A DNA stretch of 64,000 nt. Origin: Alphaproteobacteria bacterium (lineage in GTDB: Bacteria > Pseudomonadota > Alphaproteobacteria > JACZXZ01). Shown piece by piece: positions 1-64,000 of this stretch. Location: the NCBI GenBank assembly GCA_052143835.1, contig JBKQRV010000093.1:3135-67134 (forward strand), in the 5' to 3' direction. Both the position numbers and the translations under genes were made by a program. How positions within the stretch are numbered: position 1 is the stretch's first letter; every line of letters starts with the position of its first letter. The notes under the pieces are model-generated. The model had not been told where the DNA came from and made no database searches. It was given only the letters and a program-made list of their open reading frames with translations.

Positions 1-1675
1 CTTCGCCCGGTTCATTTCCGGAGCGCTCGTCGCGGTGTTTCGCGACGTGCTGCCATTGGGTGGCGACAGCCAGGAGGCACTCGGCCATTTTCTGCTGCTT
101 TGTACATTTGCATTCGGCTGCTCGTGCTATTTTCTCGCTCGCGCCGTCATGCCGGGATACTCGGTGGCGCAACTGTGTTTCGTTGTCGCCTCGACCTTCA
201 GCGGATTTACCCTTAACCTGGTCTACGCCAACAATTTCGATCATCTTCTCGGGATTGCGATAGGCCCGTTCATCGCGGGCATGGCAGTCATCGTGCGATG
301 GCGCGGCCGTGAGGCAATCCTCGTTGGCGCCGCCATGGCGGCGCTTCTTTGCATCTATCCGGAGATGGGGGTCATCCTGGCGCTGCCCACGGCCATTGTC
401 ATGGCTTGGCGCTTGTGGCGCTGCCGCCCGCGCTACCGGAGACTGGCGGCATTCGCGGGCCTTTTGCTTCTCGTCGTCTTCCTGGCAACGCTGCCGTGGC
501 AGAAGGTGTTGTTGCAATACATGGCTATGCAGCTCGAGGCGGGAACGGCGTCCGGCACCCGGCCCGGAGAGGGATATTTCCATACGCTGTTCGATGCGGA
601 ATGCAGCCCCGGCGCGATGTTCGGCCTCTATGCTCCGTTCCAGCCATGCACCCGCCCTCTCATCCTCAATCTGCTCAAGGACGCCGTTGCCGTGATCGGC
701 GCGCTCCTTGTGCTGGCCGGCGCATGGCGGCCTGGGCGCGCCATGGTGGCGCCGTTCGCGCTCTCGGCGCTGATCATAGCGTTGGGCACGGCCCTTATGT
801 TGCTTGAGCAAGAATATGACTACGGCGCCTTCAAGATCCTCGCCTCGGGATGGTATGTTCTGGCGCTGCTCATGGTGGTCGGAGCCGGGTCTCTCGCGGC
901 GCAGGGACCGTACTTTCAGAAAGCGATATCAGCATTGGCGCTTGCCTACGTTGCCGTCATCGGGTTGCGAGTCTGGCAGTTGGCCGGTGACGTCGCGGTT
1001 AAGGATATGGCCTATTTCCGCACGGTCGAGCATTTGGCCGACTTCGACCCTCGCGCCAGGATCGCCGTCCAATTGAGCGACAGTTTGGCGCTCGAGTGGG
1101 CGCTCTATTATCTTCGCGACAGACCGCTGGCGGTGGCGGGATTGAATCATCCCTATCTTTTCGCTCTGGATGAATTCTATGAGAGACAGTTGCAAAGCGG
1201 TCTGGGTGAGGCGGCGTATCTGCTTTCCGACACCCGTTACGACGACTGCTTCGGTCACGCCGTCCGGCAGGGCGGTCCCTATCTCCTCTACAAGCTTCCG
1301 TCAGGCGTGCGCACGATCCTCACCTATATAAGGGGACCGAACGGGAGCACCGAGCAGAGCGGGAGGGTCGCCCTCGCGGCGGGTGATCAAGACACGCGCA
1401 TCTCGATCTTCTCGGTGAGCGAGGGCATCGCGAAACTCTCGGCCGACTTAGCACTCGATCCCGGTGGGTCGGGTTTCGAGAGCCTGCGCCTCCTCATCCG
1501 CTCCAACCTCGAGGACAAAGAGGTCGCGGTTGACCAGGACGGCCATATCGCGGTCGACGTCAAGGTGCCCGCGGGCCGCTCCGAGATCCGCCTGCGCGTG
1601 CTCGACCAGGGTGCCGCGGGCTCGCCGCCTCCGCGGATCGATGCGCGGCAGATCGCGGTCTGCGCGCCGGCATAG
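1..1675 (+). CDS. Polytopic membrane protein, function unknown; 5' end lies upstream of the window
   Basis: The reading frame is open from nt 2 with no upstream stop; the listed ORF 35..1675 starts at an internal GTG. The first ~330 aa are strongly hydrophobic (multi-TM) and are followed by a ~200 aa soluble C-terminal domain. No family motif recognised. Confidence 0.5.
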   Translation, partial: FARFISGALVAVFRDVLPLGGDSQEALGHFLLLCTFAFGCSCYFLARAVMPGYSVAQLCFVVASTFSGFTLNLVYANNFDHLLGIAIGPFIAGMAVIVRWRGREAILVGAAMAALLCIYPEMGVILALPTAIVMAWRLWRCRPRYRRLAAFAGLLLLVVFLATLPWQKVLLQYMAMQLEAGTASGTRPGEGYFHTLFDAECSPGAMFGLYAPFQPCTRPLILNLLKDAVAVIGALLVLAGAWRPGRAMVAPFALSALIIALGTALMLLEQEYDYGAFKILASGWYVLALLMVVGAGSLAAQGPYFQKAISALALAYVAVIGLRVWQLAGDVAVKDMAYFRTVEHLADFDPRARIAVQLSDSLALEWALYYLRDRPLAVAGLNHPYLFALDEFYERQLQSGLGEAAYLLSDTRYDDCFGHAVRQGGPYLLYKLPSGVRTILTYIRGPNGSTEQSGRVALAAGDQDTRISIFSVSEGIAKLSADLALDPGGSGFESLRLLIRSNLEDKEVAVDQDGHIAVDVKVPAGRSEIRLRVLDQGAAGSPPPRIDARQIAVCAPA

Positions 1676-1806
1676 GCAATAAGCCGTTGCGCCGGCCCGC
1701 GCGGTGGGGCAGTAAAGTCGGGTTCGCCGAGAGCTGCGGTGGCGCGGAAGGCACCCCGGCGCCGCGGATCGAGAAGAAGCCCGGGTCCGGGTCGTACAAA
1801 AGGTTC

Positions 1807-2703
1807 ATGTCCGCCATGCTCAATCCTCCCGCGGAAATGCCCTGCCGTATCTGCGGCTCTTCCGCAGGGTTCATCGGCAGCAAGGCGGGAAAATTCGTGA
1901 GGAGCGACTTCAACCTCTACCGCTGCGCCGATTGCGGGCTCGCCTTCGTCGGCAATCCGATCACGGATCACAAGGCGGTCTATTCGGAAGATTTCTATAA
2001 GGGTCGCGGTGCCGACCCGATGGTCGATTACGAATTCGAGCTGTACCACCCGCAGGAGACGGTGCGCATCTACGAATGGCGCGGCATTCTGCGGGTCGTC
2101 ACGGCCTTGAGGGGCGAGACAAAGGGGTGCCGCTGGCTCGATTTCGGCTGCGGCAATGGCGGCCTGGTACGCCACCTCCGCGAAAAGGGTGCGGCCGACG
2201 CTGTCGGGTTCGACGAAGGATGGATTGCGGATCGGGCGCGCGCGCTCGGCATCCCGATACTGCGGTCAGAGGAGCTCGCCTCCCATCGAGGCGCCTTCGA
2301 CGTGGTGACCGCGATGGAGGTGTTCGAGCACTTGCCGGATCCGGTGTCGAGCCTCAGGGACATCCGAGCGCTGATGAGACCGGGGGGCCTGCTGTTCTAT
2401 ACGACGGGCAATGCGCGTCCGCACCGGAACGCGCTCATCGCCTGGCCCTACGTCTTGCCGGAAGTCCACGTCAGCTTCTACGAGCCGAGGACCTTGCATC
2501 GCCTGCTGAGCCGAACGGGCTTTCGTACCGAGCACCGCGGATTCGTCCCCGGCTTCGAGGACATCATACGCTTCAAGGTGCTGAAGAACCTGCGCCTGCG
2601 CACGACCGCGACGTGGGAGAAGGCGATGCCTTGGCCGCTCGTTTCCCGGATCGTGGACGCCAAGTACGGGGTCACCGCGCATCCGGTCGCCTGGGCAGCG
2701 TGA
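1807..2703 (+). CDS. Class I SAM-dependent methyltransferase with N-terminal CxxC..CxxC zinc ribbon
   Basis: CRICGSS..CADCGL zinc ribbon; motif I LDFGCGNGG; FDVVTAMEVFEHLPDP; LMRPGGLL. The ATG at 1807 is in frame with the TTG-initiated track ORF 1687..2703. Confidence 0.75.
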   Translation: MSAMLNPPAEMPCRICGSSAGFIGSKAGKFVRSDFNLYRCADCGLAFVGNPITDHKAVYSEDFYKGRGADPMVDYEFELYHPQETVRIYEWRGILRVVTALRGETKGCRWLDFGCGNGGLVRHLREKGAADAVGFDEGWIADRARALGIPILRSEELASHRGAFDVVTAMEVFEHLPDPVSSLRDIRALMRPGGLLFYTTGNARPHRNALIAWPYVLPEVHVSFYEPRTLHRLLSRTGFRTEHRGFVPGFEDIIRFKVLKNLRLRTTATWEKAMPWPLVSRIVDAKYGVTAHPVAWAA

Positions 2704-2720
2704 ACGCCCGACGGCGAGGC

Positions 2721-3476
2721 TCATCGGCCCTGCGCGCGCGAGGCCTCTTTATGGCCGACCAGGATATGCACCTGGACCGGGGTGAGCGCTGACGGCACCG
2801 TGATGCCGTAGAGCACGACTTTGCGGCCCCTCGGCATGTGTTCGACCTCGACCTTCGGCAGGAATTCGGCGACCATGTCGCGCAGATCCTCGACGACATA
2901 CTGGAGCGTCGGCGGGTGCGACGAGATGAGCGGGATGATCCGTACCGCGCTTCGGTAGGCCAGCCGCTCCAGGCGATAGAACCAACGCGGCACGCACGAC
3001 TCCACGAGGATGAAGCGGCCGCCCGGCTTCAGCACGCGGCTCGCCTCTTGAATGGCGCGACGCGCGTTGGCCTTGCAGTCCGCGACGCTGCTGCCGACCA
3101 GATGGTGGATCAGCATCACGATGAGCACGCCGTCGAAAGACGCGTCCGGCTCGGGGATGTCGAGCGCGCTGCCCGTCCTGGCCTGGGCATTGGGCGGCAG
3201 GGTGTTCTTGCAAATCTCCGGCGGCAGCTGGTCGAAGAAGAGATCCAACGCCATGATCTCGCCGACGCGCGTCGCGTCGTAATTGCACACACCTCCGTTT
3301 CCGATGTCGAGCATCCGGCCTATCCCGGCGATCTTCTCGCTTACGTATTTGCGCAACTGGACGTAAGTATCGATGGTCTCGAGGCTCTTCCTGTATTCCG
3401 CGAGGTGGTCCAGGAAGAACTGCCTATTGGTCGCCTGAGCGTCCGCCTGGACGGGGTCGGCAAGGTGGACACTCAC
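2721..3476 (-). CDS. Class I SAM-dependent methyltransferase
   Basis: Motif I MLDIGNGG; VLIVMLIHHL; RVLKPGGRFILVE. Likely GTG start preceded by a GGAGAGG Shine-Dalgarno; the track start is TTG at 3533. There is no internal ATG before motif I. Confidence 0.65.
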   Translation of the reverse strand: MSVHLADPVQADAQATNRQFFLDHLAEYRKSLETIDTYVQLRKYVSEKIAGIGRMLDIGNGGVCNYDATRVGEIMALDLFFDQLPPEICKNTLPPNAQARTGSALDIPEPDASFDGVLIVMLIHHLVGSSVADCKANARRAIQEASRVLKPGGRFILVESCVPRWFYRLERLAYRSAVRIIPLISSHPPTLQYVVEDLRDMVAEFLPKVEVEHMPRGRKVVLYGITVPSALTPVQVHILVGHKEASRAQGR

Positions 3477-3641
3477 GAAGGGCCTCTCCAAGCAATCGCG
3501 GAAACGAGGTGTGCCGCGCCAGAGTTGCGGCAAGCCATCGCAAAGACTTGTTGCAATGGCTTGTTCAAGTCAAGTCAAGACTTACTTCGCTCGAGCTCTC
3601 GCCTGTCCCCGACGGCGCTCGGCCGCGGCGGCGCTTCGAGC

Positions 3642-4664
3642 CTAGGGTCCGTGCGAGCGCGGCGTCTCGCCGGTGCCGGGTCCGGAGCCGGGGCCGCGCC
3701 GGTCGCGCACGCCGACGTTGACGGCGCGCGCGACGACGAACTGCGGGCGCCTGCGCACCTCGTCATAGATGCGCCCGATGTATTCCCCGAGCACGCCGAC
3801 CGCCATGAGCTGCACCCCGCCCATGAAGAGCACGAGGATGATGATCGTCGGCACGCCCATCGGGTAATCCATGCCGAATGCCACCTTGGCGGCGAGGACG
3901 AAGACGATCATCGCTAGGCTGAACAGGAGCACTCCGAAGCCGGTCCACAGCATGAAGGAGAGCGGATATGTCGAGAAACCGAACACGCCGTTGAAGCCGA
4001 TCCTGAGCGAGCCGAGATAGCGGTTGTATTTGCTGATGCCGGCCTCCCGGGCCTCGCGCTCGTATTCGAGGAAGGTCTGGCGGAAGCCGACCAGCGCAAC
4101 GAGGCCTCTGAGAAAGCCGTGGCCCTCGCTGAGCTCGCGCAGCTCCTCGATCACGCGCCGATTTAGGATGCGGAAATCGCCCGTGTTGCGCGGTATCGAG
4201 ACATCGGAGATGCGGTCGATCAGGCGGTAGCCGAATTCGGCGACGAAGCGCTTCATCGCCGTCTCGCCCTTGCGGCTCGCGCGCCGCGCGGTCACCACGT
4301 CGAAGCCTTCCGCGAGCTTGGCGTGCATCTTCTCGATCAGCTCGGGCGGATCCTGGAGGTCGACGTCGATCACCACGCAGCTCTCGCCCCGGCAGTTCAG
4401 GATTCCGGCCATCGTCGCGGCTGGCTGACCGAAGCGCCGGCTGAAGAGGAGAAGCCCGATCCGCGGATCGCGCGCCGCCTCCTCGGCGATGATCGCCTCG
4501 GTGCGGTCGGGACCGGGATCGAGGCAGAAGATGATCTCATAAGACCCGATGCGCTCGAGCACCGGACGCAGGCGGGCGAGAAAGGGGCGGATATTGTCTT
4601 CTTCCCGATAGACCGGAACGACGACCGAAATCCTGGGGATCGCTTCCTCGTCCATGCCCATCAT
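3642..4664 (-). CDS. GT2 polyprenyl-phosphate sugar synthase-like glycosyltransferase (DPM1/ArnC/GtrB-like) with C-terminal TM helices
   Basis: ISVVVPVYREEDNI, DPGPDRT, VIDVDLQDPPE, then two hydrophobic C-terminal helices. Start taken at MMGMDEE; the track ORF extends to 4784. Confidence 0.75.
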   Translation of the reverse strand: MMGMDEEAIPRISVVVPVYREEDNIRPFLARLRPVLERIGSYEIIFCLDPGPDRTEAIIAEEAARDPRIGLLLFSRRFGQPAATMAGILNCRGESCVVIDVDLQDPPELIEKMHAKLAEGFDVVTARRASRKGETAMKRFVAEFGYRLIDRISDVSIPRNTGDFRILNRRVIEELRELSEGHGFLRGLVALVGFRQTFLEYEREAREAGISKYNRYLGSLRIGFNGVFGFSTYPLSFMLWTGFGVLLFSLAMIVFVLAAKVAFGMDYPMGVPTIIILVLFMGGVQLMAVGVLGEYIGRIYDEVRRRPQFVVARAVNVGVRDRRGPGSGPGTGETPRSHGP

Positions 4665-4933
4665 CGCTTTTGGGACAACCTTGATGTCGAACAGCGGAAT
4701 GACGAATGGAATGTTAGCACATCGGGTTTCGCGCGACGGTCGCGGCAATGAGCGCGGCTCTTTACACACAATCCGCAGGGGCAAGTCAAGCGATCAGCCC
4801 GAAGCGCATGCGCGGCCGCCAAGAAGACGGGCAGGCCAAGGACTCCGGGCTGGACTTTCATGGGCGAGGACTCTAAGCATTCGGCACCGGATGCCCCGCG
4901 CATCGTGGTCCGAGGGCCGCTTGGTATGCCGAG

Positions 4934-5845
4934 ATGACGAAGTTCGCCTTTGACTTTCCGAGGCCTCGAGAGGCCGCGGCGGCGCCGGTGTGGCAGGGCG
5001 ATGCGTTTTGCGTCGGAGACGAGAAGCGGCGCATCGTCGCCTACGACGTCGGCGCCTCGGGGTGGACCGACGAGCTCACGCATCTCCATGAGGAGAAGGA
5101 CGCGGAGACGCATTTCATCAGCGTGGCGTCCCGCAACTGCGCGCTCGGCGCGATCAGGCGGCTCAACACCGCCAAGAGGCCGGTCATTCTCGAGATCGGC
5201 TGCGCGTCGGGCTATTTCCTGCGCGATCTCGTGGCCGCGTTTCCGGACGCCGATATCATCGGCGCCGATTATACGCTCGCGACGCTCGAGGCGGTCGCGG
5301 ATCGCGTTCGCGGCATCCCGCTTCTTCGCTTCGACCTCACGCAATGCCCGCTCCCCGACGCGTCGGTGGACGTCGTTGTCACGCTCAATGTGCTGGAGCA
5401 CATCGAGAGGGACGACTTGGCACTCCAGCACATCTATCGCATCCTGAAGCCGGGCGGCCTGATGATCGCCGAAGTGCCCGCCGACCCGGGGCTTTACGAC
5501 AGCTACGACAAGCTCCTCATGCATTATCGCCGCTACGACATGAAAGAGCTCGAGCGCCTGACGCTCGCCGCGGGCTTCGCCACGCTCGAGAAGTCGCATC
5601 TCGGCTTTTTGCTCTATCCGGCGTTCTGGCTGACGAAGAAGCTTTCCCGCTTGTCCCGGCGTACGCCGGGGCCGGGGAGCGATGCGGACGTCCGCGCGAG
5701 GGTCGAGCGCTCGATCGCGACGACGCGCCGGTGGAACCGTCTCGTCTACCGCCTCATGGATTTCGAGGGCTGGCTGCGCCACCGCGTCTATTTGCCGGTC
5801 GGGATTCGCTGCCTCATCAACTGCCGCAAGCCGGTGCTTAAGTGA
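4934..5845 (+). CDS. Class I SAM-dependent methyltransferase
   Basis: Motif I ILEIGCASGY; VDVVVTLNVLEHIERD; ILKPGGLMIAE. ATG start. Confidence 0.7.
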   Translation: MTKFAFDFPRPREAAAAPVWQGDAFCVGDEKRRIVAYDVGASGWTDELTHLHEEKDAETHFISVASRNCALGAIRRLNTAKRPVILEIGCASGYFLRDLVAAFPDADIIGADYTLATLEAVADRVRGIPLLRFDLTQCPLPDASVDVVVTLNVLEHIERDDLALQHIYRILKPGGLMIAEVPADPGLYDSYDKLLMHYRRYDMKELERLTLAAGFATLEKSHLGFLLYPAFWLTKKLSRLSRRTPGPGSDADVRARVERSIATTRRWNRLVYRLMDFEGWLRHRVYLPVGIRCLINCRKPVLK

Positions 5846-6072
5846 GAGCGGCGGTTTCGCGGCATTCGCAGCACCGTCGGGCCTGAGAGGGACGCGCGGC
5901 AATTGGGACCGGCCGAGCTCGTCGCGGCGAGGCGAGATGGGACGCGAAGGGCGCGGCATTGTAACTTGACCCGCGGGCCTCGGCGAGTTAACAGCCAGAC
6001 GGCGCTTGGTGGCGGACGCGCGCGCGAGTGCGCGCCGGACGCCGCGGAAGCAGCAAGGGAAATCGAACGACG

Positions 6073-7056
6073 ATGTCGAGTGCCGCCCCTCGCTCCGCCC
6101 ACGTGAAGAGATGGCTCGCGCTTTTCGGCAAGGGGGCGGTCTCCGCCTTCCTGCTCTGGCTCATGCTCCGGCATCTCGATTGGGCCGACGTCATCGCGCG
6201 CCTCCATAGTATTTCTCCGTTCTCGCTCCTCGGCGCGCTCCTGCTCACCTATGTCGGCACGTCGCTCTCGGCGGCGAGGTGGTGGCTCATTCTATCGGCG
6301 GTCAATTATCGGCTGCCGATCACCGATTTGCTGCGCTACGTCTTCGTGGGTTTCTTCTTCAACCAAGCATTGCCCTCGACCGTCGGGGGCGATGCCATGC
6401 GCATTGTCCTCGGCACGCGCGCCGGCCTGCCGGTGGACGTGGCCTTCCGCTCGGTGTTCGCGGAGCGGCTGATCGGCCTCTTCGTGCTGTTGCTGTTGAG
6501 CCTCGCCGGCCTGCCCAAGATCATGCGGTACTTCGACATGGACTATCATGCCTGGCTGTTGGCCGGCGTGGTCGTGGGCGGGCTCGTCGGCATGATCGCC
6601 GGCTGGTTTCTCATCAACGTCAGCGGCTGGCTCAGGCGTTTTCGCCTCGGCCGTCTCGTGCACAACGTCGCGCGCGACGTCCTGGCCGTCCTCATGCATC
6701 GCCACTATTTCATCCTGATCGCGGTGATCTCGCTCATCGGCCAAGTGTTGGGGTGCCTCGCGATCTGGGCCATCGCCCGCGGCCTGGGGACCGGCCTCGA
6801 CCCGATTCATACGCTGCTCGTGGTGCCCATCGTCCTCGTGCTCCTCATGGTGCCCATCTCCATCGCGGGCTGGGGGCTGCGCGAGTCGATGCTGCTCGTA
6901 GGCCTCGGCATCGTCGGCGTGAGCCCAGGGGATGCGGTTTTGACCTCGCTGCTTTATGGCCTCGTCAATCTGTTCGGAAGCCTCATCGGCGGGGTGTTGT
7001 GGCTGTTGGGCGGCAGCCGCCGCGGCGCGCTTAAGACGGAGGCGAAGCCCCTTTAA
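6073..7056 (+). CDS. Flippase-like integral membrane protein (LPG-synthase-TM / UPF0104-type domain)
   Basis: About 8 predicted TM segments; conserved-looking FFFNQALPSTVGGDAMR loop. These proteins typically accompany GT2 polyprenyl-P-sugar synthases. The ATG at 6073 is in frame with the track ORF start at 6028. Confidence 0.55.
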   Translation: MSSAAPRSAHVKRWLALFGKGAVSAFLLWLMLRHLDWADVIARLHSISPFSLLGALLLTYVGTSLSAARWWLILSAVNYRLPITDLLRYVFVGFFFNQALPSTVGGDAMRIVLGTRAGLPVDVAFRSVFAERLIGLFVLLLLSLAGLPKIMRYFDMDYHAWLLAGVVVGGLVGMIAGWFLINVSGWLRRFRLGRLVHNVARDVLAVLMHRHYFILIAVISLIGQVLGCLAIWAIARGLGTGLDPIHTLLVVPIVLVLLMVPISIAGWGLRESMLLVGLGIVGVSPGDAVLTSLLYGLVNLFGSLIGGVLWLLGGSRRGALKTEAKPL

Positions 7057-7345
7057 GGGGGATTCTCCCTTCAATTCCCCATCATTCATTCCACCGCAAT
7101 GGAGGTTGTCAGGGCTCTATTGGGTGGCGCCGAAGTCGTCTCCAGGCTGAAAAGCCGCGCGGAGCTTGTGGAGGGCACTGTCGAAGCGTTCGCGCGCCTC
7201 TAAAGCAAAATCCACAGAGAGGCGGCCCAATACCCTCGCAGACGTTGGCCCGGCCGCGCGGTTTCTGGCTATAATGACACCACGTCAGCGGCCGGATTCG
7301 ACCTGCGGGGATATCACGGGACGATAGCATTCGGGAGTTAGGGCG

Positions 7346-8683
7346 GTGAAGAGTTGGCTTAAGGACCGTGCGCGCGGTTTGGTCGGCTATTACGACCTTC
7401 GCCAAGCTTTGGCGCGCATCGAGGACACCCTGAGTGTGGTCCTTTGGCGACAGGCGGATATTCTGGAAACGGACCGCGTTAACCTCTCTCGTTTGGAAGT
7501 CGCTGACTCGGCAAAATCCCGAATGAAAGGATCAAACTATTCATTCGCCAAGCGAGAGGTCTTGCGCCGACGCGCAATGGAATCGCAGCGGAGCGTACTC
7601 AGCCGGCTCGTCTGCGCGGCCTGTCTCGGCAACTTGGAACGACCGAGCGAAGGCGCCGAGCTGGCTTGCGCCAAATGCGGCGGGCGCTACGAGATTCGCG
7701 ACGATGTCCCGATCATGTTGGTCATGGACCCCAATTGGGCCAAGAAACGGGATGAGATCGTCGGCGAAGTCGCCTACAACGCGCGCACGGCACCTCCACA
7801 CGTGCATGAGCAGCGCAACAGCTTCATGAACGAGAGCAGCCGCTCTCTGCTGAAATCGCTGAACATCGAGCTATCCCAGGACGACGTCCTCATCGTCGGC
7901 TGCTCCATGGCGGAAGCGGAATGCTTTGAGCCCCTCGCGCGCTCGTCGGTAGCGCTCGACATCGTCCCCGAGCTCACGTTGGCCTACCAGAAACACAGCG
8001 CAGGGGAAGGGCGGAACGTCGCGTGGATCTGCGGGGACGGCGAATGCTTGCCTTTCGCTGCCGGGACGTTCGATACCGTGATCGTGCGCCAGGCGCTGCA
8101 CCACATGCTGAAGTATTATTCCGCTATCAGCGAGTTCTTCCGCGTTTGCCGCGTCGGCGGACGCGTCATCATCATCGAGGAGCCATACAGCAAACCGGAC
8201 CTGGCCGACGCGGCTCTGCTCGAATTGCCCGATGATTTTCCGCTCTACGGAACAATCCGCCTCGGAGATCTGCGTCGGCGGCTCGGCGTGCCAAGCGTGG
8301 CGTCCACCGGCACCAGCGGCCGCGAGCTGATCGACTTCAGCCGATTGGAGGCGATAAAAGCGTATATTCCCGCGATCGCTGGCGATAACGAAAGCCTGCT
8401 CGCCGACAAGTACCACGCCTTCGCGACGATCAATTTGATTCTCTCGCTTCGCCTTCACACCGACGAGTTCGATCTGCTTTGGCCGGACAGGGTCGGTTGG
8501 GTGGACCACTCGGGTGAGGAGATCGCCTTCTGCACCGGCGCCAATCCGGCCGTGACTCAGCCCTTGATCGAGCGCCTGGCCGCCGCGAGCACGCTTTCGG
8601 TCATTGCCCGCAAATCACGCAAGACGACCGTTCTGCGCATCCGCGACGACCTCAAAGCCTCGCCAATGCAAGCGGTGTCGTGA
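7346..8683 (+). CDS. Trm112-like zinc-ribbon domain fused to a class I SAM methyltransferase
   Basis: CAACLG..CAKCGGRYEIRDDVPIML (Trm112-like); LPFAAGTFDTVIVRQALHHM; VGGRVIIIEEP. GTG start with a GGGAG Shine-Dalgarno 8 nt upstream. Confidence 0.6.
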   Translation: MKSWLKDRARGLVGYYDLRQALARIEDTLSVVLWRQADILETDRVNLSRLEVADSAKSRMKGSNYSFAKREVLRRRAMESQRSVLSRLVCAACLGNLERPSEGAELACAKCGGRYEIRDDVPIMLVMDPNWAKKRDEIVGEVAYNARTAPPHVHEQRNSFMNESSRSLLKSLNIELSQDDVLIVGCSMAEAECFEPLARSSVALDIVPELTLAYQKHSAGEGRNVAWICGDGECLPFAAGTFDTVIVRQALHHMLKYYSAISEFFRVCRVGGRVIIIEEPYSKPDLADAALLELPDDFPLYGTIRLGDLRRRLGVPSVASTGTSGRELIDFSRLEAIKAYIPAIAGDNESLLADKYHAFATINLILSLRLHTDEFDLLWPDRVGWVDHSGEEIAFCTGANPAVTQPLIERLAAASTLSVIARKSRKTTVLRIRDDLKASPMQAVS

Positions 8684-8716
8684 GGCTTCAAGCCGCGACC
8701 CGGCCGTCCATCGCAC

Positions 8717-8748
8717 GAGCCCCGCGCGGCGTGGGGGCTCTCTTGCTG
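8717..8748 (+). terminator. Candidate intrinsic terminator after the 7346..8683 gene
   Basis: GAGCCCC-gcgcggcgt-GGGGCTC, a perfect 7 bp stem with a 9 nt loop, followed by tcttgctg. It lies in the 133 bp convergent gap. Confidence 0.3.
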
Positions 8749-8816
8749 CCGAGTGCCGCTGTGCTGAGGTCATGACGCTGGGCCGACGCGATGCGATGGG
8801 ATCATGCGCTGCCGCC

Positions 8817-9686
8817 TCAGTCGCGTCCGATGATGAGGCCTCGCATGCGGCGCGCGAAGATCTTGGTCAGGCTCCAAGCGACCGAGACCCAGTTGCGCCA
8901 TTGCAGCGCCTTCGAGCGGCCGGCCTTGCGCTCGTAAGAGACCGCATCGACCTCCACGAAGGAGGCGCCCTGATCCAGGACGCGTGTGAGCAATTCGGCC
9001 TGGAAGCCGAAGCCGGTGCCCTCGGTGTGATAGCGCAGCACGTAGGAGCGCCGATAGCAGTTGCCGCCGTTGTAATAGCGCGGCTTGTGACCGCTCAAGA
9101 GACGCACCAACGTCGCGAAGGCGCGCGAGAGGAGGATGCGGGCGCGGCTCTTCCCCAAGATCGTTCGATGGCAGGGCACGATGACGTCCGCCTTGTCGAG
9201 CGCGCGGAAGATATTGACGAAGGTCTCCACCGGCTCGACGTCGTCGCCCCAGGCGATACGATGGTAGCGCCCCTTGGCCAAGAAGGCGCTGTCGTAGCAA
9301 TTGCGCGCGATGCCGCGGCGGCGCTCGTGCCGCACCAAGGTGATATCCGTCTCCGGGTGCTCGCGCATGTAACGCTCGACCACGTCTGCGGTCCGATCGG
9401 TCGATGCGTCGTCGAAGACGTGCGCCTCGTAGGTGATGCCGGTCTGCCGCGCCGCCTCGGCGATCGTATCGAGGGTGCCGCAGACCCCGTCCTCCTCGTT
9501 GAGCACGGGGATGTAGAGCGTGATGTCGACCGTGCCGCTGAAGAGTTCATCGTAGAAATCCAGAAGCCCAGGCCGGCGGCCCGGAAATCCGTGGATCACG
9601 CGTGACCTTGCGGCGAGCGCCGGCCTCTCTACGTCCTCGCTGCCCATTCTCTTGCCCATTCGGCACTCGTCGCCGGACCAAGCCAT
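8817..9686 (-). CDS. GT2 family glycosyltransferase (soluble type)
   Basis: DITLYIPVLNEED, HVFDDASTDRT, and a DxD-like region. ATG at 9686; alternative ATGs at 9659 and 9647. Confidence 0.7.
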   Translation of the reverse strand: MAWSGDECRMGKRMGSEDVERPALAARSRVIHGFPGRRPGLLDFYDELFSGTVDITLYIPVLNEEDGVCGTLDTIAEAARQTGITYEAHVFDDASTDRTADVVERYMREHPETDITLVRHERRRGIARNCYDSAFLAKGRYHRIAWGDDVEPVETFVNIFRALDKADVIVPCHRTILGKSRARILLSRAFATLVRLLSGHKPRYYNGGNCYRRSYVLRYHTEGTGFGFQAELLTRVLDQGASFVEVDAVSYERKAGRSKALQWRNWVSVAWSLTKIFARRMRGLIIGRD

Positions 9687-9963
9687 CCGCGGGAGACGTT
9701 ATGCTGATCGCTCAAGGGGGCGCAAGGGTGCGCGTGGGTCCTCAACGGGCCCGTTCCGAGGCCCGTGAATGTGGCGGCAACCGTTTGCTAACCTCTTCAA
9801 TCTTCGAGTAATTCGATGCGAGCGAGGAGACCCAAATGGGCACCTTCGCGGGAAATTGCGGTATTGATATCGCTCCGGACATCGCTATGATCTCGTCCCA
9901 CGACGGTGGGCAGAAACCAGGGCCTCGGTCATCCGATCGGCCCGCAGAGGAGAAATCTCGATC

Positions 9964-10944
9964 TTGGAATCGAACCGGCCGCTCAGCAGGGACCGTGCGC
10001 TCAAGGCCTACCGGGACATGCTGCGCATCCGCATGGTCGAAGAGGCGATTGCGGAGCATTACAGCGAGCAGGAGATGCGTTGTCCTGTCCATTTGTCGGT
10101 CGGACAGGAGGCGGCCGCCGTCGGAGTGTGCCTGGCGCTCACCGACGCCGACCGCGCCTACAGCACGCACCGCTGCCATTCGCATTATCTGGCCAAGGGC
10201 GGACCGCTCAAGCCGATGTTGGCGGAGATCTACGGCAAGGTGGACGGCTGCCTCGGCGGGCGCGGCGGGTCGATGCATCTCACCTCGCCCGAGCATGGCA
10301 TGATGCTGAGCGTGCCGATCGTGGGAAGCTCGATTCCCTTGGCGGTCGGCTCAGCACTCGCGGATACGATCGACGGGCGCGATAGCGTGAGCGTCGCCTT
10401 CTTCGGCGATGCGGCCGTCGAGGAGGGCATCTGGCACGAGAGCGCGAATTTCGCGAGCCTGCGCAAGCTGCCGGTGCTCTTCGTCTGCGAGAACAATCTC
10501 TACTCCGTCTACACCCCGCTCGCCGAGCGCCAGCCGAACCGGCCGCTCACGCAGCTCGCCGAATCGCATGGCATGGCGACGGCGCACGCCGACGGCAACG
10601 ACTTGGACGCGGTCGCGCGCGCCTCGAGCGAAGCGGTCGCGCGCGCCCGGCGCGGCGACGGCCCCAGCTTTCTCCTGCTCGACACCTATCGTTGGCGCGA
10701 GCACTGCGGACCGAATTACGACAATAATATCGGCTACCGCACGCCCGAGGAGTTCGAGTCGTGGCGCGCGCTCGACCCGATCCCGCGCTACCGGCGCGCG
10801 CTCGAAAGCTCCGGCGCGCTCAGCGCCCAGGCGGCAGAGCGCATGGCATCCGAGATCGCTGCGGAGATCGCGGAGGCCTTCGCCTTTGCCAAGGCCTCGC
10901 CCTTGCCCGATGCCAGCGCCGCGGCGAGCACGATATATGCCTGA
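9964..10944 (+). CDS. TPP-dependent dehydrogenase E1 component alpha subunit (PDH/acetoin dehydrogenase E1alpha-like)
   Basis: TPP motif FFGDAAVEEG..x27..CENNLYS; YRDMLRIRMVEE N-terminus. TTG start 11 nt after AGAGGAGAA. No ATG or GTG lies between the upstream stop at 9865 and 9964. Confidence 0.8.
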   Translation: MESNRPLSRDRALKAYRDMLRIRMVEEAIAEHYSEQEMRCPVHLSVGQEAAAVGVCLALTDADRAYSTHRCHSHYLAKGGPLKPMLAEIYGKVDGCLGGRGGSMHLTSPEHGMMLSVPIVGSSIPLAVGSALADTIDGRDSVSVAFFGDAAVEEGIWHESANFASLRKLPVLFVCENNLYSVYTPLAERQPNRPLTQLAESHGMATAHADGNDLDAVARASSEAVARARRGDGPSFLLLDTYRWREHCGPNYDNNIGYRTPEEFESWRALDPIPRYRRALESSGALSAQAAERMASEIAAEIAEAFAFAKASPLPDASAAASTIYA

Positions 10945-12040
10945 GAGCGTCTCGACGATGACCGCGCTCCGTACGATCAGCATGGCCGACGCCATCCGCG
11001 AGGGACTGACGGAAGCGGCCAAGCGCGATCCCTCGGTCATCTTCTTTGCCGAGGGCGTGGCCGACCCGGCCGCGGTCTACGGCACGCTCAAGGGCATCGG
11101 CAGCGTGATCGGCCACGAGCGGATGATCGAGATGCCGGTTGCCGAGGCGGGCCTGTGCGGGGTCGCCATCGGGGCGGCACTCTCCGGCAAGCGGCCGGTG
11201 ATCAGCTTCCACCGGGTCGAGTTCGCGCTGCTCGCGATGGAGCAGATCGTCAACAACGCCGCCAAGACCACCTATATCAGCGGCGGCCGGCACCACGTTC
11301 CGATCGTGCTCCGGCTCGTGGTCGGCCGCGGCTGGGGCCAGGGTCCGGAGCACTCGCAGAGCCTCGAGACGATGTTCTCCTACTTCCCCGGCCTCAAGGT
11401 CGTCATGCCGACCTATCCCGCCGACACCAAGGGCATGGTCGTGGCCGCCGTCGAGGACAACAATCCGGTCATCCTCATCGAGCACCGCTGGTGTCATTAC
11501 GTGCAGGGGCACGTCCCCGAGGGCTATTACCGCGAGGCGATCGACGGGCCGCGCACGATTCGCCAGGGCAAAGACATCACGATCGTCGCCACCAGCTACA
11601 TGGTCCTGGAGGCGATGCGGGCGGCGACGGCGCTCGCGGCGCTCGGCGTGGACGCGGAAGTCATCGACCTGCGCGTTCTGCGGCCGATGGCGCTCGCGCC
11701 GGTTCTCGCCTCCGTGCGCCGCACGGGACGACTCTTGACGGTCGACACCGGCTTCAAGACGCTCGGCATCGGCGCCGAGGTGGTGGCCGAGACGACGGCG
11801 AAGTGCTTCGCCGCGCTTAAGGCGGCACCCCAACGTATCGGGCTCCCGGACCATCCGCTGCCGAGCTCCCGCGGGCTCATCCGCGGCCTCTATCCGGACA
11901 GCATAAGCATCATGCGTACGATCAGCGAGATGCTCAAGCTGCCGGCGGAGCGGGAGGCGCAGGCCGAGGCCGAGCTCGCGGCCCAGCGCGGTAATCTGCC
12001 GATCGATGTGCCCGACCCGTTTTTCAAGGGCCCTTTCTAG
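10937..12040 (+). CDS. TPP-dependent dehydrogenase E1 component beta subunit (transketolase-like)
   Basis: VIFFAEGVADP, GLCGVAIGAALSGKRPV, VVMPTYPADTKGM, and a C-terminal transketolase-C-like domain. The ATG overlaps the alpha stop (ATGCCTGA). A C-terminal 40 aa Ala/Glu-rich extension is present. Confidence 0.8.
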   Translation: MPESVSTMTALRTISMADAIREGLTEAAKRDPSVIFFAEGVADPAAVYGTLKGIGSVIGHERMIEMPVAEAGLCGVAIGAALSGKRPVISFHRVEFALLAMEQIVNNAAKTTYISGGRHHVPIVLRLVVGRGWGQGPEHSQSLETMFSYFPGLKVVMPTYPADTKGMVVAAVEDNNPVILIEHRWCHYVQGHVPEGYYREAIDGPRTIRQGKDITIVATSYMVLEAMRAATALAALGVDAEVIDLRVLRPMALAPVLASVRRTGRLLTVDTGFKTLGIGAEVVAETTAKCFAALKAAPQRIGLPDHPLPSSRGLIRGLYPDSISIMRTISEMLKLPAEREAQAEAELAAQRGNLPIDVPDPFFKGPF

Positions 12041-12088
12041 AACCGACGCCGTCCCTGCCGCGGCAGCCTGAGGAGACGAAGGATCGCC

Positions 12089-13198
12089 ATGCGCGTGCGC
12101 TACTCCCCGCTTGGCCAACAGTTCGCCGAGCCGGACGAGATATTCGAGGAGCTGCGCGCGCTGGTGAAGAGCGGCGACTTCACCTTGGGCAAGGCCGTGG
12201 ACGAGTTCGAGACGGCCTTTGCCGAGACCGTCGGCATCAAGCATGCGATCGGGGTGGGCTCCGGCACGGACGCGCTGAAGATTCCCTTGAAGGCGCTCGG
12301 CATCGGCCCCGGGGACGAGGTGATTACCTGCGCCAATACCTTCTGGGCCACGGTCGGCGCCATCGCCGAGGTCGGCGCGAAGCCGGTCTTCGTCGATTGC
12401 GACGACAGCTTCTGCCTCGATCCCGGGCTGCTCGAGCAGGCGATCACGCCGCGCACCAAGGCGATCATGCCGGTCCATTTGACCGGCGAGGTCGCCGACA
12501 TGCGGCGCATCGGGGCGATCGCCGAGCGCAACGCGCTGCCGCTCGTCGAGGACGGCTGCCAGAGCCTCATGGGCGAGCTCGACGGGGCCAAGGTGGGCAG
12601 CTTCGGCATTGCCTGCGGCTTCTCGATGCATCCCTTGAAGGTCATCAACGTTTGGGGCGATGCGGGGGTCGTCGTCACCAACGACGATGAAATGGACCGG
12701 CTGTGCCGCCTCCTGCGCAACCACGGCCTCAGGAACCGCGACGAGATGGAGATGTTCGGCTACAATTCGCGGCTGGATTCCGTGCAGGCGGTCGTCGGCA
12801 AATGGATCTTGCGCCAGATCGACTGGATCGTCGAAACGCGCGCGAAGAACGCGGCCTATTACGACGAGGGCCTGAAGGACATTCCCGGCATCCGCGTGCC
12901 GCCGCGCAATCCGCGCTCCAAGAACGTCTACCTCCTCTATATGGTCTTTGCCGAGCGGCGCGACGAGCTGGTGCGGCACTGCCTCGCGGCCGGCGTTGAG
13001 GCCAAGGTGCATTACCCCGTTCCCCTCTATCGCCAGCCCGCACTCGCCTTTCTCGCCCACCGTCCGGGCGATTTCCCCGTGACCGACCGCCACGCCGCCT
13101 CCGTCATCAGCTTTCCGGTCGACCAGCATCTCGGCAGGCCCGAGCAGGATCACGTCATCTCAACCGTGCGGAATTTCTATCGCGGAGCCCCATCATGA
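12089..13198 (+). CDS. DegT/DnrJ/EryC1/StrS-family PLP-dependent sugar aminotransferase/dehydratase
   Basis: GVGSGTDAL; FSMHPLKVINVWGDAG (PLP lysine); NHGLRNRDEMEMFGYNSRLD. GAGGAG Shine-Dalgarno 13 nt upstream of the ATG. Confidence 0.85.
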   Translation: MRVRYSPLGQQFAEPDEIFEELRALVKSGDFTLGKAVDEFETAFAETVGIKHAIGVGSGTDALKIPLKALGIGPGDEVITCANTFWATVGAIAEVGAKPVFVDCDDSFCLDPGLLEQAITPRTKAIMPVHLTGEVADMRRIGAIAERNALPLVEDGCQSLMGELDGAKVGSFGIACGFSMHPLKVINVWGDAGVVVTNDDEMDRLCRLLRNHGLRNRDEMEMFGYNSRLDSVQAVVGKWILRQIDWIVETRAKNAAYYDEGLKDIPGIRVPPRNPRSKNVYLLYMVFAERRDELVRHCLAAGVEAKVHYPVPLYRQPALAFLAHRPGDFPVTDRHAASVISFPVDQHLGRPEQDHVISTVRNFYRGAPS

Positions 13199-14307
13199 GC
13201 GAGGCCAAGGTCCCCTTCATCGATCTCAAGCAGCGCTTCGTCGAGGAGCGCGAGGAGCTGCTCGCCTGCGTCGAGCGCGTGCTCGCCAAGGGCCACGTCA
13301 TACTCACGCCGGAGGTGCGCGAGCTCGAGGAGGCGGTCGAGCGCTACACCGGGGCCAAGCATTGCATCAGCCTCAACTCGGGCACGGATGCGCTGATGCT
13401 CGGCCTCTGGGCCTGCGGCATCGGCAAGGGCGACGAGGTGATTCACCCGCCGATCTCGTTCGTGGCGACGACTGCCGCCATCGTGCACATCGGCGCCACG
13501 CCGGTCTTCGCCGACGTGGGGCCGGACCAGCTCATCGATCCGGCCCAGATCGAGCGCCGCATCACGCCGCGCACAAAGGCCATCATGCCGGTGCACTGGA
13601 CGGGGCGCATGTGCAACATGCCCGCCATCCTCGACATCGCCAAGCGCCACAATCTCGTGGTGGTGGAGGATTCGGCGCAGTCGATGGGGTCGTATATGAG
13701 CGGCAAGCACGGCGGCACTTTCGGCCGGGCGGGTGCGATCTCCTGCCACGCGCTCAAGAACTTCAACGCGATCGGCGACGGCGGCCTCCTCCTCACCGAC
13801 GACGACGAGATCGACAAGAAGCTCCGCCTCTATCACAACCACGGCATAGCCTCGCGCGACAATATCGTGATCTACGGCGTCAATAGCCGGTTGGACGCCG
13901 TGAGCGCGGAAGTGCTCAAGTTCCGCCTGACCAGGCTCGAAAGCGTCGTCGGCCGGCGCCGTCGCAATGCCAACCTCTATCGCCAGCTCATCAAGGCGCG
14001 CCAGGTGACGATCCCGGAGGAGAAGCCCGGCACCAAGGACGCCTACGTCATGTTCCTCGTCCTCGCCGAGCGGCGCGACGCGCTCAAGGAGGCGCTCGCC
14101 AAGGACGGCATCGAGACGCTCGTCTATTACGGCACGGCACTCCACCTGCACGAGGCGGCGAAGAAGCTCGGCTACAAGAGGGGCGACTTCCCCGCCGCCG
14201 AGAAGCAGTGCGACATGGTGCTGGCGCTGCCGCACCATCAGCACCTGACCGAGGACCAGATCGGCTTCGTGGCCGACAAGGTGAACCGCTTCTACGGGGT
14301 CAACTGA
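13195..14307 (+). CDS. DegT-family PLP-dependent sugar aminotransferase, paralog 2
   Basis: NSGTDAL; ISCHALKNFNAIGDGG; NHGIASRDNIVIYGVNSRLD. ATGA start/stop overlap with the upstream DegT. Confidence 0.85.
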   Translation: MSEAKVPFIDLKQRFVEEREELLACVERVLAKGHVILTPEVRELEEAVERYTGAKHCISLNSGTDALMLGLWACGIGKGDEVIHPPISFVATTAAIVHIGATPVFADVGPDQLIDPAQIERRITPRTKAIMPVHWTGRMCNMPAILDIAKRHNLVVVEDSAQSMGSYMSGKHGGTFGRAGAISCHALKNFNAIGDGGLLLTDDDEIDKKLRLYHNHGIASRDNIVIYGVNSRLDAVSAEVLKFRLTRLESVVGRRRRNANLYRQLIKARQVTIPEEKPGTKDAYVMFLVLAERRDALKEALAKDGIETLVYYGTALHLHEAAKKLGYKRGDFPAAEKQCDMVLALPHHQHLTEDQIGFVADKVNRFYGVN

Positions 14308-14311
14308 GGCG

Positions 14312-14968
14312 ATGATCGGCGGCCCGGTTCTCGTCATAGCCCCGCACGCGCTCGACGAGGTCCTCGGCTGCGGCGGCACTGTGGCACGGCACGCAGGTGC
14401 TGGTGCCAGGGTCGACATTCTGGTGCTCATGGGCGACGGCAGCGGGCGCGACGCGGCGCGGCGCACGGCTGCCGGCCGGGCCGCCGAGCTCTTGGGCGCG
14501 CGGCCTCCTCGCCTTGCCGGCTTCCCCGAGAACCGCAGCGACACCATCCCGCTCCTCGAGCTGGTGGGTGCGGTCGAGCGCGCGCTACGCGAGCTCTCCC
14601 CCGAGACCGTCTATGTGAGCCCTGCCGGCAGCCTCAACCTCGACCATCGCCGTGTCTTCGAGGCGAGCGTGACCGCACTCCGGCCGCAGCCGGGCCTCTC
14701 CGTGCGCGCGGTCTATGCCTACGAGATTCTCTCGAGCACCAACTGGGCGCCGCGCGGCGTGGGCCTTCCCTTCGAGCCGCAGCGCTTCGTCGACGTGAGC
14801 CAAGTCTTCGCGCTCAAGCTCGCCGCACTCGCGCTCTACGGCGACGAGATGCGCCCCTTTCCCCATGCCCGCTCGTTGGAGGCCGTGAAAGCGCATGCCG
14901 CCTATCGTGGCAGCACGATCGGCGTCGCCCATGCCGAGGCCTTCGAGGTGGTGCGGGAGATCGGTTAG
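14312..14968 (+). CDS. PIG-L/LmbE-family N-acetyl-sugar deacetylase-like protein (variant active-site motif)
   Basis: VIAPHALDEVLGCGGT, against the family consensus AHPDDEVLGCGGT; the C-terminal YRGSTIGVAHAEAFEVV is typical of the family. Confidence 0.7.
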   Translation: MIGGPVLVIAPHALDEVLGCGGTVARHAGAGARVDILVLMGDGSGRDAARRTAAGRAAELLGARPPRLAGFPENRSDTIPLLELVGAVERALRELSPETVYVSPAGSLNLDHRRVFEASVTALRPQPGLSVRAVYAYEILSSTNWAPRGVGLPFEPQRFVDVSQVFALKLAALALYGDEMRPFPHARSLEAVKAHAAYRGSTIGVAHAEAFEVVREIG

Positions 14969-15010
14969 CGGTTTGCGCCGACAACGACAAAGAGCGGCGA
15001 GAGGGAAATC

Positions 15011-16462
15011 GTGAATTTCACCCAGCCGGAATTCCTCATCCTCTTCTCCCTGTTTTTGCCGATCTATTTCATGTTGCGGAGACGGCTGCGCGCGCAGACG
15101 CTCGCGCTCACGCTCGCAAGCTATATCTTCTATGCGTGGTTCGACTGGCGGTTCCTTGGCTTGCTGCTTCTTTCCACGGTCGTCGATTTCTATTTTGCCA
15201 TCGTGATCGACTATGCGAAGCATTCTGAGAAGCAGCCGTATCCGATCAACGTCGCCAAATGCACATTATGGGCGAGCGTCGCCTACAATCTGGCGGTCCT
15301 TGGTTTCTTCAAGTATTTCGATTTCTTCATGGGCTCGTTTCAAGCTTTGTTTGATCATCTTGGAATTCGCGAGTCTCTTCCTGTCCTGCAAATTGTGCTT
15401 CCAGCGGGCATATCGTTCTACACGTTCCAGTCCTTGAGCTACGTGATCGACGTCTATGACGGCAAGCTGCGCGCGACGAACCGTCTCGCGGACTACGCCG
15501 CCTACATCAGCTTCTTCCCGCATCTCGTCTCCGGCCCCATTCTGCGCGGCGCCTACCTCATGCCGAAGATCGTCCATGAGCGCAAAATGTCGCTGCCCTT
15601 GGCCTTGAGCGGACTGCAGCTCGCTCTTTGGGGCTATTTCACCAAGCTGGTCCTGGCCGACAACATGGCCTCCATCGTGAACCGTATCTTCCTCAACCCC
15701 TCGCCGCATGGCGCCGGGGTCATCATCGCGACCTACGCGTTCGCTTTCCAGATCTACGGCGATTTCATGGGCTACACGAATATCGCGCGCGGCATTTCGA
15801 GGATGATGGGCTTCGAGCTCGTGCTCAACTTCAATCTCCCCTATTTCGCGGCGAACCCCGGCGATTTCTGGCGGCGCTGGCACATCAGCCTTTCGAGCTG
15901 GCTGCGCGACTATCTCTATATCCGCCTCGGCGGGAACCGCAACGGGCGGCTCCAAACCTATCGCAATCTGCTTATCACCATGATCCTCGGCGGCCTGTGG
16001 CACGGCGCGGCGTGGAACTTCATCATCTGGGGAGCCTATCACGGAGTCTTGCTCGCCATTCATCGCGCATTTCGCGACGGCAAGCGAGTCTTGTCGGCAG
16101 CGGTGGCGGATCAAGGGGGGGGCCGCGTGCTCAATGGACTGAAGATCGTCTGCTTCTTTCAGCTCACCTGCATCGGCTGGCTCATTTTTCGCGCCCGCGG
16201 CTTTCACGACATTATTGCCAAATTCAAGGCCGTGCTGCTCTATACCAAGCTCGACGATTTTTGGACGCCGGACGCTGCGTATCTCGTGGCATTTGCGGTG
16301 CCGTTCGTGGCATTCGAGGTATATCAATACCTCTCCGGCCAACTCGAGCCCTGGCGCCGCTGGCCCTGGCCGATCCGGACCTTGTGGTATGCCGCATTGC
16401 TGATCTTGATCGCGATCTTGATGCCCGAAGTGGAGACGCCGTTTATCTATTTCCAATTCTAG
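15011..16462 (+). CDS. MBOAT-family membrane-bound O-acyltransferase (AlgI/DltB-like)
   Basis: Classic AlgI N-terminus MNFTQPEFLILFSLFLPIYF; FWRRWHISLSSWLRDYLYIRLGG; WHGAAWNFIIWGAYHG (catalytic His region). GTG start after GAGGGAAATC. Confidence 0.85.
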   Translation: MNFTQPEFLILFSLFLPIYFMLRRRLRAQTLALTLASYIFYAWFDWRFLGLLLLSTVVDFYFAIVIDYAKHSEKQPYPINVAKCTLWASVAYNLAVLGFFKYFDFFMGSFQALFDHLGIRESLPVLQIVLPAGISFYTFQSLSYVIDVYDGKLRATNRLADYAAYISFFPHLVSGPILRGAYLMPKIVHERKMSLPLALSGLQLALWGYFTKLVLADNMASIVNRIFLNPSPHGAGVIIATYAFAFQIYGDFMGYTNIARGISRMMGFELVLNFNLPYFAANPGDFWRRWHISLSSWLRDYLYIRLGGNRNGRLQTYRNLLITMILGGLWHGAAWNFIIWGAYHGVLLAIHRAFRDGKRVLSAAVADQGGGRVLNGLKIVCFFQLTCIGWLIFRARGFHDIIAKFKAVLLYTKLDDFWTPDAAYLVAFAVPFVAFEVYQYLSGQLEPWRRWPWPIRTLWYAALLILIAILMPEVETPFIYFQF

Positions 16463-16484
16463 AAGGAGCGGGCCGGATTTGAGG

Positions 16485-17645
16485 ATGCGCCCTGCACAGT
16501 CGGGAGCCTCGACGGATCCGCTGGGGAAGGGAGCGGCGCGACGCGCTCTTTTCTCTCGTGTGCCGGGTGCGCGCGACCTCGTCATCGCCCTGCTGCTCGG
16601 CGCGGCCATCCTGCTGGGCTTCGACGCGCTCGGCGGAAGGATCGAGCTCCTGGGCCGCCTGCACCTCTGGCATGCGCAATGGCATCTCTGGGTAGAGCGG
16701 CATTTCCCGGCGTCCGCGGCCGGGATCGGGGCAGCCGCTTCGGCGCAACCCGTGGCGACGGATTTCCGTCTCAAGCGCGACCCGTTCCTTGTTTTTACCA
16801 AGGAGGACGGTCTTCGCTACCACCCCTTGATCGATTTCGCGGGCGCGCAGTTTCCCGGCGCGCGATCCTCCTACGAGAAGCGGGACTTCTTCGGGTTCCG
16901 CAACGACTTCAATGCCTATCTCAATCCGGGAAGCTATACCTATATCGTCATGACGGGGAACAGCGAGCTGGTGGGGGCGACCCACACGACGACGATCGCG
17001 CAGGACCTGGAATTCATCCTCAATACGCGGTCTGAGAGGAAATATCGCGTTCTCAATCTCGGCTTGAACAGCGCCACCTCCTCGAACGAGATAAATTTCT
17101 TCGTCAATTTGGCCTTCAATCTCCATCCTGAATTCGTCATCAGCCACTCATTCGTCACCGATATGCGCGATTGCGACAAGGAGGCGCCGGAATTCCAGAA
17201 GATCGGCATGTTTTTCCCGGACTTCGAAACGAAATGGATTAGGCTGGACGATGCTGCGAATTACGACCCAGAGGGTCCGGCGCGGTTTCGCGGCCCGCCG
17301 TCGGAAAAGTATCTACTCGAGGGCTTCGTGCGGGACTTGCAACGTTATCGGGCGATTGCCGCGGCGAGCGGCGCGCGCTTCATATTCGGGCTGCAAAAGT
17401 TCGATGAGAGCCGTGCCAAAGGGACGCCAGGCGAGGCAGACTGGGCGCGCGTCAAGCGCATGTACGAGAATTTCAAGGCCCTCCTCCGTGAACACCCATT
17501 GAAGATCGACATGATCGACTTCAATTCGGTCGCCGAAGTGCACCTCGCTTCCTCGACCGACCCGATGCATACGACGAACGCCAGCGCGCGGCGCATCGCC
17601 GAAATATACGCTGACCGCATTTTGGCCCTTGAAAGGCAACAATGA
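16485..17645 (+). CDS. AlgJ/AlgX/DltD-like periplasmic O-acyltransferase partner of MBOAT, paralog 1 (N-terminal membrane anchor)
   Basis: Single N-terminal TM helix; YTYIVMTGNSE block; C-terminal DPMHTTNASARRIAEIYAD (D..H catalytic-type motif). Sits immediately downstream of the MBOAT gene. Confidence 0.5.
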   Translation: MRPAQSGASTDPLGKGAARRALFSRVPGARDLVIALLLGAAILLGFDALGGRIELLGRLHLWHAQWHLWVERHFPASAAGIGAAASAQPVATDFRLKRDPFLVFTKEDGLRYHPLIDFAGAQFPGARSSYEKRDFFGFRNDFNAYLNPGSYTYIVMTGNSELVGATHTTTIAQDLEFILNTRSERKYRVLNLGLNSATSSNEINFFVNLAFNLHPEFVISHSFVTDMRDCDKEAPEFQKIGMFFPDFETKWIRLDDAANYDPEGPARFRGPPSEKYLLEGFVRDLQRYRAIAAASGARFIFGLQKFDESRAKGTPGEADWARVKRMYENFKALLREHPLKIDMIDFNSVAEVHLASSTDPMHTTNASARRIAEIYADRILALERQQ

Positions 17646-17790
17646 GCCGGGTCTGCGAGAACGTGCGCAACAGGCGGCAACCAGCGGAAGCCGAGGCCGG
17701 CCCTCGCGCGAGCGGAGAATTGCGGCGGGGCCGCGCGCGCGGCCGGCGGCCGGCGTCTCGACGAGGCACCTTGGTCGACAGGCATCGCCC

Positions 17791-19035
17791 ATGAATGGCA
17801 TCCGCACGATCGCGTCGGCGGCAAGGCTGCGGCGTGGATCGCTCGCGCGCATGCTGCGGAGAAAGCGGACGACCGCGCGGGAGTTCCTGCTCGCAGTGCT
17901 TCTTGCCGGAACGGTCCTCTTCGCTTTCGGCGCGGCGGGCGGCAAGATCGAGCTGTGGAACCGCTTGTATCTCTGGTATGCGTCAAAGGAGATCGCGGCA
18001 CAGGACCATGCGTTGCCTTTGCAGGCGAAGGGCGAGCGGACCGCCGCCTCCGAAGACGCCGCCGGCGAGTTTCGCCTCGACCACGATCCGTTCCTGACCT
18101 TCACCAAAAGGACCGGGTTCCGTCTCCATCCGTTGATCGATTTCGTGGGAGCGAACTTTAACGACGACAAGGACATTTTTATGGGGCAAACCACGGAGCA
18201 CTATTGGCAGGATCGGGATTTTTTCGGATTTCGCAATAATTTCAACGCCTATTTCGATCCCGGGGGCTATACCTACATCGTCATGACCGGCAATAGCGAG
18301 GCGGTCGGCTTCCGGCACGAGACGACGATCGCGCAGAATCTGCAAAGCATTCTGGAGGCGCGCACCGGGAAGCGATACCGCGTCTTGAATTTGGCGCTGA
18401 ACAGCGCGACCAGCGCGAACGAGATCAACTATTTCATCAATCTGGGGTTCGATCTTCATCCCGCGTTCGTCATCAGCCACGGGTTTGCAATGGACATGCT
18501 CTACGGCTATCAGGTGGCGCCCGAATTTCAGTCGATGGGACTATTCTATCACGCCTTGGCGAAAATCCAAGCCGAACGCATTCATGCGGGGAATTTCGAT
18601 CCGCGAGCGTTCGAGCTCGCCGAGCAATCGGTCTCGGAAGGGCATTTGCTCGAGGGCTGCATCCGCAATCTGGAGCGCTACCGCGCCATCGCCGAGGCAA
18701 GCGGCGCCAAGTTCATCCTGGGAATCCAGAAATTCGATGCCAGCCGCGTCAAGGGATTGCCAGGGCCGATCGGCGAGTCCGGCTATGATCGCGTCGCCCG
18801 CATGTACACGAAATTCAAGGAAATCCTTGCCCGCGGCCAATTGGACCTGGATGTCATCGATTTCAATACATATCCCGGTATCGAGCTGGCCGTCGCAACC
18901 GATGCGATACACACCACGGAGGCGAGCTCCCGGAGAATTGCGGAGATTTACGCCGATCACATACTGGCATTGGAAAAGAGCGGCGCGCGGGGGCTGCTCG
19001 GCACGCCTGCGAAGTCGAACGCCGAAGCCGAATGA
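17791..19035 (+). CDS. AlgJ/DltD-like periplasmic O-acyltransferase partner, paralog 2
   Basis: Colinear with 16485..17645: YTYIVMTGNSEAVG, DAIHTTEASSRRIAEIYADHILALE. Start taken at MNGIRT; the track ORF starts at 17629. Confidence 0.5.
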   Translation: MNGIRTIASAARLRRGSLARMLRRKRTTAREFLLAVLLAGTVLFAFGAAGGKIELWNRLYLWYASKEIAAQDHALPLQAKGERTAASEDAAGEFRLDHDPFLTFTKRTGFRLHPLIDFVGANFNDDKDIFMGQTTEHYWQDRDFFGFRNNFNAYFDPGGYTYIVMTGNSEAVGFRHETTIAQNLQSILEARTGKRYRVLNLALNSATSANEINYFINLGFDLHPAFVISHGFAMDMLYGYQVAPEFQSMGLFYHALAKIQAERIHAGNFDPRAFELAEQSVSEGHLLEGCIRNLERYRAIAEASGAKFILGIQKFDASRVKGLPGPIGESGYDRVARMYTKFKEILARGQLDLDVIDFNTYPGIELAVATDAIHTTEASSRRIAEIYADHILALEKSGARGLLGTPAKSNAEAE

Positions 19036-19536
19036 ACGAGGTCCGAGGTGGGCGAGGGGAATGCATGTTCGTTGGAGATCACCATGGAGGCGCCGCGACG
19101 GCGCTCTGTCTAACGTACGCTCGCTCGACGCCGCCGAGACGCGTGCCACCCAAGAATTCGCTCGAATTCGTACGTTCTGAACGACGCGCATGAGGTGCTT
19201 GTACCGGCGCACGGCAAGGCCGCGGCGGCTCATCCAGGGCGCGCTCGGCGTCATGCCTGCGTCGCCGCATTGGCCTATCCAGTGAGCCGCGATTGAGCAG
19301 CGCCTTGCGGTCGATCGCGAAACAGTGCATCCTGACATCCACGGCCGCAATCCAACGGAGCATGTCGGTCGACGAGCGCACTGTCGCGAAGTAGCGCTCG
19401 ATGCGAAGCCCCCATGGTCGACCCGCTTGCGTTGGCCTGCCATTCTTGGGCTCGAGGATCAAAGACCGACTTGGCAAGAGCCTTGGCATGCGCGTCGAGA
19501 AGCAGGACGGCTGAGGGATCAAGAGCAATATTGAGA

Positions 19537-21165
19537 ATGTCGCTGCGCTCTATCCCTTCGGCTGGTCTCCCGTACCGCACGCCGCCGCGCTCTTGGGCGC
19601 AGTGGGGTAGTCTCGCCGCCAAGCTCCCCCTGCTTTACCTCGCCGCGGCGGCGCTTACCGCAATTTACGTCTGTCAGGACGAGCACATCGCCGTGCACCC
19701 GGCATGGTACCTCGAGGATATGCCCGCGCTAACCTATGGCAACGGGAAATTCGGGGCGGAGGAACTCATCAAGCAGTTTCAGAATTTCGGCGGCTGGATC
19801 GAATTTCGTCCACGGTTCTTGGCGTACTTTATTTTGACCCTTGACCAATATCTACGATTCTTCCTCTATCCGTTTTGGCGAATTCCGACGAATTTTTCGA
19901 TAATGTACATACCCGAGTTGATTTCTGTTGTCTTGTTCTACAGAACAGTCTTCAATCTCACCAGTCGGAAAAACTCGGCTCAGGTCGGAACGGCCCTTTA
20001 CGTGACTTCGCTCGGTTTTACGTCGGGCTTGTCCTACATGTTCTTGGCCGGCAAACCGATGACAAACGTCATCTTCATCGTTATTGCCGCCATTGCCTCG
20101 GAAATGTGGAAAAAAGACGAGACCAAGCTCTTCATTGAGCACTCGCCGGGTCATCAGCTGATCATATTGCTGACGATGTTCATCGGCTTCAATTTCGACG
20201 AGGGGGCGTTTTTCGCCCCTCTTATCGCCCCCACCCTGTTTCCCTCGCTCTTTGTACCTCGTGATCCTCGGCGACGCCTGGGCGGGCGCACGGCGCTCAA
20301 TCTGCTTGTCTATTTTCTGCCGGTGTTGTGTTTTCTTTTGTTTGTTTTGGTCATCGTCCCGGTAATCACGCGAGCGACCTACGGCTACGACTTCGATTTC
20401 ATTTCGACGGTTCTGGGAACCCATGACCCGCGGATGCACGAGGCCGACTATGGGCTCGCGGGGCGCTTCACGCCGACGACCCTCTATTTGAACTTCCTCG
20501 CGTTGCTCGAACCCTCCTTCATTCCCTGGCAGCTTCGCCCCTACCTGGGTTGGGGCGGACAAAGCATCGTCGGGTCGCTTTATATCGGCACGGTCGTCAT
20601 CGTTGCGGTGTGGGTTGCGAGGCTGGGCTCGATATTCGACCGTCGCCTCGCGTTTCGCTCCCTCGTCCTGCTCGGGTTGTTCATTCTGTTTTCTGCGCTA
20701 TTGAACGGACGTCACGCCATCATCGTCAACGGCTACTACTATGGTTCGGCAATCGCCGTGTTCGTGAGCCTTTCGCTCGCACTTCTGGTGCGCGCCGCCT
20801 CGGCTCGCGGGATCAGGGCGCAGGGAGTGGCGCTGCTGCTCGTGGCTTGGCCGATCGCGATCCAAATCGATCACTCCGTGTACGCGACCTCGCAGAGCCA
20901 AATCGGATACAACGCGCTTGCCGCAGACGACTACTCCAAAAATTCGCCCCTCGGCTTCGTCAAGCTCGATCGCCAGCGCCCGGTTTCGGGACAGGAGCTG
21001 GATTGGATTTGGCGGATGTGGAAAGCGGGCAAGTTGCTCGAAATTGGTTCGAGGCGCATTTCGCCCGGTTCCCTCTATCTCGTGGCCGAGCTTTACAGGC
21101 TCGACCAATACAAGTACGGCCCGATCCCTTCCGGCTTGATGGGGGCAGAGACAATTCGGCGATGA
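19537..21165 (+). CDS. Family-A polytopic membrane protein (unknown function; candidate periplasmic glycan-assembly enzyme)
   Basis: More than 10 TM segments. Motif FRPRFLAYFILTLDQYLRFFLY..IPTNFSIMYIPELISVVLFYR is shared with five other ORFs in the window. Start taken at MSLRSIP; track start 19414. Confidence 0.55.
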   Translation: MSLRSIPSAGLPYRTPPRSWAQWGSLAAKLPLLYLAAAALTAIYVCQDEHIAVHPAWYLEDMPALTYGNGKFGAEELIKQFQNFGGWIEFRPRFLAYFILTLDQYLRFFLYPFWRIPTNFSIMYIPELISVVLFYRTVFNLTSRKNSAQVGTALYVTSLGFTSGLSYMFLAGKPMTNVIFIVIAAIASEMWKKDETKLFIEHSPGHQLIILLTMFIGFNFDEGAFFAPLIAPTLFPSLFVPRDPRRRLGGRTALNLLVYFLPVLCFLLFVLVIVPVITRATYGYDFDFISTVLGTHDPRMHEADYGLAGRFTPTTLYLNFLALLEPSFIPWQLRPYLGWGGQSIVGSLYIGTVVIVAVWVARLGSIFDRRLAFRSLVLLGLFILFSALLNGRHAIIVNGYYYGSAIAVFVSLSLALLVRAASARGIRAQGVALLLVAWPIAIQIDHSVYATSQSQIGYNALAADDYSKNSPLGFVKLDRQRPVSGQELDWIWRMWKAGKLLEIGSRRISPGSLYLVAELYRLDQYKYGPIPSGLMGAETIRR

Positions 21166-21315
21166 GGCCCCCACGCGCGAGCGTCCGCATGCCAAAGCTC
21201 GAGAGGTCCTGCGGTGATCGCTGAGCGCCTCGCCGAGCGGAGTAAGGGCGTCGGCGGCGGTGCGATATCCCGAGCGCCGCAGCGCAAGTAGGTCGGGGAC
21301 CGAGCGAAGACAGTG

Positions 21316-22938
21316 ATGAACAAAGCGAGATACAGGCAAAATCTTGTTCTTGCGATCGTCGCCCTGGCGGCGGGATTCGCCGCCGCCTGGCCCGCGCTCC
21401 ATCTTGTCCTGGTCGATGCGAATTTGGCATCGGTCTATCACGAGAACATCGGCTATCGCTTCGGCTGGGTATTGCGCTTGGTCGATGGTGCCCCCGGGGA
21501 CTATGTAAATCCGGGCCAGGGCGTCCTACTCTCCTTGGTGCAGGCGATCTACTACCTCGTCGGCAAAGCGCTCCATCTCGATCTCTTCGGGCAGATAGAT
21601 TTATTCGCGTTGCTGACCCTCGGCGTTCCCGCCGCCGGCATGCTCGTGTTGGCGCTGTGCGTTGCTTGGGATCAAAGGCTCCACCCCGGCGTGCGCGCGG
21701 CTCTCGTTGTGACGCCGCTCGTCATGGGCCTCGGCCATACGCATACCTTCGCATACGAGACGTACCCGGACTATCTCGCCTATACCAAGCCGCTTTTTCT
21801 CCTCTTCGGGTGGCGCTGGCTCAAGTACTGCGCGTGGAAGGAGATCGGTTCGCGCTCGATCGCGCTCGAGCTCGGGGTTTTGGCGGGTCTGTTGGGCGCC
21901 CTTAAGGTGGTGTACCTCATTTTCCCCGCAGGCCTGTTATTGGCGACGCTCTGCGCTAGCGCGCGAAGTGCGCCGCGCAGGGCGGCTCGCATGGGCGCAT
22001 ATGTGGGCGCGTCGGCGATTCTAACGATGGGGGGCCTGTTTATCGTTCACTACGGCGGGGACCTGGGCGAGATCGTTCGCTTCTTTCGGGACATGGTCAA
22101 CTTTACAAATCAATTTTCGGCGGCGCCTGCCATTTCCATCAGTCCCTTCGAGAGCTGGTCGACGCACAGCAATTCCGACCTCGCCTGGTTGACCATCGTG
22201 TTAGCCACCGTTCTTCTTTTCGGTTTCGGACGCCGCGGAAAAAACGGGGCGGTCGCTGCAGCAGCAATGGGAATTTTGGCGGCAATTGCCTTGGCTATTG
22301 CCTATTGGCGCGGAGGCGGAAGCAGTTATTTCGATGCTGTGGTGATCATGGCGATTTTGTGCGTTCTCGCGACCGCGACGTTCCGCAATCGGCGCCTGGT
22401 CGGGATCGCGTCTTTGGGACTCACGGGCGTATTCGTTCTCTGGCCGGCGGCCTGGGTCTGCACGCACTGGCAGAATTACGTCACCGAATACGATTTGCTG
22501 CCGAATCTCGTGACCGAGGGAGATTGGCAGCGCGATCTATTCCAGTGGGACGTCGCCCAGGGCCTGCCGGTCTACGTGCTGATGCCCTCAAGCAATTTCA
22601 TGCAAGGGACGATCGAAGACATGCTCATGCGCGGCTTGTCGAACTTCGAGCAGAGCTCGCTCGAGTCGAATAACAATTTGACGCGCGACGCCCTCTTCCC
22701 GCAGTTTCACTTCGGCCTTTGGAACATCGAGCTGCCGCCCCAGCCGCTGGTCCTTCTTTGGGTCACTCGCGACCGGCCCTTTCCTCTGGTCGATCAGGCC
22801 ATGCTCGACCAGGAAACGCAGTTGATCGCGCGCCTGCTCAAGGGACGCAAGCGGGAACGCTGCTACCATGTCACGCAGCCGCTCACGCGGGCCGTTATAT
22901 ATTCCTGCGTGGTGAGCGCACCCGAAAGCGAGCCATAG
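21316..22938 (+). CDS. Family-B polytopic membrane protein with C-terminal soluble domain (unknown function), partner of family A
   Basis: Paralog of 30012..31673 (shared HENIGYRFxWVLR, PGQGVLLSL, YVLMPS..QGTIEDM, CY(H/R)VTQ). Multi-TM N-terminal half. Confidence 0.55.
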   Translation: MNKARYRQNLVLAIVALAAGFAAAWPALHLVLVDANLASVYHENIGYRFGWVLRLVDGAPGDYVNPGQGVLLSLVQAIYYLVGKALHLDLFGQIDLFALLTLGVPAAGMLVLALCVAWDQRLHPGVRAALVVTPLVMGLGHTHTFAYETYPDYLAYTKPLFLLFGWRWLKYCAWKEIGSRSIALELGVLAGLLGALKVVYLIFPAGLLLATLCASARSAPRRAARMGAYVGASAILTMGGLFIVHYGGDLGEIVRFFRDMVNFTNQFSAAPAISISPFESWSTHSNSDLAWLTIVLATVLLFGFGRRGKNGAVAAAAMGILAAIALAIAYWRGGGSSYFDAVVIMAILCVLATATFRNRRLVGIASLGLTGVFVLWPAAWVCTHWQNYVTEYDLLPNLVTEGDWQRDLFQWDVAQGLPVYVLMPSSNFMQGTIEDMLMRGLSNFEQSSLESNNNLTRDALFPQFHFGLWNIELPPQPLVLLWVTRDRPFPLVDQAMLDQETQLIARLLKGRKRERCYHVTQPLTRAVIYSCVVSAPESEP

Positions 22939-23072
22939 TATCCGATTCGACGGATGAGCGGTGACCCATGCGAGGGCCGTCGACGTTGACCTTGCGGCGA
23001 CACCCCTCCGGCCATGGTCAGGGAAGGCACGACTCGCAGACCAGTCAGGCGACGGGCGGCCACGCCAGGCGG

Positions 23073-25571
23073 TCAATAAGGATTTTCGCGCGCTGCCACA
23101 AGCGCCTCGTCGATGAGGGCGGCGTCCTGCTCGAGGCACCGAGCCCGACTTCCGTATCCTCCGGTCCATTCCAGGCTCACGTCCGCCTTGCCCTCGAAGT
23201 AGAGTGCCAGAAGCGCTACGTCGGCGCGCAGTAGCGTCCCCGGCGGCCCGTTCCAGCGCGCCGTCCAGCAATTGGAGAAGCGAAAGGGAAGGACGATCAG
23301 GCTTGCATTACCGGCGGATCGTGCCGAAAGGTGGACGATCTGGCGTCGTGTCGCGATTTCGCTCGTCTCCACCGGCTGAAGCTCGCGGCTGGGCAGGCGC
23401 TCTAGGTCGGAATCCAAAAGCACCGCCTCAGCCTGCGGATCGAACTCCGGCCGCCTCATGCGGAGTAACGCCGCGGAAAGCGTCGCGGCCGCCTCCAGAC
23501 GGGTCACGCCATAGCCTCTGATATTGGCTTTGTAGAGCTCGGCCACCACATAATCCTTCCACTCGAAGGCGATCGGCGTCGACGCCAATGTGCCGCGGTT
23601 TTCCTCCCGCGTCACCACGTATCGCACGCCCGCCAACGCCAGCCGATCGGGTCGAAACTGATAAAGCGCGGTCCAGTTAGGCGAGAAGCGGACATGAGCG
23701 CCCTGCATCAGATATCGCGTCCAAAAAAGAAAGTACAAGTAGTCGTGGCTTTGCTCATAGGTAGACGCGACCGGGATACCGTTGAAAGGCAAGGAGGCAA
23801 GCATCATGCCGTTGCCGCCATCGCGAAAGTTGCGCTCGCGCTCGGCGATCATGTCGGCGCGGTCAGGCCGCTCGGCGTCAAATGGCGAGAGATACTCGGC
23901 CCGCCCGGCAAAAGCCCCGGACGAGCCCAGTCGATTCTTCAGGAAATCGACAATAGGGTTATCGCCCGCATTGACGCCGCGCCCGAAGTCGGTATCCCGG
24001 CAGCCGAGAAGCGTCACGTGGCCGCACCGACTCGGGTAGAGGAAATACGGCTTGGTTGCCCAAATCTGGGTTGTGAGCGCGGCAACGACGGCGATAAAGC
24101 CATAACAGACCGCGTCATTCCCTAGCGTGGCGAGATTTCGCCCCGGGCGGATCGGCTCCGATGACGGATGCCACGATGCGGGCAGGAACCGAGGCGCAAA
24201 CAATCTCAGCAGGTTGTAGACGAATGCCAGGGCTAGAGTCATCAGAACGACGAGAACGACAAGATCGCTCGCCGCCGAGCGCGGCGACTGGCCGCCGCTG
24301 TATTTGGCAAAGGTCGCGAACAGACCGTAGACGTTGAAAAACATATACGCGACGGCATATGACAGAATGACCGCTCCGGCACACCAGAGCACGAAGCGCC
24401 AACCGCCGTTGGCCACGAGTAATTTTGTGCCGGCACACAGTGCCACCGCGGCAGAAAACGCATAGAGTTGCGGGATAAACGTCTCGATGCGGTCGAGCGG
24501 CGGCAACGGTCGCAGGAGGTCACCGAAGATTCCCCAGGACGACAATAGGTAGAGAAGCTGGATACCCCCCACGATTGCAGCCAAGGCCAGGATCATCGAG
24601 CGCGCCATAGGCGGCACGCGGTCGACGACCAGCAGACTGGCAACCGCGCAGGCGGCAGTGAGGCGGCTAGCGATGGGTGGTGCAAACCAGTAGAGGGGCG
24701 GTCCCGACGCGAAGAAGTACGGACGGAGCTCGCGAGCAAACACAACGCGCGAGGAAACCCGCACAACAGCTTGCCACGACGCATAAGCGTCGAGTCCGGG
24801 AAGGAACAGGATCGTGCCGACCGCCGCCACCAGGCCGAAGAGATAGTAGCACGCCCACCGGCGCAGTGCTCTGCCGCCAACGATGGGAATAACGGCAGCG
24901 ATGCCGATCAGCACGCCGACGGCGATAAGGGAGCCGATCGGATAGGTCATTATCAAGAACAGGAGAGACAGGAACAACGCCGCGCTGTTAGGCGAGAAAA
25001 GTCGTTGCCTTAGTCGAATTCCACGCACATAGAAAGCGAGGCAAAGGGGAAGCAGGACGGTTTCGCTGGCATTAAAGGTCCCCGCAGAGTTCTGCGTTCC
25101 CCCGACACTCATCGACAAGCAGAACGACAGGAGTACGCACAAATAGCTCGTCGTGACGGCAAGCGTCCGTGCCCCGGGAAGGACCGCCGTCGCGAACAGG
25201 TAGGTGGCAAGCCAGCACGCCGCCAGGCGAAGCGCCATGGTCAACTGAAACGCGATCAGATAGTTTTGCGCGCTTTCGTGGCCGAACCTTACGAACAGCA
25301 TCGGCCAGGAAAACGGATCGAAGGCAATCGTCCAAAACAGGTTGGGCTGCCCCAAACCGTCGATCAGCTTAAAGCCAAAAAGGAGAGAGAGAGGCCGCTC
25401 CGTATTCAGGCGTTGGAGCAAAGACATGTAATTGAATGCGCCATCCTCGCCGTGCAGCGGGAATGAGAGCAGGTAGACGTAAAACCCGATCGCCAGAACG
25501 CTTATCAGGAGAAAATGCGCCCATAGCGGAAGTGTCGTCCCGTTATCGCGAAGGTGCGAGCTGCCGGGCAT
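23073..25571 (-). CDS. Large (about 830 aa) polytopic membrane protein with C-terminal extracytoplasmic domain, function unknown
   Basis: About 14 hydrophobic segments in the first 480 aa, then a ~350 aa soluble domain. ATG at 25571; the track TTG is at 25592. Confidence 0.5.
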   Translation of the reverse strand: MPGSSHLRDNGTTLPLWAHFLLISVLAIGFYVYLLSFPLHGEDGAFNYMSLLQRLNTERPLSLLFGFKLIDGLGQPNLFWTIAFDPFSWPMLFVRFGHESAQNYLIAFQLTMALRLAACWLATYLFATAVLPGARTLAVTTSYLCVLLSFCLSMSVGGTQNSAGTFNASETVLLPLCLAFYVRGIRLRQRLFSPNSAALFLSLLFLIMTYPIGSLIAVGVLIGIAAVIPIVGGRALRRWACYYLFGLVAAVGTILFLPGLDAYASWQAVVRVSSRVVFARELRPYFFASGPPLYWFAPPIASRLTAACAVASLLVVDRVPPMARSMILALAAIVGGIQLLYLLSSWGIFGDLLRPLPPLDRIETFIPQLYAFSAAVALCAGTKLLVANGGWRFVLWCAGAVILSYAVAYMFFNVYGLFATFAKYSGGQSPRSAASDLVVLVVLMTLALAFVYNLLRLFAPRFLPASWHPSSEPIRPGRNLATLGNDAVCYGFIAVVAALTTQIWATKPYFLYPSRCGHVTLLGCRDTDFGRGVNAGDNPIVDFLKNRLGSSGAFAGRAEYLSPFDAERPDRADMIAERERNFRDGGNGMMLASLPFNGIPVASTYEQSHDYLYFLFWTRYLMQGAHVRFSPNWTALYQFRPDRLALAGVRYVVTREENRGTLASTPIAFEWKDYVVAELYKANIRGYGVTRLEAAATLSAALLRMRRPEFDPQAEAVLLDSDLERLPSRELQPVETSEIATRRQIVHLSARSAGNASLIVLPFRFSNCWTARWNGPPGTLLRADVALLALYFEGKADVSLEWTGGYGSRARCLEQDAALIDEALVAARENPY

Positions 25572-25794
25572 CAACACGGTCCTCTTGGCCAACCGAGGGG
25601 GAAGAAGCTCGATCTTTGCAGGGTTAGCTGCAGGAATTCGCCGAGAAAATAAGATATGTTTTCATCGCGCGCCTTGTCATCATGAATTATACCGTCGGCT
25701 CGAGGCGTTCAGGACAGCGATAGGGCGCGATTGAGGGCTTGCCTTGGCAGCACTCCGAGGGATATCGGCATGATAAGCGGCGAAAATTAGAACG

Positions 25795-28209
25795 ATGCCC
25801 GGCATGACGCCCGAATCGCCGATCGAGCCTCGCCCGTACGGCCCCCGCTGCGGCGATCTCGCACTCATGACCGGGGTTCTTGCCGTGTGGCTCGTCGTGC
25901 ACGCCGCATTCTGGCGTCGTCTGATCCTTCACGATGCCTGGCTATACAATTTCCCTGCACTCTTCGGCGTCAGCAAGGCCATGGCTTGCGCCGGCATGCC
26001 GGATTGGCTGGGGACGGTTGACTCCGGGACCCCCATCAGCATCTATACCTCGGCCTTCACGCTGACCAATCCGCTCCGCCTTGCCTTGCTCTTCCTCATG
26101 AGCTGCCTCAAGCCGGGCGTCGTCGGAGCGGTCTATTTTCACAAGGTCCATATTCTCCTCCTCTATCTTTCGTTCGCGTTCGGGACGTTCGTGATGGGCC
26201 GCGTGCTGTTCCAGCGCGCGCTCTCCGCCATCTATCTTTTCGCGGCCGTCCTGTTCGCCGGCTTGTGCATGGAGACCATGCATTCCGACCAGACCGTCCT
26301 CATTCTCTTCTGGCTGCCCTGGATTGTGATTTGCGTCGCTCGATTCCACTACGAGCCGGCAGGGCCCCGGGCCCATTGGTATCTGAATGCCGCCGTCCTC
26401 TTTGTCGGACTCCAGGCGCTCGATGAGACGCCGCACTTCACGGCCTTCGCCGCCGGGCTGGCGCTGGTGCTCTACGCGGCACTCGAGCCCCAAGCCCTCC
26501 TCGCCGGCGTGCGTCTTCATTGGAAGCGGCTTTGGCCGGCCGTACTGGTTCTGGCACTTACGGCCGCTCACTTGCACTATCTCCTGGGCGAGCTCGGCCA
26601 CTATGCGTCCTCGCTGCGCTATGCCGTGTCCTTCCACGCGGAATTGCGGCTCGATCTGGCCAATCTGAGCGAGACCGGTTTCGCTCAGCCTAGCGCTTTC
26701 CTGGGATCCTTCCTGCCGCTCGCCTTCACGCGGACGTTCGACTCGCTCGCGGACGCCCTTCACGCCTGGTACGCCGGGCATGTGCTCGCGACCTTGTCGC
26801 CCGAGCGCCGCTTCTTCGTTTACCAGCTCGACGCGGTCATGTTCTTCGTCGGCATCATTCCCATGGTGCTGGCGGCGGCGTTTCTGTTGCAACGGGGTGC
26901 GGCTCGGCGCCGCGTGGGCTGGGGGCTTTTTGCGCTTCTGAGCCTTCTGGCGGCATTGCAGCAAAGTCGGCTCTATCTGCTGATCTTCGAGCTGCCGTTC
27001 TTCAATATCTTCCGCTCGTACCTTCTTCTCGCACTCTTCGGCATCTTTGCGGTGCTGGTGATGAGCGGATATGGCATGGATGCACTCCTCACGCTCGAGC
27101 CCGAACCGCGCCGACGCCTGGCCGGGCGGGCGCTCGCCGTCACCGCAGCGCTGGCAGGGGTTGCCGCCCTCCTGTTCCTTTGGCTCTTCACCTTGCCCGT
27201 GCCCACGACGGCCCTTCCTGCGGCTCGCTTCACGTTGCCGGAGCCGAACGTCCGGTTGCGTTACGCGGTACTCGTCGATGTCGGCATGTTGGCCTCCGGC
27301 CTCGGGGTCCTTGCCTGGGCGGCCTATGGCGCTGCCGACGTGCGCCAGGCGATGTCCGTCGCCATCCTCGTGCTGGCGCTTTCCCAGGCGGCCTACCAGG
27401 GCTATGTCTACCGCATTCTTGCCGTCCCGGTCGGCGAGGCCGTGGCGCGCTTCGGACTCGACGAGATCGACCGTAGGCCGATCCCGCAGGCCGCGGCCGA
27501 CGATCCTCGCGCGCTCACCCGCAAGCTCTGCACGACGTTCGCGCAATGCTATCTCTCGACGCGCGACACGGCGTCGCTTCGCCTCGATCACGAGGGGACG
27601 TTCTTCCGCAGCCTGGGGGAGGCCCTGTTCCAGCCCGGCCTCGAACGCCCCGTGGTCGAGGCGCTCACCGCGATCGGCCGTCCCATTTTCTGGAGCAGCC
27701 GACGCGCGGCACCCTATGCCGATGACGCCGAGCTGACGCGCGAGCTCAACGACCACGCCGCAGATATCAGCGAGAGGCTCGGCGAGCTGGTCTATGTCCG
27801 GCGCAAGGACCTCGATGCGCTCGGGCGGCCGCCGGACGGGGCGGCGGACCCGGTGCTGACTGACCTCGCCCGCGGCGTGGACTGGACGCATCTTTCCTAT
27901 CGCGCGGAAACGCCGTTCTATCTCAACGCCGCCATCGCCGATTTGCGCCATTGGCGGATCACTTTGGGCGGCAAGTTGGTGAGCGCCGTGCGCGGCAATT
28001 TCGGGGGGCTGGCTGCAGCTGTACCCGCTGGTGCTGGCGTGATCGAGCTCAGCTACGTCAATCGGGCAAGCCAACTCTTCTTCGCGACCCGACTTCTCAT
28101 GGGGCTCTTGGGACTCTTTGCCATGGCTTGGCTTATGCGCACGGGGACCTGCCGCACAAAGGCGGCGGGACCCGACAAAATTTCCGGACCTTCCGCGCGG
28201 CACGGCTGA
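25795..28209 (+). CDS. YfhO-like large membrane protein (putative GT-C-type glycosyltransferase), paralog 1
   Basis: About 800 aa; ~13 TM; ~250 aa soluble domain; a final C-terminal TM (LFFATRLLMGLLGLFAMAWL), the architecture typical of YfhO. Paralog of 58563..60857. Confidence 0.5.
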   Translation: MPGMTPESPIEPRPYGPRCGDLALMTGVLAVWLVVHAAFWRRLILHDAWLYNFPALFGVSKAMACAGMPDWLGTVDSGTPISIYTSAFTLTNPLRLALLFLMSCLKPGVVGAVYFHKVHILLLYLSFAFGTFVMGRVLFQRALSAIYLFAAVLFAGLCMETMHSDQTVLILFWLPWIVICVARFHYEPAGPRAHWYLNAAVLFVGLQALDETPHFTAFAAGLALVLYAALEPQALLAGVRLHWKRLWPAVLVLALTAAHLHYLLGELGHYASSLRYAVSFHAELRLDLANLSETGFAQPSAFLGSFLPLAFTRTFDSLADALHAWYAGHVLATLSPERRFFVYQLDAVMFFVGIIPMVLAAAFLLQRGAARRRVGWGLFALLSLLAALQQSRLYLLIFELPFFNIFRSYLLLALFGIFAVLVMSGYGMDALLTLEPEPRRRLAGRALAVTAALAGVAALLFLWLFTLPVPTTALPAARFTLPEPNVRLRYAVLVDVGMLASGLGVLAWAAYGAADVRQAMSVAILVLALSQAAYQGYVYRILAVPVGEAVARFGLDEIDRRPIPQAAADDPRALTRKLCTTFAQCYLSTRDTASLRLDHEGTFFRSLGEALFQPGLERPVVEALTAIGRPIFWSSRRAAPYADDAELTRELNDHAADISERLGELVYVRRKDLDALGRPPDGAADPVLTDLARGVDWTHLSYRAETPFYLNAAIADLRHWRITLGGKLVSAVRGNFGGLAAAVPAGAGVIELSYVNRASQLFFATRLLMGLLGLFAMAWLMRTGTCRTKAAGPDKISGPSARHG

Positions 28210-28377
28210 GGTGCGGTCGCGGAGCGCTCAATGCGCGGGCGACGTTGTAATCGCCGAAGGCTCACGCGCAAGCCTATATAGGCACGGGCGTCCCTGCTGC
28301 TTCTTGTTCCCCGGCACGCATCCGGCTAGAAGTAGCGACCAACCGCGCTCTTTGGCGCGGACGTCGGAGTGTCTTGG

Positions 28378-30015
28378 ATGACCGCTGGGGATGAACAAGG
28401 GGAAGGGGTAGGGGAAAGACGGCGAACGGGCGTTCGCCGGTGCTGCCGCGCGCTCATCGAGAGGCTGCCCATCCTCTACCTCGCCGCCGCGGCCATCGCC
28501 GTATTCTACTTGTGCGAGGACGAGCACGTGGCGGTGCACATCGGCTGGTACAGGGACAACATGCCGTTCCTGACCTACGGCGACGGAAACTTCGGGAGCG
28601 AGGAGTTCCTCAAGCAATTCCGCAACTTCGGCGGCTGGATCGAGTTTCGCGCGCGCTTTCTCACGTACTTCTTCCTGACGCTCGATCACTACTTGAGGTT
28701 CTTCCTTTACCAATACGTGCGGATTCCAAAAGGTCTCTCGATCCTATACGTGCCGGAGCTCGTCTCGGTCTTTCTGTTCTACAAGCTGATCAGGAACATC
28801 ACGGGCCACAGGATATCGTCGTTGTTGGGGACCGCTTTCTACGTCACCTCGATCGGGTTCACCTCGGGCCTCAGCCTGATGTTCATGCCGGGGAAGCCGA
28901 TGACGAACGTCATCTTCATCATCGTCGCCTATCTCTGCTCGGAAATGTGGAGAAGAGATCGCGACAGGCTGTTCGTCGAGCAGCCTATCGGCTTGCAGAT
29001 CGCCGTGCTGGCGACGATGTTCTTCGGCTTTAATTTCGACGAAGGCGATTTTTTCGCGCCCGTGATCGCGCCGCTGCTCTTCCCCTCGCTTTTCTGGCGG
29101 CGTGGTCGCCTGCCGGGAAACACCGCTCGAAACTGCCGCAACATTCTCGTCTATATTCTGCCGGTGCCGTGCTTCCTGTTCTTCGTGCTGGTCATCGTCC
29201 CGCACATTACGCGGACGTACTACGGCTATGACTTCGACTTCATTTCGACCGTTCTGGGTACGCACGACCCGCGCATGCATGAAGCCGATTATGGGCTCGT
29301 CGGCCGCTTCACCCTCGCGACGCTCTATTCGAATTTCCTGGCGCAGATGGGGACCGTCGTCGTTCCTTGGTGGCTCGACTCCGGCCTGGCCGTCGGAGCA
29401 CGGGGCGTCGTCAAGGAGCTCTCGCTGGCGATGCTTGTCGCGGGCGCTGTCGTGCTACCGGTGCTGACGCGCTATGCCGGAGCAAGGCTCGCCTACCGCT
29501 CGCTGCTGCTGCTCGGGCTGAATATTCTGTTCTCGGCACTTCTCAACGGCCGCCACGGCGTCGTCGTGGACGGGTACTATTACGGCTCGGCCATCGCGGT
29601 GTTCACGAGCCTATCGCTGGCCCTTGCCTGTCATGCGGCGTGTCTTCATCGTCCGACCGTTCGGCGGACCGCGATCGTCCTCGCCGCCTTGCCGATCTTC
29701 GTTCAGATCGGCAATGCCGTGAAATTCGAACGCGACAATCGGAGGCTCTACGCCACGCTTGTGCTCGAGTTTTATACCAAGAGCCCTTCCGACATTCGGC
29801 CGCTCTTCGCCGCACTCGATCCGCACCGCGGCGTCTCGACCGAGGAGCTCGATTGGATCTGGCGCCTTTGGAAGGAAGGAAAATGGGACGAGCTGCGCAC
29901 GGCCACCATCTCGCCGGGCGCCGTCTATCTCGTCGCGGAGCTTCGCCGCATGGACCAGCTTAAGGGGGGCCGTCTTCCCTCCGGGCTCCTCGGAGCCGAA
30001 ACAATCGCACGATGA
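28378..30015 (+). CDS. Family-A polytopic membrane protein, paralog (A')
   Basis: FRARFLTYFFLTLDHYLRFFLY..LSILYVPELVSVFLFYK and a YGYDFDFISTVLGTHDPRMHEADYGL block near-identical to 19537..21165. GGAG lies 9 nt before the ATG at 28378. Confidence 0.55.
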   Translation: MTAGDEQGEGVGERRRTGVRRCCRALIERLPILYLAAAAIAVFYLCEDEHVAVHIGWYRDNMPFLTYGDGNFGSEEFLKQFRNFGGWIEFRARFLTYFFLTLDHYLRFFLYQYVRIPKGLSILYVPELVSVFLFYKLIRNITGHRISSLLGTAFYVTSIGFTSGLSLMFMPGKPMTNVIFIIVAYLCSEMWRRDRDRLFVEQPIGLQIAVLATMFFGFNFDEGDFFAPVIAPLLFPSLFWRRGRLPGNTARNCRNILVYILPVPCFLFFVLVIVPHITRTYYGYDFDFISTVLGTHDPRMHEADYGLVGRFTLATLYSNFLAQMGTVVVPWWLDSGLAVGARGVVKELSLAMLVAGAVVLPVLTRYAGARLAYRSLLLLGLNILFSALLNGRHGVVVDGYYYGSAIAVFTSLSLALACHAACLHRPTVRRTAIVLAALPIFVQIGNAVKFERDNRRLYATLVLEFYTKSPSDIRPLFAALDPHRGVSTEELDWIWRLWKEGKWDELRTATISPGAVYLVAELRRMDQLKGGRLPSGLLGAETIAR

Positions 30016-31673
30016 CGGCACTCCAGCCAGAGGCGACAGGCCATGGCGCCTCGCCGCGCAGCTTCCAACTCGCGCTCTTCGTAATCGCCTTGCTCTCGGG
30101 CCTCGCCGCGGCGTGGCCACCGCTTCATCTCGTCATCGTGAACGCCAATCTCGCCACCTATTTTCACGAGAACATCGGCTATCGCTTCTTCTGGGTGCTG
30201 CGCGCGATCGACGGCGCGCCGGGTGACTTCGTGCATCCGGGGCAGGGCGTGCTCCTCTCGCTCATCCAGGCGATCTACTATCTGGCGGGCAAGGCGCTGG
30301 GCCTCGATCTGTGGGGCCGGATCAGTCTCTTCGGCCACCTTACTCTCGGCGTCCCCACCGTCGCGACGGCGCTGCTGGGCTTGGCCATAGCGCTCGACCG
30401 CAGGCTCGAGCCCGGCGTTCGTGCGGCCCTCGTGACGGCACCGCTCGCGATGGGCCTCGGCCACACGCACATCTTTTCCTACAGCCTGTATCCGGACTAT
30501 ACCGCCTATGCCAAGCTGTTGTTTCTCCTCTTCGGCTGGCGCTGGTTGGCGCTCGGGGGATGGAATGGTATCGAATCGGCGCGAGCGGCCTCTGAGCTCG
30601 GCATCCTGGGAGGGCTTCTCGGCGCGCTAAAGCTGAACTATGCGTTCTTTCCGGCCGGTCTCCTGCTGGCTTCCCTCGGCGTGACCGCGGCACTTCGCCC
30701 GCGCATGGCCCTTGGCCTCGCGGCGCTCGTTGCCGCGGTCGCTGCGGCGACGATGGGGGGGCTGTTTCTCCTGCACTATGGCGGCAGCGTCCAGCCCATC
30801 TTGCGCTTTTTCGTCGTGCTCTCAAGCTTTTCGCGCTCGCTTTCCGGCGCACCCGGCCTTTCGATCGATCCCTTCGCAAGCTGGTCCACCAACAACTACT
30901 CGGACCTTGCTTGGCGTGCGGCCCTTATGGCCGCACTCTGCGCGTTGATGATCGGACAGCGGCGGGCAAAGGCTCTGTTCTTTGCCCTCGTCTTGGCGGC
31001 CATAGGTGCCATCGCCGTGATGCTGGCCTATTGGCGCGGCGGCGGGACGAGCTACTTCGACGCCGTCGTCATGCTCAGCATCCTCTCTGTTCTTGCCGCC
31101 GCGACCTTCGCCGGCCGGCGCGCGCGGAATTACGCATCATTGGTGCTTGCGGGTATCTTCGTGGCATGGCCGGCCGCTTGGGTCGCCTCCAACTGGCAGA
31201 TTTACGAAACGGACCATGGGCTGCTGCCGGACCTCGAACTTGCGGGGGATTGGCAGCGCGGGCTTTACAATTGGAACCGGGCGCAGCACTTGCCCGTCTA
31301 TGTGCTGATGCCGTCGAATAGCTTTCCGCAGGGGACCATCGAGGACATGATGCTGCGCGGCATGACCAATTTCAGCGATGATTGGGGCGTCGCGAACCAG
31401 AACCCGACCCGTGAAGCGCTGTTCCCCGAGTTTCACATCGTTTCCTACAACATGTTCGACATGTTTCGGCCGCCCCCGCGCTATGTCTTCATGTGGGTGA
31501 CAGGCAAGCGCCCCTTTCCACTGGTCGACCAGGCGACGCTCGATCGCCAAAACAAGGAAGTGGATCGCCTGTTGAGCGGACGGCGCCGTGAGGCGTGCTA
31601 TCGCGTCACGCAGGCAATCACGGGAGCCGAGATCATATCCTGCGTTGTGAGCTTGGCTGACGATCGGCCATAG
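30012..31673 (+). CDS. Family-B polytopic membrane protein, paralog (B')
   Basis: Colinear with 21316..22938; the ATG overlaps the stop of A' (ATGA). Confidence 0.55.
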   Translation: MTALQPEATGHGASPRSFQLALFVIALLSGLAAAWPPLHLVIVNANLATYFHENIGYRFFWVLRAIDGAPGDFVHPGQGVLLSLIQAIYYLAGKALGLDLWGRISLFGHLTLGVPTVATALLGLAIALDRRLEPGVRAALVTAPLAMGLGHTHIFSYSLYPDYTAYAKLLFLLFGWRWLALGGWNGIESARAASELGILGGLLGALKLNYAFFPAGLLLASLGVTAALRPRMALGLAALVAAVAAATMGGLFLLHYGGSVQPILRFFVVLSSFSRSLSGAPGLSIDPFASWSTNNYSDLAWRAALMAALCALMIGQRRAKALFFALVLAAIGAIAVMLAYWRGGGTSYFDAVVMLSILSVLAAATFAGRRARNYASLVLAGIFVAWPAAWVASNWQIYETDHGLLPDLELAGDWQRGLYNWNRAQHLPVYVLMPSNSFPQGTIEDMMLRGMTNFSDDWGVANQNPTREALFPEFHIVSYNMFDMFRPPPRYVFMWVTGKRPFPLVDQATLDRQNKEVDRLLSGRRREACYRVTQAITGAEIISCVVSLADDRP

Positions 31674-31779
31674 CATCGCGTCGACCGGCGCGGTGGGCTT
31701 TTCATTTCGTAGCGCCGGCGGCTCGGTCGATATAGTGTCGCTGAGGCTGCGCTCCGCTTGCGCGGGAGACCCCGCTGGA

Positions 31780-34059
31780 ATGACAGATTCGCCGATCATG
31801 GTCGCCGTCGCCCTTGCCTGGATCACCGGTCACTTTGGCCTTTATGTGGCATGCAGGCTTCGTGGCGGCAGCCTTGGCAAGTGGCAGGACGTGCTGAGCT
31901 TCCACCTCGTCTCGGCGGCGGGACTTGGGGCGGTCATTGCCGGCCTGAGCGTGCTCGCGTGGAGCGCCAATGCGGCGATGGCGGCAGCAACAGCGCTGGC
32001 GCTGCACGGCGTCTACAGCTTGGCAATGCTGGAGAGTTGGCCGCTGCTCGAGGCGAGCCTCGCGCTCGCAGGGGCGGAGAGGACGGCGTACCGCGGCGCG
32101 GTCGGCGAGATCACGTTTCTCGACCGCATCGATGGGCTGATGCGCCGATCCGCGCGGCTGCTCGCGATTGCCGCCTTCATCGCCCTCTTCGCAGCAGTCG
32201 CTTGGTATTTGCTGCTGCGCCCGATCTACGCCGCAAGCTTCATCGAATATTATATGAAATATCTGCCCTTCCTGACCGACCACGGGTTGCGGGGCATCCT
32301 CGATCTCGCGGCCCTGGGCGATCCGCGCCCACGCCTCCTTCCCTTGCTCGGTGCCGTCGTCAACGTCGATCTTCGGCGGGCCTTGCTGCTGCTCGGCCCG
32401 ATGCATCCATCGTTCGGCATCGCTTGGCTGATCTATCCCGCAGCTCTCGTAGCTCTCTACTGGGCCGTTTATCTCTTGTGCGGGCGGAGGACGCCGGCGG
32501 TGATCGCGACCCTGCTCTATGCGGCCTCGCCCGGGCACCTCGACATCCTGGTAGACTATTACATACCAGCCAAGCCGCTCGTAAATTTGTTCTTTATCAC
32601 GGCGTTGGTGGGTGTGGGGTTGAGCGAGCCGCACGCCTTGCTGAACAGGCGGCCGCGCCCTTTACTCGGTACGAGCATCCTGTTTCTCTCGGCGCTCGGC
32701 GGCGTGCTTTCGGACGAGACGGCGGTCTTCCTGATCTCAACGGCCGGCATCCTCGCGCTGCCGCGCCTACTCGACCGCAGCGCCGGAGCTGTCCGGAGGC
32801 TGGCGGCGCCGGCCGCACTTGTCGCGGCCCTCTTGATCTATGTCTCGATCGGCTTCTTCGCGTTGCCGGCGATCGCCGAGCGCCACGGGTATGCGGTCGT
32901 CCCCCTCGGCGTCGTCATGTTGCGCGGCGTCTATGCGGCGATGTTCGGCACGGAGCAGCCCCTCGGCGCATTTCTGCACGGCATCCACTCCGGCAGCTTG
33001 CTCGAGACCATCGTGTCGGCGCACACGGTGCTGGGTCGCGCCGTCGTCGGAGATTGGACGTACAATCGCCCGCCGCGACCCTTTTGGGACGCAAGTGCCC
33101 GCGAGTACGGCCAACAGCTCGCGGTCCTCATCGCGTTCGCGGCTCTCCTGTTGTCGGTCAGTCGCGCGCAACGCCGGCTCCTCTGGTCCCTCGTGCTGGC
33201 GTTCGCGTTGTTCGTATACGGGCAGGCGGTGATGATCTATCCGCTTGCTCCCTATTTGGTCGAAGTGAACTATTACGCCGGCCTCTCGTCCATCTTCGTG
33301 GCCCTGCTCGTCGGCCTGCTGCTCGGCGATTTTGCCGAGCGCAAGGGCTGCCTGCCCCTCGCGGGGCTCGCGGCCGCGTGGCTCGCCTTCACCAGCTTCT
33401 CCAACTTCCTCGCCACCGCGCAGCGGCACCCCGGTTTCACCGATGCGCCGTTGACCTGGACGGACCTGCGCGAGGCCCGCGCGCGCGCGCTGGCCGGACA
33501 GCTTCTCGATATGCCGGGAGCGGCCGGCTCTCCCGACGGGCTCCCGCATCGCGGCCGCAAGTACCTTTACGCGCTCGAGGTTGCGATGGCGCGGCAGCAT
33601 GCACGGGGCGAGCGCGTGGACATCCAACCGCTCCAACCGCTCGCGAGCGCTCCCCTTTATCGGAGTCTTCACCTGGAAACCCTGTTCGACACCAAGATTC
33701 CGCGTTTGGCACAGCCCGGTCCCGCCACCCTTGCGGAGGCAAGGGGCAGCGCCGGCGCTACGGCCGCGGCACTCGGCGTGGCGTCGCTACAAGGCCGCCG
33801 TCTCCGCGGCAGCACCGCCGAGTGGAACGTCGACATCACGATTGCGGAGAACGGCGTTGTCCGCGGCACGGTATGGCGCCCCGGCCTCATGCGGCTCTGG
33901 GGCATGACCGGCCGTCTCGCGCGGGGGACGGAAGGCGACTGCCTCGTCTTCGATCAGGCCCCGGCACTTTGTATGGCTACGCTCGTCACGCTCAAGGATG
34001 GCCTCTCCGCGTACGACGCCGGCGGCCGGTGGGTCCTCGCCTTCCACTACGTGCGGTGA
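31780..34059 (+). CDS. Family-A-related large (about 760 aa) polytopic membrane protein with long C-terminal domain
   Basis: PRLLPLLGAVVNVDLRRALLLLGP..PSFGIAWLIYPAALVALYW matches the family-A motif. The ATG at 31780 is in frame with the GTG-initiated track ORF 31693. Confidence 0.5.
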   Translation: MTDSPIMVAVALAWITGHFGLYVACRLRGGSLGKWQDVLSFHLVSAAGLGAVIAGLSVLAWSANAAMAAATALALHGVYSLAMLESWPLLEASLALAGAERTAYRGAVGEITFLDRIDGLMRRSARLLAIAAFIALFAAVAWYLLLRPIYAASFIEYYMKYLPFLTDHGLRGILDLAALGDPRPRLLPLLGAVVNVDLRRALLLLGPMHPSFGIAWLIYPAALVALYWAVYLLCGRRTPAVIATLLYAASPGHLDILVDYYIPAKPLVNLFFITALVGVGLSEPHALLNRRPRPLLGTSILFLSALGGVLSDETAVFLISTAGILALPRLLDRSAGAVRRLAAPAALVAALLIYVSIGFFALPAIAERHGYAVVPLGVVMLRGVYAAMFGTEQPLGAFLHGIHSGSLLETIVSAHTVLGRAVVGDWTYNRPPRPFWDASAREYGQQLAVLIAFAALLLSVSRAQRRLLWSLVLAFALFVYGQAVMIYPLAPYLVEVNYYAGLSSIFVALLVGLLLGDFAERKGCLPLAGLAAAWLAFTSFSNFLATAQRHPGFTDAPLTWTDLREARARALAGQLLDMPGAAGSPDGLPHRGRKYLYALEVAMARQHARGERVDIQPLQPLASAPLYRSLHLETLFDTKIPRLAQPGPATLAEARGSAGATAAALGVASLQGRRLRGSTAEWNVDITIAENGVVRGTVWRPGLMRLWGMTGRLARGTEGDCLVFDQAPALCMATLVTLKDGLSAYDAGGRWVLAFHYVR

Positions 34060-34221
34060 GTCGCGGTAATGAGATCGGGGACCACGAGTGTCCGGCAATG
34101 TCCTGCCCAGCCGCCGCGAACCGGTGCCCGCGTCGCCCAGCCGGGCTTCTAACTCATTGACCCATCGAGTAGGGGGGGCTATACAGGGCGCCTTGTTGGG
34201 AGCCTCGACGGTGCGCGACTA

Positions 34222-35259
34222 ATGCTTGAAAAGAATCTGAACATCAATGACTTGGTGGCCGAAGTCGCGAACGAGGTGCCGCGCACCTACCGCGACCTGC
34301 TAAAGGCCGCGAACTTGTCGCGTGATGAGATCAGCAAGCTCCACGAGATCCGCGACGGACGTGCCTTGCTCGATCTCCTGGGCGCACTGGCGACGGCGGC
34401 GGCGGTCCCTTGGATATATCTGGCCTTTCCCAATCCGCTCACGGCCGTGGTTTGCGTATTGCTGACGATCCACAATTTCAACAGCTTTGCCCAGGTCGTG
34501 CATGGCAGCGATCACGGAAAGTTTCTGAGCAGCGGTCGTTGGAACGACATCTTAGGATCCCTCGGCGCAGCGCTCCTCGGCTTCACCCGCGAAGGCCATG
34601 CGCTCGCGCACCAGATGCACCACCTGGAGCTCAACACCGACGAGGACTCGGATCGAATCTGGGGACGGCCGGAGCAGTCGACGCGGGAGATGCTCGGCAT
34701 GTGGCTCCAAGACATCTTCATGATCTCCGCGGCAAAGCGTCTCCTTCAGTACATGCAGTTCGACCGCAAGACCTTCACCGCGACGCCGTGGCGAGGGCTG
34801 AACCTCGGCTTCTTCAGCGGCAAGATCGGCCGCGTCGTGCCCGTCGTCGCCGTGCAAGTTCTCGTCATCGCCTATTACTCGGCGGTGATCGGCCCGCAGT
34901 TTTACATCTATTTCTACGTGCTGCCGATTCTCACCATTTATCCGGCGCAGATCCGGCTGCGTACGGCCTGCGAGCATTGCTTCGAGGCCGGCTATCGGCC
35001 GCGCAACAGAGGAGAGCGCTGGGTGTCACGCAGCATTCGGGCGAACCTGTTCGAGCGCCTGGTGATCGCGCCGCTGCTCATCCAGTATCATTTCGAGCAC
35101 CACCTGCTGCCCGGCGTGCCCTATTACAATCTGCCGCTGGCGCGCCGAATCCTTGCGAAGAATGGCCTGGAGGTGCCGTTGGCACCCGGCTATTTCGCCT
35201 TCGTCTTCCGCCGCTGGCGCGCCGAGCGGCAGCTCGCGCGCGCTGCCGTGGCCGTCTGA
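34222..35259 (+). CDS. Membrane fatty-acid desaturase family protein
   Basis: Three His boxes (HGSDH, HQMHH, HFEHH) with hydrophobic stretches between them. Confidence 0.75.
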   Translation: MLEKNLNINDLVAEVANEVPRTYRDLLKAANLSRDEISKLHEIRDGRALLDLLGALATAAAVPWIYLAFPNPLTAVVCVLLTIHNFNSFAQVVHGSDHGKFLSSGRWNDILGSLGAALLGFTREGHALAHQMHHLELNTDEDSDRIWGRPEQSTREMLGMWLQDIFMISAAKRLLQYMQFDRKTFTATPWRGLNLGFFSGKIGRVVPVVAVQVLVIAYYSAVIGPQFYIYFYVLPILTIYPAQIRLRTACEHCFEAGYRPRNRGERWVSRSIRANLFERLVIAPLLIQYHFEHHLLPGVPYYNLPLARRILAKNGLEVPLAPGYFAFVFRRWRAERQLARAAVAV

Positions 35260-35480
35260 GCCGAGCGAGCGGGCGGAGAGGATTTCACCGTCCTTGGGTC
35301 GGCTGTGCCGCTCTCCGGTGCGCGTCGTCGTGCGTAAGCGCGGCCGCAACTCTCGGCGACATGGCCCAAAGGCATTCTTTGCAGGCCAGAGGAAATTCGC
35401 TAAGGGCACGAAATCCCGTCCTCGCGTCGAAGGTCGTGGCCGTTGCGGGGGCTCCCCGGATGTGCACGAGGCCGGCTATT

Positions 35481-35642
35481 CTAAAATTTCGTATAGATGA
35501 ACGGCAGGAAAGCATGCCCGCCGCCCAACACGGCAAGCGCGATAAGGATGATCACCAGCGTCAATAGCGGGAAGAGCCAATATTTTTGGTTGGCCCAGAG
35601 CGCGCGAAGCAGGCTCTTCAAGAGGGGGGGCCGCATGTTCAT
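35481..35642 (-). CDS. Small (53 aa) single-TM protein, DUF5989-like
   Basis: MNMRPPLLKSLLRALWANQKYWLFPLLTLVIILIALAVLGGGHAFLPFIYTKF. The ..APFIYT.F C-terminus and the size resemble small proteins found in polysaccharide clusters. Start taken at the internal ATG of track ORF 35481..35714. Confidence 0.4.
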   Translation of the reverse strand: MNMRPPLLKSLLRALWANQKYWLFPLLTLVIILIALAVLGGGHAFLPFIYTKF

Positions 35643-35649
35643 TGCTTTG

Positions 35650-36873
35650 TCAATCGTGAGGACGTGAAGGCGGCGCTTCTCCGCGCTGCAGGGGGCGTTC
35701 GGACGCACTTCCACGGAGGAGGTGCGGCAAGACCGCGCCCTCTAGCCACGGCGCTCCGTCATCGCCCGCCGCGCGGGCGTCGGACGGAGGCTTGAGCCGA
35801 GGCCGAGCCGCAAGGATCGGTCTCTCGAAAAAATGGAAGAACAGCCACGCGAATGCGACGGTCGAGGTGATGTAGACCGCGAATTGAAGGGGCGTCGACA
35901 TGCCCGAGAGGCCCTCGCGCACCAGGTAAAGGGCGTGCATGTGGAAGAGATACACGCCGTAGGATATTCTTCCAAGAAAGAAGCTGAGCGCGCGAACGGC
36001 CGCGAAACGATCGATTGCCGGCGCGGCCGCTCGAAAGAAGGTGACGGCCAGCATGCCGAACGCGGCGGCAATGAAAGGAAATGCCAGCTTGGCGGCGGGA
36101 CTGCCGACCTCCGAAATGAGCGTCGTCGTCTTGAAGCCGACGAGGGACGAGAGCACGAGCAGCACGAAGGACGCGACCCCAGCGCGGCGAAAATTGAAGC
36201 GCTCGAGCAGGAGGAAGAGCAGGAACCCGTACACGATCGAATCGATGCGGAAGACGACGACCCTGCGCACCTCCGGGCCCCAGTTTCCGATATCCCCGCA
36301 TGTCACGCGCAGGATCGAGACCGCGACGATCACGACGACCGCGGTTTTGACGGGCCGAGCCATGCCGCGCGGTCCGAACGTCCGGATGAGGAGCAAGAGG
36401 GCGGGGAAGCACACGTAAAACCATTCCTCGATCGAGAGGCTCCATGCGACGGTGTAATAGTCGTTCGCGTTGGATTGACGCCACAGATTCTGCACATAAA
36501 AGAGATAACGCCAAAAGTCGGACGAGCGCATCTGCTGGAACAGCACCGAGATCACGATCAGAGCAACCACGTAGGGCGGAACGGTGCGCATCCAGCGCCG
36601 CACCAGGAATCTGAGAAGTGTTGTGGAATTGCCGCGCTCGACGCAGAACAGGATCTGCGGCGCAAGCACGAACCCGCTCAAGACGAAGAAGATCTCCACC
36701 GCGAGCACGGACACGGATTCGGCGACGCCGGTTCCGTCGGCGGTGTAGATGAAGAAATGCGGAACCGCAACCGACAGGGCCGCCAGTCCGCGCAACAGAT
36801 CCAGCGAAGCGACGCGGTTCAATGAGTCCGAGCGCAATTCCGCGCACTCAAATTGCACGATCCGATCGATCGC
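35650..36873 (-). CDS. Acyltransferase family 3 (OafA/OatA-like) integral membrane O-acyltransferase
   Basis: LDLLRGLAALSVAVPHFFIY; SVLAVEIFFVLSGFVL; WSLSIEEWFYVCFP; about 10 TM. Start taken at MAIDRIV; the track ORF extends to 37056. Confidence 0.75.
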   Translation of the reverse strand, partial: AIDRIVQFECAELRSDSLNRVASLDLLRGLAALSVAVPHFFIYTADGTGVAESVSVLAVEIFFVLSGFVLAPQILFCVERGNSTTLLRFLVRRWMRTVPPYVVALIVISVLFQQMRSSDFWRYLFYVQNLWRQSNANDYYTVAWSLSIEEWFYVCFPALLLLIRTFGPRGMARPVKTAVVVIVAVSILRVTCGDIGNWGPEVRRVVVFRIDSIVYGFLLFLLLERFNFRRAGVASFVLLVLSSLVGFKTTTLISEVGSPAAKLAFPFIAAAFGMLAVTFFRAAAPAIDRFAAVRALSFFLGRISYGVYLFHMHALYLVREGLSGMSTPLQFAVYITSTVAFAWLFFHFFERPILAARPRLKPPSDARAAGDDGAPWLEGAVLPHLLRGSASERPLQRGEAPPSRPHD

Positions 36874-37327
36874 CATCGCGGGTCCTGCGGCGGCAAGCCG
36901 GTCAAGGAAGCGATGGAACGCACCCGACGTGCAGTCATTGTTATCGCCTCGACCCTTGGAATTCACGCGCCGTCTGATCGCAATACCGGTCCCAACGGGT
37001 ATACCCGGCCCGCGAATGTGGCCCGGTAGATTGGCCGGGGCAAGCCCCGCGCGCAAAAGACCCGCATTCCACCGAATCGGCCTGCGATGCGCAACCTACA
37101 GCGGCCGCTTTCCCCTGTCAAAGTCGTCGCCGCGCGGGTCTGCTGGAGGCTGGTCCCGGCGTCGGCGTCGCCGCAAGGCTCTCGCGAGCGCTGCCCTTGC
37201 GAGCGCTTGCTTGAGGAACGTGGTGTGGTAACATGGCGGCGTCACCCTTCGGGTACTCGGCAAGCTCATCGGGCCGGCGCAAGCCGGTCGCCGAATCTCC
37301 TGCTCCCATTTCGTGCGTGCGCCGCTG

Positions 37328-38722
37328 ATGCTTCACCGCCGTTTGAAACTGCTACGGACGCTCGCGGTGAACGCAGTTGTCCTGTTCGCTCTGCTCGAGC
37401 TGGCCGGCCTCGTATATTACCTGGTGCATGACGGGCATCTCTATTATCTCGCCAGAGACTCGATCGTCAGAAATCGCGTCTCCGGACCTGCTGCGGGGCT
37501 GCGCGACGTCAACGCGGAAGATTTGCGCCGCGCATTGCGGCTGGGCCTGTCGCAGACCGAATTCCGCATCAGCCCCTACTACGGCTACAACCTCGCTCCC
37601 AACGAGCGAGTTCTCGTCGGGGATTCTCGCGCGCAGGATCTGGCGCGGCCGGAGTGCAAATATCGGGTCAATGTGCTGTGCGAGAAGGGCGGCGTCTATT
37701 ACGTTACGAACAATTATGGCTTCAATTCCGTGCTGGATTATCCCTACCGGAAGCAAGGCGACGACGAGTATGTCATCGGGCTCTTCGGCGGGTCCATGGC
37801 GGTCGCCTTCGCCAAGTTTACGATGCCGGAGCTGTACGACGATATCCTGCCGCAGGTGCCCGGGCTGCGCGGCAAGAAAATCACCCTGCTCTCCTTCGCG
37901 CGCGAGGGGTTCAAGCAGCCACAGCCGCTCGCGACGCTTGCCTACTTCCTGTCGATCGGCCAACGGTTCGACCTGGTCGTCAACATCGACGGTGCCAATG
38001 AAATCATTCATGCTCTGGTCAACAACCGCGCCGGCGTCGACTACTCGATGCCTTCCGACGGGCAGATCAGGGACCTGGTAAACATGTTCAGCGCGGCCGT
38101 GTATCAAGAAACCGGCCGTCCGGCCCTGTTGAGCTTCTTTTTTTGGAAGAAGGCAAGAGAGCGGCTGTTGCTTGAGATGTCCAAGATTCCGCTCGCCGGC
38201 CCCGCCCTCCTGCTCGAGCTTGGCGCGGAGCTTGCGGGGCGCCTCGAGGCACGGGCGGAAAAGTCGGCGCTCACGCTCGATCCCTCGGCGGCGCTCGCGC
38301 AGCCCGTCTTCATTCTGCCGCAGAGACCGGGCACCTCCCCGGAACAGGCCCTCGAGCAAAGCATCGCAACCTGGCGACGGTCATCGATCCTGATGGCGGG
38401 CATGCTGCGCAGCTACGGCATCCCATACCTCCACGTCCTTCAGCCCAACCAGTATCTTTCCGCGAAACCGTTCAGCGAGGAGGAAAAGCGGACTGTGCTC
38501 AGCTGGGACAAATGGTGGGCGCAACCGATGCACGACGGTTATGTGCGCATGCTTGCGGAGTCCAAGGAATTGACCAAGGCCGGCGTAAACTTCGTCAGCG
38601 CGGTGGACATCTACGATAATGTTCGCGAGACGATATATGCCGACGACTGCTGCCACACCAATCCCGAGGGCATGAAGCTGCTGGCACGGTTCATCGCCCA
38701 GCACATCCCGACGACGCCCTGA
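37328..38722 (+). CDS. AlgJ/DltD-like periplasmic O-acyltransferase-type protein, paralog 3
   Basis: N-terminal TM; VIGLFGGSMAVAF; C-terminal DIYDNVRETIYADDCCHTNPEGMKLLARFIA. Same layout as 16485 and 17791. Confidence 0.5.
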   Translation: MLHRRLKLLRTLAVNAVVLFALLELAGLVYYLVHDGHLYYLARDSIVRNRVSGPAAGLRDVNAEDLRRALRLGLSQTEFRISPYYGYNLAPNERVLVGDSRAQDLARPECKYRVNVLCEKGGVYYVTNNYGFNSVLDYPYRKQGDDEYVIGLFGGSMAVAFAKFTMPELYDDILPQVPGLRGKKITLLSFAREGFKQPQPLATLAYFLSIGQRFDLVVNIDGANEIIHALVNNRAGVDYSMPSDGQIRDLVNMFSAAVYQETGRPALLSFFFWKKARERLLLEMSKIPLAGPALLLELGAELAGRLEARAEKSALTLDPSAALAQPVFILPQRPGTSPEQALEQSIATWRRSSILMAGMLRSYGIPYLHVLQPNQYLSAKPFSEEEKRTVLSWDKWWAQPMHDGYVRMLAESKELTKAGVNFVSAVDIYDNVRETIYADDCCHTNPEGMKLLARFIAQHIPTTP

Positions 38723-38873
38723 AGCGGCAGGCGGGGCTCGAAAGCTGGGACCTCAGCCTCGAGCGGATCGTGGCCGGAGACGACGAGTCGGCCTTACGTC
38801 TCGAACCGCTCAAGCCGAAAGCGGGCGAACCAGGTATCGAGCCTTGAGTGACGGAAGCGAGCAAAGGAATGAA

Positions 38874-40319
38874 ATGAGCGATGCGCGAGCGGACCTCTTC
38901 GGGCGCAAGCGCACGATCCGTGCGCGGGCCGACCGTCAGGCGGGCGAGCGCCTCGCTTGGATCGCGCGCAACAGCTATTTCTACCGGGAGGACCACCGTT
39001 ACCTGCGCTTCCTGATTCCGCCGGGGATCAAGGTGCTCGAGCTCGGTTGCGGCGTCGGACACAGCTTGGCGGCGGTGGCGCCTGCGCGCGGAGTCGGCGT
39101 CGACTTCAGCGAGGCCACCTTGGCCGTGGCGCGCGAGCGCTATCCCGACTACGAATTTCGTCTCGGCGACGTCGAGGATGCGGTGACGCTCGAGGGATTG
39201 GGCGGACCGTTCGACGTCATCCTGCTCGCCGACACGATTGGTGAGCTCGAGGATTGCCAGACGACCCTTGTCAATCTCCGTCGGGTCGCGACGCCGGATA
39301 CGCGTATCGTCATCTCCTATTACTCGACGATGTGGGAGCCGCTCCTCAAGCTTGGCGTGTGGCTGCGGCAAAAGATGCCGCAGGAGCCGCAGAACTGGCT
39401 TTCGACCGAGGACATCATGGCGCTCCTCGAGCTCGCCGGGTTCGAGGTGGTGAAACGCGAGTGGCGCCAGCTCCTGCCCAAGCGCCTCTTGGGCCTGGGT
39501 CCTTTCGTCAACCGCTATGTCGCGACCCTGCCGCTCATCCGCCGTCTTTGCTTGCGCAATTATGTGGTGGCGCGGCCGCGGCCGACCGGCTCGCGCGAGG
39601 CGCTTTCGGCGAGCGTGATCATCCCTTGCAAGAACGAGCGCGGCAACATCGAGGCCGCGATCCGCCGCCTGCCGCGCTTCGCGGACGACCTCGAGATCAT
39701 CTTCGTCGAGGGCGGCAGCGAGGACGGCACGCGCGCGGAGATCGAGCGCGTGATGGCGCGCTATCCCGAGCGCGACATCCGCTTGTTGGCGCAGGACGGC
39801 AAAGGCAAAGCGGACGCGGTGCGCAAGGGCTTCGCGCACGCCCGCGGCGAGGTCCTCATCATCCTCGATGCCGACCTGACGGTGCCGCCGGAGTGGCTGC
39901 CGCGCTTTTACGAGGCGGTCCGTTCGGGCCGCGGCGAGTTCGTCAACGGCTCGCGCCTGATCTATCCGATGGAGGAGCAGGCGATGCGCTTTCTGAACCT
40001 TGTCGCCAACCGCGTCTTTTCACGGCTCTTCACTTGGCTCTTGAACGAGCGCCTGACCGATACGCTTTGCGGCACCAAGGCGCTTTTGAAGCGCCATTAC
40101 CGGAGGATCGCGGCCGACCGCGCCTACTTCGGCGACTTCGATCCCTTCGGCGACTTCGACCTCATCTTCGGTGCCGCCAAGCTCAACTTGAAGATCGTCG
40201 AAATCCCGGTGCGCTACGCGAGCCGGCGCTACGGCGAGACGCAGATCTCGCGCTTCAGGCACGGCTGGCTGCTGCTCCGCATGGTCATCTTCGCCTTCCG
40301 CAAGCTCAAGGCTTTCTGA
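38874..40319 (+). CDS. Bifunctional fusion: N-terminal class I SAM methyltransferase + C-terminal GT2 glycosyltransferase
   Basis: N-terminal VLELGCGVGHS and FDVILLADTIGELED; C-terminal SVIIPCKNERGNIE, ILDADLTVPPE. AAGGA lies 7 nt before the ATG; the track TTG is at 38844. Confidence 0.75.
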   Translation: MSDARADLFGRKRTIRARADRQAGERLAWIARNSYFYREDHRYLRFLIPPGIKVLELGCGVGHSLAAVAPARGVGVDFSEATLAVARERYPDYEFRLGDVEDAVTLEGLGGPFDVILLADTIGELEDCQTTLVNLRRVATPDTRIVISYYSTMWEPLLKLGVWLRQKMPQEPQNWLSTEDIMALLELAGFEVVKREWRQLLPKRLLGLGPFVNRYVATLPLIRRLCLRNYVVARPRPTGSREALSASVIIPCKNERGNIEAAIRRLPRFADDLEIIFVEGGSEDGTRAEIERVMARYPERDIRLLAQDGKGKADAVRKGFAHARGEVLIILDADLTVPPEWLPRFYEAVRSGRGEFVNGSRLIYPMEEQAMRFLNLVANRVFSRLFTWLLNERLTDTLCGTKALLKRHYRRIAADRAYFGDFDPFGDFDLIFGAAKLNLKIVEIPVRYASRRYGETQISRFRHGWLLLRMVIFAFRKLKAF

Positions 40320-40597
40320 GCCGTCGCGCGATCCCCCGCGCAGGCGCTTCGATGGCCCTTTCACCACTGCCTCCTCGCCGGCGGGCGTGCTCCCGGTGTC
40401 GATCTGCTCGCTGCGCCGGATGCATCGGCCGACCCCGGCTCGGTGTCGTCGGCAACATTCCGCGACATCGTTTCTGTTTATTTGCTGATTTCCCCGGCCC
40501 TATGGGGGCCGCTTAGAGCCTGACCGAAAAAGAGTTGAGTGATCTCAGGGTCCTTATCGAGGTGCTCACAGCGAGTGCGACAACGTACGATCCGGAC

Positions 40598-42253
40598 TCA
40601 GTAGTTCCCAGGCGCAATGCACGTCTGTTCCGGACAATACCCCTCCAATCGTTGAGGCCAAATGCAGCAGGCGCGCGACGTACAGAGCTTGTGGTCCATC
40701 AGCTCGAACAGCCACACGTCACTCGGAGAAAACGCGGCGCGCAACTTGGTGAGGTCCTCACCCGCCTGCGCCGCCCGCCAGTACTTTACGACTTTCGCCA
40801 GGGTGAGCGTTGCGCCGGGCGTAAACGGCTCGCGCCCGCCGCCCTGCACGTACATTTGGGCGTAGGCAGCTTCATAGCTGTCCATCGCCTCTCGGTTGTC
40901 GCGCAGCAAGTTTGCGCAGGACACCCAGCCGAGATAGCAGGCGGCAAGAATGCAAGCCGCGCGAGCGGCCAGCATGCCGCGAAAGCAGCCGACCGTGATT
41001 CCGATCACGACGACGGAGAAGACCGCTATGAGAGCGCCATAGTAATAGTTGGACTGGTAGCCTCCCCCGATCGGCGCCGTGATCAGACGGGACAACACAA
41101 GACCCTCGTAAATTGCACACAGGACAAGGAGAACTATTGCCCGCGCTAGCCGCCAGCGCAATTGCGCGCTTGCCCGCGCAGCGGCAGCCCCGATGCCGAC
41201 GGCGAACGGAAAAACGCTTGCGGCGGCGGCGGTCCCGACCGACCGCGGCCAGGCAAACTCAAATTTCAAGATGTTCCAAGCCGACGACAGGATCGTGCCG
41301 AGGTCGAGCTGCGCGAGCAGAGGCGACACCCACGGAGTCGCTCGCGACCCAAGATTGAACGTCCAGCCCCAGAAGTCCATAGTAGGATAGATTCCTTTGG
41401 GCCAATAGTACGTCGTAGCGATTGGAGCGAGCCAAGTGACGAACGCCAAATACAACGCGAACGTGGAGAACAGACAAATCGCCAGAGCGAGGTGCCGACG
41501 TTGGAACAGGGACGGGAACATGATGGGTAGGGCGCCATAGATAACCCAGGCGGTCTCATCGGTACAACAGGTCAGGAGCAGCGCCATATAGAGGACCACG
41601 GCCTTGGTCGAGTATGCGCGCCAATCGCCGGACTGCCAAATCTTCGCCGCCAAATATAGGCAGAAAATGACGAACGAATTAGCGAACGCCTTTGCTGGAA
41701 TCGTCATCATGAGAATGGGCGAAAGAAAGCCCTCCGAGAGCGCATAGAGTCCGACGGCCAGCCGTGCCGCCATTCTGTCCCGCGTAAGGGCGAAGACGGT
41801 GCGGTGAAGAAAATACAACGAGATGAGCGAGAAGAACCATGTCAAAGACAGACTTGGATGCGGCGGCAGATATCCGGCAAGCCAGACGCGGAACATCTGA
41901 TCCAAATGAAAAAAAAGGTACGCTAGAAACCGCCCTCGCCCGCAATCGCTGTTCAAGCAATCAAAGAAGTAACGACCCAACTGGTGCCAATTGAGCGGCG
42001 CGGACCTCAGCGTGATCGCTCCACGCAGCGAGAGCCAGCCGACCGTCGCGGGCCTCAACGGCTGCGATGCGCTGAATATGATTTCGTGTCTTATTCTCCA
42101 TTGCGGGATAAAGTTGAAGACATCGGGCCTCATCCAATTGATGCCGTAGTCCGTCAGGAAGCATGCAAGAAGCGAGAGCGATGCTGCGAGAAATAGCAGC
42201 GCCGACCAATTTTCCAGGGACCTTGCTCTGGAGAAAGCCCGTCCCGCACTCAT
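40598..42253 (-). CDS. Family-A polytopic membrane protein, paralog (D subgroup)
   Basis: GRGRFLAYLFFHLDQMFRVWLAGYLPPHPSLSLTWFFSLISLYFLHR. ATG at 42253. Confidence 0.5.
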   Translation of the reverse strand: MSAGRAFSRARSLENWSALLFLAASLSLLACFLTDYGINWMRPDVFNFIPQWRIRHEIIFSASQPLRPATVGWLSLRGAITLRSAPLNWHQLGRYFFDCLNSDCGRGRFLAYLFFHLDQMFRVWLAGYLPPHPSLSLTWFFSLISLYFLHRTVFALTRDRMAARLAVGLYALSEGFLSPILMMTIPAKAFANSFVIFCLYLAAKIWQSGDWRAYSTKAVVLYMALLLTCCTDETAWVIYGALPIMFPSLFQRRHLALAICLFSTFALYLAFVTWLAPIATTYYWPKGIYPTMDFWGWTFNLGSRATPWVSPLLAQLDLGTILSSAWNILKFEFAWPRSVGTAAAASVFPFAVGIGAAAARASAQLRWRLARAIVLLVLCAIYEGLVLSRLITAPIGGGYQSNYYYGALIAVFSVVVIGITVGCFRGMLAARAACILAACYLGWVSCANLLRDNREAMDSYEAAYAQMYVQGGGREPFTPGATLTLAKVVKYWRAAQAGEDLTKLRAAFSPSDVWLFELMDHKLCTSRACCIWPQRLEGYCPEQTCIAPGNY

Positions 42254-42875
42254 GATGCTCGGCCGGAACAGGATTCAAGGAATCCCGGTGCTTCCGCCGA
42301 TCCTTGCGCGGAAGCGACGCTCAACGCGCTGCCCCGCAGGCCGCTCCACTAGGCCACCTTGGACAGGCCCTTGCCGAGGAAATCGATGAAATGGCAGGAA
42401 ACAGCCAAGAATGCCAGAACCAGGACCAACGTGGCGGCATGGACGGCGTGGGCGTGCGACCACGGGTCGGAGTTGCCCCCAAGGCTGAAGGCGCCGGCGG
42501 CGATGCCTGCAATTCTCGGCTGTCCCGGGAATTCACGCGCGCCAGCCCTTGCGCTCCGGCAGCCGGGCTCTCGGCACGCGGCCTCCCTTGGAAGCAACGC
42601 AGGACTTGAATGGACATGTTCCGCATCTTGAGCCTGGCAACGTCGTCTGCGTGCCCATCTTTACGATAGCATGAGGTAAAGGCAGGCTGAAGTCCCTTTT
42701 GCGCAGCAACGTGACGTGGCATTCTCGCCGCTCATCTGAGGGGGGCCGGGCGGCCAAAATCGGACGTACGCACCTTCACCTCCTCGGCCCCCAAGTTCGC
42801 CGTCGATCCGGGTCCACCTTGCTGCATAGGCCGAAATGGCGCATTCTGACGCGTGCAAGGCCGGTCATTGGGGGA

Positions 42876-43859
42876 ATGTCGGCCAAGGCACCTTCATGGA
42901 TTCCTTCGGAGTGCATGACGATTTCATCGGGCAGAGACATCTCGATCGAAGTTACTCCCGTTCGCCCGCGGCAGGTGATCAAGACACCAATCGATTGTCC
43001 CGTATGCGGCTCGAACCGATACCATGTTCGCTTTCGCGACGAACTGGGCGACCTCGCCGCACACGTGGATTACGATTTTGTCCCCGAGACGCAAAAGGTC
43101 TATCAGATCGTCCGCTGCGACGATTGTGGATTCATCTATACGAATCCGGTGCCGAACCTGGCACTTGCCTATTCCGACAACGTCGATCAGGTGTACCTCT
43201 CCAGCGTGGAGCAACGGCGGCGAACCGCGACGCGCAATGTTGCCCGCCTGATGGCGCGGAATAGGGGCGGCCACGTCCTCGATATCGGCTGTGCCACAGG
43301 CATTTTCCTCGACGCGGCCGCGGCTGCGGGTTTTACCACTGAAGGCATCGAGCTGTCGCAATGGATGCGTGAAGAGGCCGGCCGCAACCACCTTGTCCAC
43401 GTCAAGCCCCTGAGTGATCTTAACTGGGAAGAGCGCTTCGACATCATTACGCTCTGGGGCGTCATCGAGCACCTCAGCGATCCAGCGCGGGAGATGCATC
43501 TCGTGTTCCGCGCACTAAAGCCAGGCGGTTATGTGTTCATCTACACCGGTAATGCCGATTCCTGGCTCGCACGGATCATGGGCCGGCGGTGGTATTGGTA
43601 CATGGGAATGCATCTCATGTATTTTTCAAGGACGACGCTGAAGCGATTGTTGACGAGGATCGGGTTTGTCGGGATTGAAACCGAAGCGCACACGACCTAT
43701 TTTTCCCTCGCCTCGCTGTCGATCAGCTTGCGGCGCTACGCTGCGCTTTCTCCGGTGGTTCGCCTTCTCCAGCATCGGTGGTTTGCTAACCGGGTCATCG
43801 CGCTGACGCTCAGTGGCGAGATGATCATGATCGCCCGCAAGCCGACGACGGCGCCGTAG
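42876..43859 (+). CDS. Zinc-ribbon + class I SAM methyltransferase (paralog of 1807..2703 and 57556..58566)
   Basis: CPVCGS..CDDCGF; VLDIGCATGIF; FDIITLWGVIEHLSDP; LKPGGYVFI. Start taken at MSAKAP; the track ORF starts at 42699. Confidence 0.7.
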   Translation: MSAKAPSWIPSECMTISSGRDISIEVTPVRPRQVIKTPIDCPVCGSNRYHVRFRDELGDLAAHVDYDFVPETQKVYQIVRCDDCGFIYTNPVPNLALAYSDNVDQVYLSSVEQRRRTATRNVARLMARNRGGHVLDIGCATGIFLDAAAAAGFTTEGIELSQWMREEAGRNHLVHVKPLSDLNWEERFDIITLWGVIEHLSDPAREMHLVFRALKPGGYVFIYTGNADSWLARIMGRRWYWYMGMHLMYFSRTTLKRLLTRIGFVGIETEAHTTYFSLASLSISLRRYAALSPVVRLLQHRWFANRVIALTLSGEMIMIARKPTTAP

Positions 43860-44063
43860 GGTCGGCACAGTACACATGACGCGCAAGGGCGCCCCGCGCT
43901 GGCTGATCGTTGCCGCATCCAATCGTTCACCGCGATCCGACGGGCAGCTTCCTGGAGCTGTTATATGGCAAGGTCTTTCTATTGTACGTCGTGCGCCCCA
44001 TCTGCGATGGGATTGTTCGTGGCAGCAAGAGGCAATCGAGTTTTCTCACGGTCTGCTCGTGTT

Positions 44064-45311
44064 ATGAAAACATCTTCAGTCTATCGTGAAATCTCGGTGT
44101 GCCGGATTTGTGGAACCAAAAACCTCGAAAGTATCCTCGACCTCGGAGTGCAGGCGCTTGCCAGCCGCTTTCCCCGTAAGGGCGAGCCGGACCCTCCGCA
44201 AGCGCCGCTCGTGCTGGTGCGGTGCACGCATTGCGGACTCGTCCAACTGCTCCATTCGGTGACGCCAGGAGAACTTTATACCCCCGGTTATGGCTACAAG
44301 TCCGGCGGCAATACCACGATGCAGGCACATCTGGCCGGATTGGCCCGTTGGGTCGAGGAACGCTGCCCGCTAAAGACAGGCGATATTATCGTCGACATCG
44401 GGTCCAACGATGGTACCTTGCTCAAGTCCTTTGCCACCCCTGGCCTCCGGCGGATCGGCATAGATCCGATCGCCGGCAAGTTCCGTGACCAGTACCCCAA
44501 TGACGTGCAGCTCCACGAAAGCTTCTTCTCGGCTGAGACCTACCGCATTGTAAGCGGTGGCGGGAAGGCTAAGGTCGCAACCTCGATCGCCATGTTCTAC
44601 GACCTGGAATCTCCCATGGATTTCGTCGCCGCCGTGAAGGCAGCGCTGCTCCCCGATGGAATATGGGTGTTGGAACAGAGCTATCTGCCAACCATGCTCG
44701 AAGCCAACGCCTTTGACACCATTTGCCATGAGCATTTGGAATACTACGCCTTGCGCCAGATCGAGTATCTAGCCGATACTTCTGGTATGCGTGTCTTTGA
44801 CGTCGAGTTGAATTCATGCAACGGCGGCAGCTTCCGTCTAGCGGTCTGCCAACGGGATGCACCCCACGCCACGCGGGAGGATCGCATCGGGCGGTTGCGC
44901 AAGCTCGAAGGAAAGTTGAAGCTGGATACCCGAGCCCCGTACGACGCCTTCAAGCGGCGGATCGACAAAGTTTGCGAAAAACTGCGGACGTTCGTAGCGG
45001 CCGAGCGTAGAGCCGGCAAGACCTTCTATCTCTATGGCGCCTCCACGAAGGGAAATACGCTCCTCCAATATTGCAAGCTGGATGCGAGCAAAATCGTCGC
45101 TGCGGCGGAGCGTAACCCGGAGAAATGGGGCTGCCGTACGCCGCTGACCGGCATCCCAATTCATTCCGAGGAGGAATGCCGCGCTGCTAGGCCCGATTAT
45201 TTCCTGGTCCTTCCCTGGCATTTTCGTAATGAGTTCGTCGAACGCGAAGCCGAGTTCTTGAGATCCGGCGGCAAGCTCGTCTTTCCTTTGCCCGATTTGG
45301 AAATCGTCTAG
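44064..45311 (+). CDS. Sugar C-methyltransferase (TylCIII/NovU-type, zinc-binding N-domain + MTase + C-terminal domain)
   Basis: CRICGTKNL..CTHCGLVQL zinc knuckle; IVDIGSNDGTLL; CHEHLEYY; C-terminal FYLYGASTKGNTLLQY. Start taken at MKTSSVY; track start 43965. Confidence 0.7.
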   Translation: MKTSSVYREISVCRICGTKNLESILDLGVQALASRFPRKGEPDPPQAPLVLVRCTHCGLVQLLHSVTPGELYTPGYGYKSGGNTTMQAHLAGLARWVEERCPLKTGDIIVDIGSNDGTLLKSFATPGLRRIGIDPIAGKFRDQYPNDVQLHESFFSAETYRIVSGGGKAKVATSIAMFYDLESPMDFVAAVKAALLPDGIWVLEQSYLPTMLEANAFDTICHEHLEYYALRQIEYLADTSGMRVFDVELNSCNGGSFRLAVCQRDAPHATREDRIGRLRKLEGKLKLDTRAPYDAFKRRIDKVCEKLRTFVAAERRAGKTFYLYGASTKGNTLLQYCKLDASKIVAAAERNPEKWGCRTPLTGIPIHSEEECRAARPDYFLVLPWHFRNEFVEREAEFLRSGGKLVFPLPDLEIV

Positions 45312-45313
45312 GA

Positions 45314-46273
45314 ATGGGTACCGCACCTCGGGCTCTCGTCATCGGCGCTGCGGGCCAGGATGGTTCCTACCTCTGCGAGCAGTTGAGGGCGGACGGCCTG
45401 CAAGTCTTCGGCCTGACTCGCCAGGGGCTGAGCGGCCCCGACGGGGCCGAACGGCAGTCGGTCGCCCTATCTGACCGCACTGCCATGGCAGGGCTGATCG
45501 CGAACGGCGGCTTCGATCAAATCTATTACCTCGCCGCCTACCACCATTCGTCCGAAGACCGCCTCGACGCGGAAACCGACATTGTGCGGCGCAGTCTTGC
45601 GGTGCACGTGGACGGGTTGGTCAACGTTCTCGACGCCCTGGTTGCCATCCGGTCGCGCGCGGCACTGTTTTACGCCGCCTCTTCTCATGTCTTCGGCGTC
45701 GTCACGGAAGAGCCTCAGACCGAGCGAACGCCGCTGGCACCGGTCTGCGCCTACGGCATCTCCAAAGCCGCCGGCGTCCAACTCTGTCAATTCTACCGCC
45801 ACGACCAAGGCTTACGCGCCAGTGTCGGGTTCTTGTTCAACCATGAATCGCCGCGGCGGCCCCTGCGTTTCCTTTCGCGCAAGGTCGCCCGCGCCGCCGT
45901 CGAGATACGGCGCGGATTGCGCCGTCAGGTGCGCCTGGGCGACCTTGCGGCGCGCGCAGACTGGGGCTATAGCCCGGAATATACCGACGCCATGCGCCGC
46001 ATCCTTGCTCTCGAAGAAGCCGGCGACTTCGTCATCGCCTCTGGCCGCGGGGCTGCCGTCCGCGATTTCGTCGCGGCCGCCTTCGCCCGGGTCGGATTGG
46101 ACTGGCGCGAGCATGTGGTGATCGATCCGTCGCTGGTTCAGAAGGTCAACCGCGGGTCCCTGGTTGGGAATCCCGCAAAAATCGCGCGGGCAACGGGATG
46201 GTCTGCGCGCACCACTTTGGAGGAATTGGCGGCTCTCATGGTGGATGCGGAATACGCCGCTGTCGAGGCCTGA
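45314..46273 (+). CDS. GDP-mannose 4,6-dehydratase-family NAD(P)-dependent SDR (Rmd-like; catalytic Glu not conserved)
   Basis: ALVIGAAGQDGSYLCEQL; FLFNHESPRRP (GMD-family signature); YGISK (YxxxK). The position aligned to the GMD S/T-S-E triad reads SSH. Confidence 0.7.
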   Translation: MGTAPRALVIGAAGQDGSYLCEQLRADGLQVFGLTRQGLSGPDGAERQSVALSDRTAMAGLIANGGFDQIYYLAAYHHSSEDRLDAETDIVRRSLAVHVDGLVNVLDALVAIRSRAALFYAASSHVFGVVTEEPQTERTPLAPVCAYGISKAAGVQLCQFYRHDQGLRASVGFLFNHESPRRPLRFLSRKVARAAVEIRRGLRRQVRLGDLAARADWGYSPEYTDAMRRILALEEAGDFVIASGRGAAVRDFVAAAFARVGLDWREHVVIDPSLVQKVNRGSLVGNPAKIARATGWSARTTLEELAALMVDAEYAAVEA

Positions 46274-47805
46274 TGCGCGACCAAATCCGAACCCTCGTGA
46301 TGATCCCCACATACAACGAAGCAGAGAACGTCGAACTCATCGTCACCGAGATCCGCGCCACAGGCCTCGACCTCGACCTCCTTTTCGTCGACGACAATTC
46401 GCCCGATGGCACCGGCGCCATTCTCGACCGCTTGGCCGCCGAATACCCGCGTCTCAAAGTCCTGCATCGATCCGGGAAGCAGGGCATCGGTTCGGCCCAT
46501 ATGGCGGGCGTCCGTTGGGCCTACGAGCACGGATATACGAGGCTGGTGACCATGGATTCGGATTTCAGCCACTCGCCATCCGATATCGGGCGTCTATTGT
46601 CGGCCGGCGACGACGTCGACGTGGTGGTTGGCTCGCGCTTCATCGGTCCCCACAGCCTCGATGGCTGGGCGTGGAATCGGAGGCTGTTGACCCATCTCGG
46701 CCATTTCCTCACCACCATCTTCCTCGATCTGCCGCTAGACTGCACCAACGCCTTCCGCTCGTATCGACTCGATCGCATTTCTGCCGGCATTTTCGAGATG
46801 GTGGGGTCGAGAGGCTATTCATTTTTCTATGAATCGCTGCACCGGCTGAATGTCAATGGAGTGAGGATTTCACAAATCGCGATCGACTTGCCGCCGCGCA
46901 CCTACGGCCATTCCAAGATGAAGCTCAAGGACATCCTGCAGAGCGTCCGGTTCTTGTGGCGCCTGGGCTGGCGCACCCGGCTCAATCGCGCTTCCTTGAT
47001 TTACGTGGCGCCGTTCGACGGCGTCGACACCGGCGATAAAGCCCAGGCGGCTTGGGAATCCTATTGGAGCGGCGCGGGGCACGAGGGCAAGTGGCTCTAC
47101 GACTTGGTCGCCGCCATCTACCGGCGTTTTATCATCCGCCCAGCGGTTACCCATTTCCTGAGCAACACCTTCGGCACGGGCGCCAAATTGCTCCACGCCG
47201 GCTGCGGCACCGGCGTGGTGGACATCGGCGCCTACGATCGCTTCAACATCACCGCCTTCGATATTTCGCCGCGAGCGCTTACCGAATACGCCCGCCATCA
47301 CGCGGGGCGAGCGGTGCTCCTGCAGGGTAGCGTGTTCGCGATTCCCGCCGAGCCAGGAAGCTACGACGGTGTCTTCAATCTCGGTGTCATGGAACATTAT
47401 ACCGAGGAGGAGATCGCTCGCATCCTCAGCGAATTCCGCCGCGTGCTGAAGCCTGGCGGCCGAATTGTTCTGTTCTGGCCGCCGGTCTATGGGCTTGCGA
47501 CCCAGGCGCTGAAGCTCATCCATTATGTGCTGAGGCGGATCATGAAGAGGGATATCGCGCTGCACCCGCCGGAACCGACGCAGGTGAGGTCGCGCCGGCA
47601 GATCGAAGACTATTTGGGCGCGACGGGCTTTAAATTGGAAGTTTATTATTTCGGGATTCGCGACATGTTTACCCATCGCATAATCAGTGCGGTGCGCTCT
47701 GGCGAGGAGACATCCGCCGCGACGAGGAGCCGGCCGCCCACGGCGTCGACGCGCGGGAGTAGAGCCAGCGATGAGGAGTCTGGCGCGGCCGTCAAATCTC
47801 GTTGA
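46273..47805 (+). CDS. Bifunctional fusion: N-terminal GT2 polyprenyl-phosphate sugar synthase-like domain + C-terminal class I SAM methyltransferase
   Basis: N-terminal VMIPTYNEAENV, LFVDDNSPDGT, VTMDSDFSHSP; C-terminal LHAGCGTGVV, VFNLGVMEHY, LKPGGRIVL. The ATG overlaps the upstream stop (TGATG). Confidence 0.75.
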   Translation: MRDQIRTLVMIPTYNEAENVELIVTEIRATGLDLDLLFVDDNSPDGTGAILDRLAAEYPRLKVLHRSGKQGIGSAHMAGVRWAYEHGYTRLVTMDSDFSHSPSDIGRLLSAGDDVDVVVGSRFIGPHSLDGWAWNRRLLTHLGHFLTTIFLDLPLDCTNAFRSYRLDRISAGIFEMVGSRGYSFFYESLHRLNVNGVRISQIAIDLPPRTYGHSKMKLKDILQSVRFLWRLGWRTRLNRASLIYVAPFDGVDTGDKAQAAWESYWSGAGHEGKWLYDLVAAIYRRFIIRPAVTHFLSNTFGTGAKLLHAGCGTGVVDIGAYDRFNITAFDISPRALTEYARHHAGRAVLLQGSVFAIPAEPGSYDGVFNLGVMEHYTEEEIARILSEFRRVLKPGGRIVLFWPPVYGLATQALKLIHYVLRRIMKRDIALHPPEPTQVRSRRQIEDYLGATGFKLEVYYFGIRDMFTHRIISAVRSGEETSAATRSRPPTASTRGSRASDEESGAAVKSR

Positions 47806-48037
47806 CACGGGCGCGAATTGATTCTCAATAGGCCGGCAAGCCAAACGGAGCGTTTCGAGCCGCCGGTCCTGTGTGCTCCTGGAGGAGCAGGAATAGTTTC
47901 ACGGATGCGCAACCTGTTTCGTATCGATTCTTTGATGCTCGCTGTTTCCCTGCGGCATTGCATACCCACTACCTCATCAGTCGGCCGCTCCCGATCGTCG
48001 CGGCATAGGCGCCCGCGGTCGCTTTTCAGGCACGTCG

Positions 48038-49525
48038 ATGTTTGATGGAAGGGCGCAAGGTGCGCGGTCCCGAACCTCGCGGCTCGAGCTTTACGTGGCC
48101 GCGCTTTTTTGCTTCGCATCCCTGGTCGTCGTCGCGCTTTGCGTGACGGACTACAGCATCACCTGGATGCACCCGGAAGTGTTCCTCGCGGAACGCAAGC
48201 ACGTGCTGGCTTTGACCGAGCTTCATTGGCGCGACGTCGCGCGCTTTTTCGATTGCGAGGCATTATCGGACATCTGCGCGGAGGCGCGTTTTCTCTCGTA
48301 CTTGACGGGCTATGTGAATTCCTTCTTCCGCCTGTGGCTCGTCCAATATATTCCGCCGCACCCCAGCATCAGCATAACGTGGCTGCTGTCGTTCGCCTCG
48401 CTTTATTTCTTCTACCGCGCGATCGTCCTGCTCACGGATGATCCACCCGCCGCCCTGCTCGGCACGGGGCTGTACGCGCTCTCCGCCGGTTACCTCTCCT
48501 CGCTGCTCATGCTCTTCAATCCCGCCAAGGCGCTGGCCGGCTTCTTCGTCAATTTCTGCCTGTTCCAGGCGACGCGGATCCGGCGCGCGCCCGACCACAG
48601 GGCTTGGTCCGCCGCGGCGGTCATCTTGTATCTTTCGCTCTTCCTCGCCTACTGCTCGGATCAGAGCTGCTGGTTCCTGTGCGGGGGCATCCCCGTTCTG
48701 TTGGTGGAATGGCAGCAGCGCCGCGACTGGCCGTTCCTCGCGTGCGTCGTCGCGACGTTCCCGCTCTTCCTGGCGTTCGTGACTTGGGCGGCACCGGTGA
48801 TCGTGAGATCGCTTTGGGGTTATACGGATTTCGAGTTCTGGAGTTATGTGTTCAATGTCGGCCGAGCGGCCAAGGGGGTGCCGTTCCTGGACCGGCTGAA
48901 CGTGCGGACGCTTGGCGCCATCGCGTACAACATGCTGCATAGCGAGTTCACATGGTGGCGCTCGGGATCGACGGTCGCCGCCCTCAGTCTATTGCCCTTG
49001 GCCGCGGCCATCCTCGCCGCTGCCGGCCTTGCGGGCCGGCAGATGCGGCTGCTTCTTGCCCGGACCGTGCTCCTGTTCGCGCTCTTTACCTGCTACGAGA
49101 GCCTCCTCCTGACTCGTCATTTCGTCGAGGCCGGCACTTTTTACTATGGCGCGCTCTTCCCGAATTTCGCGCTTCTCATGGTCGCCGTCGCGATCAGCTG
49201 CCTGCGCGGCGTCCGCACCGCCCGCGCCGTGGCCTGCTTGGCGGCGATCTATCTCGGCTACATCTCCTTCACTTGGTGCATGTCCTTCAACCGCTATTGG
49301 ATGGGCGTACACGACCGTTTGTACGCGAGGACGGACTTGGTCCCGGAGGACTATGGCCCGCTCACCCTCGGGGCACCTTTGAGCGAGGCCAAGGTCGCCG
49401 CCTACTGGCGGGCCGCGCGGACCGGCGATGACTTTCGCCGCCTGCGGCCGTCGTTCGCGCCCAGGGACATGTGGCTCTTCGAGGAGCTGGACGCCTGGCG
49501 CCGGCGGCAGGGGCTCGATCGCTAA
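48038..49525 (+). CDS. Family-A polytopic membrane protein, paralog (D subgroup)
   Basis: AEARFLSYLTGYVNSFFRLWLVQYIPPHPSISITWLLSFASLYFFYR. ATG at 48038. Confidence 0.5.
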   Translation: MFDGRAQGARSRTSRLELYVAALFCFASLVVVALCVTDYSITWMHPEVFLAERKHVLALTELHWRDVARFFDCEALSDICAEARFLSYLTGYVNSFFRLWLVQYIPPHPSISITWLLSFASLYFFYRAIVLLTDDPPAALLGTGLYALSAGYLSSLLMLFNPAKALAGFFVNFCLFQATRIRRAPDHRAWSAAAVILYLSLFLAYCSDQSCWFLCGGIPVLLVEWQQRRDWPFLACVVATFPLFLAFVTWAAPVIVRSLWGYTDFEFWSYVFNVGRAAKGVPFLDRLNVRTLGAIAYNMLHSEFTWWRSGSTVAALSLLPLAAAILAAAGLAGRQMRLLLARTVLLFALFTCYESLLLTRHFVEAGTFYYGALFPNFALLMVAVAISCLRGVRTARAVACLAAIYLGYISFTWCMSFNRYWMGVHDRLYARTDLVPEDYGPLTLGAPLSEAKVAAYWRAARTGDDFRRLRPSFAPRDMWLFEELDAWRRRQGLDR

Positions 49526-49646
49526 ATCGCGACGCCGCTATGGTCATGCAGCATGCGAAATGAGGCGCGGCGGTTGAGACAAAGCTTTCGAAGAAATCGT
49601 GCTCTGCGGCGAGGCCGTCGGGCGCATGCGCGGCCCGGCTCGCCTT

Positions 49647-51185
49647 TCAATGGTCCACCGCGCGCAGATGGCTGATGTAACGCAGCTCGCACACGAGATA
49701 GAGGGCGCCCACGGGTATGGGCGCCTCCCGCAGGCGCTCCTCGAGGCGGCCCTGTCGCCACGCGGTCCAAAGCTCCTCGAGGATCGCATGACTGACCGGC
49801 AGCTTTTCGTCGACCGCGACGGCGTTGCCCATCTCATGGGGAACGAGGCCATTTGTTTTCAAGGACAGGAGGTTCGTCGCCTCGGCCACACCTTGCTGTG
49901 CGACGGCCGTATTGTGGATCTGCATGGCGACGATCAGGGCGGTCGCGACGACAAAGGCGACGCGCAGCCCCGCGCGCTCCCGACGGATCGCTGCGAACCA
50001 GATGCCGAGCATGAGCGCAAACAGGACAGCGAAGACCGAGCCGTAATAAAAACCGTACGCCCATCCGCCGTGGCGGCCCTGGACCGCGGCGAAAAATATC
50101 AGGAATGCCGCCATCGTGATGCCGCACCGCGCCGTCAATCTGCGGCGGGCCGGGCTCAAACAGCCGCGGCAGAGCGCGAGTGCCGCCAGCCCAAGGACGA
50201 AAAGCGGCACGCATATGATGTATGTCGCGAGCTCCGACGACGGCGCGCCCAGATCGGCTCCGGCAAAAAGCTGAAATACGTTCTTGGTCTCGAGCGGAAC
50301 GATAGCGCTTCCGAAGAGGGCCAGAAAGTTGAGCGCGAGCGTGCGCAACGAAAACATGCCGAACGGCCCCGTGGTCCCCTTGCTGTTCAAGATGGCGCCC
50401 ATATAGTCGAAATGATAATGAAAATAATGCTCGGTGATCATCGGCGCGAAGACGATGGCGAAGAGGAAAAACGCGGCAAGGGGTAGCGCCAGAATGGCGA
50501 GGTTGACCGCGGCGGCACTCGTGCCCCGCGCTGTCCATGCAGGCGGCAGGAAACGGCCCGGGAACAGCAAAACCAGCAAGGGATAGGCGAAGAGAGGCAT
50601 CTCGTCGAGGAAGGGCCCGAAAAAGAGGAGCACCAGCAGGGCATATTTCCGCCATCTCGGTATGAAGAACAAAAAAGTCCCGGGAGCTGCCTGACGATCG
50701 AGTCCGGAGGCCAGGAAGAGGGCGACGATGTACACCACATTGGACAAGGCTTTTCCTGACGCCAAGCCGAAGGTGAATCCCGAGAGGAAGCCGACCGACG
50801 AGAGATAAACGGCCAGCGTAAGCCAGGCGGCTTGCTTGTCTCGCGTGACGTTCTGCATGAGTCTGTAAAGGCAATAAGGCCCCAAGATGAGTTGAAATAG
50901 CCATGACAGCGAAAGGGTTGGCGGTATGACGAAATAGTCGTAGAGAAAATATCGCAAGTGAAAATCAAGCAGCGCCACGAAATACATCAGAAATCTTGGC
51001 CTGTTGCCATCCGGATCTCCAAAGTTATAAAACATGTTCAAGAGATCTCCCCACCTCAGGGGAAGATGCCCCTGCATCAGGCCCAGGGCGTCGGCGATGT
51101 AAAATTGCGGGTCGACGGCGGCGTTTTCGTAGCCGGATAAATAAAACAGGGCAAAAATCGCGGCCACGATGGAGGCAGCGATCAT
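49647..51185 (-). CDS. Family-A polytopic membrane protein, paralog
   Basis: NRPRFLMYFVALLDFHLRYFLYDYFVIPPTLSLSWLFQLILGPYCLYR. First ATG at 51185; track TTG at 51227. Confidence 0.5.
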   Translation of the reverse strand: MIAASIVAAIFALFYLSGYENAAVDPQFYIADALGLMQGHLPLRWGDLLNMFYNFGDPDGNRPRFLMYFVALLDFHLRYFLYDYFVIPPTLSLSWLFQLILGPYCLYRLMQNVTRDKQAAWLTLAVYLSSVGFLSGFTFGLASGKALSNVVYIVALFLASGLDRQAAPGTFLFFIPRWRKYALLVLLFFGPFLDEMPLFAYPLLVLLFPGRFLPPAWTARGTSAAAVNLAILALPLAAFFLFAIVFAPMITEHYFHYHFDYMGAILNSKGTTGPFGMFSLRTLALNFLALFGSAIVPLETKNVFQLFAGADLGAPSSELATYIICVPLFVLGLAALALCRGCLSPARRRLTARCGITMAAFLIFFAAVQGRHGGWAYGFYYGSVFAVLFALMLGIWFAAIRRERAGLRVAFVVATALIVAMQIHNTAVAQQGVAEATNLLSLKTNGLVPHEMGNAVAVDEKLPVSHAILEELWTAWRQGRLEERLREAPIPVGALYLVCELRYISHLRAVDH

Positions 51186-51644
51186 CGCCCCTATGAATCC
51201 GTCCTGATGGTCTCGTATGCCCTGCAATATCGAATCCCACCTGGCATCCGCGCAATATGCCGACGCTTGGCCGAATCTACGCGCCCTTGGCCGCAGGCGC
51301 CAGGGTCGCGATGTCCAAGGTCACGAGGAGATAGTTTCTGGACGAAGCTGCCGCGTTCTCGCCTTCTTCACCCCAGCGACCGGTGCGCTCGAGCTACTCC
51401 CCGTACGGGCGCGAAAGGGCCAAGTCGGCCATTAGAGAATGGTGCGCGCCGCGCCCGGCGCCGGAAGCCTTGCGGAAGGCGCCTTTAGGCTTCCGCGTAT
51501 CCCAGCCGAATGTTATCTTTCTTGGTCATTTGGGGACTGTCGGCAGAATGGCTTCGCCGTTCGTCGCAAGACGGCGACTGGCGGACCAGCGGCGGGTGAC
51601 GTCGGGCGCCGAGGTGCGGCGATTCGCGTGAGGGGACGAGCGCA

Positions 51645-52970
51645 ATGGTCGTTTCGAGGGCTGGAGACATGCGCGAAATCCGGGTTCCCTACGACGACGA
51701 AATCGTGTTGCGCGTGCCTGCGGGCGAAGCCGCTTCCGAGCCGCTCCTTTCGATCGTGATCCCCGCGATGGACGAAGCGGCCGTGATCGGAGAATTTCTC
51801 GGCTGGTGCCGCGAGGGAATCGCGAAGGCGGGAATCGCCGCCGAGATCATCATTGTCGACAGCTCCAGTGACCGCACGGGGGAGATCGCCCTTGCCGAAG
51901 GCGCGCGCGTGCTCACGACGCCGAAACGCGGGCTCGGACGCGCCTATATCGATGCCATTCCCTTCATACGCGGCCGGTATGTGCTGATGGGCGACGCCGA
52001 CTGTACCTATGATTTCCGGGAGCTGAACGGGTTTGTCGAAAAGTTGGAGCAAGGCTACGAGTTCGTCATGGGATCGCGCTTTGCGGGCGCCATCGAGCCC
52101 GGGGCGATGCCGGCGCTGCATCGTTACTTCGGCACACCGCTCACGGGTGCCATTCTGAATCTGATATATGGCACGCGGTTCTCCGATATCCATTGCGGGA
52201 TGCGCGGTGTGACCCTAGCAGCGTTGCGCGCGATGATGCTGCAGTCCCAGGGATGGGAATATGCGTCGGAAATGCTGATCAAGGCGACGCGACTGGGCCT
52301 GCGGACCGGCGAGACGCCGGTAAAGTTCCTGCGCGACCGCGCGGGCCGCGTAAGTCATCACAGGCGTGCGGGATGGCTCTCTCCCTGGGCGGCCGGATGG
52401 AACAATCTAAAGGCGATGCTGGTCAGCGGGGCCGACTTCTTTCTGATCAAGCCCGGCCTGGTGCTGCTGGCGATGGGCCTTGCGCTGATGCTGGCGCTGG
52501 TCGGTGGACCGATCACGGTCGGAAGGGTCACGCTCTCTCTGAACGTAATGATGCTGGCGCTGACGATGGCGGTGGTGGGCCTGCAGGCCTGCCTGCTGGG
52601 CGGGGTGGCGCGCTCGCTGTACGACCTGCTCGGGCGGCAACGAACGCGCTGGCTCCAAGCGTTCTCCTATACGCGAACGACTCTGTTGTCGCTCCTGATG
52701 TTCGTCGCGGGACTGTGGCTGACTGGCAATTTCGTCGTGGAATTCGTCAACGCCGGCTATGCGATGCTGCCGCAGGAAACGGCGGCCAATCATCGAGCGG
52801 TATTCGGATTGTTCATGATCATCGCGGCGTTTCAGATCTTCATGGCGATGCTCCTGATGCATGGCGTGGCGGGTTTCGCCCCGCTTTACGACGCCAATAG
52901 CGTCGCCACCAGGGAGGCAGGCGTGGCGTCAAGAGGGGAGAAATTCAATCGGGCGAAGGTGGCGGAGTGA
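51645..52970 (+). CDS. GT2 polyprenyl-phosphate sugar synthase-like glycosyltransferase with C-terminal multi-TM domain
   Basis: LSIVIPAMDEAAVI, IIVDSSSDRTG, LMGDADCTYD; about 4 TM in the last 170 aa. Confidence 0.75.
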   Translation: MVVSRAGDMREIRVPYDDEIVLRVPAGEAASEPLLSIVIPAMDEAAVIGEFLGWCREGIAKAGIAAEIIIVDSSSDRTGEIALAEGARVLTTPKRGLGRAYIDAIPFIRGRYVLMGDADCTYDFRELNGFVEKLEQGYEFVMGSRFAGAIEPGAMPALHRYFGTPLTGAILNLIYGTRFSDIHCGMRGVTLAALRAMMLQSQGWEYASEMLIKATRLGLRTGETPVKFLRDRAGRVSHHRRAGWLSPWAAGWNNLKAMLVSGADFFLIKPGLVLLAMGLALMLALVGGPITVGRVTLSLNVMMLALTMAVVGLQACLLGGVARSLYDLLGRQRTRWLQAFSYTRTTLLSLLMFVAGLWLTGNFVVEFVNAGYAMLPQETAANHRAVFGLFMIIAAFQIFMAMLLMHGVAGFAPLYDANSVATREAGVASRGEKFNRAKVAE

Positions 52971-53042
52971 AAAGGCTAGTAGGCCACGCCGGGCCCCACG
53001 TGCCGGCTGTTCGATGTGCGGGGCGCGGCAGGGCTAGGCGCT

Positions 53043-53723
53043 TCAACCTTGCGGGAGCCGTAATTCCATCCCTATAAGGAGATTGACGTGGATTGAGGGG
53101 ACGCGCGTCGGAAAATACACGGTCCGCACCGAGCCAAATCTCTTTCGGACTTCCGAGAGTATTTCCGCTGACGTGTTGACATGGTCATAGGCCATCATCC
53201 AGTCAAAATTCTTCCCGAATTTGCGCTCGAAAATCCTGCGACTGGTGAGGTTCCTGCCGAGGGTATACGCAATCCCTCCCTCGCAAGGGATGACGACGCT
53301 GAAAACACCGCTAGGCTTCATCACGCGTGCAACCTCCGCAAGGGCGTGAGGGAGATTGGCAAGGTGTTCCAATACGTGTATCGCCAGGATGCGGTCGAAG
53401 GTCGAGTCCTTGAATGGAAGGCCTACGTCGATATCGGCCGCCGCAACCCTGACCGGCTCACGGATCAGCGACGTGTCGCGGTCGACGCCGAAGTAATTCT
53501 CGGATCGTTCGATCCGCGCATGGCTGCCTTCTCCGATGCCGATCTCAAGCGTTGTCGCGCGCGGGGATGCGGTGCGAAGTGGAAATCCGTGGTTGAACGC
53601 GCGCACCGGACCGAAACTATTGTTCATAATCGGTAGCCAGTATTCGTTCCATAGGTGCAATAGGTTGAGCTGGTCGGCGGACAAGGTCGGCCTTTTTTTG
53701 GGCCACTTGTACGTGCCCTTCAT
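53043..53723 (-). CDS. Class I SAM-dependent methyltransferase
   Basis: TLEIGIGEGS; DVGLPFKDSTFDRILAIHVLEHL; MKPSGVFSV. Start taken at MKGTYKW; the track ORF extends to 54338. Confidence 0.65.
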   Translation of the reverse strand: MKGTYKWPKKRPTLSADQLNLLHLWNEYWLPIMNNSFGPVRAFNHGFPLRTASPRATTLEIGIGEGSHARIERSENYFGVDRDTSLIREPVRVAAADIDVGLPFKDSTFDRILAIHVLEHLANLPHALAEVARVMKPSGVFSVVIPCEGGIAYTLGRNLTSRRIFERKFGKNFDWMMAYDHVNTSAEILSEVRKRFGSVRTVYFPTRVPSIHVNLLIGMELRLPQG

Positions 53724-53756
53724 TGAAGACCCTGGAACTTTTTTTGAGAACAACAT

Positions 53757-53918
53757 TCCAAAATGAACCTGATTGCGTCGGGAGTCAGTATGTTCCAACG
53801 CCGCACCGAAGCGAACGACGGCGAATGCAGAATCTCCAAAAGGAAGACCTTGTCCGTCAGCCCTGACGAAGCGAATTTCAGGATAACATCTCTCCAAAGC
53901 GATTGCGTCGTCAATCCC
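53757..53918 (-). pseudogene. Possible remnant of a second methyltransferase (motif II/III fragment only)
   Basis: In the same frame upstream of 53723: IRFVRADGQGLPFGDSAFAVVRFGAALEH, with no motif I and low-complexity sequence before it. Confidence 0.25.
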
Positions 53919-54509
53919 GCCGCGGCATCCGAGGCTTGTTCGGGTACCAGGCTTCGAGATGACCGGAGCTATCGCAAGCAAGATCGGTCTGAATATCCGC
54001 TCCGAGCCTCGGGCCGCAGCCGGTCCCGGTCGCACCGTTGGCGCGCGAGCTGGTGCGCAATTCCGGGGGCCTCGCCCTTCTCGTGGTCCGGCGGGCGCTG
54101 TGGTGGGCGCAAAGCCGCACGCTCGCGGTATCTCTGCTCGGTTTTGCTGCTGATGCTTGCCACCTGCTTGGTGTCGGCCAGCTAAAGCATGCGCTTCGAG
54201 CAGGTCATGCTTCCACTCATGCCGATGACGAGGGCGCTCGCCTTGGAGAGACTCGTTCTTGCCGTTCGGGGCCGTCTGAAGCGTCGGCATCCTGGACCGG
54301 CCGGGTCTACCGGAGGCGAGGTGCGGCACTCCGGCCAAGCCAGTGCTTCTTTGCGCGCGGGCCCCGTGGTAACGTGCGCGCGCGAGATGCCGCCGGAGTT
54401 GCGAGGCGGAAGCTGGCGAGGGCCGCGACGGTAGCGCTCCCGTGGTGTGGCCGATGGCGATGCCGGGCGGTGAGGACGTTCATTCGGGCCACCTTTGGAG
54501 AGGACGGGA

Positions 54510-55808
54510 GTGAAATCGCAGGAAAGACGAGGGGCCGACCGTGGCAGCGGAGCTCCCAAGCTCGACGTGGTCAACGGCTGGCGCGGCTACGCAATCCTGG
54601 CGGTTTTGATGATCCATTCGCTCGGGCGTCCTTTCCCGCCCGAGGCGTTCCATGTCCCGGCCGGGCATCTCAAGATCACCCTCGGTGCGATCCTCAACAG
54701 TGGCTGGATCGGAGTCGACGCCTTTTTCATGGCCTCCGGCTTCGTCCTCTATCTCCCCTACGCGAATCGGCGGCGCGAGATGCGGCGCGCCGCCGACTGC
54801 ATCGCGTTTTTCAAGCGCCGCGCGCTTCGCCTCCTGCCGCTGTGCTTCCTCGGCAGCTTCCTCCCCTTCATCATGATCGATTTCCCGCCGATTTCGGATC
54901 ACCGGTTCTGGATCTACCTGGTGAATTTTCCGCTTGCCACCTTCAGTTGGATCGCCGGATACAACGTGATGAACGCCAACGGCGCGCTGTGGTCAATCTC
55001 GATCGAAATCCTGCTCTCGGCCCTGTTCCCGCTCTTCGTCGTCGCCGTCCATCGCTGGGGTGCCTTCCGGCTCTTCGCGGCCCTGGCCGTCTTTTACGCG
55101 GCGAACAGAGAGATCACGCTGCTCACAGGTGGACGAACCGTTTTCTGGCCGCTCGTGGCGCACTCGAGCACGCTCCAGAATTTCCTGCTGCTGAGCGGCG
55201 GCGACGTCACTTGGCTGGCATTCGTCGAGTTCGCCGCGGGGATCTACTTCGCGCACCTCTACGTGAATCCCGACCTTCCCGTCATAAACCTGCTGAGAAA
55301 GTACTCGCTCGCGTGCTTCACGATCGGGCTCGTCGTGATTCTGGTATTCTGCCAACTCAATTGGCATTACGCCACGGCGAGAAATCTCGGTTGGCCCACA
55401 AGCGCGCTCGACGTACCGTTGCCCTTCATCTTGGAGGCCGGATTGTATCTGATGTTCGCCGCGCTGCTCTTTGGCTCGAACCGGGCCCTTCATTGGCTCT
55501 TTGCCAACTGGGCCATCCAGCTCATAGGAGCGATGTGCTACAGCATCTATATCTGGCACTCGCCGCTGTTCCTGAAATTTACCTTGGGCGTCAACCCGCA
55601 GCCATGGCAGCACGCCTTTGCGATATACATACCGGCCCTCGCGCTGATTTTGGCGTTCTCCGCGTTTTCCTATCGCTTCATCGAGTTCCCCAACAAGAGC
55701 CTTTCCGAGCTGTTCTTGTTGGGCAGCAGGCCGGCGAGCCGCCGCACCCCAAGCGTCCTTCCGCGAGAGCCCGCGGCACCCGAATCCCTCAGAACCGATT
55801 CCGACTGA
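54510..55808 (+). CDS. Acyltransferase family 3 integral membrane O-acyltransferase
   Basis: LDVVNGWRGYAILAVLMIHS; GVDAFFMASGFVL; LWSISIEILLSALFP; about 10 TM. GTG at 54510 with GGAG 9 nt upstream; the track TTG is at 54495. Confidence 0.7.
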   Translation: MKSQERRGADRGSGAPKLDVVNGWRGYAILAVLMIHSLGRPFPPEAFHVPAGHLKITLGAILNSGWIGVDAFFMASGFVLYLPYANRRREMRRAADCIAFFKRRALRLLPLCFLGSFLPFIMIDFPPISDHRFWIYLVNFPLATFSWIAGYNVMNANGALWSISIEILLSALFPLFVVAVHRWGAFRLFAALAVFYAANREITLLTGGRTVFWPLVAHSSTLQNFLLLSGGDVTWLAFVEFAAGIYFAHLYVNPDLPVINLLRKYSLACFTIGLVVILVFCQLNWHYATARNLGWPTSALDVPLPFILEAGLYLMFAALLFGSNRALHWLFANWAIQLIGAMCYSIYIWHSPLFLKFTLGVNPQPWQHAFAIYIPALALILAFSAFSYRFIEFPNKSLSELFLLGSRPASRRTPSVLPREPAAPESLRTDSD

Positions 55809-55875
55809 CGCGATGGCCGCTCGGCGCGCCGAGCGCCGACCGCGCTGGCGACGAACTCGCTTCCGCGCGTCGGCG

Positions 55876-56352
55876 TCAGATGTCGTTCCCGTGCTTGAAG
55901 AGGCGACGCAGGCGCTCGTAGACGGCCACGATTCGCCCCCCCGCCGCGGTCAGCGCCAGGCCCTCCGGGCCGGCGCTGAGAAAGCCGGCCTGGATCAAGC
56001 GGCTTATCCGCGCCTCGGTCATGTTGCGTCCGCTGTAGAGCCGTGCCACCTCATCGGGACCGAGCGGCTGCCGCGACAGCCTCGACAACAGGTTGGCCGA
56101 CACGCTGCTGAGCGTGAACGTGAACAGAAATATGTAGAGATTGCAGAGGAACGCATAGGCGAGCACGCCGGTGATCAGCTCTGCCGACAAAGGGCCGTAG
56201 CGAGCGATCAGCCATAAGATCAATAGCAATCCGACGGTGCTGCCGACCGCGAGAAAGCGGAGCACGCTGTTAGCGATGAGCCCCAACCGTCCGGCCAAGG
56301 CGTGCAGGCCGAGCGAGACCAGGAAGAAAAGGAACCCCGAGATCAACGACAT
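55876..56352 (-). CDS. Small membrane-anchored protein with C-terminal winged-helix-like domain, paralog 1
   Basis: About 3 TM, then MTEARISRLIQAGFLSAGPEGLALTAAGGRIVAVYERLRRLF. Start taken at MSLISGF. Confidence 0.45.
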   Translation of the reverse strand: MSLISGFLFFLVSLGLHALAGRLGLIANSVLRFLAVGSTVGLLLILWLIARYGPLSAELITGVLAYAFLCNLYIFLFTFTLSSVSANLLSRLSRQPLGPDEVARLYSGRNMTEARISRLIQAGFLSAGPEGLALTAAGGRIVAVYERLRRLFKHGNDI

Positions 56353-56477
56353 ACGGAGTGAGGGCGGCCGTGCCTGGAATGGCGTGGGGCGGAGACGGCC
56401 ACGTGGTTCTCCCTGAGGTGCCCGACCGAGTCTCGTCCCGCTGGCGGGCCGCATTGGCGAGACTGCCGCGGCGCTGT

Positions 56478-56984
56478 CTAGCCCGTATCCGCGTAATTGG
56501 CAAGCCAACGAAGCATGCGGATCGCACCCCCGACAAGCTCGCCTCTGCCGGTCAGGCGGTAGCGCCCATCATCGAGGCAAAGAAGACCCAAGGCGCTCAG
56601 CGACCGCAGCCGTTCCGTCTTCTTGGCCTCGCCGGTTCGGGCGAATTCGTCCACGAGCGTGTCAGGGGTCGCGCTGCCGCGGCGCCTGACTTCGGCAAGG
56701 ATGGCAATCGAGTAGCTGATCTGCGACAGGGACCAAAGCTCCAGGAACGTGATGCTGTAAAGGCCGTGCAGCATGACGAGGCCCAGACCCGCGACGAGCA
56801 GCCGGTAACTCCCGGCGAGCACGCCGGGCAGCAGGACGGCCGCCGAATAGAGGCAGCTCGATATCGCATGATAGGCGAAGATAGTTGCTTCCCGTCTGAA
56901 GCCGGCAAGGTGCCGCAACAAGGCGAGATACAGCGCCAGATGAAGCACGAGATAAGCGACCGCGACGAGATAAAGCTCAACCAT
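56478..56984 (-). CDS. Small membrane-anchored protein with C-terminal winged-helix-like domain, paralog 2
   Basis: MVELYLVAVAYLVL.. (3 TM), then a soluble C-terminus ..RLRSLSALGLLCLDDGRYRLTGRGELV. The SD AGGAGAG lies 7 nt upstream of the ATG at 56984. Confidence 0.45.
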   Translation of the reverse strand: MVELYLVAVAYLVLHLALYLALLRHLAGFRREATIFAYHAISSCLYSAAVLLPGVLAGSYRLLVAGLGLVMLHGLYSITFLELWSLSQISYSIAILAEVRRRGSATPDTLVDEFARTGEAKKTERLRSLSALGLLCLDDGRYRLTGRGELVGGAIRMLRWLANYADTG

Positions 56985-57555
56985 GGGAGGTATCTCTCCT
57001 TCGGCCGCCCGCGTGATCGGCTCGCCCGCGGCGCGTCGGCGCAGCGACAGATGGCGTCCTGGTCGACCGCTCTCCCGACGCGGCTCGGCCGACCCGATCG
57101 ACCTTCGCGACGCCGCGCGCATCCTCGGCCCGGCATAGAGTTACCCCATTCATTTGGACGCGGCAATCCCATCGATGGCCAGCAGGTCCTGTGACCGGCC
57201 CGCGCCTTGTTGAAAGACGCGCCCGAACCGTGCCGACTTAAGGCTTGTGCAGCTAGGGAAAGTAATCTATAGCACCTCGCCGTGCGATCGGGGCCGGTCA
57301 TTGCTCTTCAGGGTCATGAGTTTTGGCACCCTCCGGGCGTGCCACGTGCGGCATCTACGGCGATGGCGATGCCGGGCTTCCCAGGGCTTGCCGTGAAATG
57401 CTCGAGCGGACAATCTCCCCACCCCACGAACGCCCCGTGCTCGCAGCAATCCAATGGCCGCAGCGGGCCCTTTCGGGCCTGATCATCTGCGGCGGGCTTG
57501 AGGCCGCGCCTGGGCGAGCTACGAAGCGGGCAGCGCATCGAGCCCCGGAAGCCAC

Positions 57556-58566
57556 ATGAGTGATCTTGGAAGCCGCCGCGAGAGGGACGTTCGGCCGCCG
57601 GGCGGCCTAGCGACGGCCGGTCGTGGACGCACGCGGACGCCCACCCCCGCATCGGACACGCCAAGATGCAGCGTCTGCGGCTGCAGCGAGCGCGTGCCCG
57701 TGTTCCATGCCCGCGATTACGAGCACGGCGTGCCTGGCGAATGGCTGGTCGTTCGCTGTCCCCGATGCAATCTCATGTTCCTCTCGCCGATGCCGGCGGA
57801 CGAGGAGCTGGCTTCATTTTACCCTTCGAATTACTCGGCCTATCAAAGCGGTTCGCCGTTGGCCTGGTTGTTTCGTAGCGTCTATCGACTCGACGCGCGG
57901 CGCATTCGGCGGCTCATCGGCGAGCGCGGCCGCATTCTCGACGTCGGCTGCGGCAACGGCGATGCGCTTCTCCAGATCGGGCCGTACGGAAAGTGGGACC
58001 TCTGCGGCGTCGAGCTGAACGGTGCGGCGGTCGAGAAGGCCAGGAGTGCCGGTGTTTCGGTCCAGCAAGGTGACCTCGCCAGCTGCAATTTTCCGGATGC
58101 GAGCATGCGGCTCATCCGCATGGGGCACGTCATCGAGCACGTGCCCCGGCCGGCCGACACCTTGCGGCGTGCCTATGCGTTGCTGGAGCCGGGGGGCGTG
58201 CTCTATGGCGAGACGCCGAGCACGGATTGCCTCGATTTTCGTTTGTTCGGCAAATACTGGGGGGCTCTCCACGTCCCGCGCCACCTTTTTTTCTTCGACG
58301 GGCGCAATCTGAGGCGCGCGTTGGAGCAGGCCGGCTTCGTCGACGTGTCGATCGCGCCGCGGCTGAGGACGGTCGGTTGGTCGTGCGGCGTGCAAAATTA
58401 CCTGGCCGACCGCGCCGGCCTGCGCATACCGGAAGCGGGCCGCGTGCGCTGGTATCTACTTCTCATCATTTGTTTTCTTCCGCTCACGCTCCTGCAGTCG
58501 CTATCCGGCAAGACGGCGACCGTCGCGTTCACGGCGCGCAAACCCGGCGGCGTGGGCCGTCGATGA
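57556..58566 (+). CDS. Zinc-ribbon + class I SAM methyltransferase
   Basis: CSVCGCSE..CPRCNLMF; ILDVGCGNGD; IRMGHVIEHVPRP; LEPGGVLY. Confidence 0.7.
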   Translation: MSDLGSRRERDVRPPGGLATAGRGRTRTPTPASDTPRCSVCGCSERVPVFHARDYEHGVPGEWLVVRCPRCNLMFLSPMPADEELASFYPSNYSAYQSGSPLAWLFRSVYRLDARRIRRLIGERGRILDVGCGNGDALLQIGPYGKWDLCGVELNGAAVEKARSAGVSVQQGDLASCNFPDASMRLIRMGHVIEHVPRPADTLRRAYALLEPGGVLYGETPSTDCLDFRLFGKYWGALHVPRHLFFFDGRNLRRALEQAGFVDVSIAPRLRTVGWSCGVQNYLADRAGLRIPEAGRVRWYLLLIICFLPLTLLQSLSGKTATVAFTARKPGGVGRR

Positions 58567-60857
58567 TGCTCGACTCCAGACGGCTCATGCTGGCCGTCGC
58601 GTTTGCCTGGGCGGCGCTCCACCTCGCCTTCCTCGGACAATTCATCTATCACGACAGCTGGAAGCACAACTTTCCCATGCTCTACGACCTCGCGCAGCAG
58701 AGCAGCTGCCGCGGCCTACCGTCTTGGCTCTGGACTCCCGATAGCGGCACGCCGACGCTTATCTACGTCATCAGCACGAGCTTGACGCAGATTCTGCGCG
58801 CGCCGGCGCTTTATCTTCTGGGCTGCGTGCATCCCGGTCTCGTCGCCAGCGTTTATTACCACAAGGCGGTTACCTATCTCGGCTACTTCGGCTTGGCGCT
58901 CGGCATGTACGTGCTCGGCAGGCTGCTGCTCCAGCACCGCATGTCGGCGGTCTATCTGTTCGCCGCGACCCTCTTCGCCGGGCTTTGTCTCCAGGCGGCT
59001 CATTCCGACCAGGTCGTCACCATCACTTTCTGGTTTCCTTGGACGGCTGCCTGCGGCGTGCTCTACCACCGCCATTACGACTCCTTGAGCGGAAGTCGCT
59101 ATCTCAATCTCGCCGTTCTTTTCGTCTGCCTGCAGTCGTTCGACCAATATCCCCACTTCCAGGTCATTGCCGTCGGAGCCGCGGCCGCGATTTACGCGCT
59201 CTTCGAGCGGCGGCGCGCGCTCGCGGCCCTTCGCATGCACTGGCGGCGGCTTTGGCCTTCGGCGCTCGTGCTCGGCTTGACGATCTCGCATTTCCTGATC
59301 TTACGCGGCGCCGTGAGCGGCTACGCGCCGTCCCTGCGCACCGCCCTCGTCGTCGACCCCACCCTTTTCAGCGAAAGCGGTTTCGTGCAGCCAACAGCCT
59401 TGATCGGCAGCATCCTGCCGACCAGTCTGCTTGCCGGTTTCGAGGCGCTTAAAAGCGACATGGAAAACTTCTTTGAGTATTTGCGGGTGGCCCCGCATAC
59501 GGCTTGGTCAATCTTCCGCCTCGACGAGCTCGCCTTCTATGTCGGCGTCGTGCCACTCGTGCTTGCTGCCGTCTTCCTGTTGCGCCCGGGCATGGCGAGA
59601 TTGAGGCTCGGCTGGGTCATTTGGATCACCGTGATCTTTGCCGTGTCGCTGGAGCAGACGCGACTGTATCTCTTCTTGTTCCACTACGTCCCCTTCTTCG
59701 ATCTGTTCCGCTCGTACTTCCTGTTCATTCTGTTCGTGATGCTGGGCGTCCTCGTGATCAGCGCTTACGGCTTCGACGCGGTCCTGACCCTGCCCGACGT
59801 TGCGCGCCGCGCGGTGCTGCGGCGCGCCGGCCTCGCCCTTTTCATCATGGTTCTCGGGGCGGTCATCGCGCTCCTGTCGATGGCTGCTTTCGATCCGAAT
59901 CCCTTGCATCTGTTATTGACCCTCAAGGGGCCGCTTCTCAGGGACCTTCTCATCACTGCAGCCGCATACCCGGCGCTCCTTTACGCGGCATGGCCGAACG
60001 TTCTGCCTGAGCGCCGGGGCCTTGCCTTGATCGCGGTCATGGTGCTTTCGCAGGTGATTTACACGGCGGGCACCTATTCTCAGGTCGCGATCGCGCAGCC
60101 GCGGCTTTTCGCCGAATTCGGGCTCGAGCGCTCCGAGTTGGAGCCCTTCGATGCCGCGATCCGCGGCGACCCCAATGCGGTCCAAAGAAAGCTCTGCGCG
60201 CAATTCGCCGAGTGTTACCTCTCGCGCCGGCCGTCGGTGTCGCTCCGTCGCGACCTCGAGGGCACGTTCTTGCGGTCGCGGCGCGGGGCCGTGTTCGTTC
60301 GGCACCTCAGCCTGCCCGTCGCCGAGGCCCTGCTGGGGTTGACGATGCCGGTATTCTGGACCAGCCGTCACCTCGAGGAAATCGATTCGGATGACTCCCT
60401 CGTTGAGCGCCTAAATGCCCACGATACGGACATCGCGCTCTTTCTTCGCGAGGTCGCCTATGTCAAGAAGCGCGCCTTCGAAAAGCTCGCGGCCGGCCAG
60501 GATGCGGGCGGGGAATGGGCGGATCACGTCGAGCTGCGCAAGCTGGAGTGGGGCCGGGATGTCGTCCGGCTTTCATACAATGCCGATAAGCCGGTGCTCT
60601 TGAATGCCTCGATCACCTGCACGTCCGAGTGGACGGCCAGCGTTGACGGCAAGGAGATTCCGCTCGTTTGCGCCAACGTCGATGGACTCTTGCTGCGGCT
60701 GCCGCCAGGTGCAGGGACCGTCACGCTCCACTATCGAGACCGCTGGAGCGATTTCGTATTCGACACGCGGTATGTGCTTTTGGCAATCGCCCTCTTCGGC
60801 ATCATACGGTTGGCGGGAGCGGCTCTGCGGCGGCGTTCGGCCGCTTTGCGCCCCTGA
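58563..60857 (+). CDS. YfhO-like large membrane protein (putative GT-C-type glycosyltransferase), paralog 2
   Basis: Colinear with 25795..28209 (HSDQ(V/T)V.I.FW.PW, RKLC..FA.CYLS.R, terminal TM YVLLAIALFGIIRL). The ATG overlaps the upstream stop (ATGA). Confidence 0.5.
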   Translation: MMLDSRRLMLAVAFAWAALHLAFLGQFIYHDSWKHNFPMLYDLAQQSSCRGLPSWLWTPDSGTPTLIYVISTSLTQILRAPALYLLGCVHPGLVASVYYHKAVTYLGYFGLALGMYVLGRLLLQHRMSAVYLFAATLFAGLCLQAAHSDQVVTITFWFPWTAACGVLYHRHYDSLSGSRYLNLAVLFVCLQSFDQYPHFQVIAVGAAAAIYALFERRRALAALRMHWRRLWPSALVLGLTISHFLILRGAVSGYAPSLRTALVVDPTLFSESGFVQPTALIGSILPTSLLAGFEALKSDMENFFEYLRVAPHTAWSIFRLDELAFYVGVVPLVLAAVFLLRPGMARLRLGWVIWITVIFAVSLEQTRLYLFLFHYVPFFDLFRSYFLFILFVMLGVLVISAYGFDAVLTLPDVARRAVLRRAGLALFIMVLGAVIALLSMAAFDPNPLHLLLTLKGPLLRDLLITAAAYPALLYAAWPNVLPERRGLALIAVMVLSQVIYTAGTYSQVAIAQPRLFAEFGLERSELEPFDAAIRGDPNAVQRKLCAQFAECYLSRRPSVSLRRDLEGTFLRSRRGAVFVRHLSLPVAEALLGLTMPVFWTSRHLEEIDSDDSLVERLNAHDTDIALFLREVAYVKKRAFEKLAAGQDAGGEWADHVELRKLEWGRDVVRLSYNADKPVLLNASITCTSEWTASVDGKEIPLVCANVDGLLLRLPPGAGTVTLHYRDRWSDFVFDTRYVLLAIALFGIIRLAGAALRRRSAALRP

Positions 60858-61034
60858 GTCTGGTTCCAGCGGCACCCCTGCCCGCCTTAATCGCCAAGGG
60901 GCAGGCGCCGGCACGGCAAACGGTTTTGCAAATTTTGCGGTTTGCGTTGACATCGATTGGCCAAAGACAGAAAACTCTAGGGCTTCCTCTGAGGCTTCTT
61001 GCGCGGTAATCGGGGGAACGCTCGAAGGTCGGAC

Positions 61035-61916
61035 ATGGAAACACGGGCAAACGTGGTGGCACAGGCCGGTTACGGGTCTCCGCACAACGTGCACGCCGAG
61101 GTTTTAGCCTGCCCGCGCTGTCATGCCGGCTCGCTGCGCATGGCAGGAGACAAGTTCCGCTGCCCCCAGTGCGGCTTCGAGGGCGGCTACAGGAACGACG
61201 TCTATCTTGTCATGGACGACAGGAGCAAATCCTATTTCGACGAACTGCATGGGACGATGACCGCGCAGAACGCTAAGGAAGGCGTCAACGAGGTGTTCTA
61301 CGCCAAGCAGTTCGCCTACATCGAGGAAATCCTTCAACCGGGAATGACGATCGTCGATATCGGATGCGGCCCTTCCGTCGGCTACCGGCGTCCGCCGGGG
61401 AGCCTCCTGATCGGGGTCGATCCCTCCTACGAATCGATCGCCGTGAACCGTAGCGTCGATCTTCGTATTTTCGGCGGCGCCCAAGCCCTGCCGATCGCCA
61501 CCGCTTCGGTCGACGTCGTCGTCTGTTTTTATTCGATCCATCACATGATCGGCTCGTCGATCTCGGAAACCCGCGACAACGTCTCCGCCGCCTTTAGGGA
61601 GTTCAAGCGCATCGTCAAACCCGGCGGCAAGATCGTGATCTTCGAAGTGAACCCGTATTGGTTGTTCTGGGCCGCCGAGCAGCTATTTTGGGGCTTGACG
61701 CGCCGCTTGTTCGGCAAGGCCATCGATTTTTACTTCTGGTCGCGGCACGGATTGAAACAGCTCGGACGCCAATATCTTGGAAGCGCGGAGCTGGAAACCG
61801 AGCACTATCGCGCCCCGTGGCGGACGACCTTTCCGCCGGCATTCTCCATCCAGTGGCTTCGCATGCCGTTTCTCCTCTATCCCTTCCATGTCGCGCGCTA
61901 CAGCTGGACCCTTTGA
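61035..61916 (+). CDS. Trm112-like zinc-ribbon + class I SAM methyltransferase
   Basis: CPRCHAGS..CPQCGFEGGYRNDVYLVM; IVDIGCGPS; VDVVVCFYSIHHM; VKPGGKIVIFE. Start taken at METRANV; track TTG at 60999. Confidence 0.65.
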   Translation: METRANVVAQAGYGSPHNVHAEVLACPRCHAGSLRMAGDKFRCPQCGFEGGYRNDVYLVMDDRSKSYFDELHGTMTAQNAKEGVNEVFYAKQFAYIEEILQPGMTIVDIGCGPSVGYRRPPGSLLIGVDPSYESIAVNRSVDLRIFGGAQALPIATASVDVVVCFYSIHHMIGSSISETRDNVSAAFREFKRIVKPGGKIVIFEVNPYWLFWAAEQLFWGLTRRLFGKAIDFYFWSRHGLKQLGRQYLGSAELETEHYRAPWRTTFPPAFSIQWLRMPFLLYPFHVARYSWTL

Positions 61917-62135
61917 TGCCGGCCCGATGAGGCCAATGCGTAGCGAGGCTCATGGTTGGAGCCCTAGCTTGAAATCGCGCGACACCCTCGGTAAGGAGAG
62001 TGGAGAATCGGAGTGCAGTGCGCCGGCTGCTGCGGGCAAATGGGGGGTGATCGCCTCTAGCGGTCGCGCGCGCCGCGGTCTCGACAGCGCCCGCGTCCTC
62101 AGGCGACGAGCGAATAGAGCCATCTCTTGGTGCCC

Positions 62136-64000
62136 ATGTCGTTTCCTGGCTCTGCCCCGGCAATGCAAAGGATCATGAAAGCGTTCGGCGCGGCGGAGTT
62201 GCCGGGCTCGAGCCGGGTCACGGCCGCTGCCGAGAAGCTCGCCTGCTTGCTTTGGCCCGTGTGGGCGTCCGTCGCGGCCTGGGCGGACCGGGCCGGCAGC
62301 TGGGTAAACGACGACAGACGTTCCCTCTTCGGGATGCTGACCGCGATCGCGGCGGTCTTCTCCATCGATGCGGCGCTCGAGATCTTCGGCGATCCGTCGG
62401 TTTTGCTCATAGTCATCGCGTGCCCGTTCGTGGCTCTCTTGCTGCTGCGGGTCGACATGGCGCTGCCGTCGAAAAGCGGCGTCTCAGGCGAGAGATTGGG
62501 TGCGCTTGCCGCCTTTCTCTTCATGCTGGGGCTATGGAGAATCGTCGCCACGCTGTGGTCTCGCGCCGGAGGCTTTTTCGGCATCCGGGAGACCGGCGAA
62601 TCTGCTTCGATATTTCTTTCGAGCTACCAAGTCAGGGACCTGACATCCTTCTTTCTGCAAGAGGTCGCCGCGAGCTCGGATCCGGCCGCCTTGGGCTTTT
62701 ACTACATTCACCATCCCAATTTCATCTCGCGGCTGTTCACCATGGCCGGCATCGCGCTCGGCATGACGCAGGAGCGCATCATTCTCGCCTGTTTCATGGT
62801 TTCCATGGTCGCGCTGTTTTTGGGGTTCCTGGCGCTGCGGCGGCTTTTCGGCCCCGGGCTGGCGGTAGCCGCAATCGGGTTCTTCGGAACCTCCTATGGC
62901 ATCTTCGTTCGTCAGGGCGGCGATCTCTTGCGCGGCTTTCACATGGCGATGTTTTGGATCCTGGTTTACCTGACCGCCCTGCAAAAAGACGCGCCGGCGC
63001 GGGGGGCCGTCGGCGTGAACATGGCGCTTGCGGTCCTCTTCGTCCTCATTGCCTCCTCGGATTGGGCGTTTCTCGTTTTCTGTTTGGCGTTCTACGTCAT
63101 GTGGCACATCTACGCCTCTCGCGGATTCGCGTTCCGCCACCTGTTCTCGTGGGTTTTCCTGCCGGTGGCGCTGACCTTCACGGCCTATTTCAGCGCTGTC
63201 GTCGCGCATACGGGGTTGCGCTTTTTCGCCCTCGATACGTTGGTCAGCTATTTTGGCCGCATGGGCAACGTGCTTTCGGGACCGCTTCTCAGGCAGGTTT
63301 GGGACCCCGAGAAATTCCGGCAGCTGTACCAGTCAAAGCACATCGTCATGTGGGATGCCAACGCCGTTCCCGCCGGCACGCACCAGGCCATCGGCGCCTA
63401 TTGGCGAGCCATGACTGCGGGCGGTTTCCTGCTCGCGGGTCTCTTGGTGATCGCCTTCATCGGTTGTTGCACGGCCATGGTGCTCCGCATTTCGACGGAC
63501 CGGCTCGCCCGTGGCGCCATATTGGCGCTCTGGGCAGCGATATGCCTGGGAGTGGCGCCCTTCGGATGGGTGATCGTTTTGATCGGCTGTCTCATCCTTG
63601 CTCTGCCCAGATTGCGCTTGGGGCCCATTGATGCGGCGGCCGAGCCGGCCGGGCGAGACCGGCTTCTTCGCGATCTCGCGGCTTGGATCACGATTTGCCT
63701 GAGCGCCGTGGCAATCACCGCAATAGCGTTTCCCAATTACGTCTTTTGGCTTTGGGACCGCGGCGTCTCGCCCGTAGGTCTTGCCGATTCGCTCGCCTTT
63801 GCGTTGATCTGCCATCTTCTCGTCTGCGGCGCTCGACCAGAGGTATGGCGGCGTGCGCTCCGGCTGGAACCTCAGCTTGCACTATCGTCCTTCGCCGGAG
63901 GGGCGGGCGGGGAGGGCCAAGCGAGCCGGCAGGGCGAGCTCGCGTCTCTACGACCTCCCGAGGAGCGGGCTGCTCTCGGCAATACCCTCTGGCGAGGTGC
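62136..64000 (+). CDS. Polytopic membrane protein, function unknown; 3' end beyond window (not in ORF track because it has no in-window stop)
   Basis: The frame is open from the TAG at 62115 to nt 64000. ATGs at 62136, 62163 and 62175. At least 12 hydrophobic segments. The competing listed ORF 62252..63631 is an Arg-rich off-frame artefact. Confidence 0.5.
   Translation, partial: MSFPGSAPAMQRIMKAFGAAELPGSSRVTAAAEKLACLLWPVWASVAAWADRAGSWVNDDRRSLFGMLTAIAAVFSIDAALEIFGDPSVLLIVIACPFVALLLLRVDMALPSKSGVSGERLGALAAFLFMLGLWRIVATLWSRAGGFFGIRETGESASIFLSSYQVRDLTSFFLQEVAASSDPAALGFYYIHHPNFISRLFTMAGIALGMTQERIILACFMVSMVALFLGFLALRRLFGPGLAVAAIGFFGTSYGIFVRQGGDLLRGFHMAMFWILVYLTALQKDAPARGAVGVNMALAVLFVLIASSDWAFLVFCLAFYVMWHIYASRGFAFRHLFSWVFLPVALTFTAYFSAVVAHTGLRFFALDTLVSYFGRMGNVLSGPLLRQVWDPEKFRQLYQSKHIVMWDANAVPAGTHQAIGAYWRAMTAGGFLLAGLLVIAFIGCCTAMVLRISTDRLARGAILALWAAICLGVAPFGWVIVLIGCLILALPRLRLGPIDAAAEPAGRDRLLRDLAAWITICLSAVAITAIAFPNYVFWLWDRGVSPVGLADSLAFALICHLLVCGARPEVWRRALRLEPQLALSSFAGGAGGEGQASRQGELASLRPPEERAALGNTLWRG

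Follow-up and report, generated by a model that had tools for sequence, protein, structure and literature searches.

Ancient duplication of a two-gene membrane module with fold-level likeness to GT-C glycosyltransferases in an uncultured soil alphaproteobacterium

Two families of polytopic membrane protein, A and B, are encoded side by side at two places in a 64,000-nucleotide stretch of DNA (the window) from an uncultured soil alphaproteobacterium, which confirms the earlier observation of a repeated two-gene module (Table 1). A and B look like two unrelated families of membrane enzyme, each of which resembles GT-C glycosyltransferases at the level of the modelled fold. We read both as periplasmic glycosyltransferases of the GT-C fold, whose genes were duplicated long ago together with a leader, and whose pairs were then kept in a surface-glycan locus. 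We give this reading a probability of about 0.65.

Table 1. Positions of the genes and of the conserved leader within the window.
Feature	Coordinates	Strand	Description	Basis
GT2	3642..4784	-	polyprenyl-phosphate sugar synthase-like (PgfS/ArnC type), PF00535; candidate donor maker	
MprF-flippase-like membrane protein	6028..7056	+	PF03706 (3e-47), TIGR00374 above cut-off; candidate lipid-linked-sugar flippase	
A1	19537..21165	+	542-aa polytopic membrane protein, family A; predicted GT-C-fold glycosyltransferase	ORF and translation
B1	21316..22938	+	540-aa polytopic membrane protein, family B, C-terminal alpha/beta domain; predicted GT-C-fold glycosyltransferase	
E	23073..25592	-	839-aa polytopic membrane protein between the two pairs	
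C	25795..28209	+	804-aa polytopic membrane protein	
Leader	28300..28377	+	conserved leader upstream of A2, core 28311-28340	
A2	28378..30015	+	545-aa family A protein, modelled 11 TM helices; predicted GT-C fold	
B2	30012..31673	+	553-aa family B protein, start overlaps A2 stop	
D	31780..34059	+	~759-aa distant A-superfamily member with N- and C-terminal extensions	
Desaturase/hydroxylase-like gene	34222..35259	+	membrane di-iron, PF00487	
A4	40598..42253	-	distant family A paralog, 26-30% identical	
A5	48038..49525	+	distant family A paralog, 24% identical to A1/A2, 41% to A4	
A3	49647..51227	-	family A paralog, 31% identical to A1 and A2	

The earlier note had placed A followed by B at 19537..22938 and again at 28378..31673, and open reading frames were found at both places. 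All four gene starts are consistent with those of orthologs; that of A1 is backed by an identical database protein (P0008), and B1 starts at the ATG at 21316, as in the orthologs P0018 and P0019. The two A proteins are 59% identical over 525 aa and the two B proteins 57% identical over 535 aa (BLASTP, E=0 for both). In blastn, 19623-20784 aligned with 28464-29625 at 67.8% identity (A), and 21371-22917 with 30097-31652 at 65.8% (B), both collinearly, so that the extended collinearity on which the earlier note had staked its claim is present, at 66-68% DNA identity. Its finer observations were borne out as well: the 76-nt string described as roughly 85% alike between copies occurs exactly at 20383 and has its counterpart at 29224 with 10 mismatches (87%), the ATGA shared by the A2 stop and the B2 start lies at 30012-30015, and both protein blocks, including YVLMPS..QGTIEDM, are conserved between the copies. 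A and B are not an internal duplication of one another, as hhalign of A against B showed no relation.

The duplication is old. The paralogs have diverged equally in the two families (dN 0.357 for A and 0.370 for B), dS is saturated at 1.4-1.7, and both pairs occupy matching positions in two other genomes (seen in the related loci L001 and L005/L006). Purifying selection acts on all four genes, with ortholog dN/dS of 0.18-0.30 (0.19-0.21 for A1 and 0.18-0.29 for B1), and the pair is therefore functional. The A-A and B-B distance matrices track each other (r=0.92, Mantel 34/5040), although such a correlation follows from genetic linkage alone. Together with the collinear copies and the equal divergence of A and B, it indicates that A and B were duplicated as a unit. 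Of the segmental duplication of a functional pair proposed in the earlier note, the copying as a unit and the functionality stand; the copy is old rather than recent.

The two families are co-inherited without being an obligatory pair. In all close loci, A is the gene immediately before B, with a spacer of 63-162 bp in pair 1 and an ATGA overlap in pair 2 that is kept in L001 and L005; L004 carries a single pair. L003, however, contains A but no B, the more distant B genes have no A next to them, and the two families differ greatly in size, with 458 representatives in the A superfamily against 16 clusters in B. In L005 the middle third of B2 has been swapped, while A2 remains 95% identical, and a 1-bp insertion at 22154 shifts the reading frame of B1 in a different assembly of this organism. 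Genome and metagenome scans for further loci added one and seven, respectively; a tblastn search against plasmids gave no match. Among these related loci, genes have been lost or moved, one gene is a mosaic in its middle part, and one variant carries a frameshift.

The leader in front of A2 is conserved in L001, L005 and L006, and in L001 it is present upstream of A1 too. Its interpretation as an RNA element was dropped, as it folded no better than shuffled sequences (z = -1.4). A promoter and terminator scan of 15000-34900 gave nothing above chance, and searches of the window for tRNAs and Rfam families were negative.

The lower GC content that had been reported for the 5' part of A1 is real (46.9% at 19800-20200, compared to 54.4% in the paralogous stretch of the second copy), but the different ages or origins that had been read from it are not supported. 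A local GC dip occurs at the matching place in both copies, and is thus mostly due to the encoded protein. What remains is a modest shift in GC3 (0.72/0.75 for A1/B1 compared to 0.80/0.79 for A2/B2) that is common to neighbouring genes and does not imply a different origin.

Family A had been taken as present in two copies. The window in fact holds six A-type genes (A1-A5 and D), four of which had been missed. D matched the A profile with a probability of 99.4% (hhalign, E 4.8e-21), retains the invariant R, K and DE residues, and always lies downstream of B2-type genes; its start (ATG 31780, preceded by GGGAGA) agrees with ortholog starts. Family B, by contrast with the A superfamily, is very rare: its 16 clusters were found among 5.8 billion, it occurs in 1 of 185,579 reference genomes, and a profile search for further relatives returned the same 16 proteins. 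Searches with A1, A2, B1 and B2 against Pfam and NCBIfam gave no match, and neither did searches of A and B against PDB sequences, by single sequence or by profile. For the membrane cores of 56 diverse members of family A, Pfam and NCBIfam yielded a single match (DUF2079, E 0.0025). With hhalign, the A and B profiles scored below 1% probability against the PMT_2 protein of L003, and showed no similarity to C or E. Across Pfam, NCBIfam, PDB and hhalign, A and B resembled no GT-C family by sequence or by profile.

The likeness emerges from the predicted structures. Hydropathy gave 8-12 segments in the A and B proteins, and the AF2 models of A2 (pLDDT 79, pTM 0.83) and B2 (pLDDT 82, pTM 0.86) are helical bundles, that of B2 with an alpha/beta domain at the C-terminus, past the last TM helix. 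In Foldseek searches of the PDB with both models, the matches with a probability of at least about 0.84 were GT-C enzymes only (STT3, PglB, AglB, ArnT, PimE, AftA/B, Emb, DPY19, ALG3 and Pmt4; TM-scores 0.28-0.48), with E-values that were weak (best 3.6e-3 and 2.6e-3) and TM-scores all below 0.5. STT3, PglB and AglB were the top matches for both models; ArnT was the best structure by TM-score for B (0.47/0.48) and the second-best match for A. The K+R bias of family A alternates cleanly, as expected for 11 TM helices with the N-terminus inside and the C-terminus outside, whereas that of family B is inconsistent along the protein, the N-terminus of B1 being basic. The proteins thus share with GT-C enzymes a polytopic build of 8-13 TM helices, a cytoplasmic N-terminus (predicted for A from charge bias) and similarity in three dimensions to solved members.

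The position of the active site can be suggested from conserved residues. GT-C_A enzymes are characterised by two juxtamembrane helices, JM1 and JM2, in the first periplasmic loop, with a catalytic Asp or Glu near JM1 (PMC12041525). The A2 model has short helices at 58-69 and 77-84 between TM1 and TM2, which may correspond to JM1/JM2. The acidic residues just past TM1 of A (E52-D53-E54) are variable in the wider family and the invariant pair, D224-E225, lies in a later periplasmic loop, so the canonical catalytic Asp of A is putative. The residues invariant throughout family A (R96, K176 and D224-E225) and its best-conserved loop (YGYDFDF...) are all predicted from charge bias to be periplasmic. 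In the first loop of family B, E53 is at least 90% conserved and D72 is invariant, either of which may correspond to the GT-C catalytic acid. The GT-C enzyme GT136 carries a C-terminal CBM (PMC11127046), which is paralleled in family A: among 56 diverse members, nine carry F5/8-type-C domains and one a CBM_4_9.

The neighbouring genes fit a role in glycan assembly. The window encodes about 13 large membrane proteins that no known family accounts for, six of which are members of the A superfamily. E, which had no Pfam or NCBIfam match and is unrelated to A and B by hhalign, carries an internal deletion at a GCGCC microhomology in L005 and survives as a remnant in L003. C is 40% identical to the product of 58227-60857, which has a weak match to YfhO (GT-C); in L001, C is located upstream of A1 instead. 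The desaturase/hydroxylase-like gene (nearest NCBIfam model the GntB hydroxylase, below cut-off) is kept downstream of D in L001, L003-L007 and L011. Of five GT2 genes in the window, four are nearest to polyprenyl-phosphate or dolichyl-phosphate sugar synthases, with scores below the curated cut-offs; the one at 3642-4784 shows full-length similarity to the NCBIfam models for PgfS (2e-67) and ArnC (3e-43), below both equivalog cut-offs. It and the flippase-like gene lie 13-25 kb from the GT-C-like genes. Amino-sugar enzymes (DegT, PIG-L), a 4,6-dehydratase, and MBOAT and acyltransferase genes are also present. The distant B gene of L007 has an MprF-flippase-like gene as its immediate neighbour on one side and a small generic GT2 gene on the other. 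Such small GT2 genes beside distant B were rejected as a clue to the donor, since they match the N-terminal halves of generic GT2 proteins only.

On our reading, the GT2 enzymes of the locus would make a polyprenyl-phosphate-sugar donor on the cytoplasmic side, the donor would be flipped across the inner membrane, and A and B would each move the sugar from it to a glycan at the periplasmic face. The leader, A and B would have been copied as one unit long ago, and selection would have retained both pairs in a surface-glycan locus that rearranges fast. The likeliest reason for keeping both is that they differ in donor, acceptor or linkage; that they provide two specificities of one assembly step, as suggested earlier, is plausible.

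Several known systems resemble this arrangement in part. ArnT/PMT_2-type (GT83) enzymes, paired with ArnC-type GT2 proteins, are like A and B in size (about 550 aa) and ArnT is among the closest structures to both; the window too has an ArnC/PgfS-like GT2, and in L003 a PMT_2 gene sits where MBOAT-X1-X2 otherwise stands. A and B nevertheless have no likeness to PMT_2 by sequence or by profile, and their conserved residues are different. In Rhizobium, the paralogs RgtA-D, GT-C enzymes of the ArnT/PMT_2 type, add GalA to LPS, so that several paralogous GT-C genes serve one envelope glycan. The mycobacterial Emb/Aft enzymes, whose structures are among the fold matches, are encoded by adjacent duplicated GT-C genes, as here, and several of them build one polymer from polyprenyl-phosphate sugars. 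Emb proteins, however, are about 1,100 aa long and mutually homologous, whereas A and B are half that length and mutually unrelated; the host here is an alphaproteobacterium, and no AcpM-like partner was seen. Like B, STT3, PglB and AglB end in an alpha/beta domain that follows the last TM helix, but their target-length-normalised TM-scores against A and B are only 0.21-0.38, sequence searches and profiles showed no relation, and no WWDYG-type motif was identified; B fits ArnT better.

Three-component systems for extracytoplasmic glycosylation (GtrABC, CsbB/GtcA/YfhO, and Citrobacter youngae ORF15/14/12 with GT136) combine an enzyme that makes a lipid-phosphate sugar with a flippase and a GT-C enzyme; the last has about 11 TM helices, a small helical domain behind TM1 and, in some members, a carbohydrate-binding domain at the C-terminus (PMC11127046). 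Candidate counterparts are seen here, namely the PgfS/ArnC-like GT2, the flippase-like gene, the 11-TM model of A and, in diverse members of family A, the carbohydrate-binding fusions, and the distant B gene is likewise flanked by flippase-like and GT2 genes. In contrast to the single GT-C of those systems, the window holds many GT-C-like genes, with six of A type, two of B type and probably C and C2; A and B are unrelated to each other in sequence, and the flippase candidate is MprF-like rather than of the GtrA or MATE type.

Could the repeat have arisen by recent segmental duplication, or be an artefact of assembly, and carry no functional meaning? Beyond the repeat itself nothing speaks for this, and it is refuted by the low DNA identity with saturated dS, by orthologs of each copy in independent assemblies from other samples, and by purifying selection on each copy; we regard its probability as negligible. 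A and B might instead be transporters or flippases of glycan precursors rather than enzymes, as their 10-12 predicted TM helices and lack of a sequence-recognisable catalytic domain would allow. Transporter structures, however, matched the models with TM-scores of 0.08-0.19 at probabilities of at most 0.57, compared to 0.28-0.48 at 0.84-1.0 for GT-C enzymes, the invariant charged residues cluster at one membrane face, and the carbohydrate-binding fusions point to an extracytoplasmic glycan substrate, which makes a transport role extremely unlikely. Wzy genes are often polytopic, without family assignment and located in polysaccharide loci, and all of this applies to A and B; one or both might thus use Und-PP-linked glycans as a Wzy-type polymerase or WaaL-type ligase, the duplication reflecting two polymerisation or ligation linkages. 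Wzy/WaaL-type families are described as having a distant structural core in common with GT-C enzymes (PMC10920833). Yet neither model had a WaaL, SEDS or polymerase structure among its top 50 PDB matches, which were dominated by classical GT-C enzymes with lipid-phosphate-sugar or lipid-linked-oligosaccharide donors. Six A-type genes in a single locus also far exceed the need for polymerases or ligases, and the GT2 genes of the window resemble polyprenyl-phosphate monosaccharide synthases; we consider this alternative very unlikely.

A refinement of our main reading is that A and B together make up a heterodimeric GT-C enzyme, the two pairs being alternative holoenzymes. EmbA-EmbB and Pmt1-Pmt2 are dimeric GT-C enzymes, and Emb and Pmt structures are among the fold matches; the constant gene order in close loci, the conserved overlap of pair 2 and the matching divergences of A and B point the same way. 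Against it stand the loci in which one family occurs without the other, the much larger A superfamily, the spacer of pair 1, and the swap within L005 B2 that left A2 nearly unchanged, while linkage suffices to explain the correlated distances. On balance, we find the heterodimer doubtful. Bolder still, A and B could be two new GT-C families acting as obligate heterocomplexes which, alongside D and the remaining A-type genes as well as C and E, form an assembly line that is periplasmic for the most part and powered by polyprenyl-phosphate sugars, similar to mycobacterial arabinan synthesis but in a Gram-negative alphaproteobacterium, each pair installing a different linkage; this we think distinctly unlikely.

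The duplication alone is ordinary. If the assignment of A and B as GT-C-fold periplasmic glycosyltransferases holds, they would be two previously unrecognised GT-C sequence families, of a kind easily overlooked by sequence annotation, and we regard them as candidate new families rather than as a novel kind of system. The CAZy family GT136 was founded in 2024 on like evidence plus an activity assay (PMC11127046). With its gene loss, relocation, mosaicism and frameshift, the locus illustrates clearly the ways in which surface-glycan loci diversify. The six A-superfamily members beside putative lipid-phosphate-sugar synthases suggest that, in some environmental Alphaproteobacteria, envelope glycans may be built or decorated mainly in the periplasm.

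The A+B module, a pair of membrane-protein genes, does occur twice, as the earlier note had observed: four ORFs were found where it placed them, with starts backed by ortholog start sites, and the second pair of genes shares an ATGA overlap at 30012. A1 and A2 are 59% identical over 525 residues, and B1 and B2 57% over 535 (BLASTP, E=0 for both). The two modules are collinear in DNA, at 66-68% identity. The 76-nt string quoted at 20383 is exact, and its paralog at 29224 has 10 mismatches (87% identity). The less GC-rich 5' part of A1 is real (46.9% GC at 19800-20200, 54.4% in the paralogous stretch), but the dip is common to both copies and thus mostly reflects the protein that is encoded there. 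Where the copies truly differ in composition is GC3, which is 0.72-0.75 in A1, B1 and E, and 0.79-0.81 in C, A2, B2 and D.

Features of the window discussed in the text
Feature	Position	Strand	Description
5' edge gene	35-1675		large polytopic membrane protein, no Pfam match
GT2	3642-4784		full-length alignment to PgfS (2e-67) and ArnC (3e-43), below equivalog cut-offs
Flippase-like gene	6028-7056		MprF-flippase-like, above TIGR00374 cut-off
Conserved block	9964-14968		E1 alpha and beta subunits (TPP-dependent); two DegT aminotransferases with 40% mutual identity; PIG-L deacetylase
MBOAT	15011-16462		DltB-like; X1 and X2 directly after in tandem
X1	16479-17645		paralog of X2, 51% identical
X2	17629-19035		paralog of X1
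A1	19537-21165	+	first A copy
B1	21316-22938	+	first B copy
E	23073-25592	-	839-aa polytopic membrane protein
C	25795-28209		804 aa, 40% identical to C2
Leader	28300-28377		~75 nt, conserved, upstream of A2; core 28311-28340
A2	28378-30015	+	second A copy
B2	30012-31673	+	second B copy
Hairpin	31674-31705		terminator-like, between B2 stop codon and D
D	31780-34059	+	next gene after B2; hhalign against A 99.4%, E 4.8e-21
Desaturase-like gene	34222-35259		membrane desaturase/hydroxylase family (PF00487; nearest NCBIfam model GntB hydroxylase)
A4	40598-42253	-	26-30% identical to A
ORF	43965-45311		448 aa
A5	48038-49525	+	24% identical to A
A3	49647-51227	-	31% identical to A
C2	58227-60857		876 aa, weak YfhO (GT-C) match
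3' edge gene	62118-63998		large polytopic membrane protein, no Pfam match, runs off the end

The module was indeed duplicated as a functional unit, but not recently. Paralog dN is the same for both genes (0.357 for A, 0.370 for B), paralog dS is saturated (1.4-1.7), and orthologs of each copy are present in other assemblies, at 78-95% protein identity. A-A and B-B distances correlate across seven A-B pairs (r=0.92, Mantel 34/5040). Together these results indicate old copying as a unit and joint inheritance; the saturated dS and the separate orthologs refute both an artefact and a recent segmental copy. All four genes are maintained, as ortholog dN/dS is 0.18-0.30 for each of them. Among the loci compared, L001 is ~85% identical to the window in DNA, and L005, L006 and L012, from different JGI samples, are ~90% identical.

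The duplicated unit probably included the leader, whose core is CCGGCACGCATCCGGCTAGAAGTAGCGACC. This sequence precedes A2 in all genomes compared and also A1 in L001 (copies at 6491-6583 and 9930-10000), where the first ~30 residues of A1 are A2-like. In the lineage of the window, A1 has had its 5' end replaced. The leader folds no better than shuffles and has no Rfam match.

Gene order varies between the related genomes (window and L001-L006). The window and L002 share the order MBOAT-X1-X2-A1-B1-E(-)-C-A2-B2-D-desaturase-like. L005 and L006 keep this order with E internally deleted (window 23107-25438 missing, at a 5-bp GCGCC microhomology). L001 has C-A1-B1-A2-B2-D and lacks E, so that C lies upstream of A1 rather than between the two pairs. 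L004 has a single A-B pair followed by D, and L003 carries a single A without B, D in duplicate, and E and C as remnants. The L005 copy of B2 (10001-11662) is a mosaic: residues ~161-420 are 62% identical to window B2 in protein, and the middle third (window 30500-31250) is 59-68% identical in DNA, while the flanks and A2 are 89-98% identical (B2 flanks 89-95% and A2 95% in protein). Known homologs yielded no donor for the divergent part. L002, an independent assembly, is 99.99% identical to window 9537-31164, with a 1-bp insertion at window 22154 (L002 12618; GAGAGC to GAGAAGC) that puts B1 out of frame. The extra base is a sequencing error or else marks a variant within the population whose pair 1 no longer has B.

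Searches with A and B, as single sequences or profiles, gave no matches in Pfam, NCBIfam or PDB sequences, and the two families are unrelated to each other (hhalign). Close relatives are very few (11 clusters for A and 16 for B out of 5.8 billion), and each comes from a metagenome or an Alphaproteobacteria MAG; B was found in one species-representative genome out of 185,579 and in seven JGI metagenome loci. The family A profile reaches 458 representatives (1.84 billion proteins searched), drawn among others from MAGs of Alphaproteobacteria and Phycisphaerae; the names of these proteins are taken from accessory domains only.

As modelled, both families have the fold of GT-C membrane glycosyltransferases. 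AlphaFold models built from alignments (A2, pLDDT 79, pTM 0.83; B2, pLDDT 82, pTM 0.86) were compared with the PDB using Foldseek, and all matches with a probability of at least ~0.84 were GT-C enzymes: STT3A/B, ArnT, PglB, PimE, AglB, AftA/B, DPY19 and EmbB for A, and AglB, EmbA/B/C, ArnT, ALG3 and Pmt4 for B. Four features were counted as independent of this search: the helices after TM1, the invariant residues and topology, the CBM-type fusions and the C-terminal domain of B. In the A2 model the loop after TM1 holds two short helices, which may correspond to JM1/JM2, a feature of GT-C_A enzymes (PMC12041525). R96, K176, D224 and E225 are the only invariant residues among 56 diverse A-family sequences. 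The loops of family A show a clean alternation of K+R bias, giving 11 TM helices with the N-terminus in and the C-terminus out, a topology that predicts a periplasmic location for these four residues and for the best-conserved loop (YGYDFDFISTVLGTHDPRMHEADYGL). F5/8-type-C domains occur in 9 of the 56 sequences and CBM_4_9 in one, reminiscent of the C-terminal CBM of the GT-C enzyme GT136 (PMC11127046). B ends in an alpha/beta domain of ~130 residues with an invariant GDWQR and a conserved GTIEDM block. The tip of JM1 is the canonical place of the catalytic Asp. In A, the acidic residues after TM1 (E52-D53-E54) are not fully conserved across the family; for B, the candidates for this Asp are E53 and D72. 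Identity between copies is lowest at residues ~331-360 and ~421-480 of A and ~301-330 of B.

A is not a two-copy family, since the window has six A-superfamily genes. For D the link was seen by profile comparison only, with the R, K and DE invariants kept. C and C2 each have a periplasmic-sized domain of ~240 residues ahead of the last TM helix, and E has no family match and no detectable relatives within the window. In all, the 64 kb hold ~13 large membrane proteins without a family.

The rest of the window consists of glycan metabolism genes, among them a GDP-mannose-dehydratase-like enzyme, two Acyl_transf_3 genes and five GT2 genes. Three GT2 genes besides that at 3642-4784 come closest to AglJ, Dol-P-hexose transferase or PpgS, below equivalog cut-offs. 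The block at 9964-14968, also found in L002, L003 and L004 and partly in L009 (E1 and PIG-L; DegT not seen in the stretch examined), suggests that the locus makes an unusual sugar, which may be branched or a diamino sugar. X1 and X2, without Pfam match, each have a single, N-terminal TM helix and ~340 soluble residues, an architecture reminiscent of the MBOAT partners DltD or AlgJ. The desaturase-like family follows D in every related locus and is also near a distant B gene in L007. The hairpin after B2 ranks top among terminator-like sites of the scanned region, whose overall count is not above chance, and is conserved in the closest relative, L005, only. The ORF at 43965-45311 has a lower GC3 than its neighbours and by eye resembles a zinc-ribbon sugar C-methyltransferase; at least nine other genes have methyltransferase domains, two fused to GT2 domains. 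In distant loci B has no A neighbour; it is flanked by a flippase-like gene on one side and a small GT2 on the other (L007, L008), or adjoins a small GT2 (L009, L010).

What might the module do? We propose that GT2 enzymes load sugars onto polyprenyl phosphate, that a flippase would bring these to the periplasmic leaflet, and that A, B and the other A-type proteins would transfer the sugars onto an envelope glycan, whether still growing or already complete. The two pairs probably differ by now in the donor, the acceptor or the linkage. The module would work most like ArnT-/Rgt-type transferases and periplasmic glycosylation systems of three components, and shares with the Emb and Aft enzymes the presence of several GT-C genes at one locus. 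The analysis shows the fold assignment and the evolutionary history, while activity, donor and specificities are inferred from them and from the context. We put the whole reading (GT-C fold, old duplication, lipid-phosphate-sugar transfer, diverged pairs) at roughly 0.65.

A and B could instead form a heterocomplex like EmbA-EmbB. A adjoins B in all close loci, the ATGA overlap is conserved in pair 2, and the divergences of A and B are correlated, although genetic linkage alone accounts for that correlation. As L003 has A but no B, L007 and L009 have B but no A, and the middle third of B2 can be swapped with A2 unchanged, we regard a heterocomplex as rather unlikely. Wzy- or WaaL-type activity is much less probable: such structures are absent from the top Foldseek PDB matches, and those roles would not call for as many as six paralogs. 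A transporter function for A and B we consider more improbable still.

Transfer from lipid-phosphate sugars by enzymes of GT-C fold is our preferred reading. A membership test placed neither A nor B in the curated GT-C sequence families, so the module is not a member of any of them. Should their activity be confirmed, A and B would each add a new family to the GT-C superfamily.

Follow-up and report, generated by a model that had tools for sequence, protein, structure and literature searches.

Enzymes of the YfhO type are known almost only from Firmicutes, in which they decorate teichoic acids and Ser/Thr-rich proteins; their catalytic residues have so far been hard to pin down. Here we ask whether two large membrane proteins from an alphaproteobacterial contig belong to this type, and whether the methyltransferase gene that overlaps the second of them makes a coupled methylation-glycosylation step, as the original prediction proposed. 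The stretch analyzed, which we call the window, is 64,000 nucleotides long. Our reading, to which we give a probability of about 0.72, is that both are GT-C glycosyltransferases of the inner membrane, from a rare and deeply divergent YfhO subfamily, working in a polyprenyl-P-sugar surface-glycan pathway with a kit of neighboring genes. The features are listed in Table 1.

Table 1. Positions and supporting evidence for the window features discussed in the text.
Feature	Position	Strand	Size, evidence, and remarks
YfhO-like GT-C protein, copy 1 (putative)	25795..28209	+	804 aa; paralogy, family profile
YfhO-like GT-C protein, copy 2 (putative)	58563..60857	+	764 aa; AF2, Foldseek, weak Pfam YfhO match
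MT23, zinc-ribbon class I SAM methyltransferase with hydrophobic C-terminal tail	57556..58566	+	Methyltransf_23, E 1.2e-27, above threshold
A2-family polytopic membrane protein	23073..25592	-	839 aa; divergent neighbor of copy 1; probably GT-C (tentative)
Methyltransf_11 methyltransferase	60999..61916	+	Pfam; downstream of copy 2
M3-family polytopic membrane protein	62226..64000	+	tblastn frame; no Pfam match; cut by window end
Small membrane protein 1	55876..56352	-	158 aa; ~3 TM and winged-helix-like tail; called on public contigs
Small membrane protein 2	56478..56984	-	168 aa; ~3 TM and winged-helix-like tail; weak HVO_A0261_N (wHTH), E 0.0017
famA polytopic membrane protein	28369..30015	+	paralogy; adjoins copy 1
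famB polytopic membrane protein	30012..31673	+	paralog at 21313..22938; ATGA overlap with famA gene
GT2, GtrB/ArnC/PgfS-type, candidate donor synthase	3642..4784	-	full-length PgfS 2e-67, ArnC 3e-43; C-terminal TM helices
GT2, AglJ/Dol-P-hexose/PpgS-like, candidate donor synthase	51645..52970	+	sequence matches; C-terminal TM bundle
Flippase-like domain protein (MprF-type)	6028..7056	+	LPG_synthase_TM E 3e-47; TIGR00374 above cut-off

Both reading frames are real genes with the predicted boundaries, and they are full-length paralogs. Third-position GC is 0.80 in copy 1 and 0.75 in copy 2, in a window with 63% GC overall. On public contigs, independent gene callers arrive at the same products, of 764 and 336 aa, which again overlap by 4 bases, and copy 2 is identical to the NCBI entry 'hypothetical protein ACLQME_11505, Alphaproteobacteria bacterium'. 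Aligned over their whole length, the two copies are 40% identical (E 1e-162), positions 11-763 of copy 1 match the family profile (A1), and the same residue is found in both copies at 49/50 key conserved positions, including D31. Scans for promoters and terminators gave counts at or below shuffle expectation.

In YfhO, the last of 13 TM helices is preceded by a large extracellular loop (PMC5836110). The AF2 model of copy 2 (pLDDT 89.2, pTM 0.90) has this architecture, with 13 TM helices, a 218-residue periplasmic domain (509-726), and one last TM helix (727-756, pLDDT 94-96). All of the K/R clusters of copy 2 are on the predicted cytoplasmic side, and the positive-inside rule is obeyed at each loop. 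Copy 1 runs collinear to copy 2, and its final hydrophobic segment is at about 761-779. The YfhO topology claimed from the open reading frames, with about 13 TM helices, a large soluble C-terminal domain, and a final TM helix, is thus seen in the model as well as in the charge distribution. When the copy 2 model was compared with the PDB using Foldseek, the first match was ArnT (5f15; prob 1.00, TM 0.54 on target, 578 columns), followed by AftD, AglB, Pmt4, and AftA. The C-terminal domain is a beta-sandwich that resembles a carbohydrate-binding module, and parts of it match AftD locally (97-109 aligned columns, prob 0.98-1.0). When the PDB was searched by sequence, neither protein had a match, nor did profiles A1, A2, and A4, and no solved YfhO structure came up in the PDB searches made here. 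The modeling supports a GT-C membrane fold for copy 2. The original prediction had named two results that would speak against it, a structure prediction with no GT-C fold or a terminal segment that is not a TM helix; because the predicted fold is GT-C and the terminal segment is modeled as a confident TM helix, neither was seen.

The best structural match, ArnT (GT83, the undecaprenyl-P-L-Ara4N:lipid A transferase, 5f15/5ezm), appears from the models to share with the window proteins a GT-C core, an acidic residue in the first periplasmic loop (EL1), and a pocket for a polyprenyl-phosphate donor. However, it is only 13-15% identical to them with no sequence-level match, it lacks a final TM helix after the periplasmic domain, and its periplasmic domain is different from theirs.

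By sequence, the link to YfhO is found in profile searches. The gathering threshold of the Pfam YfhO model (PF09586) is 28.5 bits. Copy 1 has no Pfam match at all, and copy 2 reaches 20.7 bits (E 1.5e-4), below threshold, over the C-terminal 63 residues in the beta-sandwich only. Among the subfamily members, 16/33 match the model at E<0.01, the best at E 1.7e-8. The A1 profile reaches 14,835 proteins, and YfhO was above threshold in 7/10 of those sampled. In two of these, P0140 (E 3e-17, aligned over 40-535) and P0160 (E 6e-16, aligned over 111-500), the alignment covers the TM region, and both pass the Pfam YfhO threshold, at 58.6 and 66.7 bits. The clade to which the window proteins belong is sharply separated, with E of 1e-198 or below for its full-length members and 2e-47 for the full-length protein that comes next. 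It is also rare, with 35 clusters among 5.8 billion proteins, and subfamily loci were found in 185,579 species genomes only 6 times, all in MAGs. These searches support placing the pair in a separate, rare subfamily of YfhO that is tied to the parent family through profile searches only. Topology, GT-C fold, and the loop Asp described below support the assignment to the YfhO type; neither copy passes the Pfam threshold for the family.

The known members of the family (B. subtilis and S. aureus YfhO, Listeria Lmo1079, streptococcal PgtC2, PgfM1/PgfM2) share the architecture of the window pair; homology can be detected in their C-terminal beta-sandwich, and a profile search connects the proteins over the whole length. 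The hosts of the window subfamily, in contrast, are Gram-negative or Chloroflexota MAGs and not Firmicutes, and the periplasmic domain is shorter, about 218 aa in the window protein as compared to 389 aa in B. subtilis YfhO.

In GT-C enzymes, a conserved Asp or Glu in a periplasmic loop is expected, and we looked for it. In the window proteins, H30-D31 is found directly after TM1, in EL1. D31 is nearly invariant across the subfamily and is Asp in 10/10 of the distant superfamily relatives that cover the position. There is a second acidic motif, H147-S-D149-Q, at the periplasmic turn between TM3 and TM4 (EL2), which is HQEQ in relatives. In addition, C545 and C551 are invariant, C49 and C88 are nearly so, and all four are in segments predicted to be periplasmic. 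These residues bear on the view that the proteins are polymerases, ligases, flippases, or scaffolds that have a GT-C-like membrane core and are not transferases. No member has a known activity, and Rismondo et al. discussed whether the lipid intermediate might be flipped by YfhO itself. However, an Asp at the catalytic position, nearly invariant in the subfamily, and an acidic EL2 motif that is invariant there, both of them conserved in distant relatives, argue for retained catalysis, and we consider a role other than sugar transfer very unlikely.

We now turn to the methyltransferase, MT23, which was predicted to act with copy 2 in a coupled methylation-glycosylation step. It has the glycine-rich motif DVGCGNG, two CxxC pairs made up of the invariant C38, C41, C68, and C71, and a hydrophobic tail at about 295-315 that is conserved in the L012 ortholog (51% identical). 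The overlap is as described: the MT23 stop TGA (58564-58566) shares bases with the copy 2 start ATG (58563-58565) in the sequence ATGA. Co-transcription of MT23 with copy 2 would be expected, and translational coupling is probable; the tail would hold the enzyme at the membrane.

A stronger version of this idea is that MT23 and copy 2 are an obligate physical and functional pair, in which MT23, tethered by its tail, docks on copy 2, and methylation of the lipid-linked donor is needed for transfer and channeled directly into it. The same type of ATGA overlap is kept in loci L002 and L005, the tail is retained even at 51% identity, and in L001, where an in-frame deletion has removed the catalytic core of the MT23 ortholog, the Zn ribbon, the tail, and the overlap with the YfhO-like start have outlived the core, which could mean a structural role with the partner. 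On the other hand, the L001 deletion shows that the YfhO-like gene persists without methylation. ATGA overlaps are generic in the window, which has three of them, and in other lineages MT23 is placed differently and overlaps another gene: the L012 and L013 orthologs are downstream of the YfhO-like gene, and their overlap is with the A2-family gene. There is no MT23 beside copy 1, nor in L006-L011 or L014. Finally, a SAM enzyme must act in the cytoplasm, and the GT-C site faces the periplasm, on the opposite side of the membrane. For these reasons, the overlap lends little weight to a coupled step, an obligate pair seems improbable to us, and the association of MT23 with copy 2 is most likely at the level of the pathway and not of a single step.

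At least four more polytopic membrane families that have no annotation accompany the YfhO-like genes, in a kit whose conservation extends over Alpha-, Beta-, and Gammaproteobacteria and Chloroflexota MAGs. In the window there are about a dozen unannotated polytopic membrane proteins, including the YfhO-like pair. The A2 family adjoins YfhO-like genes in L001, L002, L005, L006, L009, L012, and L013, and it has an invariant D50 in the motif FPLFGEDGAFNY after TM1. The top 12 Foldseek matches of the A2 model are all GT-C enzymes (STT3, AftD), and we tentatively regard the family as GT-C, tentatively because the structure prediction is poor (low-confidence, pLDDT 55). The M3 family adjoins YfhO-like genes in L001, L002, L005, L007, L009, L010, L012, and L013; its frame in the window was set by tblastn with the 727-aa L001 and 580-aa L002 products. 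An open reading frame at 62252..63631, considered as the gene downstream of copy 2, is in the wrong frame, since tblastn places the true start near 62226, in a gene that is cut off by the window end. The famA family adjoins YfhO-like genes in L008, L011, L012, L013, and L014 and has only 11 database relatives and no Pfam match. It has paralogs in the window at 19414..21165, 40598..42253 (minus strand), 48038..49525, and 49647..51227 (minus strand), and a distant one at 31693..34059. The famB family is also present in L011. The Methyltransf_11 gene has the same position in L001, L002, and L005 and is also present in L007. Small membrane protein 1 is conserved with the module in L001, L002, and L014. 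We rejected the idea that the two small proteins on the minus strand are GtrA-type flippases, as they have no Pfam GtrA match and their C-terminal halves are soluble and winged-helix-like.

When scanned against Pfam and NCBIfam, the remaining polytopic proteins had no credible match, even at lax E-values. Comparison of the YfhO-like profile with A2, famA, famB, g31693, and g35 by hhalign gave no sign of relatedness (all probabilities below 8%), and the one related pair was famA with 31693..34059 (97%). This speaks against all of the large membrane proteins being YfhO paralogs.

The partners of YfhO are a GT2 and a flippase, and its targets are LTA, WTA, or Ser/Thr-rich proteins (PMC5836110, PMC8035078, bioRxiv 10.1101/2024.05.05.592596). 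The use of polyprenyl-P-monosaccharide donors made by GtrB/CsbB-type GT2s is presumed for the YfhO family and the window pair alike. Five donor synthase-like GT2s had been predicted in the window, and five proteins do have a GT2 domain, with genes at 3642 and 8817 on the minus strand and 38844, 46198, and 51645 on the plus strand. However, only the first and last resemble polyprenyl-phosphate-sugar synthases along their full length; two of the other three are GT2-methyltransferase fusions and one is soluble. The predicted flippase-like protein is present as well, and no GtrA-type flippase was detected in the window. The two synthase-like GT2s and the flippase-like protein are 7-55 kb from the YfhO-like genes, with no GT2 adjoining either copy. 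Compared to the known family, the window genes are outside of a two-gene GT2-GT-C operon, no GtrA partner was found for them, and they are embedded among unknown polytopic proteins and methyltransferases.

Alternatively, the target of the GT-C proteins might not be a dedicated polysaccharide: they might act on lipid A or the LPS core, like ArnT, or O-glycosylate proteins of the periplasm or the surface in the manner of streptococcal PgtC2/PgfM1. ArnT is the closest structure, streptococcal YfhO-family enzymes glycosylate Ser/Thr-rich regions of proteins, and the best named match of the minus-strand GT2 at 3642 is PgfS, followed by ArnC. However, many functions encoded in the cluster are of polysaccharide type (MBOAT with SGNH-like partners, Acyl_transf_3, and the dozen polytopic enzymes), the C-terminal domain is carbohydrate-binding-module-like, and in a non-systematic look we noticed no obvious Ser/Thr-rich acceptor gene. 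We regard a lipid A or protein target as rather unlikely, and we favor a surface glycan.

For the glycan pathway, we infer the donor, the acceptor, and the order of steps as follows. The two membrane-anchored GT2s would load sugars onto polyprenyl phosphate at the cytoplasmic face, where SAM methyltransferases, aminotransferases, and related enzymes would tailor these sugars; the most likely substrate of MT23 would be a sugar linked to a lipid or a nucleotide, methylated ahead of its export. The lipid-linked sugar would then be flipped to the periplasmic side, and the YfhO-like enzyme would transfer it to an extracytoplasmic acceptor. The periplasmic loops EL1 and EL2 (D31, H147-S-D149-Q) and a PFFDLFRSY loop may form the pocket for the donor phosphate, and the beta-sandwich may hold the acceptor glycan. 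Copies 1 and 2 could be two specificities of the sugar-transfer step. The polytopic A2, M3, famA, and famB enzymes would work alongside them, assembling or decorating a methylated, acylated surface glycan. The probable role of the kit as a whole is to build or decorate a methylated glycan of the cell surface, outside of the cytoplasm.

The mycobacterial AftA-D and EmbA-C enzymes, which use decaprenyl-P-arabinose, are a similar case in that many different GT-C-type enzymes are encoded together, AftD has local matches to the window beta-sandwich domain, and a glycan is built outside of the cytoplasm from polyprenyl-P-monosaccharides, as is proposed for the window. However, there is no sequence relationship, the host lineages and sugar pathways differ, and GT-C proteins in the window are limited to the YfhO-like pair, which is firm, and A2, which is tentative. 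A more speculative extension, which we think possible but would not bet on, is that at least five orphan families (YfhO-like, A2, M3, famA, and famB) are periplasmic-face glycosyltransferases or polymerases of a so far undescribed, laterally spread multi-enzyme system, of which the two YfhO-like genes would be the part that can be recognized. Membrane-tethered methyltransferases and two winged-helix proteins anchored in the membrane would also belong to it, and its product would be a polymer, heavily methylated and acylated, assembled from polyprenyl-P-monosaccharides. If true, this system would be a Gram-negative and Chloroflexota analogue of mycobacterial arabinogalactan/LAM assembly.

The association of YfhO-like genes with at least four unannotated polytopic families, one of them GT-C-like, looks to be new. 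The subfamily carries the YfhO superfamily into Proteobacteria and Chloroflexota, and the distant alignment offers candidate catalytic features for it, namely a superfamily-wide EL1 Asp (D31), an acidic motif in EL2, and an Arg/Tyr-bearing loop. The co-occurrence with the four families points to a testable and probably new extracytoplasmic glycan-assembly kit, and it offers a first lead to the function of families for which only 8-35 relatives each are known.

Copy 1 and copy 2, the two YfhO-like proteins of the window, are full-length paralogs with 40% identity across 776 columns (E 1e-162), in a stretch with a GC of ~63%. The stop TGA of MT23 (58564-58566), the zinc-ribbon methyltransferase directly upstream of copy 2, overlaps the start ATG of copy 2 (58563-58565), and in two public contigs with an identical protein the gene calls yield products of 336 aa and 764 aa that overlap in the same way. 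Coordinates, GC3 and independent gene calls therefore all agree with the two reading frames and the ATGA overlap of the original prediction. Its overall interpretation was partly supported: the YfhO/GT-C identity stood, but the specific coupled methylation-glycosylation step was judged less likely.

Features of the window
Feature	Position	Strand	Remarks
Copy 1, YfhO-like	25795..28209	+	804 aa; GC3 0.80, coding-type
Copy 2, YfhO-like	58563..60857	+	764 aa; GC3 0.75, coding-type
MT23	57556..58566	+	Methyltransf_23
GT2	3642	-	full-length match to PgfS 2e-67, ArnC 3e-43; C-terminal TM helices
GT2	51645	+	full-length match to AglJ 3.5e-33, also PpgS; C-terminal TM helices
Flippase-like protein	6028
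Deoxysugar-type genes	9964..14968 and 43965..46273		E1 alpha and beta, two DegT, PIG-L, C-methyltransferase (Methyltransf_13/14), 4,6-dehydratase-like
famA	19414, 28369, 40598 (-), 48038, 49647 (-)		paralog group; distant member 31693
famB	21313, 30012		paralog group
A2-family protein	23073	-	839 aa; own group
Polytopic membrane protein	35..1675		own group
Small membrane proteins	55876..56352 and 56478..56984	-	~3 N-terminal TM helices and a C-terminal winged-helix-like domain each
M3 gene	62226 to beyond 64000		about 730 aa; frame fixed by homologs; runs off window end

Family databases barely register these proteins. Copy 1 had no match in a Pfam scan, copy 2 had a single sub-threshold match (YfhO, residues 663-725, 20.7 bits against a threshold of 28.5), and searches of NCBIfam and PDB sequences with the YfhO-like proteins gave no match. 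The subfamily comprises 35 clusters among 5.8 billion proteins, and the cluster identical to the query is named only "hypothetical protein ... Alphaproteobacteria bacterium". Among 185,579 species genomes we found six YfhO-like loci, every one in MAGs (Stellaceae, at 94% identity, another alphaproteobacterium, Chloroflexota, Sulfurifustaceae and a betaproteobacterium). When A1, a profile built from 33 members, was searched against 1.84 billion representatives, a tight group stood apart: its full-length members score E 1e-198 or better, the next full-length protein scores E 2e-47, and a broad tail follows in which 14,835 proteins reach at least E 1e-3. Seven of 10 sampled tail proteins are above the Pfam YfhO threshold, and two of these (P0140 and P0160) also align with A1 across the membrane core; 16 of the 33 members have a YfhO match of their own (best E 1.7e-8). 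This gap, together with tail proteins that pass the YfhO threshold, places both copies, as judged from sequence, in a separate, rare and deeply divergent subfamily of the YfhO superfamily.

The AlphaFold2 model of copy 2, made on A1, is confident (pLDDT 89.2, pTM 0.90). It shows 13 TM helices and two long loops outside the cytoplasm, one at 23-92 that contains two short helices and one at 252-328; a soluble domain of mixed alpha/beta and beta-sandwich structure (509-726) precedes the last helix (727-756, at a pLDDT of about 95). Every arginine/lysine cluster lies at a predicted cytoplasmic end, so both termini are predicted to be cytoplasmic. The conserved cysteines C545 and C551 (invariant) and C49 and C88 (nearly invariant) are without exception in segments predicted to be periplasmic, a placement that fits periplasmic disulfides. 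In Foldseek against PDB, the top hit was ArnT (5f15, probability 1.00, 578 columns, TM 0.54 on target), followed by AftD, archaeal AglB, Pmt4 and AftA, all GT-C enzymes, while probabilities for transporters were mostly below 0.3. Separately, the beta-sandwich matched AftD locally, over 97-109 columns at an rmsd of 3-5 Å. Given this ranking and the confident last helix, both the GT-C fold and the terminal TM helix that had been proposed are therefore retained.

A conserved acidic residue in a periplasmic loop, as expected of GT-C enzymes, was also found. H30-D31, in the motif HDSWxHNFP directly after TM1, is nearly invariant within the subfamily, and D31 is Asp in all 10 distant superfamily members that cover the position when aligned to the profile. 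Also invariant or nearly so in the subfamily are H147-S148, W157-x-P159-W160, H198, P286, D321, P377-F-F-x-x-F-R383-x-Y385, D405 and R542, among others. P38, W55, G62, R120, P159, D321, G328, Y369, P377, R383 and G403 are largely kept in the distant members, as is the motif of the second periplasmic loop (HSDQ here, HQEQ in relatives). As candidate catalytic residues, D31 in the first loop and D149 in the second would correspond by position to the acidic pair of GT-C enzymes such as ArnT and PglB.

The window proteins share architecture, the C-terminal domain and profile-level homology with known YfhO, but they fall below the Pfam threshold, have a shorter periplasmic domain, occur in Gram-negative or Chloroflexota MAGs and lie in another genomic setting. 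Known YfhO enzymes, with a CsbB/GtrB-type GT2 and a GtrA flippase, glycosylate LTA or WTA (PMC5836110, PMC8035078), and streptococcal family members attach sugars to Ser/Thr-rich regions of proteins (bioRxiv 10.1101/2024.05.05.592596).

The whole window forms a single large glycan-type island. It encodes about eleven SAM methyltransferase domains, together with two aminotransferases of the DegT type, PIG-L, the alpha and beta subunits of a TPP-dependent E1, one sugar C-methyltransferase and one enzyme resembling a 4,6-dehydratase; MBOAT, two Acyl_transf_3 proteins and a desaturase are also present. The predicted flippase-like protein is present. Of the five GT2 proteins, all proposed to be polyprenyl-P-sugar synthase-like, two show full-length resemblance to such enzymes, but two are GT2-methyltransferase fusions and one is soluble. 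The fusions (38844..40319 and 46198..47805) have opposite domain order, MTase-GT2 and GT2-MTase, which suggests a link between glycosyl transfer and methylation at the cytoplasmic face. The deoxysugar-type genes resemble a route to an unusual deoxysugar, branched or amino; here ORF 10409..12040 overlaps 9964..10944 and probably begins near 10950 instead. In 15011..19035, two paralogous proteins (51% identical), each with an N-terminal anchor and SGNH-like GxS...DxxH motifs (GNSE / DPMH), come after an MBOAT gene, and a third such protein lies at 37313..38722 (GGS / DCCH). By motif reading, these resemble AlgI-AlgJ/X or DltB-DltD periplasmic O-acylation pairs.

MT23 combines a four-Cys ribbon with a class I SAM methyltransferase domain, and an ortholog at 51% identity keeps its hydrophobic C-terminal tail. 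Two Zn-ribbon Methyltransf_23 paralogs without this tail each adjoin a polytopic membrane-protein gene (1687..2703, 11 bases from 35..1675, and 42699..43859, divergent from 40598..42253). MT23 goes with the gene kit described below: besides the window, orthologs occur at L002, L005, L012 and L013, with a remnant at L001, and L002 and L005 retain the ATGA overlap with the YfhO-like gene. This overlap had been read as a coupled methylation-glycosylation step, and an obligate physical pair of MT23 and the YfhO-like protein is possible. We consider it less likely, however, because ATGA overlaps also occur between the two DegT genes and in the famA/famB pair, and because the ortholog of L012 and L013 is found downstream of the YfhO-like gene, where it has a 4-base overlap with the A2-family gene instead. 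No MT23 was found near copy 1 or in seven other loci. At L001 (9414..10004, 1.9-Mb contig), a clean in-frame deletion of residues about 88-282 has removed the whole SAM-binding Rossmann core, leaving the Zn ribbon fused to the hydrophobic tail; the remnant still abuts the start of an intact YfhO-like gene, whose product is extended to 814 aa in the public gene call. Moreover, SAM-dependent methylation must be cytoplasmic, whereas the GT-C site faces the periplasm. On our preferred reading, MT23 and copy 2 share a pathway rather than a single step, and MT23 would methylate a sugar still bound to a nucleotide or a lipid, ahead of export.

For about a dozen of the window's polytopic membrane proteins, there is no family assignment. 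famA, with five or six copies, and famB have no relative in Pfam, NCBIfam or PDB, and famA has only 11 database relatives. The famA-famB pair is duplicated (19414..22938 and 28369..31673; 59% and 57% amino-acid identity), flanking the A2/copy 1 pair on both sides. Using HMMs of the membrane-protein groups against twelve related loci, we found that YfhO-like genes recur with A2 (L001, L002, L005, L006, L009, L012, L013), M3 (L001, L002, L005, L007, L009, L010, L012, L013), famA and famB (L008, L011-L014), the 60999-type MTase and the two small winged-helix-tailed proteins (L001, L002, L014). ORF 62252..63631 (459 aa), overlapping M3 on the same strand, was rejected as spurious, since homologs support the other frame. 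The two small proteins, mutually unrelated and encoded divergently from the MT23/YfhO-like operon, are possible regulators anchored in the membrane. YfhO-like genes are in tandem at L008, L011 and L014, and the Chloroflexota locus has a canonical Pfam YfhO (36.5 bits) as its neighbouring gene. In A2, D50 is invariant in the motif FPLFGEDGAFNY after TM1, and although the structure prediction is poor (pLDDT 55), all twelve of the best Foldseek hits are GT-C proteins (STT3 and AftD), so we tentatively regard it as probably another GT-C protein. The whole kit of membrane families and methyltransferases may represent an undescribed multi-GT-C glycan assembly system.

Follow-up and report, generated by a model that had tools for sequence, protein, structure and literature searches.

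The window, by which we mean the whole 64 kb stretch of DNA that was analysed, carries, in a large locus for cell-surface sugars, two genes that each join a class I SAM-dependent methyltransferase (MTase) to a family 2 glycosyltransferase (GT2), in opposite orders. These two fusions, A and B, and the genes around them that matter to the argument are as follows:

3642..4784, minus strand: fourth polyprenyl-P-GT-like GT2, PgfS/ArnC-like, with C-terminal TM helices
6028..7056, plus strand: flippase-like membrane protein (PF03706 / TIGR00374), the sole flippase candidate in the window
19414..21165, plus strand: fam1 paralogue
28369..30015, plus strand: fam1 paralogue
31693..34059, plus strand: distant fam1 member (profile E 3e-26) with about 12 TM segments
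38874..40319, plus strand: fusion A, 481 aa, MTase-GT2 (class I SAM MTase, conserved linker, GT2 of the polyprenyl-phosphate glycosyltransferase class)
40598..42253, minus strand: fam1 paralogue, convergent with A and 41% identical to 48038..49525
42699..43859, plus strand: stand-alone class I MTase (Pfam Methyltransf_23), heading the B operon
43965..45311, plus strand: NDP-hexose C-methyltransferase (C-MTase; Pfam Methyltransf_13, _23 and _14), by synteny a conserved upstream partner of B-family genes
45314..46273, plus strand: Gmd-like SDR, its stop overlapping the start of B, with SSH replacing S/T-S-E
46273..47805, plus strand: fusion B, 510 aa, GT2-MTase (DPMS-like GT2, amphipathic helices, class I SAM MTase)
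48038..49525, plus strand: fam1 polytopic membrane protein of GT-C fold, downstream of B, with no Pfam model
49647..51227, minus strand: fam1 paralogue
51645..52970, plus strand: third polyprenyl-P-GT-like GT2, AglJ/DPMS-like, with C-terminal TM helices and no fused MTase

Pfam boundary mapping bears out the opposite domain orders proposed by the sequence-only reading. In the numbering of the longest ORFs, A has Methyltransf_31 at aa 46-204 (E 1.7e-16) followed by Glycos_transf_2 (PF00535) at aa 257-417 (E 2.2e-27), and B has PF00535 at aa 34-171 (E 6.1e-24) followed by Methyltransf_11 at aa 317-480 (E 1.7e-15). These ORFs open somewhat upstream of the genes as listed, at TTG 38844 and ATG 46198. 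For A, the ATG at 38874 is the better start because an AAGGAA motif precedes it by 8 nt and the resulting protein of 481 aa has the modal homologue length; for B, 46273 is better because it overlaps the upstream gene's stop (TGATG) and agrees with the N-termini of 21/21 aligned homologues. Neither frame is interrupted by a stop or a frameshift. Each family keeps a fixed domain order, and thousands of full-length homologues share the order of A or of B, so the fusions are no assembly artefacts; a split gene hidden by an overlooked stop or frameshift, which the sequence-only reading had raised against itself, is ruled out by the continuous ORFs and the full-length homologues.

Its second reservation, that the MTase domains might lack SAM-binding residues, does not hold either. 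Invariant among 18 aligned A-family sequences are LGCGxG (G58/C59/G60/G62), D77, D99 and D114 in the MTase, and among 22 B-family sequences HAGCGxGxVD (G310/G312/G314/D317), D330, N369, E374 and H375. Each MTase half is a generic class I domain: it has a Rossmann-like fold, a glycine-rich motif I and an acidic residue where beta-2 ends. The GT2 halves (PF00535) both have a GT-A fold with a DxD motif, invariant in the same alignments as D332xD334 in A and as D95xD97, together with D40/D41, in B. No TM helix is predicted in A or in B. A ends in an amphipathic helix (aa 461-478, muH 0.57), B has one after its GT-A domain (aa 218-242, muH 0.68), and from about aa 479 onwards B has a disordered, unconserved tail. 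The window's two unfused polyprenyl-P-GT-like GT2s do have C-terminal TM helices, and the MTase domains of A and B could conceivably be inert, SAM-sensing or scaffolding modules standing in for the missing anchor of the GT2. We regard this as very improbable, as sequences at 50-95% identity all keep the SAM-binding motif and additional acidic, Asn and His residues, and as the locus has many other MTases that look active.

The GT2 halves are closest to the carrier-loading enzymes DPMS, ArnC and GtrB, which are also the best structural matches, and not to polymerising or soluble GT2s. Their best NCBIfam matches are AglJ, PpgS and ArnC, with AglJ the best for A. The best PDB matches of the A domain are DPMS and ArnC (DPMS 5mlz, E 7e-17), and the B domain matches the same DPMS structure by sequence at E 1.3e-21. 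These similarities, with the GT-C-fold partners that adjoin the fusions, uphold the earlier suggestion of a link to polyprenyl-P-sugars.

The sequence-only reading had also proposed that the two fusions arose independently, and this is supported by comparison of their sequences. Compared domain by domain, A and B are only 27% (GT2) and 25% (MTase, E 0.03) identical, and they belong to separate large families, which rules out an origin from one ancestral fusion by circular permutation. The very conserved A family has more than 8000 matches spread over at least 581 species, with Bradyrhizobium, Afipia and Nitrospira represented, and the B family about 2350. Both fusions are old and widespread, so neither took place in this lineage. 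In sample ERZ25039587 an A homologue (80% identical) and a B homologue (89%) are found on different contigs. A metagenome scan with the B alignment returned chiefly stand-alone DPMS-like GT2s, and loci with both halves numbered only 13, of which the scan supplied 11. The architecture is already catalogued and is not rare: NCBI names the orthologues ‘bifunctional class I SAM-dependent methyltransferase/glycosyltransferase family 2 protein’, and in this respect the novelty had been overstated. Our literature search found no characterised polyprenyl-P-GT/MTase fusion and no experimental work on these families, an absence that is no proof.

A fused MTase invites comparison with chain terminators, and the sequence-only reading had likened A and B to WbdD while remarking on the lack of an ABC transporter. 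The latter remark is correct: ABC_tran matches no window ORF of 200 aa or more, no Walker A (P-loop ATPase) motif occurs in six frames of the 64 kb, and the window holds no Leloir GT4/GT1, initiating transferase, Wzx, Wzy or ABC ATPase. Capping of a cytoplasmically polymerised glycan, on the model of WbdD, Klebsiella pneumoniae O7 ORF6 or WsaE, can draw on the existence of chain-terminating MTase-GT2 fusions such as O7 ORF6 (PMC11231755). Against it, the MTase halves have no specific likeness to WbdD, and Pfam and NCBIfam find no kinase family in A or B. There is no coiled coil: the predicted structure of B consists of two compact domains with no long coiled coil, and in Pfam and PDB matches the MTase (46-204), a short linker and the GT2 (247-481) leave no room for one in the 481 aa of A. 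The GT2s are lipid-carrier loaders rather than polymerases, and Wzm/Wzt, like any P-loop ATPase, are missing from the 64 kb. We consider a capping role largely refuted and scarcely credible.

The neighbourhoods of the A family (71 loci) point to other partners. A polytopic protein or flippase-like gene lies no more than four genes from the A homologue in 47/71 loci; a further MTase sits at position +1 in 27/71 and within four genes in 30/71. Gmd occurs in 13/71 loci, a PF03706 flippase-like gene in 12/71, an FkbM MTase in 10/71 and a PMT/PMT_2 GT-C enzyme also in 10/71, with flippase, A, MTase and PMT_2 as a recurring gene order. A PMT_2 GT-C is likewise present in one B-family locus (L091). 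Within the window the partner role may fall to fam1, as the predicted structure of 48038..49525 has the conserved N-terminal TM module and long first external loop that define a GT-C fold. The pairing of fam1 itself with A and B is lineage-restricted: a fam1 profile run against the ORFs of every A-family and B-family locus gave no match outside close relatives, and fam1 was not found even beside a 95% identical A homologue. The fusions would therefore be paired with GT-C-type proteins generally and not with one family.

No membrane partner lies within four genes in 24/71 A-family loci, which counts against an extracytoplasmic pathway. It leaves some room for GT2 halves that glycosylate a glycolipid, hopanoid, diacylglycerol or small molecule, with the MTase modifying the aglycone or head group. 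Consistent with such acceptors are the P450 near Nitrospira A-family loci, the appearance of Glyco_transf_21 (the ceramide glucosyltransferase family) in the precomputed Pfam lists of many A homologues, and the best named matches of the A MTase, which are phosphoethanolamine and phospholipid N-methyltransferases. However, the best full-domain GT2 matches remain DPMS, ArnC and GtrB, the recurrent neighbours are GT-C, flippase-like and Gmd genes, and at least six GT-C-fold proteins in the window require lipid-linked donors. A non-polyprenyl acceptor thus seems unlikely to us.

The B family has a tighter cassette. A C-MTase homologue lies directly upstream in 9/9 loci with enough upstream DNA, and in most loci a Gmd-like SDR stands between it and the B homologue. 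The window's copy of this SDR has His for the catalytic Glu of Gmd, and the Glu is also missing from 7/7 copies aligned from other loci (8 with the window's own); a second SDR of B-family loci retains it. The window's SDR is probably a 4-ketoreductase or epimerase and not a dehydratase.

We favour the explanation, which we think somewhat better than even, that A and B each form the cytoplasmic-face part of a three-component extracytoplasmic glycosylation system and supply it with methylated donors. The proposal builds on observed domain identities, fold-level class, conserved motifs, the GT-C fold of a neighbour and conserved gene neighbourhoods; the sugar, the carrier lipid, the methylation substrate (lipid- or nucleotide-linked), the methylated atom and the acceptor glycan are what we infer. 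The GT2 half would load polyprenyl phosphate with a sugar from a nucleotide-linked donor, as DPMS, Ppm1, ArnC and GtrB do; this donor is most likely a GDP-linked 6-deoxyhexose made from GDP-mannose. The fused MTase would methylate the sugar before it leaves the cytoplasmic face, most probably when it is already a lipid-linked monosaccharide; the methylated polyprenyl-P-sugar would then be flipped across the membrane and serve a GT-C-fold membrane glycosyltransferase as donor on the periplasmic side. For B, the pathway would probably start with a Gmd encoded elsewhere in the genome, giving GDP-4-keto-6-deoxymannose, to which the C-MTase would add a C-methyl branch before the Glu-less SDR reduced the 4-keto group; B would then load the sugar on the carrier and methylate it a second time. 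SAM is found only in the cytoplasm, so a methyl sugar placed by a GT-C enzyme needs its methyl group before export, which could explain why MTase domains were fused twice, in either order, to carrier-loading GT2s. Gene neighbours of the GT-C and flippase types fit this proposal, namely the GT-C-fold proteins beside the fusions in the window and the PMT_2 and PF03706 genes that recur in A-family loci; the absence of a nucleotidyltransferase and of a canonical Gmd from the window counts against it.

The same pathway might instead run with methylation one step earlier, the fused MTase acting on the nucleotide sugar and channelling the methylated NDP-sugar into the GT2. That B sits in an operon of NDP-sugar-modifying enzymes (C-MTase, Gmd-like SDR) and that the A MTase weakly resembles NDP-aminosugar N-methyltransferases, namely TylM1-type enzymes and CalS10 (E about 0.005), speak for this order of events. 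The structural neighbours of B, within a flat list of matches, nevertheless include UbiG, PmtA and ChlM, peripheral-membrane MTases with lipid substrates, and nothing in the sequence tells the two orders of events apart. We hold methylation of the nucleotide sugar to be rather unlikely.

To the preferred three-component scheme we add, tentatively and with more doubt than belief, a bolder version: the fused MTases methylate polyprenyl-P-monosaccharides, the donors of B being C-methyl-branched too, and a battery of at least six, possibly twelve, unclassified GT-C enzymes in the locus builds a heavily methylated periplasmic glycan without Leloir glycosyltransferases, Wzx/Wzy or ABC export. If so, mycobacterial lipoglycan assembly would have a Gram-negative counterpart in this locus. 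Bacterial surface glycans often contain methyl sugars and, to our knowledge, the known routes methylate, in the cytoplasm, either the nucleotide sugar or the finished chain. If the A and B families methylate a lipid-linked monosaccharide donor, this would be a third route, one that would explain methyl sugars in glycans extended outside the cytoplasm, where there is no SAM. The conserved cassette of C-MTase, Glu-less Gmd-like SDR and GT2-MTase offers a concrete pathway for reconstitution, and A-family orthologues in cultivated Bradyrhizobium and Afipia open the hypothesis to genetics; the family is also present in cultivable Nitrospira.

Among known systems, the closest are the three-component ones, in which a GT2 loads polyprenyl phosphate, a flippase moves the product and a GT-C enzyme transfers the sugar outside the cytoplasm (concept: PMC11127046). 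GtrB/GtrA/GtrC, CsbB/GtcA/YfhO, ArnC/ArnEF/ArnT and mycobacterial Ppm1 with its GT-C mannosyltransferases share with A and B a GT2 of the carrier-loading class, here with a GT-C-fold partner adjacent. No described member has a fused MTase, however, and the flippases there are GtrA, ArnEF or a MATE protein, whereas our sole candidate is of the PF03706 type (no GtrA-like small ORF was found in the window's intergenic gaps) and the GT-C partners belong to a family without a Pfam model. GtrB, ArnC and DPMS have TM helices and A and B do not, in which they resemble Ppm1/D2, a polyprenyl-P mannose synthase domain that is active without TM helices and feeds GT-C enzymes (PMC3485146).

Methylation at the lipid-linked stage has a precedent in Haloferax volcanii AglP, which uses SAM to methylate a glycan bound to dolichol phosphate (PMC3871713) and belongs to the same pathway as AglJ, the best NCBIfam match of the A GT2. 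AglJ and AglP are separate proteins, unlike the fused A; AglP targets a hexuronic acid of a lipid-linked tetrasaccharide, and the last transfer, to protein, is made by an oligosaccharyltransferase. WbdD and O7 ORF6, the latter with the order MTase, kinase, CBM, coiled coil and two GT2 modules (PMC11231755), likewise couple a class I MTase to GT2 modules (by fusion in O7), but their kinase, coiled-coil ruler, polymerising GT2 modules and dependence on Wzm/Wzt have no equivalent in A or B. Finally, the genes conserved upstream of B match the enzyme set of GDP-mannose-derived 3-C-methyl-6-deoxyhexose routes, such as that proposed for Coxiella virenose, with a Gmd-family enzyme, a TylC3-type NDP-hexose C-methyltransferase and a reductase (PMC3539893). 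In those routes Leloir glycosyltransferases use the NDP-sugar, whereas the next gene here encodes a carrier-loading GT2 with an extra MTase.

The two fusion proteins of the sequence-only reading, which join a methyltransferase (MTase) to a family 2 glycosyltransferase (GT2) in opposite orders, were confirmed by Pfam domain boundary mapping (longest-ORF numbering):

38874..40319 (+), A, 481 aa: class I methyltransferase domain at aa 46-204, Glycos_transf_2 at aa 257-417
46273..47805 (+), B, 510 aa: Glycos_transf_2 at aa 34-171, methyltransferase domain at aa 317-480

Both reading frames are uninterrupted, ruling out a split gene with an overlooked stop or frameshift. Across alignments of 18 A-family and 22 B-family sequences, the glycine-loop, acidic and DxD residues do not vary, so that the MTase halves cannot be said to lack SAM-binding residues. 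We consider 38874 and 46273 the better starts, because the former comes after an AAGGAA motif and yields a protein of 481 aa, the commonest length among homologues, and the latter shares bases with the stop codon of the preceding gene (TGATG) and agrees with the N-termini of homologues.

By sequence, the GT2 halves of both proteins are nearest to enzymes that load a sugar onto polyprenyl phosphate (Pyrococcus DPMS, ArnC and GtrB; NCBIfam matches to AglJ, PpgS and ArnC), which supports the link to polyprenyl-phosphate sugars drawn earlier. No transmembrane (TM) helix was found in A or B; the window also encodes two GT2s of this class that are not fused, 3642..4784 and 51645..52970, and these have C-terminal TM helices. 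In mycobacterial Ppm1/D2, the catalytic domain suffices without them (PMC3485146).

SAM is cytoplasmic, and any methyl sugar that is added on the far side of the membrane must therefore receive its methyl group before export, from which we infer a rationale for fusing an MTase to a GT2. We propose that A and B each supply the cytoplasmic part of a three-component extracytoplasmic glycosylation system, a concept reviewed in PMC11127046. The GT2 half would load polyprenyl phosphate with a sugar that probably comes from GDP-mannose, the fused MTase would methylate the sugar so loaded, and the methylated product, once flipped, would serve a GT-C enzyme as donor.

The entire window (G+C about 62%) is a glycan locus, and its nearest named homologues point to an alphaproteobacterial MAG as the probable source. 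It encodes four carrier-loading GT2s, a single PF03706 flippase-like protein, ten methyltransferase domains (including the two fused ones and one sugar C-methyltransferase), three membrane acyltransferases and twelve polytopic membrane proteins, which range from 495 to 876 aa. Genes for Leloir GT4/GT1 enzymes, an initiating transferase, Wzx, Wzy and ABC components are all missing from it. Eleven of the twelve polytopic proteins have no Pfam match, the only signal being a sub-threshold, C-terminal YfhO match in 58227..60857. Six are paralogues with a GT-C fold, here called fam1, for which there is no Pfam or NCBIfam model:

19414..21165, fam1
28369..30015, fam1
31693..34059, fam1
40598..42253 (-), fam1
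48038..49525, fam1
49647..51227 (-), fam1

Four other large polytopic proteins may be additional GT-C enzymes:

23073..25592 (-), no Pfam match
25795..28209, no Pfam match; 40% identical to 58227..60857
58227..60857, the protein with the YfhO signal
35..1675, no Pfam match

The fam1 family is small, with only 520 clusters matching its profile (E<=1e-3) among 1.84 billion representatives. A relative, L169, carries three fam1 genes in tandem. Beyond close relatives, no fam1 gene was found next to homologues of A or B, nor next to a 95% identical A, and the loci of this lineage are plastic and full of IS elements. A two-gene module, a fam1 gene followed by a second polytopic protein without a Pfam match (21313..22938 and 30012..31673), is present twice, at 19414..22938 and 28369..31673, with 59% and 57% protein identity between copies. 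Two long ORFs, 31693..34059 (788 aa) and 31758..34160 (800 aa), overlap in different frames of one strand; TM helices and a match to the fam1 profile are seen only in the former, and the latter is probably a shadow ORF of high-GC DNA.

Several other parts of the window deserve mention. The run 9964..16462, encoding TPP-dependent E1 alpha/beta-like subunits, two DegT-type aminotransferases, a PIG-L deacetylase and an MBOAT protein, resembles a pathway that makes and O-acylates an amino and/or two-carbon-branched sugar. The MBOAT gene is followed at once by two adjacent paralogues (16479..17645 and 17629..19035; 51% identical), each with one N-terminal TM helix and no Pfam match. A fatty acid desaturase family gene (34222..35259) sits inside the locus, and the close relative L167 has it at the equivalent place too. 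Upstream of A, the unannotated 37313..38722 has one N-terminal TM helix and counterparts in L167 (6362..7756; 96% identity) and L169 (16308..17702; 56%), the proteins being 464-469 aa long.

Neighbourhoods of A were counted over 71 loci. A polytopic protein or flippase-like gene lies within four genes in 47 of these; a third have no membrane partner near A. An additional class I MTase is directly downstream in 27/71 and within four genes in 30/71, and less frequent neighbours are Gmd (13/71), a PF03706 flippase-like gene (12/71, mostly directly upstream), an FkbM MTase (10/71) and a PMT/PMT_2 GT-C enzyme (10/71). The order flippase, A, MTase, PMT_2 recurs (L009, L021, L023, L027 and L043).

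Loci of the B family share a sugar cassette. A TylC3-type sugar C-methyltransferase is directly upstream in all nine loci with enough upstream DNA, usually with a Gmd-like SDR between it and the B-family gene, and polytopic proteins, one of them a PMT_2 GT-C, flank most loci. The SDR of the window (45314..46273) is nearest to P. aeruginosa Gmd (E 5e-54) and reads SSH where Gmd has its catalytic S/T-S-E motif. The catalytic Glu is missing in 7/7 aligned cassette SDRs from other loci as well, being replaced by His, Arg or Leu across the window SDR and those of L002, L005, L087, L088, L094, L096 and L166. This Glu-less subfamily is always directly upstream of B-family genes, and several cassette loci have a second SDR with an intact Glu, a canonical Gmd. 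The pattern fits a route in which Gmd makes a 4-keto-6-deoxy intermediate, the C-methyltransferase branches it and the paralogue without the Glu serves as reductase. In L166 (contig_66716 of ERZ25039587; B homologue 89% identical), numerous IS and transposase genes surround the cassette, in which the C-methyltransferase gene has been shortened to 173 aa.

The A family is very conserved. It has at least 8000 candidates, all better than E 1e-10, and the best 120 of these are full length and 64-95% identical; a scan with one genome per species confirmed at least 581 loci, including Bradyrhizobium japonicum, Afipia birgiae, Nitrospira, Magnetococcales, Omnitrophota, Elusimicrobiota and Terriglobia. 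The separate B family numbers 2351 proteins at E 1e-10. Domain for domain, A and B are only distantly related (GT2, 27% identity; MTase, 25%, E 0.03); the fusions are therefore independent, as proposed earlier, but they are ancient and widespread and were not born in this lineage. NCBI names A orthologues 'glycosyltransferase' or 'bifunctional class I SAM-dependent methyltransferase/glycosyltransferase family 2 protein', and JGI labels B-family proteins 'dolichol-phosphate mannosyltransferase'. Since the architecture is common and has database names already, it is not a newly discovered protein type; the role proposed here, in which a three-component system couples carrier loading with methylation, would be a novel variation on known systems. 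Our literature search found no characterised member of either family; one may exist elsewhere.

The analogy with WbdD-like chain terminators is unsupported. The MTase halves are class I domains of a generic kind, and when they were compared with WbdD by phmmer it was absent from the complete list for B (E<=10) and, for A, from the matches listed (60 of 80). No kinase or coiled coil was found in A or B, and the absence of an ABC transporter noted earlier holds, there being no P-loop ATPase anywhere in the 64 kb. The K. pneumoniae O7 terminator ORF6, in contrast, combines an MTase with kinase, CBM, coiled-coil and polymerising GT2 modules and needs an ABC exporter (PMC11231755), and all of these but the MTase are absent here. 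The B cassette shares its logic of Gmd, C-methyltransferase and reductase with the pathway proposed for virenose (PMC3539893). Within the pathway we propose, the fused MTase could instead act on the nucleotide-linked sugar before transfer, which we think unlikely. Our preferred reading, methylation of the lipid-linked sugar, has a precedent in Haloferax AglP, where methylation likewise takes place at the lipid-linked stage (PMC3871713).

Follow-up and report, generated by a model that had tools for sequence, protein, structure and literature searches.

A translationally coupled C-methyltransferase, glutamate-less GMD paralog and GT2-methyltransferase fusion: a probable cassette for a lipid-linked, C-methyl-branched 6-deoxyhexose

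The locus and its coupled genes

In the 64-kb stretch of DNA analyzed here (the window), genes for a sugar C-methyltransferase (C-MT), an extended SDR and a GT2-methyltransferase fusion follow one another, flanked by a further methyltransferase gene and by a gene for a membrane protein (Table 1). The order and coupling given in the initial annotation are confirmed. The stop codon of the C-MT gene (TAG, 45309-45311) is separated from the SDR ATG at 45314 by two nucleotides, GA, and the SDR stop (TGA, 46271-46273) overlaps the in-frame GT2 ATG (46273-46275) by one nucleotide within TGATG. The upstream methyltransferase gene, 205 nt from that of the C-MT, is also called on an identical contig (L001), and relatives, too, have a further methyltransferase gene immediately before that of the C-MT. 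The upstream gene may contribute an accessory (O-)methyltransferase to the three-gene unit and may share its operon.

Table 1. Genes of the cassette and its flanks
Feature	Coordinates	Strand	Remarks
SAM methyltransferase (Methyltransf_23), Cys-rich N-terminal segment	42915..43859	+	PF13489, 4.6e-33
C-MT, TylCIII/TcaB9/MtmC-type NDP-4-keto-hexose C-methyltransferase	44064..45311	+	415 aa
SDR, GMD-paralog extended SDR without the dehydratase Glu	45314..46273	+	PF16363
GT2-MTase fusion, DPMS-like GT2 plus SAM methyltransferase	46273..47805	+	510 aa
Polytopic membrane protein, GT-C fold	48038..49525	+	495 aa

The initial assignment of the C-MT to the TylCIII-type sugar C-methyltransferases is borne out, and its sequence is that expected of a genuine enzyme of this kind. 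It has the domains PF08421, PF13489 and PF08484 (5.5e-46 for PF08484), matches MtmC (4rv9, 1.6e-63) and TcaB9 (2.6e-47) over their full length, and keeps the Cys4 zinc site and E-H dyad of sugar C-methyltransferases, with C13, C16, C54, C57 and H222-E223-H224 invariant in 25 relatives. Its start is ambiguous. Initiation at 43965, 7 nt downstream of a GGAG, would give 448 aa; conservation among relatives begins only near 44064, and N-terminal extensions vary.

The third gene encodes, as first described, a GT2 domain fused to a SAM methyltransferase. Pfam places PF00535 at residues 9-147 (5.6e-24) and Methyltransf_11/25 at residues 307-400 (1.5e-15 for Methyltransf_11), within a DPMS-like part of about residues 5-250 (nt 46285-47022) and a class I SAM methyltransferase part of about residues 292-455 (nt 47146-47637). 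Among solved structures, PfDPMS (5mlz, 1.3e-21, residues 5-250) matches the GT2 best. Aligned to it, the GT2 has equivalents of PTYNE, VDD, D-x-D, R117, R131, S135 (T) and R202, and the residues for the acceptor (Dol-P) phosphate are conserved (PMC5526996); the metal ligand Gln93 is Ser. No TM helices are predicted in the fusion protein, and the DPMS TM domain is absent. The alignment supports assignment of the GT2 to the dolichyl/polyprenyl-phosphate sugar synthases, in line with the transfer to polyprenyl phosphate suggested at the outset.

The membrane protein downstream has about 7 or more TM helices and zero Pfam or NCBIfam matches; a search of 5.8 billion proteins gave just 17 homologs, and five paralogs lie within the window. 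An AF2 model (pLDDT 87.8, pTM 0.90) was compared with the PDB by Foldseek, and the top 21 matches, though weak (E about 1e-3, TM 0.46), were all GT-C enzymes, among them STT3, ArnT, AftB, PglB, PimE, ALG3, Pmt4 and DPY19. An hhalign comparison of this family with GT87 found no relation. We propose that this protein might consume a polyprenyl-phosphate sugar on the external side of the membrane.

A GMD paralog without the dehydratase glutamate

The SDR belongs to PF16363 (8.4e-62) and scores 177.7 bits against TIGR01472, for which the cut-off is 415. It has S123-S124-H125, Y147-xxx-K151 and FNHESPRR at residues 175-182, so that the motifs first noted, including S-S-H in place of the T-S-E of dehydratases, are all present. 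HMMER sets its 'fyaasshvfg' on the 'yqastsemfg' of Pseudomonas aeruginosa GMD (1rpn), and MAFFT, with Escherichia coli GMD and others, gives an identical register. Because the two registers agree, misalignment is excluded and, as far as alignment can tell, His125 truly replaces the dehydratase Glu. At the sequence level, this loss is a clade-wide feature and no chance replacement: Glu or Asp occurs at this position in 0 of the best 120 homologs (88 H, 15 R, 13 L, 2 Q, 1 Y), and among 150 clusters formed at 50% identity, 139 have a nonacidic representative, while [ST]-[SGA]-E is carried by 77 of 80 GMD-family genes sampled from genomes. Genuine GMDs can also carry Ser at the first position of the motif (PMC3539893), and the Thr-to-Ser change therefore has no diagnostic value.

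Judged by these residues, the SDR would be unable to act as a dehydratase. It is best read as a putative NADPH-dependent 4-ketoreductase, which we propose acts on a C-methylated GDP-4-keto-6-deoxyhexose; intrinsic 4-reductase activity has been reported for GMD enzymes (PMC3539893). The initial annotation had favored a reductase or epimerase of the Rmd type over a dehydratase. The loss of Glu and the reading as a reductase stand, but the Rmd family is rejected. Solved RMDs are acidic at the position aligned to His125 ('gsseeyg' in 2pk3, 'ssgdvyg' in 6x3b). The SDR also scores far lower against RMDs (79 and 65 bits) than against GMD (187 bits), with E-values of 4.2e-21 for 2pk3 and 5.4e-54 for 1rpn. 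In a neighbor-joining tree, built without support values, the SDR clade is monophyletic; 84 true GMDs form its sister group, and RMD-like proteins fall outside. The clade is a large, widely misnamed sister group of GMD. Consistent with this, Foldseek ranks 1-31 for the AF2 model (pLDDT 92.6) are GMDs, with RMDs after them, and the GMD fold is matched at TM 0.84-0.88.

Relative to both GMD and RMD, the clade lacks the RR-loop region, has an HHSSED insertion where model confidence is low, and has A/VDWG for RDWG and VQKVNR for FRPxEV. These segments may contact the substrate or the nucleotide.

Recurrence of the cassette and the nucleotide donor

The initial annotation had called the gene combination noncanonical. 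That view does not hold, since the pairing of a C-MT with a Glu-less SDR is recurrent and conserved. The order C-MT, SDR, GT2 (with or without a methyltransferase domain) is found in 7 of 7 contexts, namely the window and all six homolog contexts compared (48-77% identity), including those in Magnetococcus and in Tepidisphaeraceae MAGs. Two GT87 genes lie directly upstream of the cassette in the latter, and GT87 or GtrA-family genes adjoin it in some relatives. Natural fusions join the C-MT to a Glu-less SDR (P0288) and a Glu-less SDR to a GT2 (P0346, P0389). Among 80 genome loci that contain a GMD-family gene, a C-MT is adjacent to none of the 77 that bear Glu; of the three Glu-less ones, two adjoin a C-MT and one a DPMS-like GT2. 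Surveyed from the C-MT side, a Glu-less SDR follows directly in 22 of 57 assessable metagenome loci.

The SDR is not universally required among related cassettes, since at least four loci (L088, L111, L114 and L123) have the C-MT abutting a GT2 without it, and in L162 a GT2 lies about 640 nt downstream of the C-MT, again without an SDR. One can thus envision that the SDR is a dead partner, scaffold or chaperone and that the C-MT performs the 4-ketoreduction itself, as has been reported for MtmC, its best solved match. Variation of residue 125 among H, R, L, Q and Y would suit a noncatalytic position. Nonetheless, we regard a dead SDR as very improbable. GxxGxxG (with G14-x-x-G17), R36, S123, Y147, K151 and N176-H-E-S are invariant, and the model is confident and GMD-like; conservation of this redox machinery over at least 139 clusters (50% identity) points to an enzyme that is active.

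Which nucleotide carries the sugar is best approached from gene context. A search for rmlA or manC, raised in the initial annotation as a guide to the donor, found neither in the window, but manC and gmd occur together in a related operon (L004: Glu-less SDR, DPMS-like GT2, ManC, GMD). The whole 64-kb window has no homologs of GMD, ManC, RmlA-D or Fcl, and none lie within ±10 kb in several close relatives; thus, the supply of a 4-keto-6-deoxy substrate is assumed. Other keto-sugar enzymes in the window, two DegT proteins and an AviB-like E1, also have no local dehydratase. Of 80 loci of the C-MT clade, by comparison, 21 have a true GMD and 2 have RmlB, so the C-MT lineage appears to be GDP-linked; for the SDR, it is likewise gene context that suggests GDP specificity. 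A true GMD abuts the C-MT/SDR pair in L005, L097, L102, L112, L115, L117, L125, L138, L154 and L161. It precedes the pair in L154, L161, L112 and L115, follows the GT2-methyltransferase gene in L102 and is divergent from the pair in L005 (Methanoregula).

A dTDP- or CDP-4-keto-6-deoxyhexose, or methylation at C5 as with NovU, with the GMD-like fold serving as a generic 4-ketoreductase, seems unlikely to us. The biochemically characterized relatives of the C-MT all use dTDP sugars (PDB names; PMC3539893), the C-terminal FRPxEV common to GMD and RMD is not kept in the SDR clade, and RmlA and RmlB do occur together in L097 and L115. However, GMD is ten times commoner than RmlB near the C-MT clade, and in both of those loci a true GMD is nearer than RmlA/B to the pair. 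The ManC and GMD genes of L004, the best structural matches of the SDR, all of them GDP-sugar enzymes, and the kinship of the GT2 with GDP-mannose-using DPMS likewise point to GDP.

The lack of a dehydratase in the window and near several close relatives would also fit a self-contained route without deoxygenation. Here the SDR would retain just the opening and closing half-reactions of GMD: with tightly bound NADP+, it would oxidize C4 of GDP-mannose, the C-MT would methylate the 4-keto sugar and the SDR would re-reduce C4, giving GDP-3-C-methyl-D-mannose with no need for GMD. The SDR is nearer to the C4-oxidizing GMD than to RMD, translational coupling and the C-MT/SDR fusion would fit the passing of an intermediate between the two enzymes, DPMS-type enzymes usually use a mannose-configured GDP sugar with O6 (PMC5526996), and 3-C-methyl-D-mannose occurs naturally in the D1/D3/D6 O-antigen of Helicobacter pylori. 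Still, we think this route quite improbable. The many true GMDs abutting the pair argue against it, and the L004 operon would be pointless if GDP-mannose were the substrate. There are also few precedents for an NADPH-bound enzyme that lets go of a keto intermediate and then takes it up again. Given the DegT and E1 proteins, absence of a dehydratase from the window is little informative.

Proposed pathway and known systems

We consider it fairly likely that these coupled genes together make a rare, C-methyl-branched 6-deoxyhexose in lipid-linked form. GDP-4-keto-6-deoxy-D-mannose would come from a true GDP-mannose 4,6-dehydratase whose gene would lie beyond the window. The C-MT would form the C3 enolate via the 4-keto group and add a methyl group from SAM; by analogy, C3 is the most likely position, with C5 as the alternative. 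The SDR, which keeps the Ser-Tyr-Lys redox triad and NADP(H) site and has lost the Glu of 5,6-elimination, would then use NADPH to reduce C4, giving a GDP-6-deoxy-3-C-methyl-hexose, either D-evalose (3-C-methyl-D-rhamnose), which is known in O-polysaccharides of Azorhizobium and Phyllobacterium, or its talo epimer. We imagine that the DPMS-like GT2 moves this sugar to polyprenyl phosphate, with O-methyl groups possibly added by the fused domain, the upstream methyltransferase or both. After flipping, the GT-C-fold protein would attach it to a cell-envelope glycan, and its island paralogs may also take part.

One close comparator is the GDP-D-rhamnose pathway (GMD and RMD; P. aeruginosa, Aneurinibacillus thermoaerophilus; 1rpn, 2pk3, 6x3b). 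There, too, an extended SDR with Ser/Thr-Tyr-Lys reduces C4 of a GDP-linked 4-keto-6-deoxymannose intermediate, and the SDR of the window shares the GMD fold and NHESPRR, with relatives adjoining a true GMD. It differs in belonging to a GMD-sister clade, with His where canonical RMDs keep Glu/Asp, and in that C-methylation would precede reduction.

The dTDP-L-mycarose and D-tetronitrose type pathways (TylCIII, EryBIII, TcaB9, KijD1, MtmC, then a 4-ketoreductase such as TylCIV) share the three-domain C-MT with its zinc site and E-H dyad, as well as methylation beside a 4-keto group followed by reduction. Here, however, context indicates GDP sugars, the reductase is a GMD paralog rather than a TylCIV/RmlD-type enzyme, and the predicted acceptor is a polyprenyl-phosphate carrier, not a natural-product aglycone.

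A GDP route has been proposed for virenose in Coxiella burnetii, with gmd (CBU_0689), a GMER-like gene (CBU_0688) and a C-MT (CBU_0691) (PMC3539893, PMC3204966). It likewise combines GMD, a TylCIII-like C-3 methyltransferase and a 4-reductase on a GDP sugar, there in an LPS locus, and in both cases the methylation and reduction steps are in-silico proposals. The Coxiella candidate reductase is an Fcl/GMER-type epimerase-reductase, unlike the Glu-less GMD paralog here, and the Coxiella proposal includes neither a DPMS-like GT2 nor a GT-C partner.

Finally, a GT2 with acceptor-phosphate residues followed by a GT-C-fold membrane protein recalls three-component periplasmic glycosylation, in which DPMS/Ppm1, GtrB, ArnC or PpgS work with GT-C enzymes such as PimE/GT87, ArnT and AftB. 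In contrast to those systems, the GT2 here has a fused SAM methyltransferase in addition to lacking a TM domain, the predicted donor is a C-methyl 6-deoxyhexose, and the GT-C-fold protein comes from a rare family.

Organization of the cassette and its C-methyltransferase

The genes for the C-methyltransferase (C-MT), the SDR and the fusion of a GT2 domain with a SAM methyltransferase (GT2-MT) are joined as the initial annotation described, by TAG-GA-ATG with a 2-nt spacer at the first junction and by TGATG with a 1-nt overlap at the second. No promoter or terminator signals to bound the operon rose above shuffled expectation; the G+C content of the window is ~62%. We mark the start of the C-MT gene as uncertain: an alternative in-frame ATG at 43965, with GGAG 7 nt upstream, would add 33 residues (window 43965-44063), and the protein is called at 415 or 448 aa in different contigs. 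The extension is unconserved in homologs, and the start at 44064 was kept. The window matches, without any difference, a section of metagenome contig_77105 in ENA ERZ25039587 (90.7 kb), and the longest recorded contig with an identical C-MT spans 142 kb. Close homologs from named sources come from Alphaproteobacteria-type MAGs and Vineibacter terrae, which makes an alphaproteobacterial source likely.

Genes of the cassette and its immediate neighbors (window positions)
Feature	Position	Strand	Basis or remark
Methyltransf_23 gene	42915-43859	+	gene call/Pfam
C-methyltransferase	44064-45311	+	domains and structure matches
SDR	45314-46273	+	PF16363
GT2-methyltransferase fusion	46273-47805	+	Pfam, 5mlz match
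Membrane protein, 495 aa	48038-49525	+	232-nt gap after GT2-MT fusion

The assignment of C-MT as a sugar C-methyltransferase held up well. The protein has zinc-binding, SAM-binding and C-terminal domains (PF08421, 4.3e-17; PF13489, 3.8e-09; PF08484, 5.5e-46), is matched over its full length by solved structures (4rv9, which is MtmC, at 1.6e-63; 3ndi; 5t64) and aligns end to end with TcaB9 and KijD1. In 25 relatives, the Cys4 zinc site (C13, C16, C54, C57) is invariant, as are E223 and H224. Its 'chehleyy' aligns with 'ydehfflf' of TcaB9 and 'yhehlsyi' of MtmC, placing the Glu-His pair on the TcaB9 'DEH', to which the TcaB9 mutant structures 4e2w-4e33 assign a catalytic role. Given the three domains, the end-to-end alignments and the invariant zinc cysteines and Glu-His pair, the contrary reading of a non-sugar methyltransferase fails.

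The SDR as a relative of GMD

Among solved structures, the SDR is closest to GMD (GDP-mannose 4,6-dehydratase; 1rpn, 5.4e-54, 187 bits), with far lower scores for the RMDs, the 4-keto reductases of the GDP-D-rhamnose pathway (4.2e-21 and 4.8e-17; 79 and 65 bits). It has the N-terminal GxxGxxG of extended SDRs (G11-x-x-G14-x-x-G17) and matches PF16363 at 8.4e-62. When its AlphaFold (AF2) model (pLDDT 92.6) was compared with the PDB by Foldseek, ranks 1-31 were all GMD (TM 0.84-0.88), followed by the RMDs. Against TIGR01472, the GMD equivalog (EC 4.2.1.47), it scores 177.7 bits, below the cut-off of 415.

What sets it apart is the active site. GMD uses a catalytic Glu (Pa E128, human E157), beside a Thr/Ser, in addition to Tyr and Lys; the reported catalytic residues are T126, E128, Y150 and K154 (PMC3539893). 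In the SDR, H125 falls on this Glu, with 'AASSHVFG' over 'ASTSEMFG' of 1rpn in the HMMER alignment and the same register when E. coli GMD and further sequences were aligned with MAFFT. The absence of the dehydratase Glu, noted from the sequence by eye, is thus upheld; the two alignments, each made independently, and the conservation across the clade speak against a misaligned Glu, which we reject. None of the best 120 homologs has Glu or Asp at this position (88 H, 15 R, 13 L, 2 Q, 1 Y). An exhaustive HMMER search through 1.8 billion representatives of clusters at 50% identity gave 1475 matches at E <= 1e-30, and 139 of the best 150 are non-acidic there. The homologs show no variation at S123, Y147, K151, NHES and the glycine motif. 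For a predicted NAD(P)H-dependent reduction of the C4 keto group in a GDP-6-deoxy-4-hexulose, what the sequence shows is a Ser-Tyr-Lys triad with a Rossmann motif.

The differences extend beyond one residue. GMD carries a RRSSxFN 'RR loop' after strand 2, to which the structural literature on that enzyme assigns a role. The SDR does not have this loop; where three aligned GMDs read RRASSFNTERVDHIY or a close variant, it has 'TRQGL' and then lacks 7-14 residues. In the Glu-less clade as a whole, the stretch corresponding to RRSSxFN is deleted, RDWG is changed to A/VDWG, a HHSSED insertion is present (SDR residues 78-83, window 45545-45562; the only stretch of the model with pLDDT <50), and the C-terminal FRPxEV segment common to GMD and RMD has been lost. 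The insertion and this loss may mark an altered substrate pocket.

The label 'Rmd type' that the initial annotation gave the SDR does not hold as a family assignment. The RMDs score far lower, form a separate clade and retain Glu or Asp. Both solved RMDs are acidic at the motif ('gsseeyg', S-S-E, and 'ssgdvyg', S-G-D) in their alignment with a GMD-adjacent Ureibacillus protein, itself a clear ortholog of RMD 2pk3 (9.4e-98); other RMD-like genes beside GMD read S-A-E, S-G-E or S-A-D. In a neighbor-joining tree of 158 sequences, built without support values, the Glu-less clade comprises 36 tips, none of them acidic. Its sister is the protein of locus L004 (T-S-H), 84 true GMDs form the next group out, and beyond them branch 19 RMD-like proteins, a placement that agrees with the bit scores. 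On this sequence evidence, the SDR belongs to an unrecognized and mis-annotated sister clade of GMD, whose members, though without the residue that dehydration requires, are called 'GDP-mannose 4,6-dehydratase' in source annotations (JGI and NCBI names). The clade is large, judging by the proportion of non-acidic members among the best 50%-identity representatives, and its recognition would put right many annotations and metabolic reconstructions. It would also offer a case in enzyme evolution in which the loss of one catalytic residue, with loop remodeling, turned a dehydratase into a dedicated reductase.

Conserved pairing and the nucleotide sugar

The initial annotation regarded the combination of C-MT with a GMD-family enzyme as non-canonical. 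It proved to be recurrent. The order C-MT, SDR, GT2 was found in all six inspected homolog contigs (48-77% identity), including those of Magnetococcus and Tepidisphaeraceae MAGs, and in five of the six the GT2 carries a fused methyltransferase. The C-MT and a Glu-less SDR are fused into one protein in P0288 (751 aa), and P0346 and P0389 are natural fusions of a Glu-less SDR with a GT2; these three fusions confirm functional links among the members of the cassette. As a control, we considered the 80 GMD-family genome loci listed by a search with the SDR alignment, a set made up mostly of true GMDs (34-44% identity) in which close relatives were missed. Glu is present in 77, and a C-MT adjoins none of these. 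Of the remaining three, two (Methanoregula locus L005 and Planctomycetaceae locus L017) show a C-MT immediately upstream, and one (L004) shows, immediately downstream, a GT2 resembling dolichyl-phosphate mannose synthase (DPMS).

A survey from the C-MT side covered 80 metagenome loci, 57 of them assessable. Directly downstream of C-MT lay a Glu-less SDR in 22, an acidic member of the family in 7 (4 of these true GMDs), a GT2 without an SDR in 4 and neither in 24. C-MT abuts a DPMS-like GT2 in L088 (10001-12146), L111, L114 and L123, and in L162 the two are ~640 nt apart, in each case without an intervening SDR; within +/-10 kb of the L088 cassette there is no SDR. By analogy with MtmC, for which ketoreductase activity has been reported, these cassettes may rely on C-MT itself for the reduction. 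That related cassettes exist without an SDR could suggest that the SDR in our window is non-catalytic; the invariance of its redox residues speaks against this, and we consider it very improbable.

That leaves the question of the substrate. The initial annotation looked to a nearby rmlA or manC homolog to identify the nucleotide, and the 64-kb window has neither; no GMD, ManC, RmlA-D or Fcl homolog was found in it, and Pfam scans of the other genes likewise gave none. The relatives are more informative. A true GMD lies beside them in L004, L005 and 8 of the 22 metagenome loci. It is divergent from the C-MT/SDR pair in L005 (PF16363, 461 bits) and L097, precedes the pair in L112, L115, L154 and L161 (GMD, C-MT, SDR), and follows the GT2-MT in L102 (C-MT, SDR, GT2-MT, GMD). 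The L004 locus has, one after another on one strand, genes for a Glu-less SDR, a DPMS-like GT2, a guanylyltransferase of the ManC type and a true GMD (500 bits). Of the 80 C-MT loci, 21 contain a true GMD and 2 contain RmlB. This context favors a GDP-linked over a dTDP-linked substrate for C-MT; a dTDP or CDP sugar, or methylation at C5, seems unlikely to us, the two loci with RmlB notwithstanding. The GMD-adjacent relatives, the L004 row and the excess of GMD over RmlB all suggest that the substrate is GDP-4-keto-6-deoxymannose and that the SDR is the C4 reductase of this route. Some GMDs are reported to have 4-reductase activity of their own on the side (PMC3539893), and loss of the dehydrating Glu from such an enzyme would leave a reductase.

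One can also envision that the SDR is a non-dehydrating C4 oxidoreductase which, together with C-MT, converts GDP-mannose to GDP-3-C-methyl-D-mannose, so that neither 6-deoxygenation nor a separate dehydratase is involved. The lack of a dehydratase in the 64-kb window and the fusion of SDR and C-MT in some organisms would suit such a route, and, if it is true, the cassette would be self-sufficient and would reveal how Helicobacter pylori-type branched mannose is made, as a polyprenyl-phosphate-linked donor. However, many relatives are GMD-adjacent, and the L004 operon holds a Glu-less SDR with both ManC and GMD; we judge this route quite doubtful and favor reduction of the 4-keto-6-deoxy sugar.

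Genes for another unusual sugar lie at 9868-16462. They encode the alpha subunit of an E1 dehydrogenase (PF00676) and a beta subunit that is transketolase-like, together resembling AviB1/AviB2, the pair to which the two-carbon branch of avilamycin is attributed. Next come two PLP enzymes of the DegT/EryC1 type, a PIG-L deacetylase and an MBOAT acyltransferase. These enzymes need a keto-sugar too, and there is no dehydratase within the window. In L005 (a Methanoregula MAG), positions 2820-8439, beside the true GMD, hold genes for a 260-aa NTP_transferase, a 353-aa SDR, a small RmlC-like protein, a 316-aa SDR and a GT2, in what looks like a separate 6-deoxyhexose pathway.

Proposed transfer to a lipid carrier and relation to known systems

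The best solved match of the GT2 domain is Pyrococcus DPMS (5mlz, 1.3e-21, residues 5-250), to which it aligns at PTYNE, VDD and D-x-D, with 'MDSDFSH' on 89-DADLQH-94. Its R, R and T fall on DPMS Arg117, Arg131 and Ser135, which hold the acceptor (Dol-P) phosphate (PMC5526996), and DPMS Gln93 is replaced by Ser. A class I SAM methyltransferase makes up the last 200 residues and stands in place of the missing C-terminal TM domain of type III DPMS; no TM segment is predicted in the fusion. The best NCBIfam match, PpgS, is below its cut-off (45 bits against 370). A second fusion, at 38874-40319, has the reversed order, SAM methyltransferase then GT2, an order also found near the cassette in Tepidisphaeraceae locus L086; the window holds at least 10 methyltransferase domains. 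An LPG_synthase_TM family membrane protein (5992-7056) is encoded near a GT2 gene (3642-4793).

The 495-aa membrane protein has only 17 homologs in 5.8 billion sequences and no Pfam or family match. Its model (pLDDT 87.8, pTM 0.90) gave GT-C proteins as all of the top 21 Foldseek PDB hits, with weak scores (E ~1e-3, TM 0.46/0.36). A relationship to GT87/PimE, considered with the Tepidisphaeraceae locus in mind, was rejected by hhalign (probability 0.2), so the putative GT-C assignment rests on the fold. GT-C glycosyltransferases use polyprenyl-phosphate-linked donors. Beside related cassettes are GT87 genes (L086) or a GtrA-family gene. The DPMS-like GT2, the putative GT-C-fold protein and these neighbors of the relatives fit a three-part glycosylation scheme, in which the sugar would be loaded on polyprenyl phosphate in the cytoplasm by the GT2, then flipped, then transferred by the putative GT-C protein. 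The coupling of a DPMS-like enzyme to a member of a rare, putatively GT-C-fold family suggests that branched deoxysugars may serve as polyprenyl-phosphate monosaccharides in extracytoplasmic glycosylation, a type of donor that, to our knowledge, has no prior description.

Six related polytopic proteins are encoded in the window, at 19336-21165, 28336-30015, 31651-34059, 40598-42253(-), 48038-49525 and 49647-51227(-). They share 21-59% identity, have 7-11 predicted TM segments and no Pfam match, and one of them models as GT-C; a rare family of glycosyltransferases seems to have expanded privately within the island. A block of two genes occurs twice in the same order (19336-21165 and 28336-30015, 59%; 21292-22938 and 29964-31673, 57%), and further paralog pairs are found at 16422-17645 and 17515-19035 (51% identity) and at 25777-28209 and 58074-60857 (40%; the latter with a weak YfhO match). 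A gene of the fatty-acid desaturase family (34153-35259) is embedded in this glycan island, as is the LPG_synthase_TM gene.

Of the initial annotation, the reaction order and the use of a lipid carrier stand as predicted steps; the family label and the oddity of the combination do not. A literature search for a characterized GDP-sugar C-methyltransferase, or for the genetics of 3-C-methyl sugars or evalose, returned only an in silico proposal for Coxiella and papers on GDP-mannose, and we found no paper characterizing the C-MT/SDR pair biochemically. The pair is a concrete and testable candidate for making 3-C-methyl-D-rhamnose (D-evalose) and related sugars, which are found in O-antigens of rhizobia and plant pathogens. 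Known producers of 3-C-methyl-D-rhamnose, as part of their O-polysaccharides, are Azorhizobium caulinodans (HAMBI 216) and Phyllobacterium trifolii (PETP02), and Burkholderia andropogonis has a 3-C-methylrhamnose. For Coxiella virenose, a GDP route with a TylCIII-like enzyme is what was proposed in silico. The cassette is a novel variation on known chemistry, built around a sister clade of GMD, in which we infer every catalytic step.
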